64,000 bases of DNA from an uncultured Methanolobus sp. (GTDB lineage Archaea; Halobacteriota; Methanosarcinia; Methanosarcinales; Methanosarcinaceae): assembly GCA_963675495.1 (NCBI GenBank), contig OY776215.1, positions 448,001-512,000 of the forward strand. Reading direction: 5' to 3'. Both the position numbers and the translations under genes were made by a program. This document shows, one piece after another, positions 1-64,000 of the stretch. Every line of letters starts with the position of its first letter. The stretch's first letter is position 1. The notes beneath the pieces are model-generated. The model made no database searches. It was given only the letters and a program-made list of their open reading frames with translations, and had not been told where the DNA came from.

Positions 1-2
1 AT

Positions 3-797
3 AACAATCTCTCTGTTCCCCTGGGTTCAGGAATGTCTATGTGGTTGTTCAGTTCTTTCGGATATTCAGTACCGCCTCAACAGATGTTCGTTGCACTTGT
101 CTTTTCATTGGTCTTGGGTTATCTGGCCTATAGGACAAAAATAGCTGATCTTTCAGCACTTTTCAGTGCAGCCCTACTTGGAGTGCTGATCATAGTTTTC
201 AGTGAACTCTTCTGGTTCATACTCCTGCTCACATTCTTTATTCTGGGAGGAGCTTTCACCAAATTCAAGTATAAGTACAAAGAATCGATCGGTCTTGCAC
301 AATCAAAAGGTGGAATGAGAAGTTATGAGAATGTTTTCAGTAACAGCACAGCAGCCCTTGTACTTGCCATATGCTACGGGATATACCCACAATATGCAGA
401 CCTGATAATCTTTGCTTATCTTGGCACCGTGGCAACAGCAACCGGTGACACCCTTGCAAGCGAAATAGGAACAACTGCCCAATCACAACCAATAATGATA
501 ACCACTCTAAAACCCACACATGCGGGAGTTGATGGTGCGGTAACAATACTTGGCGAAGTAGCAGCACTTCTGGGATCGATGGTTATAGGCTTGCTTCCAG
601 TCCTCTTTGGAAAAGTGGATGATGCATTCCTTGCCATAACTGTTACAACTGCAGGTGGATTTTTGGGAACGAATGTGGATAGTCTTCTTGGTGCTACTCT
701 CCAGAAACAAGGAATACTCTCAAACAGTGGTGTCAATTTTGTAGCTACCTTTGCAGGTGCCATTATTTCTGGAGGCATTTATTTACTGCTTGCATAA
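3..797 (+). CDS. TIGR00297/DUF92 family membrane protein (5' end outside the window)
   Basis: Frame is open from the window start (NNLSVPLGSG). DUF92-like motifs ATGDTLASEIG and DSLLGATLQ; multiple hydrophobic helices. Confidence 0.8.
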   Translation, partial: NNLSVPLGSGMSMWLFSSFGYSVPPQQMFVALVFSLVLGYLAYRTKIADLSALFSAALLGVLIIVFSELFWFILLLTFFILGGAFTKFKYKYKESIGLAQSKGGMRSYENVFSNSTAALVLAICYGIYPQYADLIIFAYLGTVATATGDTLASEIGTTAQSQPIMITTLKPTHAGVDGAVTILGEVAALLGSMVIGLLPVLFGKVDDAFLAITVTTAGGFLGTNVDSLLGATLQKQGILSNSGVNFVATFAGAIISGGIYLLLA

Positions 798-914
798 CAA
801 AGTATATATTTAGAAATAGTTCAAAATATTTAAATATAATATAGTTTAATATAAAAGTCAGATATTGACTTTATATATATCATTTTATATTTGTAACCCG
901 GAACAAGCAGAATA

Positions 915-2693
915 TTGAGAATAACTATGCATTGCTATAAAAAATCTGCTGAGCTAAGCAAAAAAGCAGATTATCTTTACGAAGATTCTTCTTTTTATTG
1001 TAAACAGAAATATATCAAATTATTTGAGGAGCTACCGATAGGAGTCCTGTTAACAAATAAAAGACAGGAGATTGAGTATTGTAATCCTGTATTCTCAACC
1101 ATCCTTGGATTTAAAATTGCGGATATATACAACTACGATATAAAAAGTATTTTTAACTGTTCATCACAAGACAAGAATGATGCATATCAGACTACAGACC
1201 CTTCAGATGATTTTTCAGCACAGGTTTTTACGTGTAATTGGAATACAAAATTGGGTATTCAAAAGAAAATAAGATGTAAAAAAATTGATATTGACATCAC
1301 AGAGGACTCTTTCAGTGGAATTGCCTGGTATATTGAAGATCTTAGTTTTTCTTTAGGTACAAAAGAAACCTTTTGCCAGACAACAAGCGATAAAGAATCA
1401 AAAATTATTATTCAGAAAAAACTGGAAATCGAAAGTGCCATATCCTACATTTCCTCAACCCTTATTGCACCAGATGACCTGGATAGTGCTCTTGTGAATT
1501 CCCTGGAAATTACTGGAGAAATCTGTGGTGCAAGTCGTGCATATTTTTTCCATTTTCATGACGGCAATAAAAGTATGAGTAACACTCATGAATGGTGTTC
1601 TGCCGGTGTAAAATCTCAAAAAGATACTCTTCAGGATCTTCCTGTAACAATGTTTCCCTGGTGGATGGACAAAATCAGCCGTGGAGAAATAATACATGTA
1701 AAAAACGTGTCATCAATGCCTCCGGAAGCTGCAACAGAAAAAGAGATCCTTGAAATGCAGGATATTACTTCCCTTCTTGTTCTTCCGGTATATATATCAG
1801 GAATAATTGCAGGCTTTATAGGACTTGATAATGTTGCGGTGGCAAGTAAATGGACTATGAAAGATGTTATGATCCTTGGAACAGTTGCCAACATAATAGG
1901 AAGTGCTATCGGGCAAAGAGAAATTCAGGATGAACTTAATGAGCATAACAGAAAACTTGAGCAAGCATACAATGAACTCAAAAACATAGAGATTATGAAA
2001 GACGAGTTTATATCAAATCTCAGCCACGAACTAAGAACACCACTTAGTACTATTCAAGGCTATAGCGAACTTTTGGTGCAAAATGAGATCGGACCGCTCA
2101 ATCCTAAGCAAAAAAAAGTTGCAAATGCCGTATTTAATAGTTCTAAAAAACTAAGCTTACTTATAAATTCTTTATTGTACATGGGAAGTGTGCTTGCAGG
2201 CAAGGTAGATTACCAGTTCGATCCTGTTCAGATTGAGAATGTGATTGATAATACTGTGCTTCATTTTGCTTATGAAGCACAAAAAAAGAAAATACATATG
2301 AAAAAAGAAATTAATGGAAAAATGCCTGTTATTTGCGGAGATGTTAACTTTCTTCTGCAATTATTTTATAAACTATTAGATAATGCCATCAAGTTCACAC
2401 CTGAAGGAGGAAACATAACAATAGCCAGCAACGAGGAAAACAGTGGCTTGCATTTAGAAGTAAGAGATACAGGAATAGGCATACCACAAGGAAAAATTGA
2501 TGATATTTTTACAAGTTTCTATCAGGTCGATGGATCTTCAACCCGCAGATACGGAGGTACAGGACTTGGCCTTTATGCATCAAAAAAAATAGTCGATGCT
2601 CATTATGGTAAAATATGGATCGACAAGAATGGCGATAAAGGCACAATCGTTCATGTATTCCTGCCGGCAAACAGACAAATGAATGTTTTTTAA
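915..2693 (+). CDS. PAS/GAF sensor histidine kinase
   Basis: H-box SHELRTPL, N-box LLDNAIKF, G boxes DTGIGI and GTGLGL; GAF region NTHEWC. Confidence 0.9.
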   Translation: MRITMHCYKKSAELSKKADYLYEDSSFYCKQKYIKLFEELPIGVLLTNKRQEIEYCNPVFSTILGFKIADIYNYDIKSIFNCSSQDKNDAYQTTDPSDDFSAQVFTCNWNTKLGIQKKIRCKKIDIDITEDSFSGIAWYIEDLSFSLGTKETFCQTTSDKESKIIIQKKLEIESAISYISSTLIAPDDLDSALVNSLEITGEICGASRAYFFHFHDGNKSMSNTHEWCSAGVKSQKDTLQDLPVTMFPWWMDKISRGEIIHVKNVSSMPPEAATEKEILEMQDITSLLVLPVYISGIIAGFIGLDNVAVASKWTMKDVMILGTVANIIGSAIGQREIQDELNEHNRKLEQAYNELKNIEIMKDEFISNLSHELRTPLSTIQGYSELLVQNEIGPLNPKQKKVANAVFNSSKKLSLLINSLLYMGSVLAGKVDYQFDPVQIENVIDNTVLHFAYEAQKKKIHMKKEINGKMPVICGDVNFLLQLFYKLLDNAIKFTPEGGNITIASNEENSGLHLEVRDTGIGIPQGKIDDIFTSFYQVDGSSTRRYGGTGLGLYASKKIVDAHYGKIWIDKNGDKGTIVHVFLPANRQMNVF

Positions 2694-3922
2694 AGCAAAT
2701 CCATCCTTGCGACACCGTTATTAATAGCTGCTTCTGAAACAGCTGATGCTACAGTTTCTACAACTCTTTTATCAAGCGGACCGGGGATTATGTAATTATC
2801 GCTGAGCATATCATCTGTAACGATGCCCGCAAGTGCATACACTGCCGCCAGTTCCATTTCCGGAGTTATATCACTGGCACGCGTGTCCAGAGCCCCACGA
2901 AATATACCTGGAAAACCAAGACAATTATTTATCTGGTTCGGGCAGTCTGAACGACCTGTTGCAACCACCCTTGCACCTGCTTCTTTTGCAATATTTGGCA
3001 TGATCTCAGGAACAGGATTGGCCATTGCAAACACAATTGCATCAGATGCCATGGATGAAACCATTTCACTACTTACTATCCCGGGTGCTGAAACACCGAT
3101 AAAAACGTCAGCATCAACCAGTGCGTTTGCAAGTGTTCCTTTAATGTCTTGTTTGTTTGTAGCAATGGCAATTTCCTCTTTTTCAGGATTCATACCTTCT
3201 ATGCGTCCTTTGTGAATAGTTCCCCGACTATCACATACAATAAGCCTTTCAGGATTGACACCGGCATACAGCAACTTTAAAGCTATCGCTTTTCCCGCTG
3301 CTCCTGCCCCCGATATGACCACTTTGATGTTTGGTATTTCTTTGCCAACGACCCTCAAGGCATTGATCAGACCTGCGATAACCACAACTGCTGTACCATG
3401 CTGATCATCATGGAACACGGGTATAGAAAGTTCCTTACGCAATCTTTCCTCTATCTCAAAACACCGGGGAGCACTTATATCCTCCAGATTTATACCACCA
3501 AAAGCAGGAGCTATATATTTAACTGTCCGGATTATCTCCTCAGTATCGGTTGTGTCCAGACAGACAGGAAACGCATCAATACCTGCAAGTTCTTTGAATA
3601 TCAGGGCTTTACCCTCCATTACAGGCAAAGCAGCATGCGGACCAATGTTTCTAAGACCAAGGACAGCAGAACCATCTGTAATTATTGCTACCGAGTTCTT
3701 TTTCGTGGTGTATCTATAAACATCGTCGATGTTTTCTGCTATTTTTTGGCATGGTTCAGCAACTCCGGGAGTATAGGCAAGACTCAGGTCTTCTATAGTA
3801 TTGAGAGGAACCTTGCCACTTATGCCAATAACTCCACCTGCATTTTCATGCAGTTCCAAAGACCGCTCCCCCAGAGTATCATCACTTTCCATACACATGG
3901 AAGACTTAAAATTTCCATCCAT
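2690..3922 (-). CDS. NAD(P)-dependent malic enzyme
   Basis: LAYTPGVA, VMEGKA, INLEDI, HDDQHGTA, GAGAAG and GRSD.PNQINN motifs. Confidence 0.95.
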   Translation of the reverse strand: MDGNFKSSMCMESDDTLGERSLELHENAGGVIGISGKVPLNTIEDLSLAYTPGVAEPCQKIAENIDDVYRYTTKKNSVAIITDGSAVLGLRNIGPHAALPVMEGKALIFKELAGIDAFPVCLDTTDTEEIIRTVKYIAPAFGGINLEDISAPRCFEIEERLRKELSIPVFHDDQHGTAVVVIAGLINALRVVGKEIPNIKVVISGAGAAGKAIALKLLYAGVNPERLIVCDSRGTIHKGRIEGMNPEKEEIAIATNKQDIKGTLANALVDADVFIGVSAPGIVSSEMVSSMASDAIVFAMANPVPEIMPNIAKEAGARVVATGRSDCPNQINNCLGFPGIFRGALDTRASDITPEMELAAVYALAGIVTDDMLSDNYIIPGPLDKRVVETVASAVSEAAINNGVARMDLL

Positions 3923-4021
3923 TTTTATCCACTTCCCAAACAGTACATAAATTTCCTTTAATATTCTGAATTATAGATGTCTTCAAAAAAGTTATATGTT
4001 CCCATATCCTAAGAATATAGA

Positions 4022-4423
4022 ATGAGTACAGAAATAAAGGGCATTGCAAAAGAAACACTAAATTTCGTACTTGAGGTCAGTAAATCCACATTCCCGAATG
4101 AATTTGCAGGTCTCTTGCAGGCAAAGGATGGTATCATTACCGATATTCTGTTTCTCCCGGGCACGGAATCCAGCGAGATCAACGCAGTCCTCAAACTTTT
4201 TATGATGCCAAACATCTCAGCTGTAGGATCTGTACACAGCCACCCAAGCTCTGTAATCAGGCCTTCAAAGGCAGACCTGAGACTGTTCAGCAAAACTGGC
4301 AATCATCACATTATAGTTGGTCATCCATTTGGCCCTGAAAACTGGAAATGTTTTAACGGGAGCGGTGAAGAGATAATACTGAATGTCTTGGATGTTGAGA
4401 TAGAAGATGATGAAATTCTTTGA
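4022..4423 (+). CDS. JAMM/MPN+ (Mov34) metalloprotease-family protein
   Basis: PNEF...VHSHPSSVIRPSKAD matches E-xn-HxH-x7-S-x2-D. Confidence 0.85.
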   Translation: MSTEIKGIAKETLNFVLEVSKSTFPNEFAGLLQAKDGIITDILFLPGTESSEINAVLKLFMMPNISAVGSVHSHPSSVIRPSKADLRLFSKTGNHHIIVGHPFGPENWKCFNGSGEEIILNVLDVEIEDDEIL

Positions 4424-4495
4424 TATTTTCGTAAATACCCAGAATAACAGAATGTTTTAAATCTCCAGACCAACTACTCTTATATACCAAAATAT

Positions 4496-4951
4496 ATGGA
4501 GTGGAAGAAATTGTCAGATGAGATCAAACAGAAAATAGTTGAATGCTTAATTAGTCACAATTGGCTAAACCTGGGAACAGTGGACAAAAACGGAAAACCA
4601 ATGGTACATACCATGGGATACGTGTCAGATGGTGCAGTGGTTTATTTTGGTACCGGAAAGGACACACGTAAAGCTGCCAATATTCTCAACAACAGCAATG
4701 TAGCCTACACAGTAGACGATGATGAAGTACAGCTCATGGAAATAACAGGTGTCCAGATGGAAGGAAAGGCATCTATGGTTACTGATGAGGCAGAAGCAGG
4801 TAAAGCGTTCCAGTTAATGCTTGAAAAGTTCCCCTTTATGGCCGACATGCCTACGGATAATGATAATATACTGATTAAAGTGGAACCGGTAACAGCTTAC
4901 TATCTGGATTATACCAAAGGGTTTGGCTACAGGGATATGGTCAGCTATTGA
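4496..4951 (+). CDS. Pyridoxamine 5'-phosphate oxidase-like flavin-binding protein
   Basis: LGTVDKNGKP and TRKAANILNNSNVA split-barrel signatures. Confidence 0.8.
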   Translation: MEWKKLSDEIKQKIVECLISHNWLNLGTVDKNGKPMVHTMGYVSDGAVVYFGTGKDTRKAANILNNSNVAYTVDDDEVQLMEITGVQMEGKASMVTDEAEAGKAFQLMLEKFPFMADMPTDNDNILIKVEPVTAYYLDYTKGFGYRDMVSY

Positions 4952-5078
4952 AAGTTCTATTATTGCATAAACATCAGATGAATATGCAGTATCCACATAA
5001 ATTTTTTATAACAGGGAAGTATTTCCTAATTAATAATCCCGATACCTTATTAAAGTATAATAAATAGGCAGCACATCG

Positions 5079-5123
5079 GAAAAGACTGCAAATGGAATAT
5101 GGATATCCATTTGCAGTCTTTTC
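5079..5123. terminator. Perfect 18-bp inverted repeat, probably a terminator between convergent genes
   Basis: GAAAAGACTGCAAATGGA (5079-5096) and TCCATTTGCAGTCTTTTC (5106-5123), 9-nt loop. Confidence 0.6.
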
Positions 5124-5178
5124 TACATTAAACCCCGATATATACCCATTCTATATTTGTGTGGTACAAATTAAAATC

Positions 5179-5292
5179 TCAGACTACACCATGGTAGCTG
5201 AGGAATGAGTAGTATGTCAGCAAAGCGATCATAAGTGAAACAAGCAGTGTTCCAAAACTGTACGAATTATAGCTAACGTTGTATTCTGTCAT
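5179..5292 (-). CDS. Putative 37-aa single-pass membrane microprotein (not in ORF track)
   Basis: Translates as MTEYNVSYNSYSFGTLLVSLMIALLTYYSFLSYHGVV*. BRE/TATA-like GGAAACTTTATATA lies ~30 nt upstream on the minus strand. Confidence 0.5.
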   Translation of the reverse strand: MTEYNVSYNSYSFGTLLVSLMIALLTYYSFLSYHGVV

Positions 5293-5447
5293 GTTTTATC
5301 ATGATAAACATATACTTCACCATATATAAAGTTTCCCTGTATTTGTCATGATTAATCATTTTCTTTGTGGGCTTACGAACAATCCACATAATTAGAGCTA
5401 ACAATAGATAAATACAAGAAAAACAGAGAAGATTAGATTTTGTTAAC

Positions 5448-5885
5448 ATGAGGGAAAATATGGAAACTCAAGAAAACATGGATGATATCAAGAGATATTT
5501 TTCGCAGGAATGCTTTGCATCCAATTCAGGTATGAATCTGACCTTCGTCTCAAAGGGATATGCAAAAGCAGAAATGAAAATCGAAAAAAAACACCTTAAT
5601 ATCCTTGGCAGTGTCCACGGAGGGGCTATTTTCACATTAGCAGATATGGTGTTTGCAGCAGCATCTAATTCCCACGGAAATGCAGCAGTTGCCATCAATG
5701 TAGATATAGCCTACGTAAAAGCTACAACAAAAGGTACCCTATATGCTGAAGCTAAGGAAACATCCATAAACCCGAAGATATCAACGTATGTAGTAAATGT
5801 AACTGATGAAGAAGGAGACACCGTTGCCATATTCAACGGAATGGCTTACAGGAAGAAGAATAAGCTGGAGATTCCTGAAAAGTAG
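5448..5885 (+). CDS. paaI: PaaI-family hotdog-fold thioesterase
   Basis: HLNILGSVHGGAIFTLAD motif; adjacent to paaK. Confidence 0.85.
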   Translation: MRENMETQENMDDIKRYFSQECFASNSGMNLTFVSKGYAKAEMKIEKKHLNILGSVHGGAIFTLADMVFAAASNSHGNAAVAINVDIAYVKATTKGTLYAEAKETSINPKISTYVVNVTDEEGDTVAIFNGMAYRKKNKLEIPEK

Positions 5886-6049
5886 AAACTATCCTACAAT
5901 AAATTCCTATAAGAACAATAAAAAATAATTAAAAAAGCTGGAAGATCAAACCAGCTCTTTTGGTTACCTGTTCTCAGCAATGAATATAATTTTGTTGAAT
6001 TTACAGGTATAGAGGAATCAATTTCCTTTGAACACGATGACTAGAGTGT

Positions 6050-7351
6050 TCAAAGAGCATTCCTTCTGTCTATAACCTTTTGAGATTTACCCGCAGTACG
6101 TGGAATAGAACCCCTTTCAGCCAGTTCTACATTGGTTCTGATATTAAGCACGCTCTTCAATTCATTTTCAACATGCCTGCGTACAGCAGCAAGATCTTTC
6201 AATTCACCTGTGAAAGCATTTTCCTCAAGTTCCACCTTTACGGTGATCTCATCAAGCATCTTTATATTCCTGTCAAGGATGACCTGGAAATGTTCTGTTA
6301 TCTCAGGAATATTGACAATAACATCTTCTATCTGAGAAGGGAATACGTTTATGCCTCTTACGATAAGCATGTCATCAGCCCTGCCAAGAAGCCTTGATAT
6401 ACGAGGAGTCGTACGGCCACATGAACATTCGCTTTCGAGCAGTCTAGTAATGTCACCGGTCCTATACCTTATAATTGGTAGAGCTTCCTTTGTGAGGGAT
6501 GTGAGTACAAGTTCTCCTTTTTCTCCTTCTGCTACCTGCTCACCGTTCTCATCAAGCACTTCAACAAAGAAATGGTCGCCCCATACGTGAAGACCGTCCT
6601 GCTCCTCACATTCAAAAGCAACTCCCGGACCCATGAGTTCTGAAAGTCCATAGGAATCATATGCTTTGATGTTCAAAGCATTTTCAAGTTGCTTTCTGGT
6701 GTTGGATGACCACGGTTCAGCACCAAAACATCCAACCTTAAGGGAAAGCTTGTCCACGATGTCCATTTCCTTCGCGGTTTCTGCAAGGTAAAGAGCATAA
6801 GAAGGAGTACAATGTACTGCTGTAACACCGAAATCCATCATCATCTCAAGCTGCCTGCATGTGTTGCCTGTGCCGCTGGGAACAGTCATGGCACCCATTC
6901 TTTCCACACCATAGTGAAAACCAAGACCGCCTGTGAAAAGTCCGTAGTTCACTGCATTCTGAAAAACATCGGTACTGTCAAGACCTACCATAGTGAGGTT
7001 CCTTGCCATGAGGTCTGACCATGTTTCAATGTCATTTCTGGTATAGCCGACAACTGTTGGTTTTCCACTGGTACCTGAAGATGCGTGAATCCTCACAACA
7101 TCTTTTTTTGGAACTGCAAAGAGCCCAAAGGGATAATTATCTCGAAGATCTGTTTTTTTCGTCATTGGCAACTTGCTAATATCATCCAGTGATCTGATAT
7201 CATCAGGGCTTATTCCAAGTTGCTTGAATTTCTCTTTGTAAAAAGGAACATTATTATAGACTGCTGCAGCCGTCTTTTTTAAGCGTTTCAGTTGTAGTTC
7301 GGCAAGTTCTTCCTTTTTCATTGTTTCGTATTTTGGCTGCCAGTAATTCAT
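6050..7351 (-). CDS. paaK: Phenylacetate--CoA ligase family protein
   Basis: HASSGTSGKP, YGLSE, RYRTGD and GRADDM motifs; likely start MNYWQ at 7351. Confidence 0.9.
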   Translation of the reverse strand: MNYWQPKYETMKKEELAELQLKRLKKTAAAVYNNVPFYKEKFKQLGISPDDIRSLDDISKLPMTKKTDLRDNYPFGLFAVPKKDVVRIHASSGTSGKPTVVGYTRNDIETWSDLMARNLTMVGLDSTDVFQNAVNYGLFTGGLGFHYGVERMGAMTVPSGTGNTCRQLEMMMDFGVTAVHCTPSYALYLAETAKEMDIVDKLSLKVGCFGAEPWSSNTRKQLENALNIKAYDSYGLSELMGPGVAFECEEQDGLHVWGDHFFVEVLDENGEQVAEGEKGELVLTSLTKEALPIIRYRTGDITRLLESECSCGRTTPRISRLLGRADDMLIVRGINVFPSQIEDVIVNIPEITEHFQVILDRNIKMLDEITVKVELEENAFTGELKDLAAVRRHVENELKSVLNIRTNVELAERGSIPRTAGKSQKVIDRRNAL

Positions 7352-7615
7352 GAGAATATCTCCGCAAACACCTCTCATATGAGTACATCTTTAAATGGTT
7401 TGCTATTGTGGCACATGGTAACAAGGGTTAATTATAAAACAATACCCAGGTAATTATATTTGTACACATATATTCAAATATGAGTACATAAATTAATAAT
7501 TTAGACTGAATTTAAATGAATGCATGTTCATAATATCGAAATATATGCACATAATTAGCAATTTTATGACATAACAGTTTAAACGATGTACATTCAGTTC
7601 TCCCATTAGATTGTA

Positions 7616-8905
7616 ATGGGACATATTCAAAAACGTCAGATATTTGCAGGAACAGTTTTTTTAATTCTGTTCCTGTGTACTATTCATACAGCAGCAGCCC
7701 ATAGCAATGATATTTCCACTGAGTTCATATCCAGTTACAAATTGATTCCGGAAGAAGGGATTGTAAAAGTTTCCAAAGAGATCACATTCTTTAACAATAA
7801 CGTTGATACGAAATATTGGAGAGGATACTACTCCAACTACAATTATTATCTGCCAGAAGGGGCAAAGAACGTAGAAGCTAGTGACGCTGAAGATACGGTC
7901 TTTTTTAAGATTTCTGCTGACGGTTATTATGTGTTCAATTTCAACCAGAAGGTCTGGTATGAGGAAAGTTACACGTTCAATATAGATTATGAGCTTGAGA
8001 TAAACAGGAATACGGCTGTTTTTTCCTTAAACGAATATGGAAACAACATTGAGGTCACACTTGAAGTGCCATCAGATTTTGATACGCAAATAGGCAGAGA
8101 TGATTACAAAATTGAAGAGAAAAAATATTCAAGCGTCTATATATTCGAAAAAGGGCAGAAATGGGACAGATCGTATTCTGTTAATTCCGTGAGAGCATCA
8201 CCGCGCCTGACATTGAAAGATACAGCTCATCTGATAGAGAGGGATGTCGGTGTAGAGATCAGATACTGGGAAGGTGAAGAGGAGTGGGCACAGGATATAA
8301 TGGAGACAACAGTTGAGAGTTTAACATTATTAGAGGAAAAATGGGGTATCGCATATCCTGCAAAATATAACGTCACGATAACACAGGCAAACTTAACTGA
8401 AACAGGTGGATATGGCGGATACAATCAGGGAAGGAATGGAATATGGTTATTATATACATCCAACCATGGAATACTAATACATGAACTTGCACATTACTGG
8501 ACACGCGCCTGCAACTTTGACCAATTATGGATGGATGAAGGTTATGCAGATCTGTATTCCTATTTGGTCCTAAGTGAAATAGATCCAGAAGAAGCTGTTT
8601 CAAGACGTAATAGATTTCTTGACAAATATAATGATCTAAAAAATCAATATGATTACCCATTATCCGATTGGAATACGCCTGAAAGCATCGATGGTTCTAC
8701 GGAAGAATATGTGGATTTCGGATATAAAAAAGCATTTTTACTCACCCTTACATTATATGAAACAAACGACATTGACATATTGCAGGAAATGAACCAGCAA
8801 TTTGCAAATTGTGGAAATGATATTGATAATAAGGATTATATTAGAATCGCTGATTCTGTTTCAAATGAAGATACAAGTTTTATTGAAACGCTTATCTATG
8901 CCTAG
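7616..8905 (+). CDS. Secreted gluzincin (M1/MA-like) metallopeptidase
   Basis: N-terminal signal peptide; HELAH followed by WMDEGYA. Confidence 0.75.
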   Translation: MGHIQKRQIFAGTVFLILFLCTIHTAAAHSNDISTEFISSYKLIPEEGIVKVSKEITFFNNNVDTKYWRGYYSNYNYYLPEGAKNVEASDAEDTVFFKISADGYYVFNFNQKVWYEESYTFNIDYELEINRNTAVFSLNEYGNNIEVTLEVPSDFDTQIGRDDYKIEEKKYSSVYIFEKGQKWDRSYSVNSVRASPRLTLKDTAHLIERDVGVEIRYWEGEEEWAQDIMETTVESLTLLEEKWGIAYPAKYNVTITQANLTETGGYGGYNQGRNGIWLLYTSNHGILIHELAHYWTRACNFDQLWMDEGYADLYSYLVLSEIDPEEAVSRRNRFLDKYNDLKNQYDYPLSDWNTPESIDGSTEEYVDFGYKKAFLLTLTLYETNDIDILQEMNQQFANCGNDIDNKDYIRIADSVSNEDTSFIETLIYA

Positions 8906-9018
8906 AATATACCCAGTCTGTATCAATATGTTTTCAAATGATTAAAATAGAATACTTTTATAAAATATACTTCTAGCGAATATATTTATAACTTAACAAA
9001 GCATTAGAGTAATAAGTA

Positions 9019-11679
9019 GTGTGGAAAGCCATGCACTACCCTATGACTTTAAAGAGTCACATACCGTTTATTCACTTATGGGGAAAGTGGGAAATGAATG
9101 GGTATTCTAAAAACAATAAACACACCATAGCAAACTTAGTTGACGTACTTGATGATATATTAGATCAGACATCAATTGAAGAATTATTGAAGATACTTGT
9201 AGATAGGATACCATCTTTATTTTCAGAATCTGGAAATGTATCCGCTAAAGTATCCTGGCTGGATGAGCATTGCCAGTCCCAATTCTGCGTTGAATCTGGT
9301 GTCCTCCTTACCAGTGACATTATTATACATGGCAAAAAAGAAGGTTTTATTGAGATCATAGTCGCAGGCAAGAATACAGAAGTTGAAGATAATGTAGATA
9401 TCCCCGAATATGAAAAATTGCTACACCTTATTTCCAGAATGATTTCTATCTTTTTTGAAAAAAGGAAAGAAGTTACGGAACTAGAAAAAATGGAAAAAAA
9501 GGTGAGGAATTATTACAACAAACTTGAAGATTATATATTTGTAGTGGATTTGAATGGAAATATACTTGATTTTAACAAAAGTTTTGAAAACTGCACAGGG
9601 TACACTGCCAAAGAACTCCGTCAAATGAACATTAAAGATATGCTTACACAATGCACCGGTGACTTTGGAGAATTCTCCCTGATAAAAGATGCTGTCACAC
9701 AAAAAGGCTCAACATTTGAGTTCGACTACAGATGTAAGAATGGAGACACCATGCCTTTGAGTATCACCTGCAAACCACTTGAAAATAATGAAAATAACAC
9801 CTTTATCTGTGTTGGAAAAAATATATCAGATACAAAAAAGGCCAAGTATGAACTGCAGGAATCTGAAAGAAAGTATTCAACTATCGTCGAAAAAGGTAAT
9901 GATGGGATCATTATCGTTCGGGAAGGAACAATCAGGTTTGCAAATTCAAGAATGTTAGACATTACCGGATATTCACATGAAGAGATCATCGGTGAAAAAT
10001 ATCTGAAACTTATTTCTGCAAACGGAAATAACAAATTTAGTGAGTGGCTCCGTCAATATGACAGTAAAGAAGATAATAAAATAATATCCCATATCAACTT
10101 GCTGACAAAAAATAACGAGCAGATACCTGTTGAGATCAACAGCTCGGAAATTGATTTTGAAGGGGAAGAAGCAAAACTTCTTATTATAAGGGATATCAGC
10201 AAAAGGAAAAACATCGAAGTACTTCTCGAAAAAGAAAGGGATAAACTTGAGAATTATCTGGACGTCACAGGTTCCATAATAGGTATAGTTGGACCAGACA
10301 CAAAAATTATCTTTGTTAACAAAAAAGGAGCAGAGGTTCTTGGTTACGATAAAGAGGAGATCATAGGCAAGAACTGGTTTGATAATTTCCTTCCTGAAAG
10401 TGTAAGGGAAATGACCCGGGATAATTTTATTAAAGTAATTGACGGTGAGATCGACCCACCTCAGTATTTCGAAAATCTGATTCTTACAAAAAATGGTGAA
10501 GAGAGACTAATATTCTGGCACGATGTACCTCTGGAAGATGAAAATGGTCAACGTATCGGAGTTATCAGTTCAGGAGAAGATATTACCGAGAGCAGAAAAA
10601 TGGAAGCAATGCTCATAGAATCGGAAAAGAATCTTAAAACTATATTTAACCATATTGATGACCTGATCTCTATTCACAAACCTCATGGAAAATTCATAGA
10701 CGTTAACAGAGCTGTGCTCTCATCAACCGGATATACAAAAGATGAAATGCTTAGAATGTCTCCGAAAGATATGGTCTGGCCTGGAATGAAACCCCTGATG
10801 GATGGATATACTGATCGCATAATAAAAGAGAAAAACGTTGTTTTTGAGATATATAACATTCACAAGGATGGATCCTTACTGCCTCATGAAGTAAATTCAA
10901 GGCTAATTGAATACAAAGGTGAGCAGGCAATTATCTCGGTCGCAAGGGACATAACTGAAAGAAAGAAGGCTGAAGAGAGGCTTAAAAGATATGCAGGCGA
11001 ACTTAAGCATTCTAACGAACTAAAGGATCTTTTCACGGATATTATCAGGCATGACCTGCTAACGCCTGCTAGTGTTGTCAAGGGTTATACAGAAGAACTA
11101 ATCCTTACTATCAAGGATGAAGAAGCACTCAAACTTGTGGAAAAGGTCAGAGAGAATAACAATAGACTTATCGAGCTTCTTGAAACAGCCACTAAACTGG
11201 CTAAACTGCAAAATAAAGAAGATATTACTTTTGAAAATAGGGATATTCTTCCTGTTTTTAAAATGGTATTGGACAGTTTCAAAGCCCAGATAGAAATGAA
11301 AGAGCATGAAATTATCTTCACCGGAGAAGGACCTTACCTGTCGATGGTCAATACAATTATTGAAGAGGTTTTTTCAAACCTCCTTTCGAATGCTATTAAA
11401 TACAGCCCTCCAAAAACTGAGATAGAAATAGCTTTTACCGATGAAGATGACATGTGGAAAATAAGTGTTGCTGACTTTGGGATTGGTATTCCCGATGAAG
11501 ATAAACCACTTCTTTTTACTCGTTTCCATCGTGCCGATAAAAAAGGCATAAAAGGGACAGGTCTTGGCCTTGCTATAGTTAAAAGGATAATAGAACTACA
11601 CGACGGCAAATATGGAGTGGAAGATAATCCAAAAGGAGAAGGCAGTGTTTTCTGGGTTACTGTAAAAAAGGCTGCATAA
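9019..11679 (+). CDS. Multi-PAS sensor histidine kinase (true start possibly 9094)
   Basis: Four PAS-like repeats ending in ..DI(S/T); RHDLLTP, NLLSNAIKY, DFGIGI and GTGLGL motifs. Confidence 0.9.
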   Translation: MWKAMHYPMTLKSHIPFIHLWGKWEMNGYSKNNKHTIANLVDVLDDILDQTSIEELLKILVDRIPSLFSESGNVSAKVSWLDEHCQSQFCVESGVLLTSDIIIHGKKEGFIEIIVAGKNTEVEDNVDIPEYEKLLHLISRMISIFFEKRKEVTELEKMEKKVRNYYNKLEDYIFVVDLNGNILDFNKSFENCTGYTAKELRQMNIKDMLTQCTGDFGEFSLIKDAVTQKGSTFEFDYRCKNGDTMPLSITCKPLENNENNTFICVGKNISDTKKAKYELQESERKYSTIVEKGNDGIIIVREGTIRFANSRMLDITGYSHEEIIGEKYLKLISANGNNKFSEWLRQYDSKEDNKIISHINLLTKNNEQIPVEINSSEIDFEGEEAKLLIIRDISKRKNIEVLLEKERDKLENYLDVTGSIIGIVGPDTKIIFVNKKGAEVLGYDKEEIIGKNWFDNFLPESVREMTRDNFIKVIDGEIDPPQYFENLILTKNGEERLIFWHDVPLEDENGQRIGVISSGEDITESRKMEAMLIESEKNLKTIFNHIDDLISIHKPHGKFIDVNRAVLSSTGYTKDEMLRMSPKDMVWPGMKPLMDGYTDRIIKEKNVVFEIYNIHKDGSLLPHEVNSRLIEYKGEQAIISVARDITERKKAEERLKRYAGELKHSNELKDLFTDIIRHDLLTPASVVKGYTEELILTIKDEEALKLVEKVRENNNRLIELLETATKLAKLQNKEDITFENRDILPVFKMVLDSFKAQIEMKEHEIIFTGEGPYLSMVNTIIEEVFSNLLSNAIKYSPPKTEIEIAFTDEDDMWKISVADFGIGIPDEDKPLLFTRFHRADKKGIKGTGLGLAIVKRIIELHDGKYGVEDNPKGEGSVFWVTVKKAA

Positions 11680-11698
11680 TTAAAAATGCCCAATTCGA

Positions 11699-12118
11699 TC
11701 AGATCAATACTTTAAAGCGACATTCTTTATCTCCGGCAAGAATTGTTTTTTCCATTAAAACATTTACATCCCGACCCAGACCAATTTTGAATTTCTTTTT
11801 TAGATTTCCCAGGGTACAGTAACAGAGAGTTTTAGAGGCATCTTTGGTGTCCTGGTTAATAAGTGGACAGTAGCATTTATCAAAAACAACATAAACATTT
11901 TCATTTTCGATTTTAACTCTCCATTGTTGAGACAATTTTATGAGAAAATCATATTCGTTCTTAGACTCTTTTCTGATGGATAACAACCTTTCATCTGTAA
12001 GGTGAGTGAACGGACATTCTTCACCACATGTTTCCATAACTTGAATTCTTGTATTTTCATCCAGGTTTTCATCTAAACTTTTAAGTAACTGTTTAAGCCA
12101 AATATTCGTTTCAACCAT
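11699..12118 (-). CDS. DUF6144-like Cys-rich (V4R-like) protein
   Basis: CGEEC, CYCP, LCYCTLG and terminal GDKECRF pattern. Confidence 0.6.
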   Translation of the reverse strand: MVETNIWLKQLLKSLDENLDENTRIQVMETCGEECPFTHLTDERLLSIRKESKNEYDFLIKLSQQWRVKIENENVYVVFDKCYCPLINQDTKDASKTLCYCTLGNLKKKFKIGLGRDVNVLMEKTILAGDKECRFKVLI

Positions 12119-12451
12119 TTAATGCGAAACTATGATTTTACATAATAAATAGTATCTGTTTGTAGAAAAATATTATTGAATGAATTGTTTTCTTAGAGCC
12201 TATGTATTTCACTAGATAGCATTTATGCCAAATCAAATATATCATGCTTAAATAATAGCGGCTTGATACCAACCTATATGATTCACTTTAACATTATTTA
12301 AGATATTAGTAAAAATAATTTATAGCCCCACACATTTCAATTTTTTCGATTAAAATAAATAAGTTTATATGGATTCTGGTTTACTACAGTGTAAATATGT
12401 TTTGTGCTTATATTTGACTTTTTGCTTTATTAAAAGATCACTGGTGGTACT

Positions 12452-15400
12452 GTGAATTTAAAAAACGTGTTCGTACTTATTTTAGTTTTGACAGCCTCTA
12501 TCGACCTTGCAGCTTCAGACTCTTCATTTCAAACGGCTTCCTCTTCAAACGAAGCAATAAAGGGAGAAAATCTTGTGTGGGATGAGCTTACAGCACTTTC
12601 AACTACACATACATGGGATGCAAGAACTTTCTCAGGCTTTTATTATGACCTTGACTCAGACAAATACTCCGAATCCCTGACAATAACAGATATTGGAAGA
12701 ACTATTGACTACGGTAACATTGTCTATGAGGCCATACCTGTTGAAAAAAGCTTTAAACGTAGTGAATGGGGCAAGTACACCACCATCAGTTTCCTTGGAG
12801 ACGAATACTTTGCAGCCTACACCAACAACACAACGATAGAAGAATCAGAAAATACAAGTTTGTTGGCTGCAGGAAAATTAGGAATGATACTACTTGACGA
12901 AGATGATAGTTTTCCTATTTATGCGGACTCGTGCATTTTACTTGAAGAAGGATACGCCCTTGATATAGTAGAAGTCAATGTGACGGAGAACACCGTAAAT
13001 GTTTCTCTCACAAAAGATGGAGTAGAGGTTGATAGAGTTACAATACCAAGTAATACGGATTATGTCTACAAAAAAAATCGAGGTGATGCTGACAATGTCA
13101 CAATCATTTCAATACATTTCAAAGATACATACCAAGACACACCATCAAATGCTGTCTTTGTTGAAGGAATGTTCCAGATATCAGATAATTATCTGAAACT
13201 CGAAAGCGGGGATACCTTTAGCAATATGCAGATCAAAGCTGTGGATGATACTGAAATACGGATGATAAATCCACACTCTATATTCCTTGCAAAAAATAGC
13301 AATATCGGATTGATGGGCAATATTCTTTTGCGGATTGCTGATAGCGATACTCTGCGCTTCTCACCTTCAGTTGACAGGAGCGTACCTGGTACATATGGAC
13401 TAAGGGGAACTGTTGCAGAAAATAAAACTTACACATGGACACCTCTAAATTTTGAAGGTTTTTATTATGACATCAATACTAGTGTCGGGACTGAAAAACT
13501 CGATATCATTGACCTGAATGGAAGGATAATTGAAGCAGGTGACCTAGAATATACAAGCACAATTCAGGAAGTGGATTTCAAGGCTAATTTCAGCGATCTG
13601 GACCCTGCGAATTTTCCGGCAAAATATCCAGCCATGTGTTTATTTGGAGAAATGTATGTTCCCCTGACTAATAGTACCCCGGACAAGCTTACAAAATTAC
13701 TTATAGATAACAATGAAAATTATATCCTTGCACTTGAAGAAACACTCGCTATAAATGATGAATATACTCTTTTCCTGAAGCATATCAATACAGATAATAA
13801 AATGGCTTGGCTCGAACTTTCAAGGAATGGGGAAGAGATTCATGATCAGATAATAACTATAGGGAACTACGGCGACACGATAGTCTACGAAGAAGATATT
13901 GAAGACCAAGATGACGTCGAGATTATGAGAATACACCTAAACAATGTAGCACTAAACAATACAGTTACAATTGATGGTATCTGGTTAAGGGATGATAAAA
14001 ATATTGTTGAAATGAATATCGGAGACCCTTTTACTAAACTTTCGGTTTCAGAGATTGGAAAGAACTATCTCAAAATGACCAATGATGAAACTATAACTCT
14101 AATTCGTGACTCTGTCGTCGATATTGTAGGGAATTTTGTATTTAGAGTAGCAGACGATGATGTTCTGCGATATTATCCTTATACTGAAATAACAACTTCT
14201 TCAGAATTATCTATTTACACATTTACTCCGGATACCCTGAATCCAGAGTCTTATGAAGGAGATTCGATTAGTTTCAGTATCGTGCTAAGCGAAAAAGCAG
14301 ATGTCACATGGATCATGGATGAAGAAAAACTTTATAAAAATAACTCAGTCACAACTGCATCATGCAGCAATAGAAGTGCAAATATTGGAATGCATAACCT
14401 GATAGCAATTGCAGAGAATGAGAATGGAAATGTTCAAAAACAGTGGACATGGATAGTAGAAGAACATCCGCTTGAGTTCATCGATCTTGAACCTGCTAGT
14501 TACTGCTCTATGGTTATTGGTGAATCTAAAATTTTTTATGCTCGTGCCATCCAAAATTGTACAATTGAATGGTATCTCAATGATATATTGGTTCAAACTG
14601 ATCAAAACATATCAACTTCAACTTACAATTTTGATTCTTTGATAAATAACATATCTTCACCTTTAACTTATCGCATAAAAGCAATAGCATCAAACCAGAA
14701 TGAAACTTACGAAAATGAATGGCGCTGTTATGTGAAGAAAAAAACACTTCGTGAAGGACAAACATGGGAACTTAAAGATGGATACACACTGACACCATCA
14801 TTAATTGACGGAAATGGAGATAAAACCCTAATTAGCCTAAGCAAAAATGAAGAGCTGCTTGACCAACATATTGTATCGACAGACAGTTACTATTGTTATA
14901 ACAGAACGCTTAATGGAAGCGAGCAGAACCTCATAAAAGCGTATGTTGCAGATATATACCGGGGTCAAATAGATAGTTTAATTGTTATAACGGAAATTGC
15001 GCAATACTCCGATACAGGTACATTAGACACAGACCCAACAAGGCTGCTGGAACTTGAAGGGGTATGGAACCTTGGAAATGGTTATTCAATAAAAGCAGTT
15101 GATATAGGCGAAAAGGAAGATTATTGCGTACTTTTCCTTGACAAAGATGGTACAACAGTGGACGAACGAATCATGAGTGACAGTGATGCTTATGAATACC
15201 AACGAATGGATGAATACACAAATAATGTTAAAACAATTCTGGAACTTCCTGTTTTGAGTGGATTTTACTCACATTCCGGGAGCTATGTGGAATTTTTAAA
15301 TAATTACACGCTGTATCCTGATGAAAATACCGTTGACATAAATCTTCTTTTGTTGATTCCAGCAGGAGATAAGTGGAACCTTGGTAATGGTTATTCCGTC

Positions 15401-18400
15401 ACAGTAGAAGAAATATCTGACAAAAAAGCATTGTTTTCCATTGAAAAGGAAGGAACGATCGTAGACCGTGTCATAATTGATGAAAATAGTAATTATAAAT
15501 ATGAGAGATCCGACCTGGTCACCAAAGAAATTCTCCAGATAATAACAATTAATTCATCAAAGATATTTGACGGATATTCTGAAAATTTTGTTGAATTCTA
15601 TTCTGACTATCAAATTAACTCAGATGCTGGCACAGTAGCTCTTGATGACAAGACATTGATGGAACCTGGTGAATCAGCGGAATTAAATGAAGGATACTGT
15701 CTTAATTTAGTATCTACTGATATTAATGTCGATAAAGCATATTTCAACCTGACTAAGAATGGACAATTGTATGATGAATTAATCTTAAGATCTGGAGAAT
15801 ATTATCACTTCAACAGGTCAGTGAACGGAACTGAACAGACAATCATCAGTTTCCTGCTTGACAACGTTTTCACAGGTGAAACGAACAGAGTTGCAATTGT
15901 TAAAGAGATTGTCCAGAATCCAGATGTAATTATTGATGAAATAACCATTACAGAGAAGGATAACGTAAAAATTAGAAGTAACATATACAGTGGAACTGGT
16001 CTTGACGACATTATAAGTCTTGGCAATGATGATTATATTGAGATAAATGCATCCACCTTCGCGGGCTTTTTCTATAATATGGATGAAGGAGTGTCAACTG
16101 AAACACTGAGGATATTCGGTGGGAACTATTCAAACAGAAATACGGTTGATATCAATGGAATTGTTTATACTACCAGACTAGCACCAATCAAGTTTGCAAG
16201 CGACAACATAGATGGTGATTATAACGTCATTGGGCTTTTTGGTGAAAGTTACGCACCCTTAAAAACCAATAGACAAGATGAGGTTGCTAAAATACTCGTT
16301 GACAGTGATGAAAAACAAGTGTTAAGTCTTGGTGAACCTCTTGAATTACCGGAAGGTTATTCCATTGAAGCAAAGCAAATCGATGTTGAAGGGGAAAAGG
16401 TATGGATGGAGCTAACCAAAGATGGAGAATTTATCGAAGATGAAGTGATTGATGTTCCAAACACTGGTGAAACATGGATTTATGATAAGGATATTGGCGA
16501 AGAAGAGGATGTTGTGCTTATGGCAATGAATGTCACAAGCATATTCCGTGCTGACTCTGATGGTATTGTCATTATTGAAGGCCTGTGGCTGATTGACTTT
16601 GATAATATAATTCAGGTAGATATCGGAGACCAGTTCGGTGAAATGCAAGTTACTGAAATCGGCACTGATTATCTCAAATTCAGCAATCCCAGTCAGATCA
16701 ATCTAACAAAGGACTCGTCAATCAAGATTGCAAACGACTTATTCTTTGAAGTAGAAGACAATGAACACCTGAGTTTCTGCATTGCAAAAGAAACTGACAA
16801 TAGCACTACACATGAAATTAGAGGATCAATTTCAGAGAACGCGATAATATCTGAATGGACCTCTATGAACTTCAAAGGATTCTATTATGACTTTGGCGGA
16901 GATGCTGAAACTGAAAAACTCAGCGTTGAACTGTCTGACAGGAACATAGAAGAAAATGACCTGATATATGAAACGGTCTCCATGCAGGCCGGTTTCGAAC
17001 GTGAAGAATGGGGAGAATATACAGCTATAGGATTCCTTGGAGAGAAATACCTGACAGCTTATACCGAATCAACTGCATTTGATACCAGCACCACAAACCT
17101 GCTCTCAAGTGCCATGTTATCCAGAGTTCTCATGGATGATAATGACAGCTATGTCCTTTATCCTCATTCAAGAATTATTCTTGAGGATGGATATGAACTT
17201 GGGGTCCGTGCTATTAATGCAAGCAATAATAGTGTCATTTTGTCAATCTCAAAGGACGAAGCAGAAGTTGATACTGCCATAGTTCATGCAAATAGTGATT
17301 ACACGTACAAGACGGATCTATCGCTTGTCAACAACGTAACAACTATTGCAGTTCATTTCAATGGCATCACTAACGACAGCGATACAAACAGCATATCTAT
17401 AGAAGGCATATTCCAGATATCGGATGAATGCCTTAACCTGGACATCGGTGATACATACGGAAAGGTGAAAATATCCTGTATTTCTGCTGACAGTATAAGC
17501 ATGGATAACGGAAATGATATACTGCTCTCAAAAGACAGTAGTATAAACATAACAGAGAACATACATTTCAGGGTTGCAGATGATGACGACATCAGGTTCT
17601 ATCCATTCATGATGATCAACGCACCTTCTCTGGAGTTCCATACCCTGACACCTGGAAATCATGATCTTGAAATGGAGACGGGCTCCACGCAGAATTTCGA
17701 CATCACTGCAAACAATATCTGTAATTTTACCTGGATGGTTAATGATATTGCAATGCAGGCCAATATTTCATGCACATCGTCCTTTTATTCATATACTCCT
17801 GCTTCTGCAGGTTCATACAATGTAACAATTGTTGCCGAAACTGCAACTGAAAAGATCCATGATACATGGAACATTGTAGTGACCAGTAAAGAATCAACTA
17901 CCACAACAACCCCATCATCCGGCGGTTCATCTGACGGCGGCGGTGGAGGTGGCTCCACGGGAGAAGATTACGATAATATTCTGAAAAAGGAAGTAATACG
18001 TGAAATTGTAAACAAGGATACGGAAACTTCCTACTACTTTGAGGAAGAATTGAATGCGCTCGAATCCATAAAGTTCACTGCACTTAAGAATTCAGGACCA
18101 ATTTCAGCAACAATCGAAGTTCTGAAAGGCAGCTCATCATTCACAGATACAGCACCTTCTGATATAGTCTACCAGAATATGAATATCTGGATCGGTAAAA
18201 AAGGATTTGCAACTCCTGAAAATATCAAGGATGTAAGAATCCAGTTCAAAGTAGCAAAGACATGGATAAAGGAAAACGGTATTATTGAATCCTCAATTTG
18301 TCTGTGCAGATACAATGATGATAGCTGGAATCAGTTGAGCACTCTAAAAGTTGACGAGGATGAGAATTATATCTATTTCATATCTGAAACACCCGGTTTC

Positions 18401-18622
18401 TCACCATTTGCCATAACAGGAAATACCGGGAAAGAGTTGTCAGGTCAAGAGGATACGCGGTATAACCAACCGATTGGAGATATACAAAGTGACACTCCTA
18501 CTTCTGGAAATGAAAGTGAAGATAAGTCCACTGAGCAAAGTACAAACACTCCCGGAGTTAGTGTTGGATTGATTGCAACAATTGTGTCGTTTGCAGCTTT
18601 GGTTTTGAGGAAAAGGAATTGA
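12452..18622 (+). CDS. Large S-layer-domain (DUF1608) surface protein with PGF-pre-PGF domain and C-terminal anchor
   Basis: Signal peptide; four F.GF(Y/F)Y blocks typical of Methanosarcina-type S-layer repeats; Thr/Gly linker; ETPGFSPFAI; terminal PGV + TM + RKRN. Confidence 0.85.
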   Translation: MNLKNVFVLILVLTASIDLAASDSSFQTASSSNEAIKGENLVWDELTALSTTHTWDARTFSGFYYDLDSDKYSESLTITDIGRTIDYGNIVYEAIPVEKSFKRSEWGKYTTISFLGDEYFAAYTNNTTIEESENTSLLAAGKLGMILLDEDDSFPIYADSCILLEEGYALDIVEVNVTENTVNVSLTKDGVEVDRVTIPSNTDYVYKKNRGDADNVTIISIHFKDTYQDTPSNAVFVEGMFQISDNYLKLESGDTFSNMQIKAVDDTEIRMINPHSIFLAKNSNIGLMGNILLRIADSDTLRFSPSVDRSVPGTYGLRGTVAENKTYTWTPLNFEGFYYDINTSVGTEKLDIIDLNGRIIEAGDLEYTSTIQEVDFKANFSDLDPANFPAKYPAMCLFGEMYVPLTNSTPDKLTKLLIDNNENYILALEETLAINDEYTLFLKHINTDNKMAWLELSRNGEEIHDQIITIGNYGDTIVYEEDIEDQDDVEIMRIHLNNVALNNTVTIDGIWLRDDKNIVEMNIGDPFTKLSVSEIGKNYLKMTNDETITLIRDSVVDIVGNFVFRVADDDVLRYYPYTEITTSSELSIYTFTPDTLNPESYEGDSISFSIVLSEKADVTWIMDEEKLYKNNSVTTASCSNRSANIGMHNLIAIAENENGNVQKQWTWIVEEHPLEFIDLEPASYCSMVIGESKIFYARAIQNCTIEWYLNDILVQTDQNISTSTYNFDSLINNISSPLTYRIKAIASNQNETYENEWRCYVKKKTLREGQTWELKDGYTLTPSLIDGNGDKTLISLSKNEELLDQHIVSTDSYYCYNRTLNGSEQNLIKAYVADIYRGQIDSLIVITEIAQYSDTGTLDTDPTRLLELEGVWNLGNGYSIKAVDIGEKEDYCVLFLDKDGTTVDERIMSDSDAYEYQRMDEYTNNVKTILELPVLSGFYSHSGSYVEFLNNYTLYPDENTVDINLLLLIPAGDKWNLGNGYSVTVEEISDKKALFSIEKEGTIVDRVIIDENSNYKYERSDLVTKEILQIITINSSKIFDGYSENFVEFYSDYQINSDAGTVALDDKTLMEPGESAELNEGYCLNLVSTDINVDKAYFNLTKNGQLYDELILRSGEYYHFNRSVNGTEQTIISFLLDNVFTGETNRVAIVKEIVQNPDVIIDEITITEKDNVKIRSNIYSGTGLDDIISLGNDDYIEINASTFAGFFYNMDEGVSTETLRIFGGNYSNRNTVDINGIVYTTRLAPIKFASDNIDGDYNVIGLFGESYAPLKTNRQDEVAKILVDSDEKQVLSLGEPLELPEGYSIEAKQIDVEGEKVWMELTKDGEFIEDEVIDVPNTGETWIYDKDIGEEEDVVLMAMNVTSIFRADSDGIVIIEGLWLIDFDNIIQVDIGDQFGEMQVTEIGTDYLKFSNPSQINLTKDSSIKIANDLFFEVEDNEHLSFCIAKETDNSTTHEIRGSISENAIISEWTSMNFKGFYYDFGGDAETEKLSVELSDRNIEENDLIYETVSMQAGFEREEWGEYTAIGFLGEKYLTAYTESTAFDTSTTNLLSSAMLSRVLMDDNDSYVLYPHSRIILEDGYELGVRAINASNNSVILSISKDEAEVDTAIVHANSDYTYKTDLSLVNNVTTIAVHFNGITNDSDTNSISIEGIFQISDECLNLDIGDTYGKVKISCISADSISMDNGNDILLSKDSSINITENIHFRVADDDDIRFYPFMMINAPSLEFHTLTPGNHDLEMETGSTQNFDITANNICNFTWMVNDIAMQANISCTSSFYSYTPASAGSYNVTIVAETATEKIHDTWNIVVTSKESTTTTTPSSGGSSDGGGGGGSTGEDYDNILKKEVIREIVNKDTETSYYFEEELNALESIKFTALKNSGPISATIEVLKGSSSFTDTAPSDIVYQNMNIWIGKKGFATPENIKDVRIQFKVAKTWIKENGIIESSICLCRYNDDSWNQLSTLKVDEDENYIYFISETPGFSPFAITGNTGKELSGQEDTRYNQPIGDIQSDTPTSGNESEDKSTEQSTNTPGVSVGLIATIVSFAALVLRKRN

Positions 18623-18717
18623 AATTTCAATCCCTCTATTCTTTATTTCAGGCTTTAGAGATTATTTGGCAGTTTTCTATGCCCAGACATGAACGAATAA
18701 AATAACTAATTTTATGC

Positions 18718-19824
18718 TTAATGCCGTTTCCTGAAGAACACAAAGAACACCATGAATATGGCCATCGGTGTCAATATGTGACCCAATGCTGCTGATTGCT
18801 CGGTTTCTCCCTCAAAGGGTTCAAGGTTTACATCTTCCGGAAGATATAATTCAGTTTCTGGATGGAATGCATACCATGCGAACCAGAAGTCACGCTCCTT
18901 TACTATTTCCTCACCTGTATCAATGTTTGTGATGGTAACAATTCCGGCTTCATCTCTTTTTATCATGATATTCGTGCCGGCAACAGTATCCTCTATTTCA
19001 CCCATTTCAATAAGATCATCTTCGCGGTAAGCTTTGAAAGTGGCATTTACCTCAACACCAAAGACCACTGTTTTGGGGTGCACACTCCTGTCTATATCCT
19101 CAACCGGGAAGAATACGAAACTATTCTCGTAATAACTACCATAGGGATCATTTCCGTAGGGTCTGTCAAATCCCGTATCCTGACTTAATACCTCTGAATC
19201 CGGATGTACGGCTTTCCATTCTCTCCAGGGTACGGTATCTATGGAAATGGAAATAAGCTCCATTCCTGTAAGTTCACCCACAATGGCCTGTCCTCCTATC
19301 TGGGTCCAATAAGAGTTTGTTTTCCTGTCATACATCACAAGATTTGAATTGTAGAGTTTTCCGGATGTACCAAACTCCACGGTTTCCCCGTTTATTGTCC
19401 GTTTGTATGCTATTCCTGAGCCACAAAGAGGACAGTAGCTTATGAGGATCGGCTCACCTTGAATCTCTTCATTGACAATCTCATGCCAGGTCATTATCTG
19501 CAGGGGATAAACCCTCTTTGTGCCATTATATATGAGTCCCAGAACCAGTTCATTATCAGCTATCCACTTGTCTGCTTCCTCAACTGTGACAAATTTTGGA
19601 TCATCTATGGATGGTATACCGTCCATTGGGGGTCCTCCGGAGACGATATCTTCGGGGTCGACTATGTATCTTACACCCATTTCAGTGAGCATTGTCCCTT
19701 GTTCTTCTTCCATCTCTGTAAGCTCAGGCAGCTTTTCTAAAAGAACTTCTTCCTGTGCAGACCCGCTTATAACAAGCATGCAGATCACTAACAAAAAAAC
19801 TGTAATTATGCGTAGGATTCTCAT
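18718..19824 (-). CDS. DUF3179 family surface protein
   Basis: GGPPMDGIPSID, HEIVN, YCPLCGSG, LVMYDRKTNSYW and FWFAWYAFHPET motifs; C-terminal TM. Confidence 0.85.
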   Translation of the reverse strand: MRILRIITVFLLVICMLVISGSAQEEVLLEKLPELTEMEEEQGTMLTEMGVRYIVDPEDIVSGGPPMDGIPSIDDPKFVTVEEADKWIADNELVLGLIYNGTKRVYPLQIMTWHEIVNEEIQGEPILISYCPLCGSGIAYKRTINGETVEFGTSGKLYNSNLVMYDRKTNSYWTQIGGQAIVGELTGMELISISIDTVPWREWKAVHPDSEVLSQDTGFDRPYGNDPYGSYYENSFVFFPVEDIDRSVHPKTVVFGVEVNATFKAYREDDLIEMGEIEDTVAGTNIMIKRDEAGIVTITNIDTGEEIVKERDFWFAWYAFHPETELYLPEDVNLEPFEGETEQSAALGHILTPMAIFMVFFVFFRKRH

Positions 19825-20510
19825 ATCAATATCTCCTGCACCTTAAACACAAATATAAGATAATATAATGAAATTACCAACATGAATAAACCTGCAAAAA
19901 GATTGATCTTCCTTTTATACTGGACAAGGAAACTTATAATTTTCATGCTTTTTGTCAGTGACAACAATGAGAAAACTATCAGAGGGAAACTTATTCCCAG
20001 TCCAAATGCAATGAAATTGAGCATATTCCCCACAAAGTCTATCGTTGTCAGGGTTTTGGCAAAAAGGGCAGCAATGAATCCGGGGTTACAGGGAACTACT
20101 ACAGCTCCAAAAAAGAAGCCATAAAGAAAAGCCGTTATCAGAGGATTTCTTCCATCTGAAACGCTTTTCTGCGGAAGGAACTTACCCAGATCATAATCCA
20201 TTATCAGCAGTATGCTGAGGACAAAGAGTATCCCAAATGCTATAGGGGATACTATTCCCACAACCTTTGTCAGAGAAACCTGAAGTATCGTTGTGAAAAC
20301 AAGTCCCAGCAGAGTCATAAAAACAATTACACCGGTACTGATGAGAATTCCAAAAAACACTGGAAGCTTTCTGTTTTCTTCCTTACCTGACATCTGGTCG
20401 GAAAGATATGCAAGAAAAGCGGGATATAGAGGCAATACGCATATTGCCGTAAGAGGAGTTAGCAAACCCAGGAAAAATGAAGTGAAAAGATTAGCAAAGA
20501 AGCCTATCAT
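19821..20510 (-). CDS. CcdA/DsbD-type thiol-disulfide membrane transporter
   Basis: About six TM segments with CVLPLYP and VPCNP cysteines. Confidence 0.8.
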   Translation of the reverse strand: MIGFFANLFTSFFLGLLTPLTAICVLPLYPAFLAYLSDQMSGKEENRKLPVFFGILISTGVIVFMTLLGLVFTTILQVSLTKVVGIVSPIAFGILFVLSILLIMDYDLGKFLPQKSVSDGRNPLITAFLYGFFFGAVVVPCNPGFIAALFAKTLTTIDFVGNMLNFIAFGLGISFPLIVFSLLSLTKSMKIISFLVQYKRKINLFAGLFMLVISLYYLIFVFKVQEILI

Positions 20511-20511
20511 T

Positions 20512-21045
20512 TCAACACCCTTGATCTAGCTCTTCCTGCAAGTCCTCCGGTGATTTCACACCTCTTGGCATAAGCCTTGCAGACTGGTCCTCACATATTA
20601 GCACTACAGGAGCACTTGGAGCTACTACAACCTGTGAACCGAACTCACCTATCATGGATTGTGTCATTTCAGGAGGAGCAATTGCAAAATACCAGTCAAA
20701 ACCATTATTTTTGAAATATTCCCTCACCTGCTCTTCATCTTCATTCGGATCGGTATCCAGGGATATATGTACCACAGGAGCACTTGTATTGCCCTCAGTG
20801 AACCGGAAAGTTTGAACCTCTTTTTGCTGTTTCAGGCAGGTGGGACACCAGACAGCAAAACTCTCAAGCATCACAGTACTGCCTTCAAAATCACTTATTT
20901 TGAAAGTTTCACCTGTGGCTATGTCTGTAAGCTCCGTGTCCCTCCAATCAACTAAAACTTCTTCTGTAGTCTGTTCGATACATCCTACAACCAATAGTAC
21001 TGAAATTATGAAAGAAAAAACAAAAATATTTTTTAAAATATGCAT
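20512..21045 (-). CDS. TlpA-like thioredoxin lipoprotein
   Basis: Lipobox-like VVGC and a WCPTC active site. Confidence 0.8.
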   Translation of the reverse strand: MHILKNIFVFSFIISVLLVVGCIEQTTEEVLVDWRDTELTDIATGETFKISDFEGSTVMLESFAVWCPTCLKQQKEVQTFRFTEGNTSAPVVHISLDTDPNEDEEQVREYFKNNGFDWYFAIAPPEMTQSMIGEFGSQVVVAPSAPVVLICEDQSARLMPRGVKSPEDLQEELDQGC

Positions 21046-21278
21046 GTATAACCCCTATTAAATTCAGGATGCGATTTCAAATAAAGGTTGTGTTGTCAAA
21101 TTTTTAAAAGGTTATTACTACGCTTTATACTCATCAAGAAAAGCAATATTGTATCATTATTGAGCAAGTGCATTTCCACAGCTTATATTTATATAATGCT
21201 GCATATATTAGTTAAGTGATACTATTTGCCTTATTGTTCAAAGTATAATCACATCCAGTTATAAGAAGAGGTGACGAA

Positions 21279-23414
21279 TTGCCCACCCATAGTAATAATT
21301 ATAAAAAATTAATATCAACAGTAGCATTGATAACATTGATCGTAAGCTTTTTTGCAGTCGTTGGTTTTGGATACAACCTTGTTTATTCTACAGATAAGAT
21401 GTTGGAAACATCAATCGATTCTGCCAGGCTTGAAGCACAGAGCTCCGCAGAACAGGTTTCATTAAACCTGATGGTTCTTTCAGATGTATCTCAATCAATT
21501 GCTTTTGATCTAAGTTCTGGAGAATTGAAGGAAGAACAGGTAGAAGAAAGACTCTATGAAGCTATTGGTTCCGACCCTGATATCTTTGAAGTGGGTGTAG
21601 AATACGAAAAGGATGCCTCTCAAATATATGGAGAAGATTCGAAATCAGACTATCCCTATGCTCCAACATATTCCAGAAAAAATGGTGAGCCACAACTTTA
21701 CCAGTTATCCTATGATTATACTGTAATATCCGATGAAACTGGTGAAAGTCAAAATACAGCATGGTATCATCGCGCTTTAACCCATGGATGCGGGTTGAAT
21801 AAACCGTATTATGAATCCCAGAGAAACAAGTGTATTATTGAATATTCAATTCCTTTTACATCTGAATACTCCAATCTGAATGAAATAGACCCTGCTGGAG
21901 TTGTCTATGCAAGTTATTCCCTTGAAGAATTAAGGAATACTATAAGTTCACTGGAGCTGGGAAATACAGGATATGGATTTATAGTTTCACAAAGCGGAGA
22001 TGTTGTATCCCACCCCATAAAAAATTATGTCTGCAACAATATTGCCAATATCTCAAAAACTGATGATATGTTCAAACAAATAACCAGCGATATAACACCA
22101 GGCAGTATCAATACGATTTATGAAGTTGAAAGTGGCAATAAGTTATGGATATTCTATGAAGAGATTCCCTCAACGGATTGGGTTCTTGGTATCGTTCTAA
22201 AAGACGAAGAAGTCCTACATCAAATGAATCAGGATCAATATTATCAGAAGATATATTTTTCATTGGCAATTACAGCATTTTTAATATCCATTTTAATTTT
22301 GGGTATTATAAGAAATCCAATCAACACAAATTCTTTGTGGAAAATAGCGATAATATTCTCCATCCTATGTTTTATTGAGATAGGTTTCATTTGGAACCTG
22401 GCCTTGACAAACACGGTTTCAGAAAATATAGATGATATCATTATATATGACAAAACCAGCCTTGACAGCTCTTTGGAAAAAATATATCTCACCGAACTAG
22501 GTAATATGAATGAGGATTACGCTGATTCAATAATCAAGATCCCAACTGGAATATTCATCCAATCTCTCGAATTCTCAACGGGAAGTAATGTGATAGTTAC
22601 TGGTTATGTCTGGCAGAAGCATACCGAAGGTGTTAGCGATGATTACGTCCCAGGAGTTCTTTTTCCAGAGTCTGACCATACTGTAATCAATAAAACCTAT
22701 GAAAAAAATGATGTGACTGGGTGGCATTTTAGAACAACACTACGTGAACAATTTGATTACATAACTTATCCTTTTGATATGGAAACTGTCTGGGTCAGAT
22801 TATGGAGTGACAGTTTTGAAAGTAACATAATCCTCATTCCTGACCTGGAATCATATGACCTGATAGTTCCGGAATCGAAGCCCGGTATCGAAAAAGATTT
22901 TGTTCTTGAAGGCTGGGAAGCTGAAAAAAGTTATTTTTCTTACAGGGTTAACGAATATGATACTAACTTTGGAATCGACGGCTATAAGCACCAGGGTAAT
23001 CCAGACCTTTATTTCAATATAGAACTAAAAAGGGATATTGTGATGCCATTCATCACATACATGGTTCCTTTACTATTAATAGCACTACTGATCTTTATTG
23101 CCCTTTTCACAGAAGTAAAAGCAGATTCTGACCCTTCGGAGATATTGAAATACAGTGCTTCATTAATGCTAGTATTGATGGTAGCACACGTTTCTCTGCG
23201 AGACAACCTTACAGCTTCCGGCATTATTTACCTTGAGTACTTCTATATCATCATGTATTTGGTGGTGCTGGGTGTTTCGTTAAATGCTCTCCTGTTTGCA
23301 TCAGATAAACAAATGCCTTTGATAGATTATAAGGACAATATATTTGCAAAACTTATCTACTGGCCTGCAATTATGGTATTGGTCCTGCTAGTGACAATTA
23401 AAACGTTTTGTTAA
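21279..23414 (+). CDS. Cache-domain pentameric ligand-gated ion channel (Pro-loop) homolog
   Basis: N-terminal TM + Cache-like region (WYHRA..PYY; GYGFIVSQSGDVVSHP), two TMs, beta-sandwich with YPFD loop and GW motif, then four C-terminal TMs. Confidence 0.75.
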   Translation: MPTHSNNYKKLISTVALITLIVSFFAVVGFGYNLVYSTDKMLETSIDSARLEAQSSAEQVSLNLMVLSDVSQSIAFDLSSGELKEEQVEERLYEAIGSDPDIFEVGVEYEKDASQIYGEDSKSDYPYAPTYSRKNGEPQLYQLSYDYTVISDETGESQNTAWYHRALTHGCGLNKPYYESQRNKCIIEYSIPFTSEYSNLNEIDPAGVVYASYSLEELRNTISSLELGNTGYGFIVSQSGDVVSHPIKNYVCNNIANISKTDDMFKQITSDITPGSINTIYEVESGNKLWIFYEEIPSTDWVLGIVLKDEEVLHQMNQDQYYQKIYFSLAITAFLISILILGIIRNPINTNSLWKIAIIFSILCFIEIGFIWNLALTNTVSENIDDIIIYDKTSLDSSLEKIYLTELGNMNEDYADSIIKIPTGIFIQSLEFSTGSNVIVTGYVWQKHTEGVSDDYVPGVLFPESDHTVINKTYEKNDVTGWHFRTTLREQFDYITYPFDMETVWVRLWSDSFESNIILIPDLESYDLIVPESKPGIEKDFVLEGWEAEKSYFSYRVNEYDTNFGIDGYKHQGNPDLYFNIELKRDIVMPFITYMVPLLLIALLIFIALFTEVKADSDPSEILKYSASLMLVLMVAHVSLRDNLTASGIIYLEYFYIIMYLVVLGVSLNALLFASDKQMPLIDYKDNIFAKLIYWPAIMVLVLLVTIKTFC

Positions 23415-23430
23415 ACTAGCATGTGAGAAC

Positions 23431-23468
23431 GGGATCAGTGTATAAACACTGCTCCTTTCTGTTTTTTA
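23431..23468 (+). terminator. Hairpin plus T-tract
   Basis: CAGTGT..ACACTG stem followed by TTTCTGTTTTTT downstream of the channel gene. Confidence 0.45.
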
Positions 23469-23575
23469 TTCTTCTTCTAATAAAGAAAAAACTGCGAAGG
23501 ATAAAAGTAAAACATTGAAACTACTTTAAGAGAAGATATCTTCAGGTGTATAGACCGAGCACATAAAAACTTATT

Positions 23576-24985
23576 TTAGTTATCATATAAAGGTATTAGA
23601 CTTTGGTCCGGACAACGCAAAGGGATGCTAAAACCAAAAATACTGTAATTACCATATTCACTTCTGATCCAAACTTCTCCTCCGTGAAGCTCGACTAATT
23701 CTTTTACAAGGGAAAGACCCAACCCCGTGCCCTTATGTCCTTTATTGGAATAAAAGTCAACTTGTGAAAACGGTTTGAATAATTTATCAATATCCTGTTC
23801 TTTTATTCCTATACCATCATCTTCAACTTCAAATTGCATCATGTCTTCAACTATGCTACACCGTATAGTTATGTTTCCATCATCATTGACAAACTTGACT
23901 GCATTTCCCACAAGATTGTAAAGTATCTGTTTTAATTTGCCTGCATCAACTTCCAAAGTGGACACATTTGATCTTATATTGGTCTGAATAGATATATTCC
24001 TGGGAGTAGTTGATGGTCTCATACTTTCAACTATATCATTTATAGTGGAAGGAACTAATATAATATCATATTGAAGATCCATTTTTCCAGCTTCTGCTTT
24101 TGATATATCCAGTATATCGTTAATGAGATCCAGCAGATGGTGACCGCTTTTAGATATGTTCTGAGCATATTTTCTTTGTAATTCACCAAATGTTTCAGAT
24201 TCATCATCTGTAAGAATATCAGAAAACCCTATTATAGAATTCAGAGGAGTTCTAATCTCGTGACTCATGCTTGCTAAGAATTTGCTCTTGGCATTGTTTG
24301 AAGCCACAGCAAGTTCTTTTGCCACCTTAAGGTCCCTTTCCATTCTTTTTCTTTCGGTCAGGTCGATCTCCATAGAAAAAATATCCAGTTGATCCTCAGC
24401 TATCGGGACTGCTGAGTAGCTGGAAAATACAGGAATTTTTCTTCCATCTTTAGCAAGGAAAGTCGTTTCAACTGCATTACTATAATTGTTTTCAACCTGT
24501 ACAGAAGTTATGGCTCCTTCAAATTCATCCTTGCTTTCAGCCAAGACTATAAGTTCAGTCATTTTTTTCCCGGTGGCTTCCTTTTTAGAATATCCATACA
24601 TTTTTTCACTTGCAAGATTCCAGTAGTGTACTGTGAGATCAGGAGCAAAACCCTGAACGGCAACATCAGGTACATTATCAATAAAATTCTGAAATTTCGT
24701 TTCATATAAATTCAGTTTGGTTTCCTGGTCCTTTACTGTTCTTGAAAGAGCTACTTGTCTGCTGAGAACCATATGTATTATATTTGCAGTCAGAAGGATC
24801 AGGATAAATGTGAGAGCCTTGATAAAGGTCACATCCCTGGGAGCAAGACCACTTGCAAGAACACTATCAAGCCAGTTAGCAATATAGAACCAGGCACGAT
24901 ATAGTACCAGAACAAATATCAAAAAAGTAGTGACTGTAACCGAGTACGGTCTTTTGAACCATTCTTTGATCCGAAGAGGATCCAT
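23576..24985 (-). CDS. Membrane-bound PAS histidine kinase
   Basis: Two N-terminal TMs; PAS; SHEIRTPL, NLVGNAVKF and GTGLGL motifs. Confidence 0.9.
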   Translation of the reverse strand: MDPLRIKEWFKRPYSVTVTTFLIFVLVLYRAWFYIANWLDSVLASGLAPRDVTFIKALTFILILLTANIIHMVLSRQVALSRTVKDQETKLNLYETKFQNFIDNVPDVAVQGFAPDLTVHYWNLASEKMYGYSKKEATGKKMTELIVLAESKDEFEGAITSVQVENNYSNAVETTFLAKDGRKIPVFSSYSAVPIAEDQLDIFSMEIDLTERKRMERDLKVAKELAVASNNAKSKFLASMSHEIRTPLNSIIGFSDILTDDESETFGELQRKYAQNISKSGHHLLDLINDILDISKAEAGKMDLQYDIILVPSTINDIVESMRPSTTPRNISIQTNIRSNVSTLEVDAGKLKQILYNLVGNAVKFVNDDGNITIRCSIVEDMMQFEVEDDGIGIKEQDIDKLFKPFSQVDFYSNKGHKGTGLGLSLVKELVELHGGEVWIRSEYGNYSIFGFSIPLRCPDQSLIPLYDN

Positions 24986-25209
24986 ATCCCTCTGATCACT
25001 TTTAATATTGTGAACCCCTGGCTGAAATATAATATTCCTTAACTATGACTTACTGACAAAGCATACAGAACAGTTTATAGTCCCATAACTATATTAGATA
25101 AAAAGGTATTGTATAAAATGAGTGCTATATATATGTGCAAGTTCATGAATACACTCTTTCTAAGAATTCCAATCCTGCACATTATCCCCCCAATAAACGA
25201 GAAAACATC

Positions 25210-25791
25210 ATGCTTGATATAGATTCATTTTCGAGATACTTGAATATTTTCCTGTTCCTTGTGCTGGTTAATTCACTCTTATCGAGATTTGCAGTCATTA
25301 ATTCCCCCATATCACCAGCACCGGGAGTGTCCAGCATGTATTTTGCTGTTGCATTCATGATAATATTTGCCCTCTGGTTTGGAATATGGGGTGCTTTTTC
25401 TGCATATCTTGGATGCATGATAGGAGCTGGCATCCTTGCAGATATGCCCTTTGCAGCAAATGTGATATGGTCATTGGCTGACCTGTGGCAGGTAATCATT
25501 CCCCTGGCTGCCTTTGCACATTTCAAAGTGAACATTAGGATGCGGACAAAAAGGGATATAGCAATCTTTGTCATTTTTGCCTGCCTGCTAAATAATCTTG
25601 CTGGAGCCTTATGGGGCGCATTCATGCTGGCTTCCAATGGTATTATCCCGTGGAATGAATTTTTTGTTACGTTTGAAGGATGGTTCGTGGGCAATTTAGT
25701 AACTACGCTTATAATCGTGCCTTTTTTACTTCGGTATGTAACTCCATATGTTCAGCAGACGAAGTCTTATGTTCATGGATATTGGATTTGA
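25210..25791 (+). CDS. MASE1-like integral membrane protein
   Basis: Multi-TM with ALWFGIWG and GWFVGN motifs; lies upstream of a soluble histidine kinase. Start chosen at MLDID. Confidence 0.55.
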   Translation: MLDIDSFSRYLNIFLFLVLVNSLLSRFAVINSPISPAPGVSSMYFAVAFMIIFALWFGIWGAFSAYLGCMIGAGILADMPFAANVIWSLADLWQVIIPLAAFAHFKVNIRMRTKRDIAIFVIFACLLNNLAGALWGAFMLASNGIIPWNEFFVTFEGWFVGNLVTTLIIVPFLLRYVTPYVQQTKSYVHGYWI

Positions 25792-25922
25792 ATTACCAGC
25801 ATCCAGCCTGTAATTACATAGTACCTGTTATTTTGAATATTTCAGAGACAATATCAATCAACAATAAATTATAAATATAAATAATATATATCATAGAAAT
25901 TATAAATATTACAGGACATAAC

Positions 25923-28259
25923 ATGTCTTCGAAAAACGACAATCCTTGTGCTTTTAGTCTTGAAACTGATTCAATGGACCTCTGGGAAGATGGTATCATT
26001 ATACTATCACCAGAAGGAACTGTTTCTTATGCAAATCAAAGCTGGAAAGACTTTGTACACAATAATGGTCTTAATTCCTTCAAATACACTGAAGAAGTCA
26101 ATTATCTCATATTTTTAGATGAAATTACAGCTAAAAAACCAGACAATACAATTAGTGCGGCAAAAGGAATAAGCGATATCATAAATGGAAATACGAATAT
26201 ATTCAAACTTGAATATCCTCACCACGGCCCTGATGGAAAAAAATGGTATTTGATGAAAGTTCAGCCACTTTCTAAAAAAGACCAAACTGCCGTTATTTTG
26301 CAACATATAGATATAACTAAAAGGAAAAAAGCAGAATTCAATCACTTTGAATCTGAAAAACAGATTCATCGCATGCTTAATAACACACAACTTATTGAGA
26401 TTATGCTGGATCCAAAGGGAAATATCATTTACTGCAATGATTTTTTACTGGAACTAACCGGACAGAATAAAGAACATGTGTTTAACAATAACTGGTTTGA
26501 CATGTTCCTGCCACCGGAGATTGTCCCTGAGATCAAGACTGTTTTTGCTAAGACCATCGAAGAAGATAATCTACCTTCACACAACAAGAATGAAATTGTT
26601 ACAAATAAAGGAAGCATAAGAACGATCGTCTGGAATAATACTGCCATTAAGGACATAGATGGTAAGATTAAAAGTATTGTTTGCATTGGTGAAGATATAA
26701 CCGATTATCAACTTACAGAGAAGTCACTGCTTAATAGTAGAGGACAATTACGCACATTAGTAAATACAATTCCAGATCTGGTCTGGCTAAAAGACGTTAA
26801 TGGTACTTACCTGACATGTAATACTAAATTCGAGCGCTTCTTTGGCGCAAAGGAAGAAGAAATTACCGGGAAGACGGATTATGACTTTGTGGACAAAGAA
26901 CTGGCAGATCTTTTCACACAGAAAGACAAGGAAGCAATGAAAGTCGGTAAAGCTTCCATGAATGAAGAAGAAATTACTTATGCTGATGATGGACACAGGG
27001 AATATCTTGAAACGATAAAGTGTCCCATGTATAATTCCAATGGACAACTAATAGGAATACTAGGTGTTGGCAGGGATATAACTCAGCGAAAACATGCAAA
27101 TGAAGAATTGAAAAAAAGAGAATTGCAACTACAGATAGCACAGGAAATTGGGTGCTTTGGAAGTTGGGGTTTTGATTTTAATTCCAGCAATATGGATATT
27201 TCAGAGGAAGCTGCCAGGATATATGGTCTGGAAAATAAACATTACACTATCAAAGAAATACAAGAAATAGCTTTAACGGAACACCGACCGATGTTGGATA
27301 AAGCACGAAAAGCTCTGCTTGAGAGAAATGCACCATATGATGTACAATACAGAATAATAAGACCTACTGATGGGAAGATTCGAGAAATACATTCGGTTGC
27401 AGGTTATTTTGCTGAACGAAATATGGTCATTGGAACAATTCAGGATATTACCGAACGTAAGCAGGCAGAAGAAGAATTACTTCAAGCCAAGCTGGCAGCT
27501 GAAGCAGCTAACAGAACAAAATCAGAGTTCCTTGCTAACATGAGCCATGAACTACGTACACCACTTAATTCAATTTACGGTTTTTCGCAATTATTAAACG
27601 ATAAGATCCCAGGTGAATTGAACGAGAAACAAAATCATTATATTTCCAATGTTCTCAAAAGCAGTAAACACCTGATAGAGCTGATAAATGATATTCTTGA
27701 CCTGTCAAAAGTTGAAGCAGGGAAAATGAAACTTGAATGTGAATATTTTAAAATCGCAAACTTACTAGATGAAATTGTAATATCCATGCAACCTATTGCA
27801 AGAAAGAAAGACATCACCATCAGGACCATAATTGAAATTGATGATGTGGAAATATATGCTGACACTAAAAAAATAAAAGATGTATTGTACAATCTTCTTT
27901 CCAATGCGGTCAAATTCACATCGAAAAATGGAAAAATACACGTCAATGCAACTTGTCATGATGATAAATTACAGATTTTTGTTGCAGATGACGGTATTGG
28001 TATTTCAGAAGATGAAATACAGGAAATATTCAAACCTTTCAAACAGGTTGATAGCTTCTTAACTCGTAAATTCGAAGGAACCGGTCTTGGTCTTGCGCTT
28101 ACAAAGAAATATGTGGAAATGCATGGAGGAAATATCCATGTTGAAAGCAAACCTGGAAAAGGCAGTACTTTTACTTTTGTGATACCTGTTGAAATGAAAA
28201 AGAATTGCTTAACCAGGCAATGTAAACATCAAAACACCCCCAGATTAAAATATGTCTAA
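25923..28259 (+). CDS. Multi-PAS sensor histidine kinase
   Basis: PAS repeats ending DIT; ANMSHELRTPL, NLLSNAVKF and GTGLGL motifs. Confidence 0.9.
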   Translation: MSSKNDNPCAFSLETDSMDLWEDGIIILSPEGTVSYANQSWKDFVHNNGLNSFKYTEEVNYLIFLDEITAKKPDNTISAAKGISDIINGNTNIFKLEYPHHGPDGKKWYLMKVQPLSKKDQTAVILQHIDITKRKKAEFNHFESEKQIHRMLNNTQLIEIMLDPKGNIIYCNDFLLELTGQNKEHVFNNNWFDMFLPPEIVPEIKTVFAKTIEEDNLPSHNKNEIVTNKGSIRTIVWNNTAIKDIDGKIKSIVCIGEDITDYQLTEKSLLNSRGQLRTLVNTIPDLVWLKDVNGTYLTCNTKFERFFGAKEEEITGKTDYDFVDKELADLFTQKDKEAMKVGKASMNEEEITYADDGHREYLETIKCPMYNSNGQLIGILGVGRDITQRKHANEELKKRELQLQIAQEIGCFGSWGFDFNSSNMDISEEAARIYGLENKHYTIKEIQEIALTEHRPMLDKARKALLERNAPYDVQYRIIRPTDGKIREIHSVAGYFAERNMVIGTIQDITERKQAEEELLQAKLAAEAANRTKSEFLANMSHELRTPLNSIYGFSQLLNDKIPGELNEKQNHYISNVLKSSKHLIELINDILDLSKVEAGKMKLECEYFKIANLLDEIVISMQPIARKKDITIRTIIEIDDVEIYADTKKIKDVLYNLLSNAVKFTSKNGKIHVNATCHDDKLQIFVADDGIGISEDEIQEIFKPFKQVDSFLTRKFEGTGLGLALTKKYVEMHGGNIHVESKPGKGSTFTFVIPVEMKKNCLTRQCKHQNTPRLKYV

Positions 28260-28335
28260 TTACAGCGTTTTTTAGTGTTTATATTTCATCAGATCTTGTA
28301 AATTGTCTAATTCATAAAGCACTTAAGAAGAGGGA

Positions 28336-29718
28336 TTAGACCCTCTTTCTCAAAGATAAAAATACTGCACCAATTACGCATGCAATTGCGAGCAAAGACT
28401 CAAATCCTGGCAGACTTGAACTTTTCGAACCCGTTCCCTTAGTTCCGAGTTGGGACTGGACCTCGGCATTGATTCTCACCTGTTCTGCCATTTCTTCAAG
28501 TTCAGCTTCGTCCTTGAGCATCTCATAGAAACCATGCCACTGTACAAAATCAGGACCCATCATAAATGCACCCATTCTTGCACGTCTGCCCTCATGATGC
28601 CAGTATTCATAGATCTTGAATTCTATGGGCTCATCAAAGTTCTGCTCGGTCAGTAAGCCATCTTCTCTGAGCTCATCAACTATTAATTTTGAATCTGTGT
28701 ATTTTTGGTTGTATAATGCAACCGTATTGTCTGCATTTACGTAGTAATTTGTGATCCAGTCATCTGAGTGACACTGTGCACACACTGAATACATCCTCTC
28801 CCGCTTTTCCTGCCATGTAGACCCATCACTGATCGGAGTTCCAAATACGTTTGCCGTGTTGTCAGTCCGTCTGGATATCGGTGGTTCAAGTTCCCATGAA
28901 AGACGTGAACTTACATCGTGCGTAGGTTCCAGCTCATCCGTCCCTGACATATGACATACAGTACAGGTAGGCGTCCTATAATCCTCTCCAGCTACCCACT
29001 GCTCAGAACTCCAGTTCCATTGATCTCCTTCAGTATTATAGATGCTTCCGTGCTTTGATTCAAAGAATATCTCTGTCTGAGGATGATCAGGTCCAAGATG
29101 GCATTGTTCACAGGACTCTGGTTTTCGTGCTTCCTCCACAGAGAATAAATGACGTGTGTGGCATGAGGAACACGATCCAAGACTGCCATCCGGATTTATT
29201 CTTCCAATTCCATTGTTTGGCCAGACACTAGGATCATCTGTATTCTTACCGGTCATATTAGTACCATGGCATGCCTGACAACCATTAACCGTAGCATCAT
29301 GATTTACAATGGTCTCACCATCAAACGTTGTTGTGCTTTCAAGATATGGCAGACCTTTATTGTCAAAATCCAGTTCGTAGTATTTGGCACCAAGCGCGTG
29401 CAGACTCCGGGTATTCTCTTCGAACGCTGCAGCATGGCAGGACCCACAGTCGCTTGAAGACACCACAGGTGAAATATAAGTACCCATATGCTCTACAGCA
29501 TCAGAATCATCTGGCTCTGCAATGTGGCAATCTCCACATGATACATCATTCTCTGCATGTTTGCTATTCTCCCAATCATCCACTATCGCCGGAAATACGT
29601 TCATAGAACTATGGCAATCCAGACAGCTATCCAAATCATCCTCTAATGCTGCACCCGATTGAACTAACAAAGCAAAAAGTACGATCAGTGTCCACGTTAA
29701 TAAGTATGCGACCTTCAT
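28336..29718 (-). CDS. Hydroxylamine-oxidoreductase-like octaheme cytochrome c with PGF-CTERM anchor
   Basis: Eight CxxCH motifs (CLDCH, CGDCH, CGSCH, CQACH, CSSCH, CEQCH, CTVCH, CAQCH); HLGPDHPQ..ESKHG; LPGF+TM+RKR tail. Start MKVAY follows an RBS-like GGGGTG. Confidence 0.85.
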   Translation of the reverse strand: MKVAYLLTWTLIVLFALLVQSGAALEDDLDSCLDCHSSMNVFPAIVDDWENSKHAENDVSCGDCHIAEPDDSDAVEHMGTYISPVVSSSDCGSCHAAAFEENTRSLHALGAKYYELDFDNKGLPYLESTTTFDGETIVNHDATVNGCQACHGTNMTGKNTDDPSVWPNNGIGRINPDGSLGSCSSCHTRHLFSVEEARKPESCEQCHLGPDHPQTEIFFESKHGSIYNTEGDQWNWSSEQWVAGEDYRTPTCTVCHMSGTDELEPTHDVSSRLSWELEPPISRRTDNTANVFGTPISDGSTWQEKRERMYSVCAQCHSDDWITNYYVNADNTVALYNQKYTDSKLIVDELREDGLLTEQNFDEPIEFKIYEYWHHEGRRARMGAFMMGPDFVQWHGFYEMLKDEAELEEMAEQVRINAEVQSQLGTKGTGSKSSSLPGFESLLAIACVIGAVFLSLRKRV

Positions 29719-29849
29719 GTTCCACCCCATGTGTATAATGCTTCTGTAAAAATGATACGATAGATCCCCTATAAAATAATAGACAGAGCTTTGATAAAAA
29801 GCTGTGGTGAGGTGGAAGAACAACACAGCAATTATCCAAGAAACAAAAT

Positions 29850-30172
29850 CAGCATCAGAAAAGATAATTGTAAATGGTGGGCCCGATGTGTTTCGCAACT
29901 CCGATGACGCTTCGGAAGCGCGAATCGAGGTGCATCGCTACGCTCAGCACCGCAATAATAACAAAAAAACAACTAAGCTCCTTACATAAACCAGCATCAG
30001 AAAAGATAATTGTAAATGGTGGGCCCGATGTGTTTCGCAACTCCGATGACGCTTCGGAAGCGCGAATCGAGGTGCATCGCTACGCTCAGCACCGCAATAA
30101 TAACAAAAGAACAACTAAGCTCCTTACATAAACCAGCATCAGAAAAGATAATTGTAAATGGTGGGCCCGATG
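29850..30172 (-). repeat. 142-bp tandem repeat (~2.3 copies) downstream of tRNA-Val, each unit ending in the tRNA's 3' 14 nt
   Basis: TGGTGGGCCCGATG recurs at 29875, 30017 and 30159; the full units differ by one A/G (29967 vs 30109). Confidence 0.95.
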
Positions 30173-30235
30173 AGATTCGAACTCATGATCCTCGCCGTGT
30201 AAAGGCGATGTCATAACCAGCTAGACCACGGGCCC
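30159..30235 (-). tRNA. tRNA-Val(TAC), CCA encoded
   Basis: GGGCCCG acceptor stem, anticodon arm TCGCC-TTTACAC-GGCGA, T-loop GTTCGAATC, ends CGGGCCCACCA. Confidence 0.95.
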
Positions 30236-30412
30236 ACAGTGTTTGCGAATAAAGTTGTTCGGTGACGGTTTCGCCCACGAGCAACTCCTTAATGTAACTA
30301 GTTGTATATAACCTTTTTTGATGGAAACTTGGAAATTGGATGAAAATCTTAATTTCTCACTGTTTTTTACTTCCATCTGACAGTATTTCAAATTGAAATT
30401 GGATTAAATAAT

Positions 30413-30715
30413 TTAAACCATATAGTCCACAACAACCCTGTCATCATTGATCTTGCCGACAAATTCGGCAACCTTCATGTGCTCAGGGTGGTCCTGATAA
30501 ATCTTAAATGCTTCCTCATCTTTAAACTCGGAATAGAGAACAACATCATAAGCAACAGCTGAAGGATTTTCATTAATTCCCACCTCTATCACTTCAATCT
30601 CAGGGATCATACTTTTGAGAGTTTCAAGCATTTCCTTCATAAGCAATGCATTCCCAATGTTGCTCTTTCCTTCAGCATTTTCCTTTAACTTCCACATAGC
30701 AATATGTTTAAACAT
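30413..30715 (-). CDS. Dabb (stress-responsive A/B barrel) protein
   Basis: MFKHIAMWK start; YQDHPEH and VVDY motifs. Confidence 0.85.
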   Translation of the reverse strand: MFKHIAMWKLKENAEGKSNIGNALLMKEMLETLKSMIPEIEVIEVGINENPSAVAYDVVLYSEFKDEEAFKIYQDHPEHMKVAEFVGKINDDRVVVDYMV

Positions 30716-30845
30716 GTGATATTCCTCTTTTCTGCAAATGCTGACATGTCTTATGTCTTTTATGTTCAAACATGCAAGAATACGATATCCTGAAAAAATA
30801 GTGCTGATAGGTATTTAAATACTAACAAAGTGAAATAGGGCAATA

Positions 30846-31469
30846 ATGCCTTACGATTCAAGTGATGAAAACGAGGACTACGAGATAGAAGTCGTCGAGG
30901 AGTACATAGGGGATTACGGAAGTATCCACTCCATAGTGCGTGAGGCGTTACCATTTGAACTCATGGCAACCATTGGAGGAGTAATCTCAGGATTAATTCT
31001 CTCAGGAATGAGCAACGAACTGGAACTCATACCAGGATTAATTGTCATCACACCCGCTGTACTTGGCATGCGAGGGAATATATCCTGCACATTAGGCTCC
31101 CGTCTTGGAAGTGCCATACACATGGGTCTTATCACAAAGATAGACCGCAATCCCGAACTTATAAACAATGTTTCAGGGTCCCTCTTATTGAGTCTGATGA
31201 TGTCTTTTATACTTGGAATCGTGGGCCATCTGATAACCGTGGGCCTTGGCCTGCAAAGTGCAGGAGCATTCACCCTTACATTGATCGCTGTCATAGCAGG
31301 AGTATCCTCAGGACTCATTCTTGCATTCGTTGCGGTCCTGCTTGCTCTTGGTATGTTCCGCTTCGGATTCGATCCTGATAATGTAGTCACTCCTGCCATT
31401 GCCACTATTGGTGACATCGTATCCATGGTAATGCTCTTTCTGGCTGCAAAGGTGGTGCTTATGATATGA
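30846..31469 (+). CDS. MgtE-like divalent cation transporter membrane subunit
   Basis: GMRGNI..LGSRL and DPDNVVTP..TIGD motifs. Confidence 0.85.
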   Translation: MPYDSSDENEDYEIEVVEEYIGDYGSIHSIVREALPFELMATIGGVISGLILSGMSNELELIPGLIVITPAVLGMRGNISCTLGSRLGSAIHMGLITKIDRNPELINNVSGSLLLSLMMSFILGIVGHLITVGLGLQSAGAFTLTLIAVIAGVSSGLILAFVAVLLALGMFRFGFDPDNVVTPAIATIGDIVSMVMLFLAAKVVLMI

Positions 31470-32023
31470 GCTACTATACAGTCAAGGGAATTGTAGCCAG
31501 AGGGTTCCCCATTCTTCTAATCACATCGGTCATAGGAATACTAGCTGGCCAGGTACTCAATATTGAGATTGAGAAACTTATCTCCATGCCCATCATACTT
31601 GTACTCATACCTGCGCTGATCAAGATTGGCGGGGATACAGGAAGCATGCTAGGTGCAAGACTATCATCATCCTTTCACATGGGTCTTGGAAGTCATCTTC
31701 GAAGAAACCCGGTTGTCCGCAATAGTGTTCTTGCAGCACTTATAGTAGGCCTTGGTGCCTGCTTCTTTGTGGGTATAATAGTATGGATCACAGGAACAAT
31801 TCTTGGAATTGGACTTCCATTTATAACCCTCATGGCCCTGTGCCTTATAGCCGGCTCATTTGAGCTAATAGCTGTCTTTTCAGCCACCATCACGATCGCA
31901 TTTGCATCTCACAGGTTTGGGGTGGATCCCGATGACACAGTAATTCCGCTTATCGCCACCCTTGGCGACCTTATAGGTGTCATCGGAATATTCGCAACCA
32001 TAAATATCCTGAACCTAATCTAA
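31466..32023 (+). CDS. MgtE-like divalent cation transporter membrane subunit (second)
   Basis: GGDTGSMLGARL and DPDDTVIP..TLGD motifs; overlaps the upstream stop codon. Confidence 0.85.
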   Translation: MSYYTVKGIVARGFPILLITSVIGILAGQVLNIEIEKLISMPIILVLIPALIKIGGDTGSMLGARLSSSFHMGLGSHLRRNPVVRNSVLAALIVGLGACFFVGIIVWITGTILGIGLPFITLMALCLIAGSFELIAVFSATITIAFASHRFGVDPDDTVIPLIATLGDLIGVIGIFATINILNLI

Positions 32024-32080
32024 AATATAATATAATTTAAAACCAAATACAGATTAAGAATAAATGAACGGTAGAAATCT

Positions 32081-33292
32081 ATGAGTCCCAAGGAAATAAA
32101 ATATGTTCCACGCAATCTCAAAGACCTTTTAACAGAGATGAAGGATACATCAGAACTCATGGTAGACCTTGCATATTCAGCTATGGTCTATGATGATGAG
32201 GATATTGCAGAAGAAGTGATCCGCCTTGAAGAAAAGATGGATACACTTGATTATCACATGAAAATTGGAGCCATGCTCAGCACAAGACGTGTTGAAGAAG
32301 CAGAAGAGATGTCCGGTGTACTTCAGGTTGCCCGTGCATCGGAAAATATATCCAACGCAGCTGGTGACATTGCCAAAATAGTTCTAATGGATATGGGTAT
32401 CCCCAGGGAACTTAATCTTGCAATGAGGGAAGCTGACGAGACCATTGCCAGAGCAACTGTAGGCGAAGACTCGATAATTGCAGGCCGAAACCTGGAAGAT
32501 ATTGAATTCGATACTGAAGCCGGAATGTGGATAATCGCTATTCGCAGAAATGATGAATGGATATATGATCCGAGCCATAATACCCGCATAAGACCTGATG
32601 ATGTGCTTTTTGCACGTGGTCACGATGAAGGTGTTCCTCTTTTTATGGAACTTGTAACAAATATCAAGTATGTACCCAGGGAAATGCAGCATGAGAGATT
32701 CCTGATAGATCTTGAGAAAGCTGTTGATGTCATTGTGGAAATGAAGAACATGGGCGAACTTTCCGTAGGACTTGCCTATTCTGCCCTGTTATTTGATAAT
32801 GAAGATATTGCACATGAAGTGAAGGCTCTTGAATCCGAAATGGACTCCATGAAGCATGAGCTCCAACACTGGGTACTCGAAACTGCAAAACATGTTCCCG
32901 ATGTGAACATTCTTCGTGGACTCCTGCAGCTTGCAAATTCTGCTGAAGCGATCTCGGATGCCGCTTACACCATCGCAGATACAGTTCTCAGGGATATCGA
33001 TCTGCACCCGATAATCACCATAGCTGTCAGGGAATCTGACGAGGTTATCACCAAACTGATAGTTCAGGACTGCTCCCCTATAGTCGAAAAGACATTTGGT
33101 CAGTTAAAACTTGAAACTGAGACTGGCGTACATGTGATGGCCATTAAAAGAGGGGAAAGGTGGGTTTACAGACCTAACAAAAGAACAGTTGTCCATTCAG
33201 GGGATATACTCATAGCCAGAGGTTCACGCACAGGAGAAGAAGCATTGTTTGAAATGTGTGCTTGTCCACTTGACGATAAAAATAATTCCTGA
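32081..33292 (+). CDS. Tandem PhoU/TrkA-C domain protein
   Basis: Internally duplicated EMK...LAYSA helical unit, each followed by a TrkA-C unit (AI.R...P). Confidence 0.8.
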   Translation: MSPKEIKYVPRNLKDLLTEMKDTSELMVDLAYSAMVYDDEDIAEEVIRLEEKMDTLDYHMKIGAMLSTRRVEEAEEMSGVLQVARASENISNAAGDIAKIVLMDMGIPRELNLAMREADETIARATVGEDSIIAGRNLEDIEFDTEAGMWIIAIRRNDEWIYDPSHNTRIRPDDVLFARGHDEGVPLFMELVTNIKYVPREMQHERFLIDLEKAVDVIVEMKNMGELSVGLAYSALLFDNEDIAHEVKALESEMDSMKHELQHWVLETAKHVPDVNILRGLLQLANSAEAISDAAYTIADTVLRDIDLHPIITIAVRESDEVITKLIVQDCSPIVEKTFGQLKLETETGVHVMAIKRGERWVYRPNKRTVVHSGDILIARGSRTGEEALFEMCACPLDDKNNS

Positions 33293-33347
33293 TCGAATCG
33301 ATCAGGACATCATTTAATTTATTTAAAACGAATTCTCTTTTTTGACC

Positions 33348-34040
33348 TTATTTCAGTATCGTGACCGAGCCATCTTTATTGCCAATATAGACCTCGTCCG
33401 TATTGGTAAAGATGCCATGTTCAACAATGCCAGTGATCTGCGAAAGAACAGTAGACATAGCAATTGGGTCCTCAATTACACCAAAGCTTGCATCGATAAT
33501 GAAATTGCCATTGTCAGATATAACCGGTCCATCCTTTCTTGATGCGAGACGCAGTACAGGGTCTCCTCCGATCATCCTTATCTCTTTTGACACAAGTTCT
33601 TTTGCATAAGGAAGCACTTCCAGTGGAACATAGTGATTCAATTGTTCACTTACCTTTGAATCGTCAGCAACTATCACAAATCGCTTTGCAGAATGTGAAA
33701 CGACCTTCTCACGTGTGTGTGCAGCACCACCGCCTTTGATAACATTCAAGGCACCATCAACCTGATCAGCACCATCGATCGCGAGATCAAGCTCAGGATG
33801 TTCGGCAAGTGATGTCAGGGTAATACCTGCCTCAATAGCAAGCATTTCTGACTGGTATGAGGTCACAACTGCAATAATGTCAAGCCCGTCAGCAACACGC
33901 CTTCCAAGCTCGGCTATTGTGTAAGCTGTGGTCGAGCCGGTACCAAGACCGACTACCATACCATCTTTGACAAGGTCAGCAGCTGCAAATCCTGCAGCTT
34001 TTTTCTCAGGACTTTCTCCTGATGGATTCCTTTCTTTCAT
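33348..34040 (-). CDS. rpiA: Ribose-5-phosphate isomerase A
   Basis: GLGTGST, DGADQVD, IKGGGAA..REK and SDNGN motifs. Confidence 0.95.
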
Positions 34041-34062
34041 AAAGATTCATCCTGTTAAATTA

Positions 34063-35394
34063 TTATGGGGAAAGTCTTCGCCTGTCTCTTGGGAAGAGTA
34101 CAACATCACGAATGTTCTCAACACCAAGCATGGTCATAACAAGCCTTTCACAGCCGATACCCCATCCTGCATGTGGAGGCATACCGTATCTGAAAGCCTT
34201 GAGATAGAACTCGAAGCCTTCTGGATCAAGACCCTGTGACTCGATCCTGCTTATAAGAAGCTCAGGAATGTGTATACGCTGTGCACCCGATGAGAGTTCC
34301 ATTGTCCTGTGCATCATGTCGAATCCCTTTGAAAGGATCGGGTTGTCCTCATAAGGCATTGCGTAGAACGGCTTTATCTCAGTTGGCCAGTCAATTATGA
34401 AATAGTGTGATTCACCGGTTTCTTTGAAAACATACTCACCAATGGTATGCTCGGCAGCAGTGCCAAGGTCGTCTCCCCAGTTAAGCATCTCGTCAGTGTT
34501 CGCATTGACGATCTCGATAGCTTCATCATAGGTCACTCTCTTGAACGGAAGTGCTGGTACCTTTAACTCGACATCAAGAACTGCAAGAGAATCGGATACA
34601 TTAGCGATTACCTGCTCATAGATGTATGCAACCATGTTCTCAAGGATTTCCATGACATCAAAGTGATCACAGAAACTTGCCTCAATATCAATGGATGTTG
34701 CTTCATTGAGGTGTCTGCGGGTGTCGTGCTCCTCTGCCCTGAAGATCGGGCCGATCTCAAATACCCTGTCAAGCCCACCAGACATAAGGATCTGCTTGAA
34801 GAGCTGAGGACTCTGGTTCAGGAAAGCTTCCCTGTCAAAGTATGTGATAGGGAAAAGGGATGTTCCACCTTCTGTTGCTGTTGCAACGACTTTTGGACTG
34901 GAGGTCTCAATGAACCCGGTATCTGTAAGGTAATCCCTGACAGCCTTAAGTACTTCATGTCTTATTCTGAAGATAGCTGTGGTCCTTTCCCTTCTAAGGT
35001 CGATGAACCTTGAATCAAGACGAGTGTCAAGTTCAGCTTCAACCTTTCCGGTTGTGTCCATTGGAAGTGGTGACTCTGCCTCGTTGAGAACTGTTATCTC
35101 ATCAGGGATGAGCTCATATCCATTTGGAGCCTTTCCTTCCGGCTTAACGCTACCTGTAACAGATACTACTGATTCTCTGACAAGCTTCCTTGCCTGGTCC
35201 AGAAGTTCCGGATCAGTCTTCTTTTTCACCAGTGTGATCTGGGCCCTTCCTTCACGGTCCCTGAGCACAACAAAACAAATTCCACCGAGGTCACGTACCT
35301 CATGTACCCATCCGGCGACAGTGACCTTCTGGTCACCCAGTTCCTCCGGGTTGATCTGTGACGTATAATGCGTTCTAAGAGCTGCTAATGACAT
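34063..35394 (-). CDS. aspS: Aspartate--tRNA ligase (archaeal type, probably non-discriminating)
   Basis: N-terminal OB fold; [20 protein letters not shown] and GIGCERL class II motifs. Confidence 0.95.
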
Positions 35395-35450
35395 ATATTC
35401 ACCTGATTTAACTAATATTATTGTAATAACTGATTTGCTTCAATACCTAA

Positions 35451-35466
35451 TTTATGCGTTATAAAC
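35451..35466. repeat. attL core TTTATGCGTTATAAAC (overlaps the putative aspS TATA box)
   Basis: Identical to 63464-63479; the minus strand reads GTTTATAACG ~65 nt upstream of the aspS ATG. Confidence 0.85.
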
Positions 35467-35544
35467 GTTTCCCAATAACGGTTTAGCCCCAAATGTTTAT
35501 ATAGTCAAAATGTCTCGGCTATATAAAGAAAGGAGACAAAAACC

Positions 35545-37005
35545 ATGCCTAAAGATTTTGAAACACAGATTCAAGAATACATCGATGCTATAAAAAACCC
35601 AGACCAAAAAAAATCGATTATCAAATTTGTGAGATATTGTAAAGACTCAGGTAAATCAACACATAAAGGTAAGCCACAATCCCTAAAAACAGTATATTAT
35701 AAGGTGATGTGTGCAACAGCAATTGGCGCAATATATGACAAACCTTTCAACGAGTTCACAAGGGGAGACCTTGAAGACTACGTGGATTCAGATGAATTCC
35801 GTCTATATAAGAAGGTTGGAAAGGATGGAAAGCGGAAAGAGGTTGCACAATCATCACTACAAGCCTACAAGATGCACTTACGAACCTTCTTCAAGTGGGT
35901 GCACTATGGTCGTGACCGTCAGAAAATGAGAAAGGCAATATATCCTGATGTGGTTGATTGGATTGAAATCCAACTAATTAAAAAGGAAACACGGCCAGAA
36001 GACCTGTTTACCGAAGAAGAGACCTTCAATATGATTAACGGTTGTGACAGGCTCAGAGACCAGCTTTTCATTGCTTTGCTCTATGATACTGGTGGTCGTC
36101 TTGGTGAAATCCTTGATTTGACAGAGGATAGAGTAAAATCAGATTCATATGGGTTCCTTATCCACGTTGATGGAAAAACAGGTATGCGAAATATCAGACT
36201 TTATATGTCAGTTCCATATGTGAAACAGTATCTTCAAACACCTGTTCGTGGTAGACATCTAATCCATACTGTACATGGTAGAATGAGTGATAGCCACGCC
36301 GAAAATATCATCAAAAAAGCTGCAAAAGATGCCGGAATAACACGAGGGGTTTACCCTCATTTGTTCCGTCACACTACGGCAACGAGACTCGCTTCAAAGC
36401 TCACAGAGCCAGAGTTGAAGGCGTTTGCCGGATGGACACCAAGTTCTCAGATGACCGGGCACTACGTCCACATGAACGGTGAGAGAATCGATTCAAGGAT
36501 GAGGGAAATCTATGGAATGAAAGAAGCGGAAGAAGATACTCCATCAATCCTTGCGCCTCAGACTTGTTCACGCTGTCAAGAAATCAACGTAGCTACAAAG
36601 CAGTATTGTAAAAAGTGCGGTTTTAACCTGAAGGATGATATACCATTTGAAAGTGAAGCTGACCTTATGAAGAAGGAATCGGAAAAACAAAATGTCAAGA
36701 TGGAATTGATGCAACGCAACATTGACATGATGCAAAAGAAATTCGAAGAATCGTTGAGGATACGACAATATGAAAGAGATAATGCACCTGTATTGACACC
36801 AGAGCAGCAACGGAAACAAGCTGACGATGTAGCAAGATTACAGGTGCTCTTATCAGGTGAAATTCCACCTCACACACCTTCTAGGGAAGAAATTGAATTT
36901 GATATTGGCACACTAAGGATGTGTCCACAATCATCTGAACGAGACAAAATGTTGCGAGCTTTGCAATCCACGCTGTCATCTCAGGAAGCATCTACAACAG
37001 CGTGA
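35545..37005 (+). CDS. Tyrosine integrase with C-terminal zinc ribbon
   Basis: YDTGGR (R), DGKTG (K), HLFRH, AGW and HYVH (Y); CSRC..CKKCG ribbon. Confidence 0.92.
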   Translation: MPKDFETQIQEYIDAIKNPDQKKSIIKFVRYCKDSGKSTHKGKPQSLKTVYYKVMCATAIGAIYDKPFNEFTRGDLEDYVDSDEFRLYKKVGKDGKRKEVAQSSLQAYKMHLRTFFKWVHYGRDRQKMRKAIYPDVVDWIEIQLIKKETRPEDLFTEEETFNMINGCDRLRDQLFIALLYDTGGRLGEILDLTEDRVKSDSYGFLIHVDGKTGMRNIRLYMSVPYVKQYLQTPVRGRHLIHTVHGRMSDSHAENIIKKAAKDAGITRGVYPHLFRHTTATRLASKLTEPELKAFAGWTPSSQMTGHYVHMNGERIDSRMREIYGMKEAEEDTPSILAPQTCSRCQEINVATKQYCKKCGFNLKDDIPFESEADLMKKESEKQNVKMELMQRNIDMMQKKFEESLRIRQYERDNAPVLTPEQQRKQADDVARLQVLLSGEIPPHTPSREEIEFDIGTLRMCPQSSERDKMLRALQSTLSSQEASTTA

Positions 37006-37308
37006 GTGGGGTTCATCCCTCTCCTTCTTTTTTTTATTACCCTTATCAAATAAATAAACACATTTGACGATGTCTTTTTGGCACCCAACATGCTTCGCAA
37101 ATATCAATCACACGACCACTGAACAGTATAAAGCTACCGGTTTCGTTTCTTTTATTTTTTGATTATTATTTTAACAAAATATACACGTATAGCTTAAAGG
37201 AAACGCAATCAGTCGCCACGGTGCGCTTCACAAACGCTTAAATAGACCTTCGCATATACAGAGGTTTGCAGGAAACAAACTGCAATTATTAATGAAGGAG
37301 TAATAAAT

Positions 37309-37863
37309 ATGACAAAAGTAATAACCCGTGGGATATCATTCCAGCCTGCTGTATTCGATTTGATAGAGCAAAAAAGAGGTCAAAGGTTGAGAAGTAAGTA
37401 TGTAAATGGAATTCTCGAAGAGCATTTTAAATTGCTAGATGAAATGAACATTTTGAGAAAAAGAGTGAAGAATATGAACACGGTAACCGGACATCGGTTT
37501 GTACTAATACCAGCAGCGTATGATGATTTCGGTGAATTAAAATATGTATTGAACGATGCTACGTATCACACGTCAAATGAAGATTTAGATTTTAGTTTCA
37601 GTCTCCGATTGGACGACATGTGGTTTCACATACTCACTGTAAAAGCTATATATCAAGATGAAATTATTCACGAATGTGATTTTTGCTATGATGACTTTTT
37701 GAAAGCAAAATCAAAGTCAAAATCGGAGTTCATCAGTCAGATTGAACACAATTCGGATATGAATATTAAGAGTAAGGAAATAACAAAATGTCTGGATGAT
37801 GCTGTATTGAAGTTCCAAAGAGATGAAGAAATCCATTATCACGAACTGAGAAAAGAAATATGA
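37309..37863 (+). CDS. Hypothetical protein with N-terminal ribbon-helix-helix-like segment
   Basis: TRGISFQPAVFDLIEQKRG..RSKYVNGILEE resembles CopG/RHH; GGAG RBS; lies directly upstream of the Rep-like gene. Confidence 0.5.
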   Translation: MTKVITRGISFQPAVFDLIEQKRGQRLRSKYVNGILEEHFKLLDEMNILRKRVKNMNTVTGHRFVLIPAAYDDFGELKYVLNDATYHTSNEDLDFSFSLRLDDMWFHILTVKAIYQDEIIHECDFCYDDFLKAKSKSKSEFISQIEHNSDMNIKSKEITKCLDDAVLKFQRDEEIHYHELRKEI

Positions 37864-37912
37864 AGTCACCGATTTTTGCCCCCGGTGACTTGCATAAAAA
37901 CATTGTGATAGA

Positions 37913-40561
37913 ATGAATAGTATTAACATAGGTGCATATAAATGTACCGCTGATACAGTACACAGTACTGTTTGCTTTAATAGCACTGAGTTTGATGCTG
38001 ACGTTAATATTGCTCCCAGCAGCAACGACCCACGAAATATCGCAGCATTCAACATTCTAAGCCAAACTCAAAATGCCGTAAATTTATGCCACAAGACAAC
38101 ACGTTGTGGTGGTACTACTTCAACAATAATGGAAATTCTCAATCAGGGTGAAACATTTCTAGCTATCGTACCGACAACAGATATCGGCAAAAAGACCATT
38201 CAAAAAGCAGCAACGGATTTCATCGAGAAGCCACGTGATGCGGTGTACCACGTTCCTCCTAATCGTGAATGCCCGGATATTAAAAGTTTATATAAAAACT
38301 ATCCATATCTAGAAGAATTACCCTTCCTACTTCTGGGCAATTGCAATGAGTGCTTAGAATCCGGTACAAAAAGTCCACAAAATCTGTTGAAGTATATCCG
38401 TTGCCCAATAATGAAGGCTGCAAACTCTGTAGCCTCAAAGACTAGTTATTCCGTAACAATTCAAAAACTAGCAGCGATTCTTCTTTCGAAATACAAAAAA
38501 ATGTCAGCACCGGATGATGGGCGTCCTAAAAAGCTTAATGCAGCTGAGAGGTTTTACTTCCAATTTAATTTTGTGAACACTATTCTCATTGATGAATGCC
38601 ATAAATTCTTAACTGAAAAAACCTCAACAATTGAAGCTGCTATATTTGAAAAAGGCAAATCGTTTCATTTCGATACTGCTCAATATGATTTCCTTTTTTC
38701 ATTTGATAAATACGAAGCTCTCAAAGAAATGGTATTAAATTTCAAGAAAATTTGGAATCAAGAAACTCTTACTGAATCAATAGAAAAAGCTATGGAAGAA
38801 GGTAAGAGTGACATCAAACCGCGTGGAAAGAAGTATTCAAATGTAGTGAAAAACGAATTCATAATTGATGATTCAATAGAATTTGTGTCATCCATATTTG
38901 GGGAAATTGAAGATTTGGTTATTGAATTATCTGACAAAGGCACGATAAAAGATAAAATAAATAGCATCGCCACTTTATATGAGATTTTAAGCTTTACCTT
39001 TGCTGAAAATATACAGGTGACTTACAAATTAGAAAAGATTGCTGTTGACCTCGATAAAGACAAATACCGAGAAAAAATAACAATTATGAATACTGTCATA
39101 GACCCATTGTATAACATGCTTTTAGAAGATTTTGTGCAGGACATGGCTAGTAAGAGGAAACGCATTATCTTTACTTCAGCAACTCCAGCCGGCTGGTATG
39201 ATTACAACCAATGTTGCCCACCAAATCGAGTGATAAATAATATTCTGTTTGGTGAAAATGGAGACCCCCTTAAAACAAATGACATATTCTATATTGTACC
39301 CGACACTCGAAAATTGAGAGGATGGGGAAATGATTCTCTGTATAAAAAGTCGGTGCGAGAAAAATATGCCCAGCGAATAATTCAAATTATAGAGATGTAT
39401 GGGCCTGAAAACTGTCTTATTGTAGCTATGAACAAGAAGATGGCATCCTACATAGAAAAAAATCTCAAAGACATGGGCCATCCATGTTCTGTAGATTACT
39501 ACAATTCTAAAAATATGATTGGCGTTGAATCAGATTCAAGGGTGATGATTGCCCTTGGTCGAGCAGAAAAACCAGGAGATGCATACGACCTATTCACAGA
39601 TTCCGAGATTAAATCCGAAAATAGGAGATTGGAGACAGTACATGCTGACACCTTTCAAGCATGGTCCCGAGTTAAAGACCCAAATGGCAAGGTTCCTTCA
39701 ATCGTGTTCGCACTCGGATGCACTTACAAGCAATGCGTGAATGTATGCAAGTGGGGCTATGGTCGAGAAGTAGAGCACATCAAAACAATTCCTTTCAACA
39801 AAGAGAATGTTACAATCGTTCATCTCCGGGAAAACTGTATTTCAGTACCACAAATAATTAAACCAAAACTCAAAGGTCGTAACATTGATTTCCCTACAAC
39901 TCTTGATTCCATGGCACTTTATAAAAAACCATCCGAAGAATTTTGGTCTTCAGTCTGTATAGATATATATACAGACTCAAGCATCCAATACTTCGAAAAT
40001 ATATATTTAAACACTTGCTCAGATTCTTTCCCAAATATCTTTGCTAAACTTTATGGAACGGATTCTCTTCTTTGTGACATCATGGATGCCGATGTCTCAT
40101 TACTGGAGTCAAAGATACCTATCACAAATGAAGTAATCCGGGACCACATTGAAGGTAGGAAACAAATCCATGGCTACCTGCTTCATTCAGGTATCAAAAC
40201 GAACGCAGTTTGTGTAGAGTTTTCTGATAAACAAAGCCTAATACGTTTCCGAGGATTCCTCGATTTGCTGGAACCAACGATAAAGACTTTGCTAACCGAA
40301 GAAGATGGTTCATACAACGTTTGGTTCTTCTTCAATGAAACAACAGCAAAAGATGCAATTAATTTTGTGAAAGACCTATTGAATTCAGAGGTGCTTGATT
40401 TCAAAAATAAAGATTACAAAATTTATCCAACACAGTCGTGCAAGAATAGCAAGGGAATCGGGGGACCTGTTTTGCTTCCCTTCTTTGATGCATATCAGAA
40501 TGGCAAAATGGATGACATTGAAGTTAATATCTTTCACGTATGCTCAGACAAGCAGGAATGA
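37913..40561 (+). CDS. Putative replication protein: divergent SF2-helicase-like domain plus C-terminal AEP-primase-like domain
   Basis: TTRCGGTT (degenerate Walker A), ILIDECH, FTSATP, QAWSR; C-terminus HIEG..IHGY..VCVEF..NVWFFF..YPTQ..GIGGPVLLP. Confidence 0.55.
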   Translation: MNSINIGAYKCTADTVHSTVCFNSTEFDADVNIAPSSNDPRNIAAFNILSQTQNAVNLCHKTTRCGGTTSTIMEILNQGETFLAIVPTTDIGKKTIQKAATDFIEKPRDAVYHVPPNRECPDIKSLYKNYPYLEELPFLLLGNCNECLESGTKSPQNLLKYIRCPIMKAANSVASKTSYSVTIQKLAAILLSKYKKMSAPDDGRPKKLNAAERFYFQFNFVNTILIDECHKFLTEKTSTIEAAIFEKGKSFHFDTAQYDFLFSFDKYEALKEMVLNFKKIWNQETLTESIEKAMEEGKSDIKPRGKKYSNVVKNEFIIDDSIEFVSSIFGEIEDLVIELSDKGTIKDKINSIATLYEILSFTFAENIQVTYKLEKIAVDLDKDKYREKITIMNTVIDPLYNMLLEDFVQDMASKRKRIIFTSATPAGWYDYNQCCPPNRVINNILFGENGDPLKTNDIFYIVPDTRKLRGWGNDSLYKKSVREKYAQRIIQIIEMYGPENCLIVAMNKKMASYIEKNLKDMGHPCSVDYYNSKNMIGVESDSRVMIALGRAEKPGDAYDLFTDSEIKSENRRLETVHADTFQAWSRVKDPNGKVPSIVFALGCTYKQCVNVCKWGYGREVEHIKTIPFNKENVTIVHLRENCISVPQIIKPKLKGRNIDFPTTLDSMALYKKPSEEFWSSVCIDIYTDSSIQYFENIYLNTCSDSFPNIFAKLYGTDSLLCDIMDADVSLLESKIPITNEVIRDHIEGRKQIHGYLLHSGIKTNAVCVEFSDKQSLIRFRGFLDLLEPTIKTLLTEEDGSYNVWFFFNETTAKDAINFVKDLLNSEVLDFKNKDYKIYPTQSCKNSKGIGGPVLLPFFDAYQNGKMDDIEVNIFHVCSDKQE

Positions 40562-40756
40562 AATAAGTCATGCAATCACCCTCATCCCTTACACGTCTCT
40601 TTGATTTGAGAATTTTTAAGTTAATCTTAATCAATACCTTTTGAGACCTTCTCAGAATAATCAGGGTAAAGTGTGCGGGTTTATCAGATTTAAATTAAAA
40701 GACGCACCTCTTTCCAGGAACAGCATTTGCCATCCTGTACGCAATACCTTCAAAGC

Positions 40757-40960
40757 CTAGTGAAATTTGATGGGCAAACAGTGCCTCTCTATGAGCTTCT
40801 GATTCAACCAATCAAGCTCTTCTGAACTAAGCAAATACTCCTCACCTATGTAGAATAACTTATCTTCCAGCATGTAACCCTTTTTCGCCAATAGGTCGAA
40901 CATCCCAGCATGACGTTTCTGCACAGCATCGCCGTGTTTTTTATAATTCTCCCGAGTCAA
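40757..40960 (-). CDS. Small hypothetical protein (5' end possibly frameshifted)
   Basis: 67-aa ORF; an upstream ATG (40994) would join the frame if an A7 run were A6. Confidence 0.35.
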   Translation of the reverse strand: MTRENYKKHGDAVQKRHAGMFDLLAKKGYMLEDKLFYIGEEYLLSSEELDWLNQKLIERHCLPIKFH

Positions 40961-41602
40961 TCGACCAGCTTCGACGGGCGTTTTTTTGTTTCATAATCCA
41001 CTATTTATTTGCATTGCAAATAAATTTTGCCTATTGATTTTGTCCCCAAAATACCTTCTTCTAAGCATTTGAAATAGTGACACAGGGGTTTGTACAGATT
41101 GATGATTGAAATCACCGTGATGGGTAAAATTCACAAGAATATAGCATGAATATGATGAATCAATTAACCCAAAAAATCCCGTCAACGCCCCTCACAATTC
41201 ATTCAATATCAATGACCTTGTGCCCAAAATCGGCATAGCACTCAACCATCCACAGTCAGTATTATATTCTGAAGTTAGTAACGTATCCATGTTTCAACAT
41301 CTCAGTCATTCCATGAATCAGTAAACACGAACCTCGTGCCAGGAAAGCACATTTTCATTTAATAATTAAATACTGCACATATCCGAGACGCCGTTGGGTA
41401 TTTGTTCACACTCCATTCAATTTCCTAAAATCACCACATCCTTCAACCACGACAGCAGAAGAAGTTTTGCAAATAACCTAAACGCCTATCACTTTTGATT
41501 TCTATCATCCAAGTACCTGAATATCATCGTAAACACTTTTTGCACTTCAAGTCTCAACAGACTGATAAATAGTATCACATCATCCTCAAATACGGTGATT
41601 AA

Positions 41603-42010
41603 ATGACTGAAAAAATTGGAAGAAACGACCCTTGTCCATGTGGTTCTGGTAAGAAGTACAAGAAATGTTGCATGGGTAAAGACAAAGAACAGAAAAAAGA
41701 ATTCCTTGAAAAAGTGGAGAGCATGAACCGGATAAGCATGTCAGCAGGTCTTGCAGGTCGTGATAAAGATATATTCGACTCTAAGGAAGAAATCCTTGAG
41801 TCCATACGTGCTGAAGGGCTTGAACCAGTAACCACTGAAGAAACCTACGATATAGATGATGAACCTGTCACTACTTTGACAGTTGAGTTATACTGCAAGC
41901 ATGGTCATTCTGAAGTAGAAAGAGTCTATGTTCTTCTGGATGATGGCAAGTGGGAGTTAATCGAAGAAGGATATGGTACACCATGTCCTGAATGTGAGAA
42001 TGAAGAGTAA
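41603..42010 (+). CDS. SEC-C motif protein
   Basis: [18 protein letters not shown]; C-terminal CKHGH..CPEC. Confidence 0.8.
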
Positions 42011-42017
42011 TTGGCTA

Positions 42018-42386
42018 TCACAGCAAATGATGAATCAATGATATCAGATAGGATGAATTTTGACTAGATTGCATCTGTTGCCTCATTCCTGTCACACGTG
42101 AGACGTATTCATTATAGTTACTTGCAACAATCTCGAATTCCTTGAAACAAACAGACCTCTCAACAGTAATCTTTGATGAGTTCACATGCGTCCTCGCAAC
42201 GTCTATGACAATATGCTGTCTTTCAACTCTAGCATTGAAGTACTTTGCATCATTCCTGGGTCTGATACCATACATCTGAAAATCATTGCCGGCTGGACTG
42301 AGCTGGTCTAACAATGTACTCCACGACTTTTCAATGTCACTGAAATCTTTTGCTTCGTTCATAGCACATTCCTCCAACGTATACAA
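42018..42386 (-). CDS. Hypothetical protein
   Basis: 122-aa ORF with plausible composition, downstream of and co-oriented with the 685-aa gene. Confidence 0.6.
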   Translation of the reverse strand: MYTLEECAMNEAKDFSDIEKSWSTLLDQLSPAGNDFQMYGIRPRNDAKYFNARVERQHIVIDVARTHVNSSKITVERSVCFKEFEIVASNYNEYVSRVTGMRQQMQSSQNSSYLISLIHHLL

Positions 42387-42440
42387 ATATCACATATATG
42401 CATGTTATTGTGCCACCATAATTACAAACTAATCATCAAT

Positions 42441-44498
42441 TTATTTATCCAATTTATCTGGATTCTTCCTAATATAACCCAAGATTTTCGTCTTCAGCTT
42501 CTCTGGGAACGTAGCAATGTTCACACATTTATCTGAGTATTTTTGAATATCTTCTTCTATCTCTGAATATGCTATCGATTTAATTGGTATTGTAATAACA
42601 TGTTGGGCTCCAGTGCCCATAGCTGATGCACCTACAGTAACCTGAATAGCTTCCTGAATCCCAGGTTTAAGTGAAATTTGTATTTCTTCTATTGATTCCA
42701 AGATTTGGTCCATAGTTACACATATATATCCAGTATCTTTCTTGATTTCATCCAATTTATGATTCACATAAATTGTTGGAATCAAAAGAATTACGGTTCC
42801 TATCATTGCAATTTGGTCTTCAACAATCTTGCATTCACTTATTTCATCAATTTTGTCAATAATTAATTTATTTTCAGCAACATCGGGAACCAATGCACGA
42901 ATAGAGAAAATTAAATTAACAAGATTTTTTTCCAATTGCTTTGGATTTTCAACTTGTAACTTTTGAATTTCTTCCTTTACCTTATTTGCAATAGATTCAA
43001 TAGGAGTGCCTTTTGTCTGTTCAGATATAAACGAAGCTTCATTTCTGATTCTCTGAACAATCGACATGATGCCTTTATCTAAATAATCTTGGAAGAATTC
43101 TTTGTCGATAACGAATTCTCTTATATTGATTGCGTCTTGTTCAGCATAATGTTCTATGACAGCCTCCGCCCTTTGATGCAAACTACCCCCATATCCAGAA
43201 TAATCAGTTGCACAATTAAAGAATACATACCATACAGAGTAATCACTGAGAAAGCCATACCTTTCAATGAGAACTGCATAGCTGTAAGCAAAGCCGTTGG
43301 TATATTTTACAGGATGCTTAATTCTGAGAACTTCGGCCTTTTCCATTGTTTTATGCATTTTCTTAGTCTGAATAGTGCCTAATAATAAAGCAGTAAACGC
43401 ACTAATACCATCTCTTATTACTTGATGGCAATCCAATTTGTAAATCATTTCCCAATAAAAATAAGAATCAAGCTTCCGTACTTTTAGTTCAGGCGTGCTG
43501 TCGTCAAGCAAATACTCAGGAGTGGAAACAGTATCTTTTCTCAATAATGAACCAAATTTGTTTTTATTAAACTTTTCTTTTAACAATAGCATTGCATCAA
43601 CAGTTTTGATATTGAATTCATTCTCCAATGGTTTAACTATCTCTTCATTTATTGATTCAAAAAACCTATCCAAACATTTCCATTTTACTTCTGTAGGTGA
43701 CACACTTATGTCTGAATGTTCCCATTTTATTATTGGCAAGACTTCTTCGATAAAACCACCAAAAAGAGATGGTTCACTTTCCAGCTCATCTATTACTTCT
43801 TGGGTATAGAGTTCTGTAGATTGATGCATTCTTTTTAAACAAGTGGATTCATATTTATCTCTGCCAAGAAGAACATACCAAAGATACTGCAAACAAAATG
43901 CATATCCATTGAAGCTTTCATCAAGCCTTTCTTGAGATATTTCTCTTTCTAGAATTGACATAGGATATGTATATTGAACTCCTCTATCGAGGTCATTAAA
44001 ATGGATATGTGTATCCAAAATAGTTACAATTTTCAAAGATAGATTTTTATCTGGAATCTTGCCAGACACTACATCTTCAAGGAAAATCCTATCAAAGACT
44101 GTGAAAACTTCTTGTGCATTAGCCCAGTAATTGGCAATATCATCCCATGAAGCCTGTTCATTTATATGTTTCAACCTGTTCCATAGGTTTTTTATAAATA
44201 TGGTTTTTTCACTTGTATTAGGGATGTCATCAATATACACACCAACAGAATTTGCTCTGTAGTATGCCATATCGTCATCAAAATCAAAGGTAGAGTCATC
44301 ATGAAAGGCATCAAGTAAATCGCTAATCACAACTTCAGTAAAGAACTTATATCCCTCTATCAAAAAAGAATCATCGTCTATTTGATGATATGATTTTAGC
44401 CATTCCCTATATTCACCTAAATTGGAGATAATTTTCAATATGTTGTAGAATGAGAATACTCTGTCAACTTTGTTAGGCTGAATGTGATTTAAATCCAT
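42441..44498 (-). CDS. Hypothetical 685-aa protein (candidate defence cargo)
   Basis: Long AT-rich ORF with no catalytic motif recognised. Confidence 0.75.
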   Translation of the reverse strand: MDLNHIQPNKVDRVFSFYNILKIISNLGEYREWLKSYHQIDDDSFLIEGYKFFTEVVISDLLDAFHDDSTFDFDDDMAYYRANSVGVYIDDIPNTSEKTIFIKNLWNRLKHINEQASWDDIANYWANAQEVFTVFDRIFLEDVVSGKIPDKNLSLKIVTILDTHIHFNDLDRGVQYTYPMSILEREISQERLDESFNGYAFCLQYLWYVLLGRDKYESTCLKRMHQSTELYTQEVIDELESEPSLFGGFIEEVLPIIKWEHSDISVSPTEVKWKCLDRFFESINEEIVKPLENEFNIKTVDAMLLLKEKFNKNKFGSLLRKDTVSTPEYLLDDSTPELKVRKLDSYFYWEMIYKLDCHQVIRDGISAFTALLLGTIQTKKMHKTMEKAEVLRIKHPVKYTNGFAYSYAVLIERYGFLSDYSVWYVFFNCATDYSGYGGSLHQRAEAVIEHYAEQDAINIREFVIDKEFFQDYLDKGIMSIVQRIRNEASFISEQTKGTPIESIANKVKEEIQKLQVENPKQLEKNLVNLIFSIRALVPDVAENKLIIDKIDEISECKIVEDQIAMIGTVILLIPTIYVNHKLDEIKKDTGYICVTMDQILESIEEIQISLKPGIQEAIQVTVGASAMGTGAQHVITIPIKSIAYSEIEEDIQKYSDKCVNIATFPEKLKTKILGYIRKNPDKLDK

Positions 44499-44717
44499 TA
44501 ATATCTAATTTACTATTAGAAATTTAAATATTTAAATAGTCTTCTAGTTTTTAGCACCCGATACGTATACAACTTTGCTTACGCACAGATTTCATGAATC
44601 TCCTAAATTATGCCATACATCACAGCTTTTTCATCAATAAGTGTCCAATAGTAAACACAAACAATAGCCATGTTCATGACCTAAATGTTTTTAATGTCTG
44701 AAATTCACCTGAGATGC

Positions 44718-44742
44718 AAGTCAACACCTATGGTGTCGACTT
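44718..44742. promoter_or_regulatory. Imperfect inverted repeat (operator or hairpin) before the wHTH gene
   Basis: AAGTCAACACC-TAT-GGTGTCGACTT, 10 of 11 positions match. Confidence 0.45.
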
Positions 44743-44756
44743 AGGGTCGGTGACGC

Positions 44757-45614
44757 ATGAAACAATACAAGGACTGTCAACTGAAAGGCCAAATATTAGC
44801 AACTCTTCTCCGAGAAGACCTTTCATCCCGTGAAATCCAAGAAATAGTTCAACACCCATCAAATCGTTCATTTTGGTCAGAGCTCTATGCACTCCGACGT
44901 CGGGGTTACCTCACCACGACGAGCACCATGAAACCATATCTTTATTCTCTGACGAAGAAGGGCGAGATTCATGCCGCTGACCCTTTCATCATGAAGAAGC
45001 ACAAGCAAGAATACTTGCAAAGAAGAGTGAGCGCCATTTTGAACAATGATGAAAGTTTCAAGCAGGCACTTGAAATAGAACTTGAAAAACATCCCTCTGG
45101 AACAACTTCAACGCCTGCGAGTATTACATCATCTCCCAATGCAAACCGCAACGAAGAGACCTCGCAACTTATTAAAGAGCTAAAAGCCAAGGACGATGAG
45201 GTGGCTCTACTTCAATTTCAAGTTCAGGAGATGCGTCGGCAGAAAAGTGACATACGTCAAAGAGAATCATTGAAGCGTCCCTCACCGGAAGAGCAGAAGA
45301 AGGAAAAAGCACGTATCGAAAAAAGAAGGAAGATAGCAACAGCGTATGCATCCCGAAACCGGTTATTAGATATGGAATTCTTCCGGGTTTGGGGTGACCT
45401 CAGACCATATCGTCTCAAATATATGCAGTTATTCAAACCCGGTAGTGTTGAAATCATGAGCAGAAGCAACCCAGAACATGCACGAGGGCACACTGGAGGT
45501 GTGTTGAGTCCCTCTGAGGTCATTGGTGCGAAATTATTCATAAAACAGTACCGCAATGATGGAATTATCGTAAGTGGGCAATGTATGCGTGATGAGAAGT
45601 TATTGAGGTGGTGA
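44757..45614 (+). CDS. Winged-helix plus coiled-coil hypothetical protein
   Basis: ILATL..LSSREI..LYALRRRGYL..YSLTKKG wHTH pattern followed by a coiled coil. Confidence 0.65.
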   Translation: MKQYKDCQLKGQILATLLREDLSSREIQEIVQHPSNRSFWSELYALRRRGYLTTTSTMKPYLYSLTKKGEIHAADPFIMKKHKQEYLQRRVSAILNNDESFKQALEIELEKHPSGTTSTPASITSSPNANRNEETSQLIKELKAKDDEVALLQFQVQEMRRQKSDIRQRESLKRPSPEEQKKEKARIEKRRKIATAYASRNRLLDMEFFRVWGDLRPYRLKYMQLFKPGSVEIMSRSNPEHARGHTGGVLSPSEVIGAKLFIKQYRNDGIIVSGQCMRDEKLLRW

Positions 45615-46079
45615 TATGATTAAACATCTGTGGATTAACCATGAAAACTCCATATGTTTGTGATATTAGTCCACATGACACGGAAATTGAATCGTAACGA
45701 GGGAATCTTAAAAACAGAAACAAATAATTGAAATCATGCAGCGTGACATGGAGATAATGCAGGAACGGTTCGATGAATCGAGGAAAATAAAACAATATAA
45801 AATAAAGAATGCGTCAATCCTGAAGGAAGAGCCGAAATAGGCACAAGAGACAGCAAGATTGCAGAAAATACTGCAAAATCATTGGGATGGGAAACCCGTA
45901 GGTATACCAAAATAGACAATTCAACACATTTTCTTACACTGCAAATAGATAAAAAAACATCGCCTGTTTATTTATATAGTCGTTACATTTATATTTATTA
46001 ACATTATGCATAAGTACTAGTTATATGTAAAAATATCACGTTTGGAAAATGTAAGTAAAAAATCGTATAAGGTGAAAAA

Positions 46080-46406
46080 ATGAAAGTGAATTTAGCAGAA
46101 ATATTAGATAAAAGGGAAAAGAGTCCGTCTCTTGAAGAGAAAATGTTGCAATTGCTCGAAGATGCTATATTGAACATTGAAGGCATAGAGAAATCACATT
46201 CATCTGGGGAGATAGATGATGGTGAATATTATTCACTTATAAAAGCGGCAGTGGTTAAGCTGGAAATGATTCAACAAGAAATCCTGGAGTATGATGAGGT
46301 AAACGACACTACTTTAATTCCACCTCCGTATAATAAAGTGATGATTAATGGAGTAGATTATCACTTATCTCCCCAAGACTGCCATTTCCTATATGGAGTT
46401 AAGTGA
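46080..46406 (+). CDS. Hypothetical protein
   Basis: AGGTGA RBS; 108 aa; followed by a hairpin. Confidence 0.6.
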   Translation: MKVNLAEILDKREKSPSLEEKMLQLLEDAILNIEGIEKSHSSGEIDDGEYYSLIKAAVVKLEMIQQEILEYDEVNDTTLIPPPYNKVMINGVDYHLSPQDCHFLYGVK

Positions 46407-46416
46407 GTAAAACGAT

Positions 46417-46447
46417 TGAAGTGCAAGCTTGGCGGTTTTGCACTTCA
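46417..46447. terminator. Hairpin between convergent genes
   Basis: TGAAGTGCAA...TTGCACTTCA 10-bp stem. Confidence 0.5.
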
Positions 46448-46608
46448 TTGTATTGACTTACTTGATATGGGTTACCCTGGTGCTCACATAATGTTAGGTC
46501 GTCATGATGCACCGTATTTCATTGAATATATCAAAGAAATTAGAAAAAATAAAGATAGTGCAAACTGAAAAGAAAAAGAATGAAGGTATTTGATAACCCA
46601 ACGAATAC

Positions 46609-47019
46609 CTACTTTTTATTCTTAAGAAGGAACTTGAGTAAGTCTGGACCCATATGCAGTTCTCGTTCCATCTTTGCTATAACTTCATCATCAGATAGTC
46701 CATTTACTTTGTACTGGTCTATGCTGTCATAGATGGTCTGTGAGACTTCAGAGTATTCATTGATATCTTTCCTGTGACCCCAGACATCTCCTTCCAGAAG
46801 GGCTATACCTTTCATATCCAGGAACATCTTGGTAGAAGTGGAGATGCTTTTCATGTACGATGGAGGTATGTGAAGTGCTTTTACATTAGGGGATTTTGTC
46901 ACAAGGGTAAGGATATCTGTATTTGATGGTCTGAATGCAAGATGAATCATTTCTTCTTTATCTGTGAGGCTATCGATTTCTTCTTTGGAACTTACTACTC
47001 TTATTTTCATGTTTTTCAC
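46609..47019 (-). CDS. DUF1699 family protein
   Basis: MKIRVVSS, HLAFRPSN and LEGDVWGHRKDINEY signatures. Confidence 0.85.
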   Translation of the reverse strand: MKNMKIRVVSSKEEIDSLTDKEEMIHLAFRPSNTDILTLVTKSPNVKALHIPPSYMKSISTSTKMFLDMKGIALLEGDVWGHRKDINEYSEVSQTIYDSIDQYKVNGLSDDEVIAKMERELHMGPDLLKFLLKNKK

Positions 47020-47300
47020 CTATATATCCTGAAAAGTAACTTATTATATTGGAGGGATTAAGAATATTTAAAAGTTGTTGTATATACAACACATACTTTG
47101 AATCACTTAATCTATGATTATTTATTCAACAGATTGTTTTAAAAAGACCTTCATTTCCAATGCATCAATTCGTATCCTTTGTTGCGTTTTGAGTTTATCT
47201 GTATTTGGTCTAAATCCTAAACACGAATAGCTCGCAGCAATCCGATTATTCGCAAATACAAGAAGGAAACGTTTATAAGCACATGTTGTATTTCCAAAGT

Positions 47301-47876
47301 ATGAAGCAAAAATACTCCAAGGAGTGGCTCAGGGTTGATGAGCTAAAATCTATGCTAGCATTACCAACACTCTGTGAAAAATATGAGGTGTGGATACTTT
47401 TACTTTATACTCCTGCTCTTAGGGTATCGGAAGCTATCAATGTAAGAGTCCGTGACCTTGACGTGCATAACCAATGCGTTGAAATCTGGGGTGGTAAGGG
47501 TTATGATGACACTGAACTTAGGAAAACACCCTGTGAAATCGCTGTACTTAAGCGTATCAAGCGGTTCTGTGAGCATAACAACCTAAGGGCGAATGATTAT
47601 ATCATGTTCAGTAACAAATCGCCTCAGGTCCACAGGTCACAGGTATACCGGGTTTTGAATACGATAGTCCAAGATGCCGGTATTGACAAAAAGACAGGGA
47701 CGCATACCCTGCGAAGAAGCCGTGCTGAGCATCTTCTTGACCAGGGACTACCCTTAACATTTGTGAGCAAATTCCTGAGACACAAGAATCTTTCAACAAC
47801 GATGGCGTACTTAGATGTCAGTGTCGCCGACATCAATCGAGAATTAGATAAAATAGAGTTACCCGTGGTGATTTGA
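47301..47876 (+). CDS. Catalytic-domain-only tyrosine recombinase (resolvase-like)
   Basis: ALRVSE, GGKG, HTLRRS, LRH and TMAY motifs; TATA box at 47272 suggests a leaderless start at 47301. Confidence 0.85.
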   Translation: MKQKYSKEWLRVDELKSMLALPTLCEKYEVWILLLYTPALRVSEAINVRVRDLDVHNQCVEIWGGKGYDDTELRKTPCEIAVLKRIKRFCEHNNLRANDYIMFSNKSPQVHRSQVYRVLNTIVQDAGIDKKTGTHTLRRSRAEHLLDQGLPLTFVSKFLRHKNLSTTMAYLDVSVADINRELDKIELPVVI

Positions 47877-48364
47877 TGTCAAATGACCTCAACGAAAAAC
47901 TGAAGAAGGCAGAAGCAGAATGCAAGGAATTATTTAGATATTGGGACGACATTTCGTGGTTTGAACGGGACATTGTAATTGATTCTATGATGGACTTTTT
48001 CAGGGATAATGAGCTCAAGGATATATCTTATGACATGAGGGATAGAATTGATGAAATGCTTCATTACGTTCTTGATTTCCAAATGCTCAATGCACCCTGT
48101 CGACCTTCACGTTTGCAACTATTGTTAGACCGAAAGAGGAAGCTCAGATTTGACGGTCAGGAGAGACCACAGCACACAGTCATGATGAACGTAATTAAGG
48201 GACTCACCTATGAGCAGCAATGCGAGCTAGCTGATTACGTGGGCGTAAATGACCGCATAGACATATGCGAATCATTAGCACATGCAGGAGATGACTCATC
48301 AGTGCGATTTTTTGCTTTGAGAGGTATGGTTGGACGTCTGCACATGGAGTTCACGCACGGTTAA
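47873..48364 (+). CDS. Hypothetical protein coupled to the small recombinase
   Basis: Start abuts the recombinase stop codon; GGTG RBS. Confidence 0.6.
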   Translation: MMSNDLNEKLKKAEAECKELFRYWDDISWFERDIVIDSMMDFFRDNELKDISYDMRDRIDEMLHYVLDFQMLNAPCRPSRLQLLLDRKRKLRFDGQERPQHTVMMNVIKGLTYEQQCELADYVGVNDRIDICESLAHAGDDSSVRFFALRGMVGRLHMEFTHG

Positions 48365-48842
48365 TGTTCGAGGGTGAATACGGGGGTACATATCCATCAC
48401 CATCATGAGGGCAAATACAAACGGGTCGCTGCCTTCGCCTCCATCAGCCAAGGGCTGTCTCCCCGTTCTCGTCTCCAAGTGTCCAATCTGAGGATTGTGC
48501 GCTCTTCGCTCTCACTACACATAAAGCAAGGAATTTATATTCATGAGCTGATATTTAAAATCACCATTGAAGGATATCGATTGTTGCAATTAATTTGCAA
48601 TAACCCGCATCATTGACCAATGTCATCCATACCGATATGTCCGACCTGAACGGATGGTATGGTGTTTTCAGGTTTGATTTGGAGTACAACCTAACGTATG
48701 TTGATTCCAGGGACATTCCGCGGGAACAGATGAAGAAAGTGGTGAGTGTTTTCCTGCTGGTGGATGAAAGTTGGGATAAGTTATTTTCTCATCATTTAAT
48801 TTTTTAGGAATATAAATATAACATAAAATATGTAGTTGTATC

Positions 48843-49949
48843 ATGATAAAATCGCTTGAGATTCAAAATTATAAAAGTATAAAGCATCAAATTGTTAATT
48901 TTGGTGAAGTCAATATTTTAATAGGGGCGAATAATTCTGGAAAATCAAATCTCCTGGATAGCATATTTACAATTCAGAGTATTTTAAGACGACCACTCGA
49001 TGAGGTTTTTACAAGAGGACCTTTTAGTTTTGGTGGTGTCTTTTGCAAAAGCTCCCGTTATCATGAAGGTATGAGCTTTAAAATGGTTGGAGACATTGAT
49101 TTCAAAGATTTTGAATATTTTATTAAATTGAGTACTAAAAGGGATAGTAATCGCTATAAACCAATAATCATAGAAGAAAAACTAAAATATGATGGAGAAA
49201 CGCACAGTAACACTAATTTAGAAGAATCTTTTGTTTATAAGTCAGAAAATATCCCAAAAGATTTAAGGTACAATATCAACTCAAAAAATTATCAATTTGT
49301 ACCAAAATTAATAAAAAAAGACCATTCAATAGTGGATTTTGATGTTGACTATGAATCTAGATATGTTCCATACCTCCTTCATGATGGAAGCAATCTAATT
49401 GATGTTTTATATTATATTCGAGAGTATGAAATCATAAGGTATTCACATATAATCCAAGAATGCCAAAAATTTTTCCCAAATCTACAGGACATAAAAGTGG
49501 AATCAGGGCTTGGAACCAATTCTGTTCTCCAAGTAATAATGAAAAATAGGAGGGGAAAAGATTGGCGTTTTATAGGTCCACAATTATCCGATGGGTTTGT
49601 AATTATTCTTTCAATAATAACGTTGCTATCATCTGAAAGACTTCCAAACATGATTTTATTTGAAGAGTTGGAAAATGGATTAAACCCTTCGTCAATTGAT
49701 AAGCTATTGAATATAATGTTTGAAGTTGCTCGAAAAAAAAATATTCAATTTTTAATAACAACACATTCTCCAATGTTTTTACAATTGATGCGGAATAGCC
49801 CAGAATCTGTTATTATTTGTGAACAAGATGAAAATGGTTTATCTCACTATATTTCTTTAAAAGAAAGGCTTGAAGTATTCAAAGAAGATTATGAAGAAGG
49901 TGATTCTTTGATAGATTTATGGTTCTCTGGTTTAATAGGGGGGCTATAA
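48843..49949 (+). CDS. ABC-type (AAA_15/AAA_21-like) ATPase
   Basis: IQNYKSI, GANNSGKSN (Walker A), LSDG, LFEELENGL (Walker B/D-loop) and ITTHSP (H-loop). Confidence 0.88.
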   Translation: MIKSLEIQNYKSIKHQIVNFGEVNILIGANNSGKSNLLDSIFTIQSILRRPLDEVFTRGPFSFGGVFCKSSRYHEGMSFKMVGDIDFKDFEYFIKLSTKRDSNRYKPIIIEEKLKYDGETHSNTNLEESFVYKSENIPKDLRYNINSKNYQFVPKLIKKDHSIVDFDVDYESRYVPYLLHDGSNLIDVLYYIREYEIIRYSHIIQECQKFFPNLQDIKVESGLGTNSVLQVIMKNRRGKDWRFIGPQLSDGFVIILSIITLLSSERLPNMILFEELENGLNPSSIDKLLNIMFEVARKKNIQFLITTHSPMFLQLMRNSPESVIICEQDENGLSHYISLKERLEVFKEDYEEGDSLIDLWFSGLIGGL

Positions 49950-50572
49950 TGAGAGTACATATTATTTGTGAGGGACCTACAGACCAACGAATTCTTGAAA
50001 AAATCATACAAATTATTTCGAAACAAAAAATTTATTTTCTTGAACCAAGCAATACACAGCGTAAGAATCGAGGAGTAAATTCCATATTAAATCCTAAAAC
50101 CTTAAACCGTTTTTTGCGTTATTCTTTCAACGAAAGAGCAGATTGTATTATTGTTTGTGTTGATAATGATGATGCACCTATAACATCAGAAGGAATCCCT
50201 GAAAGGTATAATTCCGTGCACAAAATTTTTGCTGACTTTGCTGAAAGAAACGCAGCGAGTTATGATCTTTATCCTGCAGCATGTATTGTTGTCCCAATTA
50301 AAACAATTGATTACTGGATGTTAGCGGGCTTGATGAACGATTCTGGTGTTGGCACAATAAGGGGCATTGAAACTTACGATAAGGCTTCTATTAAGGATAA
50401 AGTATACGGAAAAGAGAATTTAAATCCAATTGGTTCACCCTTTGAAAGTATATTTGAAGAAAAACTTCAAAGCGCCATCAATGAACATACAGTGTACAAT
50501 ATTCTCCCTAATCTATCTAGTTATTCTAGGTTTTTTGAATCAATTACTAAGATTTGTTGTGATGAACGATAA
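49949..50572 (+). CDS. TOPRIM-like (DUF4276/OLD-type) putative nuclease
   Basis: MRVHIICEGPTD and VCVDNDD motifs; TAATG stop/start overlap with the ATPase. Confidence 0.65.
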   Translation: MRVHIICEGPTDQRILEKIIQIISKQKIYFLEPSNTQRKNRGVNSILNPKTLNRFLRYSFNERADCIIVCVDNDDAPITSEGIPERYNSVHKIFADFAERNAASYDLYPAACIVVPIKTIDYWMLAGLMNDSGVGTIRGIETYDKASIKDKVYGKENLNPIGSPFESIFEEKLQSAINEHTVYNILPNLSSYSRFFESITKICCDER

Positions 50573-50738
50573 TACTACAATGGCCACAAAAATACTCCTT
50601 TACATAATTAGATAAAATGTAAACATTAAGGCGCTCTTTCTCAAAATAGCCTTTAAAATCCATCCCGTTAATACCTACCATAGTTATATACTTCTTTACA
50701 TTTTGTGTTATTGTAAACTTTTAAAATGTGAGGATACA

Positions 50739-51385
50739 ATGGCAGAAATTATTCCATTTCAAACAAGAGACCTAGTGCTACAAGAGTAGACCGACTATCT
50801 GACCATAGGTGAGTATCATGCATTGTTGGAGGCTGTAGGAAGGAAATATGAGGGGTTGAAACGGAAGTCAATAAGGAACCTTCAGATTAAGGAAAGGAAC
50901 AAGCTCCTCCTTCAGATGATGTGGATAACTGATGGGAGGATTAGTGATGTTCTTAGTATCAGGACCGAGGATATCGACTTCCATGGCCTGACAATCAAGT
51001 TCTATGTCAAGAAGAGGAGTGTCTGGCACACACTGAGCATTGACTCTGATATTGCACTGCTTATATCCAATTACATTCGTACTTGGAAGATTGAAGGCCC
51101 ATTGTTCACAGGGTTTGGTAAGGATGAGAGCATTCTCACTCGGCAGTATGTGAACCAGATGCTTAAGGAGTACTGTGAGCTTGCTGGAATAAGGAAAATC
51201 CATCCTCCCCTGTCATACATGAACTGGCAATTGATTTGCTCTCACAGGGCGTTCCTATGGAGGTTATTTCGTTTAGATTGAATCATAGTAGCACGTTGAC
51301 CACTGCGAAGTATTATACCAGGATAACGCCGGATATTGAAAGGGATTTGATTAAGCAGCATGTGGTTAGTTTGATGGGGCAGTGA
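50739..51385 (+). pseudogene. Tyrosine recombinase pseudogene
   Basis: In-frame TAG at 50787; DGRISD; frameshift at the HxxRH motif (~51210). The shifted frame continues HELAIDLLSQGVP..LNHSS..TAKYY to a stop at 51385. Confidence 0.85.
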
Positions 51386-51418
51386 ATGCGTAAAGTGCTT
51401 CAAAAAATTAAACTTCCG

Positions 51419-51934
51419 TCATATACTTTTTGAAAAACTAATACACGTTTTAACTTCATTCCAACAGAATCCTAATGAAATTTTTATTTTTTTCCAAAGT
51501 ATGTCCTTTTTAGCTGTATTTAATCCTCGGTTCACATCTCTACAAGCAAGATGAATATTAAAAATAATATCGTATAACACTTGATGTGATTTACATACTT
51601 TATCGATGAAGAAACCCTTTTTGAAATATAAAGCATCCTGAGGAATATCAAATGAAAATTCGGTTTTACTGTCACTGACTTCACAATTGGTAGTTACAAC
51701 AAAAGCAGGGACCGAATCAATTCCAAAATATTTACGGCATGGTTCAAACCCATCATCCTGTGGGAGAAAGATTTTTACCAAACAATCTTTTGTGTTTCTA
51801 CCCATATCTACAAAAGTATCATAAATTAATTTATCTCGCTCATTTTCACGAGATGGGAGTAAAACGAAAAAATATGAATTAAACACAGGCTCAGATGCAA
51901 AACCACCAGCGATATTTACTTCATAAAACCCCAT
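51419..51934 (-). CDS. Hypothetical protein (possible thioredoxin-like fold), divergent from the helicase operon
   Basis: 171-aa AT-rich ORF; FGIDSVPAFVV resembles a thioredoxin cis-Pro loop. Confidence 0.55.
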   Translation of the reverse strand: MGFYEVNIAGGFASEPVFNSYFFVLLPSRENERDKLIYDTFVDMGRNTKDCLVKIFLPQDDGFEPCRKYFGIDSVPAFVVTTNCEVSDSKTEFSFDIPQDALYFKKGFFIDKVCKSHQVLYDIIFNIHLACRDVNRGLNTAKKDILWKKIKISLGFCWNEVKTCISFSKSI

Positions 51935-52170
51935 AAGCTATCACTTCCCATTAAATGTTAGGTATGTAGGAATATAGTATGAATTTAACCTGGCTCTGCA
52001 AAGCCATTAACTTAGTATTAGTAGTTTCAATTGTTAATAGTTTCTATCTTAGACAAATTTTATTCCTAGGATAATATATATTAAGGCAACTTTCGTGATT
52101 TATGTGTACCCTGTCAACGTCATTGAGAAATTACCAAAATTATTTAATCAGAATAGATTATATTACGTTC

Positions 52171-55100
52171 ATGGTTTCTCTAGATGAACTTAAACAAGGC
52201 GTTATTATCAAAGGTTCAAGATGGTCAGAACCTGTTTCACTTGATAATGTTAATGAAATGAATGGCTTTGTTCATCTGAAAGGAGCTACTGTACATTCAA
52301 AGCAATACATCAACCAGATAATTCCTTATTCTGAACTTGAAAATATTAATGTTGAATCTTTGGACCTTGTTTTTTCAGAGGAACCTTGGAAGGTATTCCT
52401 GGCTCTTGAAATGCTGAGATATCGTTTTGCATCCATGTACGACCCTCTTATTGCTATGAGCACATCGAAAGTCAATCCATTACCACACCAGATTGATGCA
52501 GTTTATGGGCGCATACTCAAATTGCCTCGTATCCGTTTCCTCATAGCAGATGACCCTGGTGCAGGTAAGACTATCATGGCAGGGCTCATTATCAAAGAGC
52601 TCAAAATCCGTAATCTTGTAAAACGCATTCTCATTGTCGTTCCTGGGCATCTGAAGGACCAATGGCGAAGGGAGATGAAGGAAAGATTCGAAGAGTCATT
52701 TATGGTTATTGATAGGTCCGCAATAGATGCTCTGTATGCTGAGAATGTATGGTCTAAAGAGAATCAGGCCATCACATCTTTAGACTTTGTGAAGCAAGAG
52801 GATATAATTACCTCTTTAGCAGCAGCCGAATTTGACCTTGTAATAGTTGATGAAGCTCACAAGCTCAGTGCTTATCAGTATGGCGATAAGGTCCACAAGA
52901 CAGCAAGATATAAGGTAGGTCAGGTTCTCTCACATCAGTCCGAGCACATTCTCTTCCTTACAGCAACCCCACATAGAGGTGATTCTGATAACTTCAGGCT
53001 GTTCTTGGATTTGCTCAATGAGGGCTTCTTCGCCACAAATGAGTTATTGGAAGAATCAATCGTAAGTAAGGATAATCCATTGTTCATAAGACGCATCAAG
53101 GAAGACCTTAGAGATTTTGATGGCACACCACTTTTTCTTCCGAGGCATGTAAAAACCTCGTTCTTTAACCTTGAGTCTGATGATGAAAGAGGGCTCTACA
53201 ATGATTTATCACAGTACGTGGAGCATCAGTACAATCGTGCACTATCACGTGACAAAAAGAGAAACGTTGCTTTTGCTCTTGTCATTCTGCAGAGAAGGTT
53301 TGCTTCAAGTATCTATGCTGTTCTTCAGTCTCTTAAAAGAAGGAAAAAACGTCTTAAAGACCTTCTTGAAGGTGCTAATGAAAGAGTTACAAATCCTCGT
53401 AACTTTGATTCCGAGGATTATGACGAGATGAGTGAAGAAGACCGATGGAAAGAAGAAGAGATATGGGAAACACTCAGTGTTGCGGAAAATAGGGAGGAGT
53501 TGAAGGGCGAAATCAGTACAATCGAGTCCCTAATAAATCAATGTCAGAATATAATTGATGAAGAAAAAGAAGTCAAGATAAAGGAACTCAAGAAAGCCCT
53601 TGTTGAATTGGAAAGCATATACTCTGATAAAAGTGACCAGAAAATCCTAATCTTCACAGAATCCAGAGACACTCTCGACTATCTGGAAGAAAAAATAAAA
53701 TTATGGGGATATTCATCTAGCGTTATACATGGTGGTATGAAGCTTGAGGAACGTATCCTTGCAGAGAAGACTTTCAAGCAAGAGACACAGGTTCTCATAG
53801 CAACTGAGGCTGCAGGTGAAGGTATCAACCTACAGTTCTGTCATCTTATGATTAATTATGACCTTCCTTGGAATCCAAATCGTCTTGAGCAGAGAATGGG
53901 ACGTATTCATCGTTATGGTCAAAGAAAAGAAGTTCATATTATCAATCTCGTAGCTGAAGATACAAGGGAAGGAAAGGTTTTTGCTGCATTGCTTCAGAAG
54001 CTTGAGGATATCAAAGGAGCTCTTGGGCCCGACAAAGTTTTCGATTGCCTTGGAGACCTTATGTACGAGACTAACTTATCACAAATACTCACAGAGGTTG
54101 CAGCAAATGCAAGAGATGTTAATGTGGTCATAGCTGAAATGACCCAAACACTGGATGAGGATTACGTTGCAGGTGTGAAAGAGAGCCTTTCCGAGAGTCT
54201 GGCAACAAGGAATATTGATTATACTCAAATCAAAGAATTAGAGATAAAAGCCAGAGAGCAACGTTTAATTCCCGAATATACTGAGCACTTCTTCAGAAAA
54301 GCAATTGAAAATGCAGATGGCAAGATTATGGACAGAAAGGACGGTATGCTTTCAATGGAGTCCATACCCCTCGTAATACGTCGCATAAGCAAAGAGGATA
54401 ATTTCAGAAAGAGCTATGGTGAAATGCTGAAAGCATACAGAAAATTTACATTTGATAAGAATGAAGCATTCAAAAATCCTGATGCTGAATTCATATCCTT
54501 GGGTCATCCTTTGTTTGAGGCTGTAATGGCATGGGTGCGAGATAACTTCAATGATGCTATACGCAACGGAGCTGTTTTCGTTGACCCAGATGGAGAAATG
54601 GATGGTTATGTCCTGTTCTACGAAGGTGAAATCTCCGATGGTAAAGGTGATGTTGCAGGTAAGAGATTGTTTTCAATCTACAATAATGGTACAGCGGTCA
54701 GACCAGTGTCGCCTTCATTTATCTGGGATATGGAGTATGGAAAGGCTCCTGACCACGTGAGTATTGATATTGATGCTTTGAAGGATTCTTCAAATATGGA
54801 AATCATCACATCTCTTCAAGGGTACCTAGAGGAACTTTTGACTGAACGTGTTCGACAGAGCGATATCAAAGAAAAATATGGTATAAATTCACTGTATTTC
54901 CTAATTGATAGACTGGATGGTGAACTGATAGACCTGTATGACCGCAGGGACAATGGCGAGAATGTAGACCTTCCTATACATAACAAAGAAGAAAGGATGG
55001 CAAATTACAGAAAAGCAAGGGATGACCTGCAAACCCTTATTGAAAAGGAAAAGAGCTTGACAATGTCAATGCCTTCATTCCTCGGTATCATCAGAGTGGT

Positions 55101-55497
55101 ACCTGGTGAGGTATTGCCAGGAATGAAGAATGACCCTGAGGTAGAACGTATTGCAGTAGAGTTTGCTATGGACTATGAGAGAAAATATGGTTGGACGCCT
55201 GAAAGTGTAGAAGACCAAAACCTTGGATTTGATATAAGGTCTACTAAAGGTGAAGAAGTTAGGTACATTGAAGTTAAAGGAAGAGCTCAGAGAGGGCCAG
55301 TATCACTTACACAGAATGAGCAATTCAAAGCACAAAGATTCAAGGATGATTACTATTTGTATGTTGTCTTGAATACAAAAACACACCCTGAGCTGTATGT
55401 GCATCAAAACCCTGCAGAGACCCTTGAATTCCAGGAAGTGATGGGTGTTGTGAGATACATAGTACCACTGGACCAGATTGTAAGTTCAAAGGTATAA
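52171..55497 (+). CDS. SNF2-family helicase with C-terminal DUF3883 (PD-D/ExK) nuclease domain
   Basis: LIADDPGAGKT, DEAH, LTATP, EGINLQ and QRMGRIHR motifs; C-terminal GFDIRS..IEVKG. Confidence 0.9.
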   Translation: MVSLDELKQGVIIKGSRWSEPVSLDNVNEMNGFVHLKGATVHSKQYINQIIPYSELENINVESLDLVFSEEPWKVFLALEMLRYRFASMYDPLIAMSTSKVNPLPHQIDAVYGRILKLPRIRFLIADDPGAGKTIMAGLIIKELKIRNLVKRILIVVPGHLKDQWRREMKERFEESFMVIDRSAIDALYAENVWSKENQAITSLDFVKQEDIITSLAAAEFDLVIVDEAHKLSAYQYGDKVHKTARYKVGQVLSHQSEHILFLTATPHRGDSDNFRLFLDLLNEGFFATNELLEESIVSKDNPLFIRRIKEDLRDFDGTPLFLPRHVKTSFFNLESDDERGLYNDLSQYVEHQYNRALSRDKKRNVAFALVILQRRFASSIYAVLQSLKRRKKRLKDLLEGANERVTNPRNFDSEDYDEMSEEDRWKEEEIWETLSVAENREELKGEISTIESLINQCQNIIDEEKEVKIKELKKALVELESIYSDKSDQKILIFTESRDTLDYLEEKIKLWGYSSSVIHGGMKLEERILAEKTFKQETQVLIATEAAGEGINLQFCHLMINYDLPWNPNRLEQRMGRIHRYGQRKEVHIINLVAEDTREGKVFAALLQKLEDIKGALGPDKVFDCLGDLMYETNLSQILTEVAANARDVNVVIAEMTQTLDEDYVAGVKESLSESLATRNIDYTQIKELEIKAREQRLIPEYTEHFFRKAIENADGKIMDRKDGMLSMESIPLVIRRISKEDNFRKSYGEMLKAYRKFTFDKNEAFKNPDAEFISLGHPLFEAVMAWVRDNFNDAIRNGAVFVDPDGEMDGYVLFYEGEISDGKGDVAGKRLFSIYNNGTAVRPVSPSFIWDMEYGKAPDHVSIDIDALKDSSNMEIITSLQGYLEELLTERVRQSDIKEKYGINSLYFLIDRLDGELIDLYDRRDNGENVDLPIHNKEERMANYRKARDDLQTLIEKEKSLTMSMPSFLGIIRVVPGEVLPGMKNDPEVERIAVEFAMDYERKYGWTPESVEDQNLGFDIRSTKGEEVRYIEVKGRAQRGPVSLTQNEQFKAQRFKDDYYLYVVLNTKTHPELYVHQNPAETLEFQEVMGVVRYIVPLDQIVSSKV

Positions 55498-55526
55498 ATT
55501 GAAAAATGGATTTATGAGGATTACTA

Positions 55527-58229
55527 ATGGATACAAAAGACCGTCGTCTGATTGAAGATTCATTTCCTGTCAAAGAGGTCAGTGTAGCATCTGCCAAAGA
55601 AAAAAACATACGTCATGGACATATTTCCACCTTGCACATCTGGTGGGCACGACGTCCTCTTGCAGCATCTAGAGCAACTGCTTATGCCGCACTTGTTCCC
55701 CCTCCAGAGAATATTGATGAGTGGGAAAAACAACGTAATTTCATCATTGAACTTTGCAAGTGGGAGAACTCCAATGACATAGGCTTATTGCAAAAGGCTC
55801 GTGAGGATATCCTTAAAGCAAATGGTGGTGTGCCTCCAAAAGTATTGGACCCATTTTCTGGCGGAGGGTCAATTCCCCTAGAAACCTTACGTCTTGGATG
55901 TGAGACATATTTTAATGATTACAATCCTGTTGCAGTACTCCTTGAGAAATGTATCCTAGAATACCCACAAAAATATGGTATACCCAAGGAAACCATAAAT
56001 GGAGTGCTAACTGGAAATCAGAAGAATCCACTACTTGAGGCAGTCAAAAAGTGGGGTGGCTGGATACTCGAGGAAGTAAAAACCGAAATTGGTAGATTTT
56101 ATCCTAATGACTCAGATGGCTCAGTACCAGTAGGATACATATGGGCACGTACTATCCCTTGTCAGAATCCTGCCTGCGGTGTAGATATACCACTTTTTCG
56201 ACAGTACTGGCTGGCCAAAAAGCCTAACAAACAAGTTTCTCTGTATCCTTATGTACAAGATGGAAATGTTTTATTTAAGCTAGTTGGCGATGGTTATGAA
56301 CCTATGCCTGAAAATTTTAACCCAAAAGAAGGCACTGTATCCCGAGCCATTGCAATTTGTCCTGTATGTGGTGCAGCTGTGGAAGCAAAAGATACACGTA
56401 GACTCTTCCAAGAAGGCAAGTCTAGCGCACGCATGATTGCTGTGGTACTTACCAAACCTGGGGAACGAGGTAAAATTTATCGTATATCAACACAAGAAGA
56501 TGTAATAGTATTTCAAGAAGCTGCTAAGTATCTACAGGAGAAGATACAGACATTGAGAAAAGGATTTGATATGGAGCCAGTGCCGGATGAACCTTTACCC
56601 CCTAAAGGAACACTTGGTTTTCGTGTACAAGGATATGGCCTTGATACATGGGGTTCTCTCTTCAACTCTCGCCAACAGCTTGCACTAGTGACTTTCTGTG
56701 AAAAAGTCCGGGCTACACATGAGAATATGTTGCATGATGGTTATGAAGAGAATTTTGCTAAAGGAGTCTCTACATACTTAGGTTTTCTTCTCGATAAATT
56801 AGCTTCTTCTTCTAATACATTGGCAAGGTGGCAATCCAATGGAGAAAAAATTGCCGATGTTTTTGGGAGGCAGATTTTGCCAATGCTATGGGATTATACG
56901 GAAGTAAATTTAATAAATGGTAAATCAAGAAGTTTTAATGAATTAAGTGGAGATGTTTATCGTGTAATTGAGAAATACTCAAGTTTACCTGAAAACTCGG
57001 GCTACAGTATTCATTCCTCTGCTACATCACTCCCCATCCCTGATAATTATTTAGATGCAGTCATTACCGACCCACCTTATTATGATAATGTTCCTTATTC
57101 CCATCTTTCTGATTTTTTTTATGTTTGGCTAAAGCGTAGCGTGGGTGACCTATATCCAGAGCTATTTTCAACCCCACTGACTCCAAAATCCAATGAAATT
57201 GTTGCTTATTCAAATGGACCAGGCGGATTTGAAGAAGGGAAAAGAAAGTTTGAGACAATGCTCGCAGATTCTTTCAAGGAAATGCACCGTATCCTCAAGC
57301 CAAATGGGGTTGCTGTCATTGTATACGCTCATAAATCAACTGAAGGCTGGGAAACCCTAATTAATTCACTTTTAGATTCTGGACTTGTTATTACCGCTGC
57401 TTGGCCAATAAATACTGAAATGCAATCACGGCTAAGAGCAAGAGAATCAGCGGCTCTTGCATCATCCATCTATATTGTAGCCAGAAAGTGGGAGAGGGAA
57501 TCAACTGGTTTCTACAAAGAAGTGAAAGATGAATTGGAAACCCACCTTAATATGAAGCTGGACAAATTATGGAAGGAGGACATCTCTGGTGCGGATTTCT
57601 ATATATCAGCCATCGGCTCTGCTATTGAAGTCTATGGGAAATACTCTCAGGTCATGGACTATGAAGGTAACATTGTGCGTGCAGACAGACTTCTTCAGGA
57701 TGTAGAGGATATAGCTACCGATTATTCTGTGAAGAAAATCCTCAAGAATGGTTTCTCTGGTACAATTTCAGGGCTTACAAGATTCTACGTAATATGGCGA
57801 TGGTACTATGGAAATACCAGCGTGCCTTTTGATGAAGCCCGTAAACTTGCTACATCATGTGGTCTTGACCTTTCGGTTGAATGGAGCAAGAATGATTCAT
57901 TCATCAAAAAACAGAAAGAGAATATAGCAGTCATTGACCCAAAAGGACGTGAAAAGCATATAGATGGCCTGAAGAAGTCATCAGAACTCATAGATGTGTT
58001 ACATGCAGTCTTGCTACTTTGGGAGAACAGTAAACAACAGGAAATATTAGATGTCTTACGTACCAGTGGCTTTGGAAGACATGATGTATTTTTCAGAGTA
58101 GCTCAAGCTATATCGGAAACACTTCCAAACGATGCAAAAGAAAAGAAACTATTGGACGGATTCCTTGCTGGAAGAGGCAGAATAATGGAAAAAATGAGAA
58201 AAGATACAGGACAACAGACTTTATTTTAA
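55527..58229 (+). CDS. DUF1156-containing amino-DNA methyltransferase (probably m6A)
   Basis: LHIWWARRPL, DPFSGGGSIP (motif I), TDPPYY (motif IV) and Cys-rich inserts. Confidence 0.9.
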   Translation: MDTKDRRLIEDSFPVKEVSVASAKEKNIRHGHISTLHIWWARRPLAASRATAYAALVPPPENIDEWEKQRNFIIELCKWENSNDIGLLQKAREDILKANGGVPPKVLDPFSGGGSIPLETLRLGCETYFNDYNPVAVLLEKCILEYPQKYGIPKETINGVLTGNQKNPLLEAVKKWGGWILEEVKTEIGRFYPNDSDGSVPVGYIWARTIPCQNPACGVDIPLFRQYWLAKKPNKQVSLYPYVQDGNVLFKLVGDGYEPMPENFNPKEGTVSRAIAICPVCGAAVEAKDTRRLFQEGKSSARMIAVVLTKPGERGKIYRISTQEDVIVFQEAAKYLQEKIQTLRKGFDMEPVPDEPLPPKGTLGFRVQGYGLDTWGSLFNSRQQLALVTFCEKVRATHENMLHDGYEENFAKGVSTYLGFLLDKLASSSNTLARWQSNGEKIADVFGRQILPMLWDYTEVNLINGKSRSFNELSGDVYRVIEKYSSLPENSGYSIHSSATSLPIPDNYLDAVITDPPYYDNVPYSHLSDFFYVWLKRSVGDLYPELFSTPLTPKSNEIVAYSNGPGGFEEGKRKFETMLADSFKEMHRILKPNGVAVIVYAHKSTEGWETLINSLLDSGLVITAAWPINTEMQSRLRARESAALASSIYIVARKWERESTGFYKEVKDELETHLNMKLDKLWKEDISGADFYISAIGSAIEVYGKYSQVMDYEGNIVRADRLLQDVEDIATDYSVKKILKNGFSGTISGLTRFYVIWRWYYGNTSVPFDEARKLATSCGLDLSVEWSKNDSFIKKQKENIAVIDPKGREKHIDGLKKSSELIDVLHAVLLLWENSKQQEILDVLRTSGFGRHDVFFRVAQAISETLPNDAKEKKLLDGFLAGRGRIMEKMRKDTGQQTLF

Positions 58230-58240
58230 AGAGGGAAAAC

Positions 58241-60814
58241 ATGAGAGCGTTTCATACAATAGCAGTTCCGCATAAGGATATTCTGGAAGGAAGACTTTCA
58301 CTTGATACCTTTGCAGCGGATTTGTGGGAAGTCTATCAAAATAGGGGAATAGATGAATACAGAGATGCAGATACTTTCTTTAAGAAAACCTATCTCACTC
58401 AAGGTCTGCAAAATCTCATTGATATTGTTGAGAAACGTCTGCAAGGGAAAGGCAGTGACCCTGTCATTCAGATACAAACTCCCTTTGGTGGGGGCAAAAC
58501 CCATGCTCTCATAGCCCTCTATCACAGTGCAAAGAGGTGGGGTGCAAATGTAGTGGTCATTGATGGTACAGCTCTTTCTGCAGAGACTACCTTCTGGGCA
58601 TTGATGGAGGAACAGCTTACAGGAAAGGTCAGTGCATTCTCACAAAATACATCTCCCGGTAAGGATAAAATAAGGGCGTTTCTGGAACATCAGCAACCTG
58701 TGCTCTTACTTATGGATGAAGTACTGGAATATACCACTAAAGCGGCAGGAATGAAGGTAGGAGATAGTAACCTTGCCTCCCAGACAATCGCTTTCATGCA
58801 AGAGCTCACTGAAGTCGCAAGTACATTACCTCAAGTATGCTTAGTAGCCACATTACCTTCCAGTATAATTGAGCACTATGACAATGCTGCTGAGGACCTA
58901 TATCAGAAGTTGCAGAAGGTCTCTGGTAGGAAAGAGATTATTTACACACCCGTTGAAGATAATGAGATAACTAAAATCATACGTCGCAGGCTTTTCAGTA
59001 ACATCGATGAACAGGCTGCAAAAGATATAGTTGACCAATTCGTGAGCTTTGCTGAAGAGCATAGCATTTTGCCTGCCGGGGTACAGCCCAGTCAATATCG
59101 TGAGAAGTTCATGGAATCTTATCCATTCCTTCCTGATGTAGTTGATACCCTTTATCATAGGTGGGGTAGTTTCCCTACTTTCCAGCGAACCCGTGGAGTA
59201 CTCAGGCTTCTTTCATTGGTGATTTATTCCATGAAAGAGACCACTTCACCATACCTTACGTTAGCAGACTTCGAACTTGGAAATCAGGAGATTCGCCAAG
59301 AGCTTATCAAACATATAGGTCAACAATACAATGGTATTATCAGTCAGGACATAACCAACTATGCGTCTGGAGCAGTAAAGGTAAACAAAACCCTTGGAAA
59401 TGCTTTCATGGGTCTTTGTCTCGGAGAAAGAGCAGCAAAAGCAATCTTTTTATTTTCATTTTCAGGTGCAGGTGGGAGAGGTAGTACCCTAACTGAGATT
59501 AAAAGAAACTCAACTACTCTTGACAATCCTCCAAGTGTCATTGCAGAAGCTTTGGAGCAGTTCAAAAGACAACTCCTTTATTTGCATGAAAGGAATGATA
59601 TGTATTTCTTCAGCACAGAAATCACCCTAAATAAGTTGCTTCTCATCAGCATGGAGAATGTAAAAGAGGATAAAATCCAAGAAAGGGAAAGTCTTCTGTT
59701 ACAGTCCAGTCTTGACCGAGGAAAGCTTGAAGTATATCTGTGGAATGAAGGTTCGGGGATACCTGATACTGATTCTTTGAAGTTGATAATTCTTGATTCA
59801 AGTTCAGCTTATAAGAAAAAAGATATTCTAAGTAAGCGTGGACAAACACAGCGCATATACAAGAATACACTATTTTTCTTGATTCCTATGGATTCAGAGT
59901 ATCCTGCAGTTTCCAAGGACATCAGAGAAAATATAGCACTAAATAATATTGAATCAGACCCTACATTGAAATTATCTACAGAGCAGAAGAGGGAGATTAA
60001 GGATAAATTAAAAGTATCTAATGATAACCTCAAAACCTCTATCAGAAAGCTCTATCGCCTTCTGTATGTCCCCTCAAAGGGTGGTGAACTTACCGAAATA
60101 GACCTTGGTATTCCTCTTTATGGAAGCGTTTCCAAACTCAACGAAGAAGTGTATGATACTCTTCGGAAGAAGAATGAAATATTGGAAAACATAACTCCGA
60201 TATTGATAAGGGAGAAATACCTGTCTAAAAATGATTATGCATTAACAGAGCAGATATACTATTCAGCATACAGGACACCGGGAGAAGCAAGACCAATTAA
60301 TAGGTCGGTTCTTGAAAAAGGTATTTCTGATGGTGTCCAAAAAGGTCTTTTCGGACTTGGTGCCATTGATGAAAATGACTTGCCTCTCTGCGCTTATTTC
60401 AAGGAACCTGCTTCTATTTCATTGTCTGGTAAAGAAGTTATCATAAAAGATAGTATTTGTACTGAACAAAAGGGAAAGAATGAAAGCGAGGACGCTCCTA
60501 CTCCTGATAGTGGTAAAGGAGGACAGAGTACAATCACCCCACCAGTTTCTCCCGTTGATACAACGGATGATGGTGGCGAAGGACCTGAGCCTCCAATGCA
60601 TGCAGTTACCAAAAAGAAAACTGTTCAATTGACTTTGAATCTGTCCAAAGGCCAGTCATCTACATTGAGCCACGTATTGAGATATCTTAGTGACAAGTTC
60701 CAAGATGTTACAATAGAGATAAAAGCTAAAGATGGTGAGATAACAGAAAGCGATTATGAGAATAAAATCAAAGAGGCATTCGAGCAAAGCAGTATCGATT
60801 ATGCAGAATCTTGA
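58241..60814 (+). CDS. DUF499 AAA+ ATPase
   Basis: AVPHKDI, FAADL, QTPFGGGKTH, LLMDE and FQRTRGVLRLL motifs. Confidence 0.9.
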   Translation: MRAFHTIAVPHKDILEGRLSLDTFAADLWEVYQNRGIDEYRDADTFFKKTYLTQGLQNLIDIVEKRLQGKGSDPVIQIQTPFGGGKTHALIALYHSAKRWGANVVVIDGTALSAETTFWALMEEQLTGKVSAFSQNTSPGKDKIRAFLEHQQPVLLLMDEVLEYTTKAAGMKVGDSNLASQTIAFMQELTEVASTLPQVCLVATLPSSIIEHYDNAAEDLYQKLQKVSGRKEIIYTPVEDNEITKIIRRRLFSNIDEQAAKDIVDQFVSFAEEHSILPAGVQPSQYREKFMESYPFLPDVVDTLYHRWGSFPTFQRTRGVLRLLSLVIYSMKETTSPYLTLADFELGNQEIRQELIKHIGQQYNGIISQDITNYASGAVKVNKTLGNAFMGLCLGERAAKAIFLFSFSGAGGRGSTLTEIKRNSTTLDNPPSVIAEALEQFKRQLLYLHERNDMYFFSTEITLNKLLLISMENVKEDKIQERESLLLQSSLDRGKLEVYLWNEGSGIPDTDSLKLIILDSSSAYKKKDILSKRGQTQRIYKNTLFFLIPMDSEYPAVSKDIRENIALNNIESDPTLKLSTEQKREIKDKLKVSNDNLKTSIRKLYRLLYVPSKGGELTEIDLGIPLYGSVSKLNEEVYDTLRKKNEILENITPILIREKYLSKNDYALTEQIYYSAYRTPGEARPINRSVLEKGISDGVQKGLFGLGAIDENDLPLCAYFKEPASISLSGKEVIIKDSICTEQKGKNESEDAPTPDSGKGGQSTITPPVSPVDTTDDGGEGPEPPMHAVTKKKTVQLTLNLSKGQSSTLSHVLRYLSDKFQDVTIEIKAKDGEITESDYENKIKEAFEQSSIDYAES

Positions 60815-61250
60815 TACTACTTCTCTTTTTCTTTACGTGTAGAAATCAATGCATTAGTATTTCAGAAATTTGATGTACAAACAAGTTTAGCTTTGAGATG
60901 ATAATAGGGTGGAAAATAACGCTGTGTACAACGAGATAATGCCTCAACCCATACATTGACCCGTCCAATAACTTTAGTTCGATATCGTCCAATGATAAAA
61001 CTGCATAAATTTCCTTGCATCCTATGCAGCATTCACGTATGGACGGTGCGTACGAGGTGGACTCTGAGGACTTAGGTCACCTGTGTGGACAGCATTGAAC
61101 TTTGTACGCAATGTCCATAGATGATGTAGGTGAGGACAGTAGCAGCTCAGGTCCGCAATTGAGGACCGTGAGGATGATGTGGACAAGTGCTGTATCATTT
61201 CAGTGAAGCTGTTGCAAGTAAACGATTATGAGTGGAAATAAGTTTAAAAA

Positions 61251-61354
61251 TGGATTGCAGAGGAGGGAATCGAACCCCCGTGTATCCCGGAACAGAAAAT
61301 CTCATGCTATCATAGTACCTGTCAGTAGGAATGACCGACCAGGTCCTCCGCACC
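61251..61354 (-). ncRNA. tRNA-like RNA (acceptor stem + T-arm, non-canonical body)
   Basis: TGCGGAG/CTCTGCA stem; GGGGG-TTCGATT-CCCTC T-arm; ends ..ATCCA followed by T5. Confidence 0.5.
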
Positions 61355-61577
61355 GATGATACTTCCTAACAACTTAAACACAATCATTTGGATTTGTTTT
61401 ACCATGATATCAACTCCCTTTTGAATTATTGATTTGACGATTTTTTCAACAACTTTTAGGGCAAAGGACCATAGTGTCATTCCAAACTTGGTGAGATACT
61501 CAAGAACAATGAGATGTTGCTCTGCCTTTATGATTTCTGTAACATTGATGTAAAAATATTTAAAGATAATGTTTTTT

Positions 61578-61844
61578 TTAATTATCTACATCTCCACCAA
61601 TCACAAATTCAGCAAACACGGGATAATGGTTCGAGACAACGGTTGCTAGTTCCGCATCAAGCCCATACTCATGGTCGCATCTGAAGATACTCGATTTGCC
61701 CATTAGGTCTAAATCAACAATTAAAATGATGCGGCCATACGTGTAGTCTGTAGACTTTGTAGTTGTGTCCTAGGAATCATCAAGAACCCAATAATAACTT
61801 TCGAGGTACAATGTTCTATCTTCGTCGAAGTAGCTCCATCTACA
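61578..61844 (-). pseudogene. 3' remnant of a DNase I-like (EEP) nuclease gene
   Basis: SYFDED..WVLDDS*DTTTKSTDYTYGRII..VSNHYPVFAEF is a degenerate form of DTT..YDRI..SDHYPV; internal TAG and no start codon. Confidence 0.7.
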
Positions 61845-61848
61845 CATT

Positions 61849-62529
61849 TTATGAAATGAGTCCTAGTTCATGCAATTTCCCATATATCTCAATGTAACCT
61901 TCTACATCTGGGTATATCCAGAGAGCTTTGTCTAACTCACGAAAGGAAACATCTAATTCGTTTTTCAGATTGTAGCATATATCAAAATAAGTATTCCAAT
62001 CATAGTTATCAGTTACTTTATATCCGTATTTCTGCAATGTCTTAACTGCCCGGACATCTATTATAGGACAGTTTTGTTGACTAAAGAAAAACGCAATCGT
62101 AGACGCAATAGGAAACGAAATACCGTTGTAATCAGTTAATTGTGTGACCACATCTTTATTCTTCAATGGATTATTTGATAGTTGCTTTATCAGGGCATAT
62201 AATTCATATTTTCTGTCAAGTGTCCCGTACTCAGTATCTTGGAAATATCGCTTTATTCTTAATGCGCCCTTCCATCGCAGAATACTGTTTTCATCATCTA
62301 CTATGAGATGGAACAACTGGTCGGCACTATCAATGGATTTTACCTTATCCAAAATGCACTTCTCACGAGAGTTTTCCTCTGGATTCATATAATCATAGAA
62401 CTGAGCAAGTGCGACAACTTGTTTTCGTGATAAATTTAAGCTATTGGGTATATTCATATGAATGAAATTCTTTGATGAATATATACGGCTTTTCATTTTA
62501 TCCTGAGACTTCAGCTTAAGTACTTGCAA
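61849..62529 (-). CDS. Hypothetical protein with helix-hairpin-helix (DNA-glycosylase-fold)-like C-terminus
   Basis: LTDYNGISFPIAST..PIIDVRA..RELDKALW pattern. Confidence 0.5.
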   Translation of the reverse strand: MQVLKLKSQDKMKSRIYSSKNFIHMNIPNSLNLSRKQVVALAQFYDYMNPEENSREKCILDKVKSIDSADQLFHLIVDDENSILRWKGALRIKRYFQDTEYGTLDRKYELYALIKQLSNNPLKNKDVVTQLTDYNGISFPIASTIAFFFSQQNCPIIDVRAVKTLQKYGYKVTDNYDWNTYFDICYNLKNELDVSFRELDKALWIYPDVEGYIEIYGKLHELGLIS

Positions 62530-63174
62530 ATGTCAGTATACCCTTGCTCCCGAAGCTTGCAATCGCTTCTTTTATCGCATGAACCACATTTCCCCTGTAA
62601 AGATACAGCCGGGGCACTGGACCTGATTCGAGTATACTGTTTCCTTTTCTCCCTCGTTGATTTCCTCATGCGATGCTTGTAGTTATCTGCGAATATCGGA
62701 TTTGATGATTCCATGAATAGTGATTTGACTTGTGGATATAAGCTGATGAGCCAAGTAGAGTGAAAGTGATGTTCATTCCATCTGATGGATACTCATTTCA
62801 AGCACTGAAAACACTGCCAAATTCATCTCGAGAGGGGATATAATGACCATTGACGATACATTACACCTGAGTGACAATACAAGCTCTTAGAAACGAAATA
62901 TAAAGCACCACTTCGTTACTTTGTTTGTTAAATCCTCACTGGTATCACCTGTTGACAGTATCGAATGCTGTGGATGGTGAAGACAGGGTTTACATGTGTT
63001 GACAGTACGTACATAGTCATATCAAGTCAACATGCGCTGAATGTATCATCATAGGTTTGCGTGGTTCGCATGTGCGGATAGTGTGAACGATGTTGTTAGC
63101 ATGCTTTTAGATGATGAAGAGAGTGAGCATGACTATGAAAATAGATTTAAAATATGTTTCAAATCGATACATGG

Positions 63175-63318
63175 CTATACTATCGGCTTAAGGGCAAGGT
63201 AGCCTTGGACTTTGATTATCTCAAACATTTGTCCTTTCTTGTATCCCTCTAATTCCATGATATTTTTTGGCATTGTCAGTCTGTATTGACCGTTGAATTC
63301 CTGTAATGTAACTTTCAT
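63175..63318 (-). CDS. 47-aa AbrB/MazE/SpoVT-type DNA-binding protein (not in ORF track)
   Basis: MKVTLQEFNGQYRLTMPKNIMELEGYKKGQMFEIIKVQGYLALKPIV*; GQ..T.PK..G.K.G pattern; AAGGTG RBS. Confidence 0.7.
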   Translation of the reverse strand: MKVTLQEFNGQYRLTMPKNIMELEGYKKGQMFEIIKVQGYLALKPIV

Positions 63319-63339
63319 GATTTACACCTTTTAATATTA

Positions 63340-63369
63340 AGTACTAATATTAGTACTAAATTAAGTACT
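63340..63369. promoter_or_regulatory. Operator-like array: three AGTACT at 12-bp spacing
   Basis: AGTACT at 63340, 63352 and 63364; AGTACTAATATTAGTACT is a perfect 18-bp palindrome. Confidence 0.55.
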
Positions 63370-63463
63370 ATAAATACATTTTATAGAATGTAAATCTTTC
63401 CAAAAACTAAAAATAGGGTTAAAATCAATTAGGAAACAGTGACTAAACCCTTTTTTACAATCG

Positions 63464-63479
63464 TTTATGCGTTATAAAC
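63464..63479. repeat. attR core TTTATGCGTTATAAAC
   Basis: Identical to 35451-35466; 53 bp from the gatD stop codon. Confidence 0.85.
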
Positions 63480-63532
63480 CTAATTACTAAAAATGATAGT
63501 AATTTGCTCCTGTCAGGAACAAATATTAAGAT

Positions 63533-64000
63533 TCACTCACAGCTCCTTTCATTAATCTCGGACCTGATATTACTTTTTAGCATATCCAGTGCAGTATCAT
63601 AACTATCTGACTGCCCAAGTACCCACATCATCTTGACAAGAGCGACTTCAGGTAGCATATCCCCACCTTCGATTACACCGGCTTTCAATATGTCCCTGCC
63701 TGTGTCATAGACCCTGTCACATATCCGGCCATTAAGGCATTGGGAAGTGATTATCACAGGAATATTTTGTGATGCAGCTCTTTCTAACTGTGGTACCCAG
63801 TCAGTTGAAACATGACCAAGTCCAGTACCTTCGATAACTATGCCTTTGTAACCTGCATCAATGAAGTAGGCAAGTATATCAGGGCTTGACCCCGGAGTGA
63901 ACTTCACAAGAGCGCATTTCGGTTCAAGTGAATCACTAAGTTTTAGTTCCTTTTCCCCTCTTTTAACGTAAGGAAGTGACGCGAGAATTTCTCCAGTGGA
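63533..64000 (-). CDS. gatD: Glu-tRNA(Gln) amidotransferase subunit D (3' part)
   Basis: [26 protein letters not shown] and [16 protein letters not shown] asparaginase-like C-terminus. Confidence 0.9.

Follow-up and report, generated by a model that had tools for sequence, protein, structure and literature searches.

Archaeal plasmids and viruses that integrate by means of classical (non-suicidal) integrases keep the integrase gene whole, with the att site outside it, are flanked by short direct repeats and encode the characteristic tyrosine recombinase residues. We take pNOB8 to belong to this type. In the part of PMC8371274 on which we draw, the integrases of SNJ2 and PYG1 are classed as 'Classical', and the psiM100 prophage of Methanothermobacter wolfeii is cited as a case of archaeal intergenic integration, one that had no effect on the transcription of the adjacent genes. 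Among thaumarchaeal integrated elements, 15 of 68 are found in intergenic regions and the att sites have a median length of 17 bp (PMC6563490, in the portion used here). The pTN3-like elements of the Thermococcales have suicidal, SSV-type integrases that target the 5' half of a tRNA gene, and after integration the integrase promoter serves this tRNA gene (PMC8371274, same part).

We have analysed a 64,000-nt stretch of the genome of an uncultured Methanolobus sp. (hereafter the window, to which all coordinates refer unless stated otherwise). Positions 35451-63479 are very probably a site-specifically integrated, plasmid-like mobile element that would have entered by attP-attB integration, catalyzed by its own integrase, and that carries a predicted defence cargo. 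Like the classical elements, it has an unsplit integrase gene, an att site outside that gene, short flanking direct repeats and the tyrosine recombinase residues; it differs from them in having inserted into an intergenic spacer instead of a tRNA gene, and in its integrase, which is longer and has a zinc ribbon and a tail.

Ends of the element

The element lies between aspS and gatD, and its boundaries are as follows.

34063..35394, minus strand: aspS, non-discriminating aspartate-tRNA ligase, host gene of the left flank (Pfam tRNA-synt_2, 2.3e-94; NCBIfam aspS_nondisc, 2.2e-192)
35451..35466, no strand: attL core, left copy of the 16-bp direct repeat
35461..35486, no strand: attL element-side arm, with inner half-site ATAAACG (35461-35467), a 12-nt spacer and outer site GGTTTAG (35480-35486); from the sequence and dyad statistics
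63443..63468, no strand: attR element-side arm, with outer site CTAAACC (63443-63449), a 12-nt spacer and inner half-site CGTTTAT (63462-63468); from the sequence and dyad statistics
63464..63479, no strand: attR core, right copy of the 16-bp direct repeat
63533..64000, minus strand: 3' end of gatD, host gene of the right flank, which extends past the end of the window (NCBIfam gatD_arch, 1.8e-60)

The identical 16-mers at 35451 and 63464 on which the original prediction was built are indeed an exact repeat, and their start-to-start distance of 28,013 bp agrees with the circle size that had been proposed. With up to two mismatches allowed, the window has two matches against 0.08 expected, a number reached in none of 100 shuffles; in the whole genome (2,874,008 bp) the only exact copies are those at the two ends, and allowing one mismatch adds none. 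The aspS start codon is 56 nt from the left core. It is the shortness of the repeat, and nothing else, that speaks for a chance duplication within an ordinary stretch of chromosome; this reading is refuted by the low expectation, by the uniqueness of the repeat in 2.87 Mb and by an empty site in a relative that ends exactly at the repeat, and it is further opposed by a sister element with the same end architecture (both described below), so that its probability is negligible.

When the two ends are joined, a script finds that 21 of 30 positions pair symmetrically around the central G of GCGTT, in a dyad that spans 57 bp. The palindrome had been counted by hand as 21 of 28, and the two figures are the same result because two positions beside the centre do not pair. 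A dyad score of 21 was reached by none of 2000 shuffles and by none of 2000 random 96-nt windows of the genome, and the in-silico attB scores only 14 of 30. In the circular form, four related integrase sites would make up a 57-bp attP, CTAAACC-N12-CGTTTAT-GCGTT-ATAAACG-N12-GGTTTAG. The inner part of this attP would be paired by the integrase with the attB, which is shorter and lies in the gatD-aspS spacer; strand exchange within the 16 bp of identity would then generate attL and attR. Insertion in this way would leave both flanking host genes whole. By eye, the 12-nt arm spacing of attL is likewise present in two of the relatives considered below (G016 and G012).

No tRNA or known RNA was found within the element; the nearest tRNA gene (Val, 30159-30235) is unused as a target. 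Contig mapping for junctions covered 34001-54000, a stretch that takes in the left element end only, in four runs of assembled contigs; within it, no joint or loose end appeared at 35451-35466. One of the mapped contig sets (X1) is near-identical and may be the assembly from which the window derives. Another (X4) covers all 30 bins at a high and uneven depth, which hints at RNA, although such depth is no basis for ranking genes.

The same locus in relatives, and a sister element

In the nearest relative, G001 (locus L002), the gap between gatD and aspS is 126 nt and contains a single 16-mer; removal of the element in silico leaves a spacer of 125 nt in the window that matches that of G001 almost base for base. 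Both features that the original prediction looked for in relatives, adjacent genes and a single 16-mer, are thus found in the closest one. Such a clean empty site suggests either a recent gain in the present genome or a precise loss in G001.

More generally, aspS is 108-211 nt from gatD in 12 of the 19 loci of relatives examined, and seven relatives have an insert that places the two genes 1.2-8 kb apart. The insert of G016 has core-like copies 7.9 kb apart, and its arms resemble those of the element on the right (71% identity over 237 nt) and on the left (79% over 258 nt; z 8); no integrase was found in this gatD-aspS insert. The arms of G012 and G006 link to that of G016 (z 4-6) and weakly to the present element (z about 3), and in G019, G024, G009 and G010 the likeness is weak or absent (z -0.6 to 3.7). 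By these shuffle-based scores, G016 is a strong case, G012, G006 and G019 are weak ones, and G024, G009 and G010 are unsupported on their own; a reading by eye that found arm remnants in all seven was too generous. The comparisons point to earlier occupation of the gatD-aspS site by related elements, strongly so for G016 and by weaker traces in two others.

A sister element of about 36 kb is present in another species of the genus (G023). Its integrase is 50% identical, and six further proteins are common to the two elements, with a matching order at either end. It has its own 12-mer as boundary, with copies 35,840 bp apart, and a different intergenic core; its arms resemble those of the present element (z 9-10). 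In the genome that contains the window this 12-mer occurs once (genome position 929798), in an intergenic position about 60 nt before the start of the next gene.

The integrase and the small recombinases

The following features bear on recombination.

35494..35536, plus strand: probable promoter and ribosome-binding region of the integrase gene, with TATA-like boxes and AGGAGA; kept in the sister element and in the G016 remnant (arm similarity z 8-10), the promoter function being a prediction
35545..37005, plus strand: tyrosine integrase of 486 aa, whose C-terminal part has a CxxC...CxxC zinc ribbon and a tail (PF00589, 8e-15; XerA structure 4a8e, 8e-09)
47265..47278, plus strand: 14-mer GGAAACGTTTATAA, inverted relative to its copy at 35459-35472 and shortly before a small recombinase gene
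47283..47876, plus strand: small tyrosine recombinase of 197 aa, catalytic domain only (PF00589, 1.9e-27)
50739..51385, plus strand: pseudogene of a second small tyrosine recombinase, disrupted by one in-frame stop and one frameshift (tblastn)

The integrase belongs to the tyrosine recombinase family (PF00589, 55.5 bits against a cut-off of 27.1). R185, K211, H272, R275, W297 and Y307 are invariant in its four close relatives, and we read them as the catalytic Arg, the Lys, the His-x-x-Arg pair, the His/Trp position and the nucleophilic Tyr. Its start lies 79 bp after the end of the left core, close to the predicted 80 bp or so. The ORF is uninterrupted and the core ends at 35466, outside the gene; with the end repeats and the one-copy empty site of a relative, this places the element among those of the classical archaeal type. 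In an SSV-type element the core would lie across the integrase ORF and split the gene; here it lies beside an unsplit one. The best solved relative of the catalytic domain is the archaeal XerA (PDB 4a8e), which shares the simple site design, an inverted pair of half-sites around a short centre. XerA, however, is a protein of about 290 aa that resolves chromosome dimers at dif, whereas the integrase reaches only 87 bits with the NCBIfam XerA model (cut-off 220) and is located at the end of a mobile element.

Close homologues are few. Among 5.8 billion proteins only three are 50-59% identical and the others are at most about 40% identical, so that, with a single sister element, the suggestion of an undescribed family is plausible. 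The genome contig collection yielded no integrase relative, the metagenome contigs only two loci at 25% identity, and in a draw of 201 genomes of the order none was closer than the integrase of G045, which is 42% identical and not adjacent to aspS.

The 197-aa recombinase also matches the NCBIfam models for XerA and for a tyrosine-type DNA invertase, in all cases below the cut-offs. The pseudogene is 87% and 82% identical, in two reading frames, to an intact 215-aa homologue in the sister element. The 14-mer GGAAACGTTTATAA has only two copies in the genome, both within the element; it was considered as a second att site and rejected, as it lacks the left half of the core and repeats just the right half, along with 6 nt more. 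At the equivalent place the sister element has the TATA-like AACATTTATAAC, which does not co-vary with its own core.

The decay of one recombinase gene raises the question of whether the element is still mobile. It might have integrated once and become a fixed genomic island, unable to excise and retained for its defence genes. Examples of such decay in place would be the inserts of G016 and, less clearly, of G012 and G006, which have arms like those of the element but no integrase. Nevertheless, the 16-bp repeats are still identical, the integrase is full length with all its catalytic residues, and the clean empty site of the nearest relative points to a recent gain or a precise loss; we consider permanent fixation rather unlikely, and an element that may still be mobile, with an intact integrase gene, the better reading.

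Probable replication protein and backbone genes

The other genes outside the defence region are these.

37309..37863, plus strand: 184-aa ORF, no family match
37913..40561, plus strand: 882-aa protein, helicase-like (DExH type) in its N-terminal region and with an AEP primase domain at the C terminus (PF22548 AEP-TOTE, 5.7e-11, above the cut-off)
41603..42010, plus strand: 135-aa SEC-C-motif protein (PF02810, 1.4e-10)
42018..42386, minus strand: 122-aa ORF, no family match
42441..44498, minus strand: 685-aa two-domain protein of an uncharacterised archaeal family (none of 42 listed relatives has a Pfam family)
44757..45614, plus strand: 285-aa backbone protein, common to the sister element (43% identity)
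46609..47019, minus strand: DUF1699 protein, 85% identical to that of the sister element and with paralogues in the host genome (PF08004, 4.7e-57)
47873..48364, plus strand: 163-aa backbone ORF, common to the sister element (33% identity)
61849..63318, minus strand: right-end ORFs of 226 aa, 67 aa (62511-62714) and 47 aa (63175-63318)

The two smallest right-end ORFs are common to the sister element (64% identity for the 67-aa and 87% for the 47-aa product). The 882-aa protein probably replicates the free form. Its nearest Atlas clusters are AEP-TOTE primases and helicase-plus-primase proteins, and its helicase part has a DECH motif and a weak ResIII match (18.7 against a Pfam cut-off of 22.5); only two homologues were present in the 5.8-billion protein set, and none in the plasmid records. 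A role in defence instead of replication is possible, because the primase family is named after a conflict system. Neither an origin of replication nor an excision factor was identified in the element.

The element had been described as having no recognised capsid or VirB4 gene, and none was detected with Pfam, PHROGs or NCBIfam, nor were terminase and portal genes. The searches for capsid and packaging genes covered 23 proteins with Pfam and 16 with PHROGs, libraries that unknown archaeal capsids could escape. Those for VirB4/TraG-type ATPases and mating-pore genes covered ORFs of at least 80 aa (Pfam, E<=0.01), which divergent archaeal forms could also escape; as far as can be detected, the element thus has none of the genes that define an integrative conjugative element. 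As about half of its ORFs have no family match, and many archaeal virus proteins have no detectable relatives, one might think of a provirus of an unrecognised archaeal virus type with its structural proteins among the family-less ORFs (184, 685, 285 and 226 aa, and others). This is improbable in view of the lack of any capsid, portal, terminase, tail or packaging-ATPase match in Pfam or PHROGs, the absence of the integrase family from the viral contig collection that was searched, and the different genes of the sister element in the corresponding region, namely a DUF927 protein and S-layer, PEGA and HEPN proteins. The 685-aa protein, moreover, was matched in 22 of the 121 genomes of the taxonomic family and has a modular C-terminal part (about 472-680) also present in many proteins of different length, features not expected of a capsid protein. 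Its structural model (pLDDT 79.5) has no clear fold match and matched no viral fold: Foldseek gave nothing at E<=0.001, the best VIA-align hits (Z 8.1) are to helical bundles only, a common kind of match, and the ESM Atlas had no usable match. We retain the reading of a plasmid-like element; unlike psiM100, which is a tailed virus, it has no recognisable virion genes.

Predicted defence cargo

The original prediction also took the element for a defence island, and its cargo does consist of predicted defence genes.

48843..50572, plus strand: HEC-01-like pair, an ABC-type ATPase (48843-49949) and its partner (49919-50572) (PADLOC HEC-01A, 3.9e-40, and HEC-01B, 4e-05; AAA_21, 1.5e-24)
52102..60814, plus strand: Hma system, with the helicase hmaA (52102-55497), the DUF1156 methylase hmaB (55527-58229) and the DUF499 ATPase hmaC (58241-60814) (PADLOC and Pfam)

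The Hma system is complete, with its three genes contiguous on one strand and PADLOC E-values of 6.4e-201, 1.2e-132 and 9.3e-118 for hmaA, hmaB and hmaC. A HEC-01 candidate system is made up of an ABC-type ATPase and a TOPRIM-domain partner. The match of the HEC-01-like partner to HEC-01B is weak, and slightly better matches are obtained with the partner models of other candidate systems. The combination of hmaA, hmaB and hmaC with an ABC-type ATPase and partner is the one described in preprint 10.1101/2024.01.29.577857; in the part of that preprint used here, HEC-01 is embedded between the hma genes and gave no protection against the phages tested. In the present element, by contrast, the pair is upstream of hmaA, with the broken recombinase gene and a 171-aa ORF between them. 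Carried as predicted defence cargo, the Hma system and the HEC-01-like pair could benefit the host.

The intergenic target and the putative aspS promoter

The claim that the integrase uses an intergenic region instead of a tRNA gene holds for this gatD-aspS spacer, but not as a novelty for archaea: psiM100 and the thaumarchaeal elements, which also occupy AT-rich intergenic att sites in the portions of the sources cited above, precede it. A difference from psiM100 is that the core overlaps a putative promoter of an essential gene. We infer that its right half overlaps the aspS TATA box, the most conserved block of the spacer: within the 15 nt overlapping this half, each of the 12 empty sites retains at least 13 of the 15 positions (by eye), and the block reads TTTATAA on the aspS strand. 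As a TATA box it would lie about 66-72 nt before the start codon. The promoter geometry published for a Methanolobus species (PMC5378194, in the part available), where BRE/TATA elements stand 19-22 nt away from start sites and 5' UTRs have a median length of 55 nt, is compatible with this position. A search of 17,521 characters of the supplementary text of that source gave no match for aspS. The duplicated core would retain the TATA box before aspS, with the element arm providing the sequence upstream of the box.

It is also quite possible that the target is merely an AT-rich spacer that matches attP by chance, and that the block is some other signal, such as a regulator site or the end of the gatD transcript. 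A direct repeat of AATTAGGT with a 21-nt spacing within the block could be a regulator site, and a rough tally, across the genome, of TATA-like words ahead of 670 ORFs had no positional peak, although this tally is uninformative. Among species, the block is not at a constant distance from the aspS start (spacers of 108-211 nt). On the other hand, aspS is a single-copy gene (one tblastn match in its own genome at E<=1e-5) and points away from the integrase gene, so that in this strain its promoter must lie in the 150 nt separating the start codons of the two genes. In the seven relatives with an insert, its distance from gatD means that it does not depend on read-through from that gene. These two points, and the TTTATAA at a distance compatible with the known geometry, argue for the promoter reading.

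A bolder proposal, which we put forward tentatively and hold to be doubtful, is that this integrase clade homes to archaeal promoter cores, that the element arm rebuilds the BRE part, and that the gatD-aspS spacer is a long-lived landing pad of the genus. The attP inner half-site ATAAAC would then coincide with the TATA box of a housekeeping gene, held constant by selection, and the rebuilt promoter would keep an essential gene expressed. Successive elements would settle in the spacer and, once their integrase is gone, their cargo would persist (S-layer, serpin and defence genes). The sister element fits such homing, as its core is AT-rich and TATA-like and stands some 60 nt ahead of a start codon. 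The idea of a host gene expressed from element-supplied sequence after integration is shared with the pTN3-like elements (PMC8371274, in part); here, unlike in pTN3, the integrase is unsplit and the target is the spacer before a protein-coding gene.

Significance

As intergenic targets of archaeal integrases are already known, the element counts as a further example of a known archaeal kind. Nevertheless, boundaries exact to the base are available for few mobile elements of methylotrophic methanogens, and in this one a Hma system and a HEC-01-like pair travel on an archaeal integrative element. Its attL and attR, the deduced attP and attB, the empty site of a relative and a sister with a different core could be the starting point of a tool for site-specific integration in Methanolobus and related genera. 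If the promoter reading is true, the locus would offer a concrete, testable example in which an integrase makes use of an essential gene's promoter and afterwards restores it, and it would explain how the spacer of a protein-coding gene can serve, as tRNA genes do, as a stable anchor for islands.

Boundaries of the element and its empty site

The integrated element is real and precisely delimited. Both of its ends carry the 16-mer TTTATGCGTTATAAAC, the two copies lying 28,013 bp apart from start to start, between aspS and gatD:

34063-35394, minus strand: aspS, left flank (NCBIfam aspS_nondisc, 2.2e-192)
35451-35466: left copy of the 16-mer (attL)
63464-63479: right copy of the 16-mer (attR)
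63533 to the end of the window, minus strand: gatD 3' end, right flank (gatD_arch, 1.8e-60)

With up to two mismatches allowed, the window holds two matches to the 16-mer where 0.08 would be expected, a number reached in none of 100 shuffles. The window is positions 448001-512000 of a genome assembled as one contig. Exact copies occur only at these two sites in the whole 2,874,008-bp genome, and a whole-genome search at one mismatch returned no further copy. The element has a G+C content of 0.379, against 0.405 for the genome, and, with the exception of its DUF1699 paralogues, is present there in a single copy.

The gatD 3' end and the adjoining spacer were used as a query against 41 genomes, our own included; 31 matched, and the best 20 of these (19 relatives plus our own) were examined. 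The aspS gene starts 108-211 nt after gatD in 12 of the 19 relatives. Among these best 20 of 31 loci the closest is that of G001, the nearest relative (91% identity over the query), whose 126-nt spacer has a single exact 16-mer. Removing the element from the window by script leaves a spacer of 125 nt, which aligns with that of G001 nearly base for base. The original prediction had named as its own test a relative with gatD and aspS adjacent around one 16-mer, and this is the arrangement seen in G001. Across the 20 loci examined, the exact 16-mer is absent outside the window and G001; the more distant species have one to three substitutions in its left half.

The element itself contains no tRNA and no Rfam family. 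A tRNA-Val gene (30159-30235), unused as a target, lies only 5 kb to its left. Passages of PMC8371274 assign the majority of archaeal att sites to tRNA genes and also document intergenic and intragenic ones, among them the AT-rich intergenic att site of psiM100. Of 68 thaumarchaeal elements counted in PMC6563490, 15 are intergenic, and the median att length is 17 bp. The target of the present element is no tRNA gene, which is not unusual for archaea.

Elsewhere in the window, an S-layer protein of 2056 aa (12452-18622; seven stretches of S-layer domain) and a 520-aa multi-haem cytochrome (28336-29898) are encoded amid several PAS/histidine-kinase genes; the G+C content is low (about 0.35) at 7-16 kb and 21-28 kb.

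Integrase and attP

The integrase, a 486-aa ORF with a Phage_integrase domain, begins 79 bp past the left 16-mer, at 35545. In an alignment with its three close relatives, R185, K211, H272, R275, W297 and Y307 fall in invariant columns, and we read these six residues as the probable catalytic set of a tyrosine recombinase. The best solved relative is the archaeal XerA (4a8e, 8e-09). A CxxC...CxxC zinc ribbon and a tail of about 120 aa follow the catalytic domain. Since the att site leaves the integrase gene uninterrupted, the element is of the classical type and not of the suicidal SSV type.

When the element ends are joined by script, the resulting attP forms a dyad about GCGTT in which 21 of 30 positions are complementary, a value that neither 2000 shuffles nor 2000 genome windows attained; the deduced attB has only 14 of 30. 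Read from the sequence, attP is CTAAACC-N12-CGTTTAT-GCGTT-ATAAACG-N12-GGTTTAG, that is, four sites with a common TAAAC, two inner ones beside the crossover region and two outer ones. By eye, the outer site recurs at the same 12-nt spacing in the remnants of the relatives G016 and G012. We infer that four integrase protomers would bind these four sites.

Gene content

From the integrase rightwards, the main genes of the element are as follows:

After the integrase: 184-aa ORF without a family match
After the 184-aa ORF: 882-aa protein with an AEP primase domain (PF22548, 5.7e-11)
Between the 882-aa and 685-aa proteins: SEC-C-motif protein
42441-44498, minus strand: 685-aa protein of an uncharacterised two-domain family
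After the 685-aa protein gene: backbone ORFs of 285 and 163 aa, and a DUF1699 protein
After that group: small tyrosine recombinase, 197 aa, catalytic domain only
50739-51385: second small tyrosine recombinase, a pseudogene with an in-frame stop and a frameshift
Defence genes: a HEC-01-like ATPase with its partner, and a complete Hma system (hmaA/hmaB/hmaC)

The 882-aa protein shows, in its N-terminal region, a DECH motif together with a ResIII match below threshold; it lies nearest to Atlas clusters of AEP-TOTE primases and of helicase+primase proteins, and it has only two homologues in a set of 5.8 billion proteins. With some reservations, it is likely to be a replication protein. The 685-aa protein has at least 42 relatives in Methanosarcinales and Geoglobus, none with a Pfam family among the matches listed. 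Its N-terminal part contains invariant D76, R81, K103, H395-P396 and a D-x-S-G motif, and 22 of 121 genomes of the taxonomic family encode proteins, 469-1158 aa long, in which the C-terminal 200 aa are found again. A good structural model of this protein (pLDDT 79.5) gave no match to a known fold. In the pseudogene recombinase the stop is near codon 17 and the frameshift in the His-x-x-Arg region; its 215-aa homologue in the sister element described below is intact.

Searches of the element proteins against Pfam, PHROGs and NCBIfam gave no match to capsid, terminase, portal, tail or VirB4-type proteins. Both Hma and HEC-01 are described in the preprint 10.1101/2024.01.29.577857, where HEC-01 gave no protection in the assays reported. 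A second, distant Hma-like locus lies beyond the window at about 205,000-216,000 of the genome (24-34% identity for the hmaA, hmaB and hmaC matches).

In run X4, from a second sample of the same organism, short contigs cover all 30 bins of 34001-54000; their summed depth is about 700-9400 for the element and about 300-350 for aspS, contig depth being unsafe for comparing genes. The run resembles RNA, which would hint that the element genes are expressed.

A sister element with a different core

Among 5.8 billion proteins the integrase has only three close relatives (59%, 55% and 50% identity), all others being at or below about 40%; the names on these relatives place the group in Methanolobus. 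The relative at 50% is encoded in genome G023, where homologues of the 285-aa ORF (43%), DUF1699 (85%), the 163-aa ORF (33%) and the small recombinase (89%) are found downstream of it, followed some 35 kb further on by homologues of the right-end ORFs of 67 aa (64%) and 47 aa (87%). The 12-mer ATATTAATAAAA stands about 95 nt ahead of the G023 integrase and recurs 35,840 bp downstream, about 150 nt beyond the 47-aa homologue. This layout is that of the window element, whose arms resemble those beside the 12-mer (z 9-10 on a shuffle-based score). A DUF927 protein takes the place of the helicase/primase protein, and the cargo consists of S-layer, NosD/PKD, PEGA and HEPN proteins.

Our own genome has one copy of the 12-mer, at position 929798, a vacant target for the core of the sister element. 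It lies between a 434-aa ORF, which looks like a glutamate dehydrogenase, and a Dus/FMN-type gene, about 60 nt ahead of the start of the latter. The left flank in G023 is unlike this site because most of the dehydrogenase-like ORF is missing there. The comparison of the two elements points to a small family with a common backbone, exchangeable replication and cargo modules, and differing intergenic cores.

Inserts at the gatD-aspS spacer in the genus

Seven of the 19 relatives have aspS away from gatD. In six of them the two genes are separated by 1.2 kb in G010, 2.1 kb in G024, 3.3 kb in G019, 4.2 kb in G006, 6.7 kb in G012 and 8.0 kb in G016. G009 carries its complete gatD on another contig, and 125 nt of the 3' end of gatD (77% identical) persist 2.3 kb from aspS, suggesting a rearrangement at the site. 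In G012 the aspS match is split between two frames (residues 1-310 and 306-443); with this genome 67% complete, either a frameshift or an error of assembly may account for the split. None of the seven inserts gave an integrase match at E<=1e-10, and their ORFs encode S-layer proteins, a serpin, and VWA, peptidase-like and SatD proteins.

By eye, all seven inserts could be taken for remnants of the element, a reading that the arm scores show to be too strong. The G016 insert is a clear remnant: it has core-like copies at both ends (1 and 3 mismatches), and its arms are 71% (right, over 237 nt) and 79% (left, over 258 nt; z 8) like those of the window element. Similarity to the G016 arm (z 4-6), and a weak one to the window element (z about 3), marks the G012 and G006 inserts as probable remnants. 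G019, G024, G009 and G010 have a common post-core sequence among themselves (z 9-16), and of these four only G019 resembles the window element, weakly (z 3.7).

In a tree of gatD alone, one clade of 6 species has empty sites only, and in the other clade, of 14 species, inserts are on at least three branches, interspersed with empty sites. On this single-gene tree, such a pattern would fit either repeated integration or one old integration followed by precise losses.

The target site and a candidate aspS promoter

The best-conserved stretch of the spacer over the 12 empty sites is the 15-nt block TTATAAACCTAATTA, with at least 13 of 15 positions identical in each by our count; it opens with the right half of the core (8 nt). 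Read on the aspS strand the block is TAATTAGGTTTATAA, which looks like a putative archaeal BRE/TATA pair. Since the genome gives one match to aspS, and aspS is divergent from the integrase gene, its promoter in this strain must lie within the 150 nt between both start codons. The core would appear, on sequence grounds, to overlap a candidate aspS promoter: it would hold TTTATAA in place before aspS, and the element arm would supply GGAAAC upstream of the box. With this candidate box the aspS 5' UTR would be about 45 nt. For a Methanolobus species, PMC5378194 places BRE/TATA 19-22 nt away from start sites, with a median 5' UTR of 55 nt; no aspS start-site data were found in the supplementary text that accompanies it. 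A crude genome-wide count of TATA-like words gave no positional peak. In pTN3-like elements a rebuilt tRNA gene is driven from the integrase promoter (passages of PMC8371274).

The 14-mer GGAAACGTTTATAA has only two exact copies in the 2.87-Mb genome:

35459-35472, minus strand: copy at the attL junction
47265-47278, inverted relative to the attL copy: 5 nt before the small recombinase ORF

We considered the copy at 47265 as a second att site and set this aside: a comparable TATA-like word occupies the corresponding position in the sister element, where it does not track the core of that element. That independence leads us to read the 14-mer, tentatively, as a promoter likeness. If it is a promoter, the start of the small recombinase may be the ATG at 47301, on a leaderless transcript.

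Overall view of the element

This is a classical integrative plasmid-like element with defence cargo and, to judge from its sequence, it is probably still able to move. Judged by its listing, a full-text literature search turned up no paper that describes such an element in Methanolobus. The present one perhaps represents a new small family. The parts that merit tests are the idea of homing to a promoter and the role of the gatD-aspS spacer as a landing pad.
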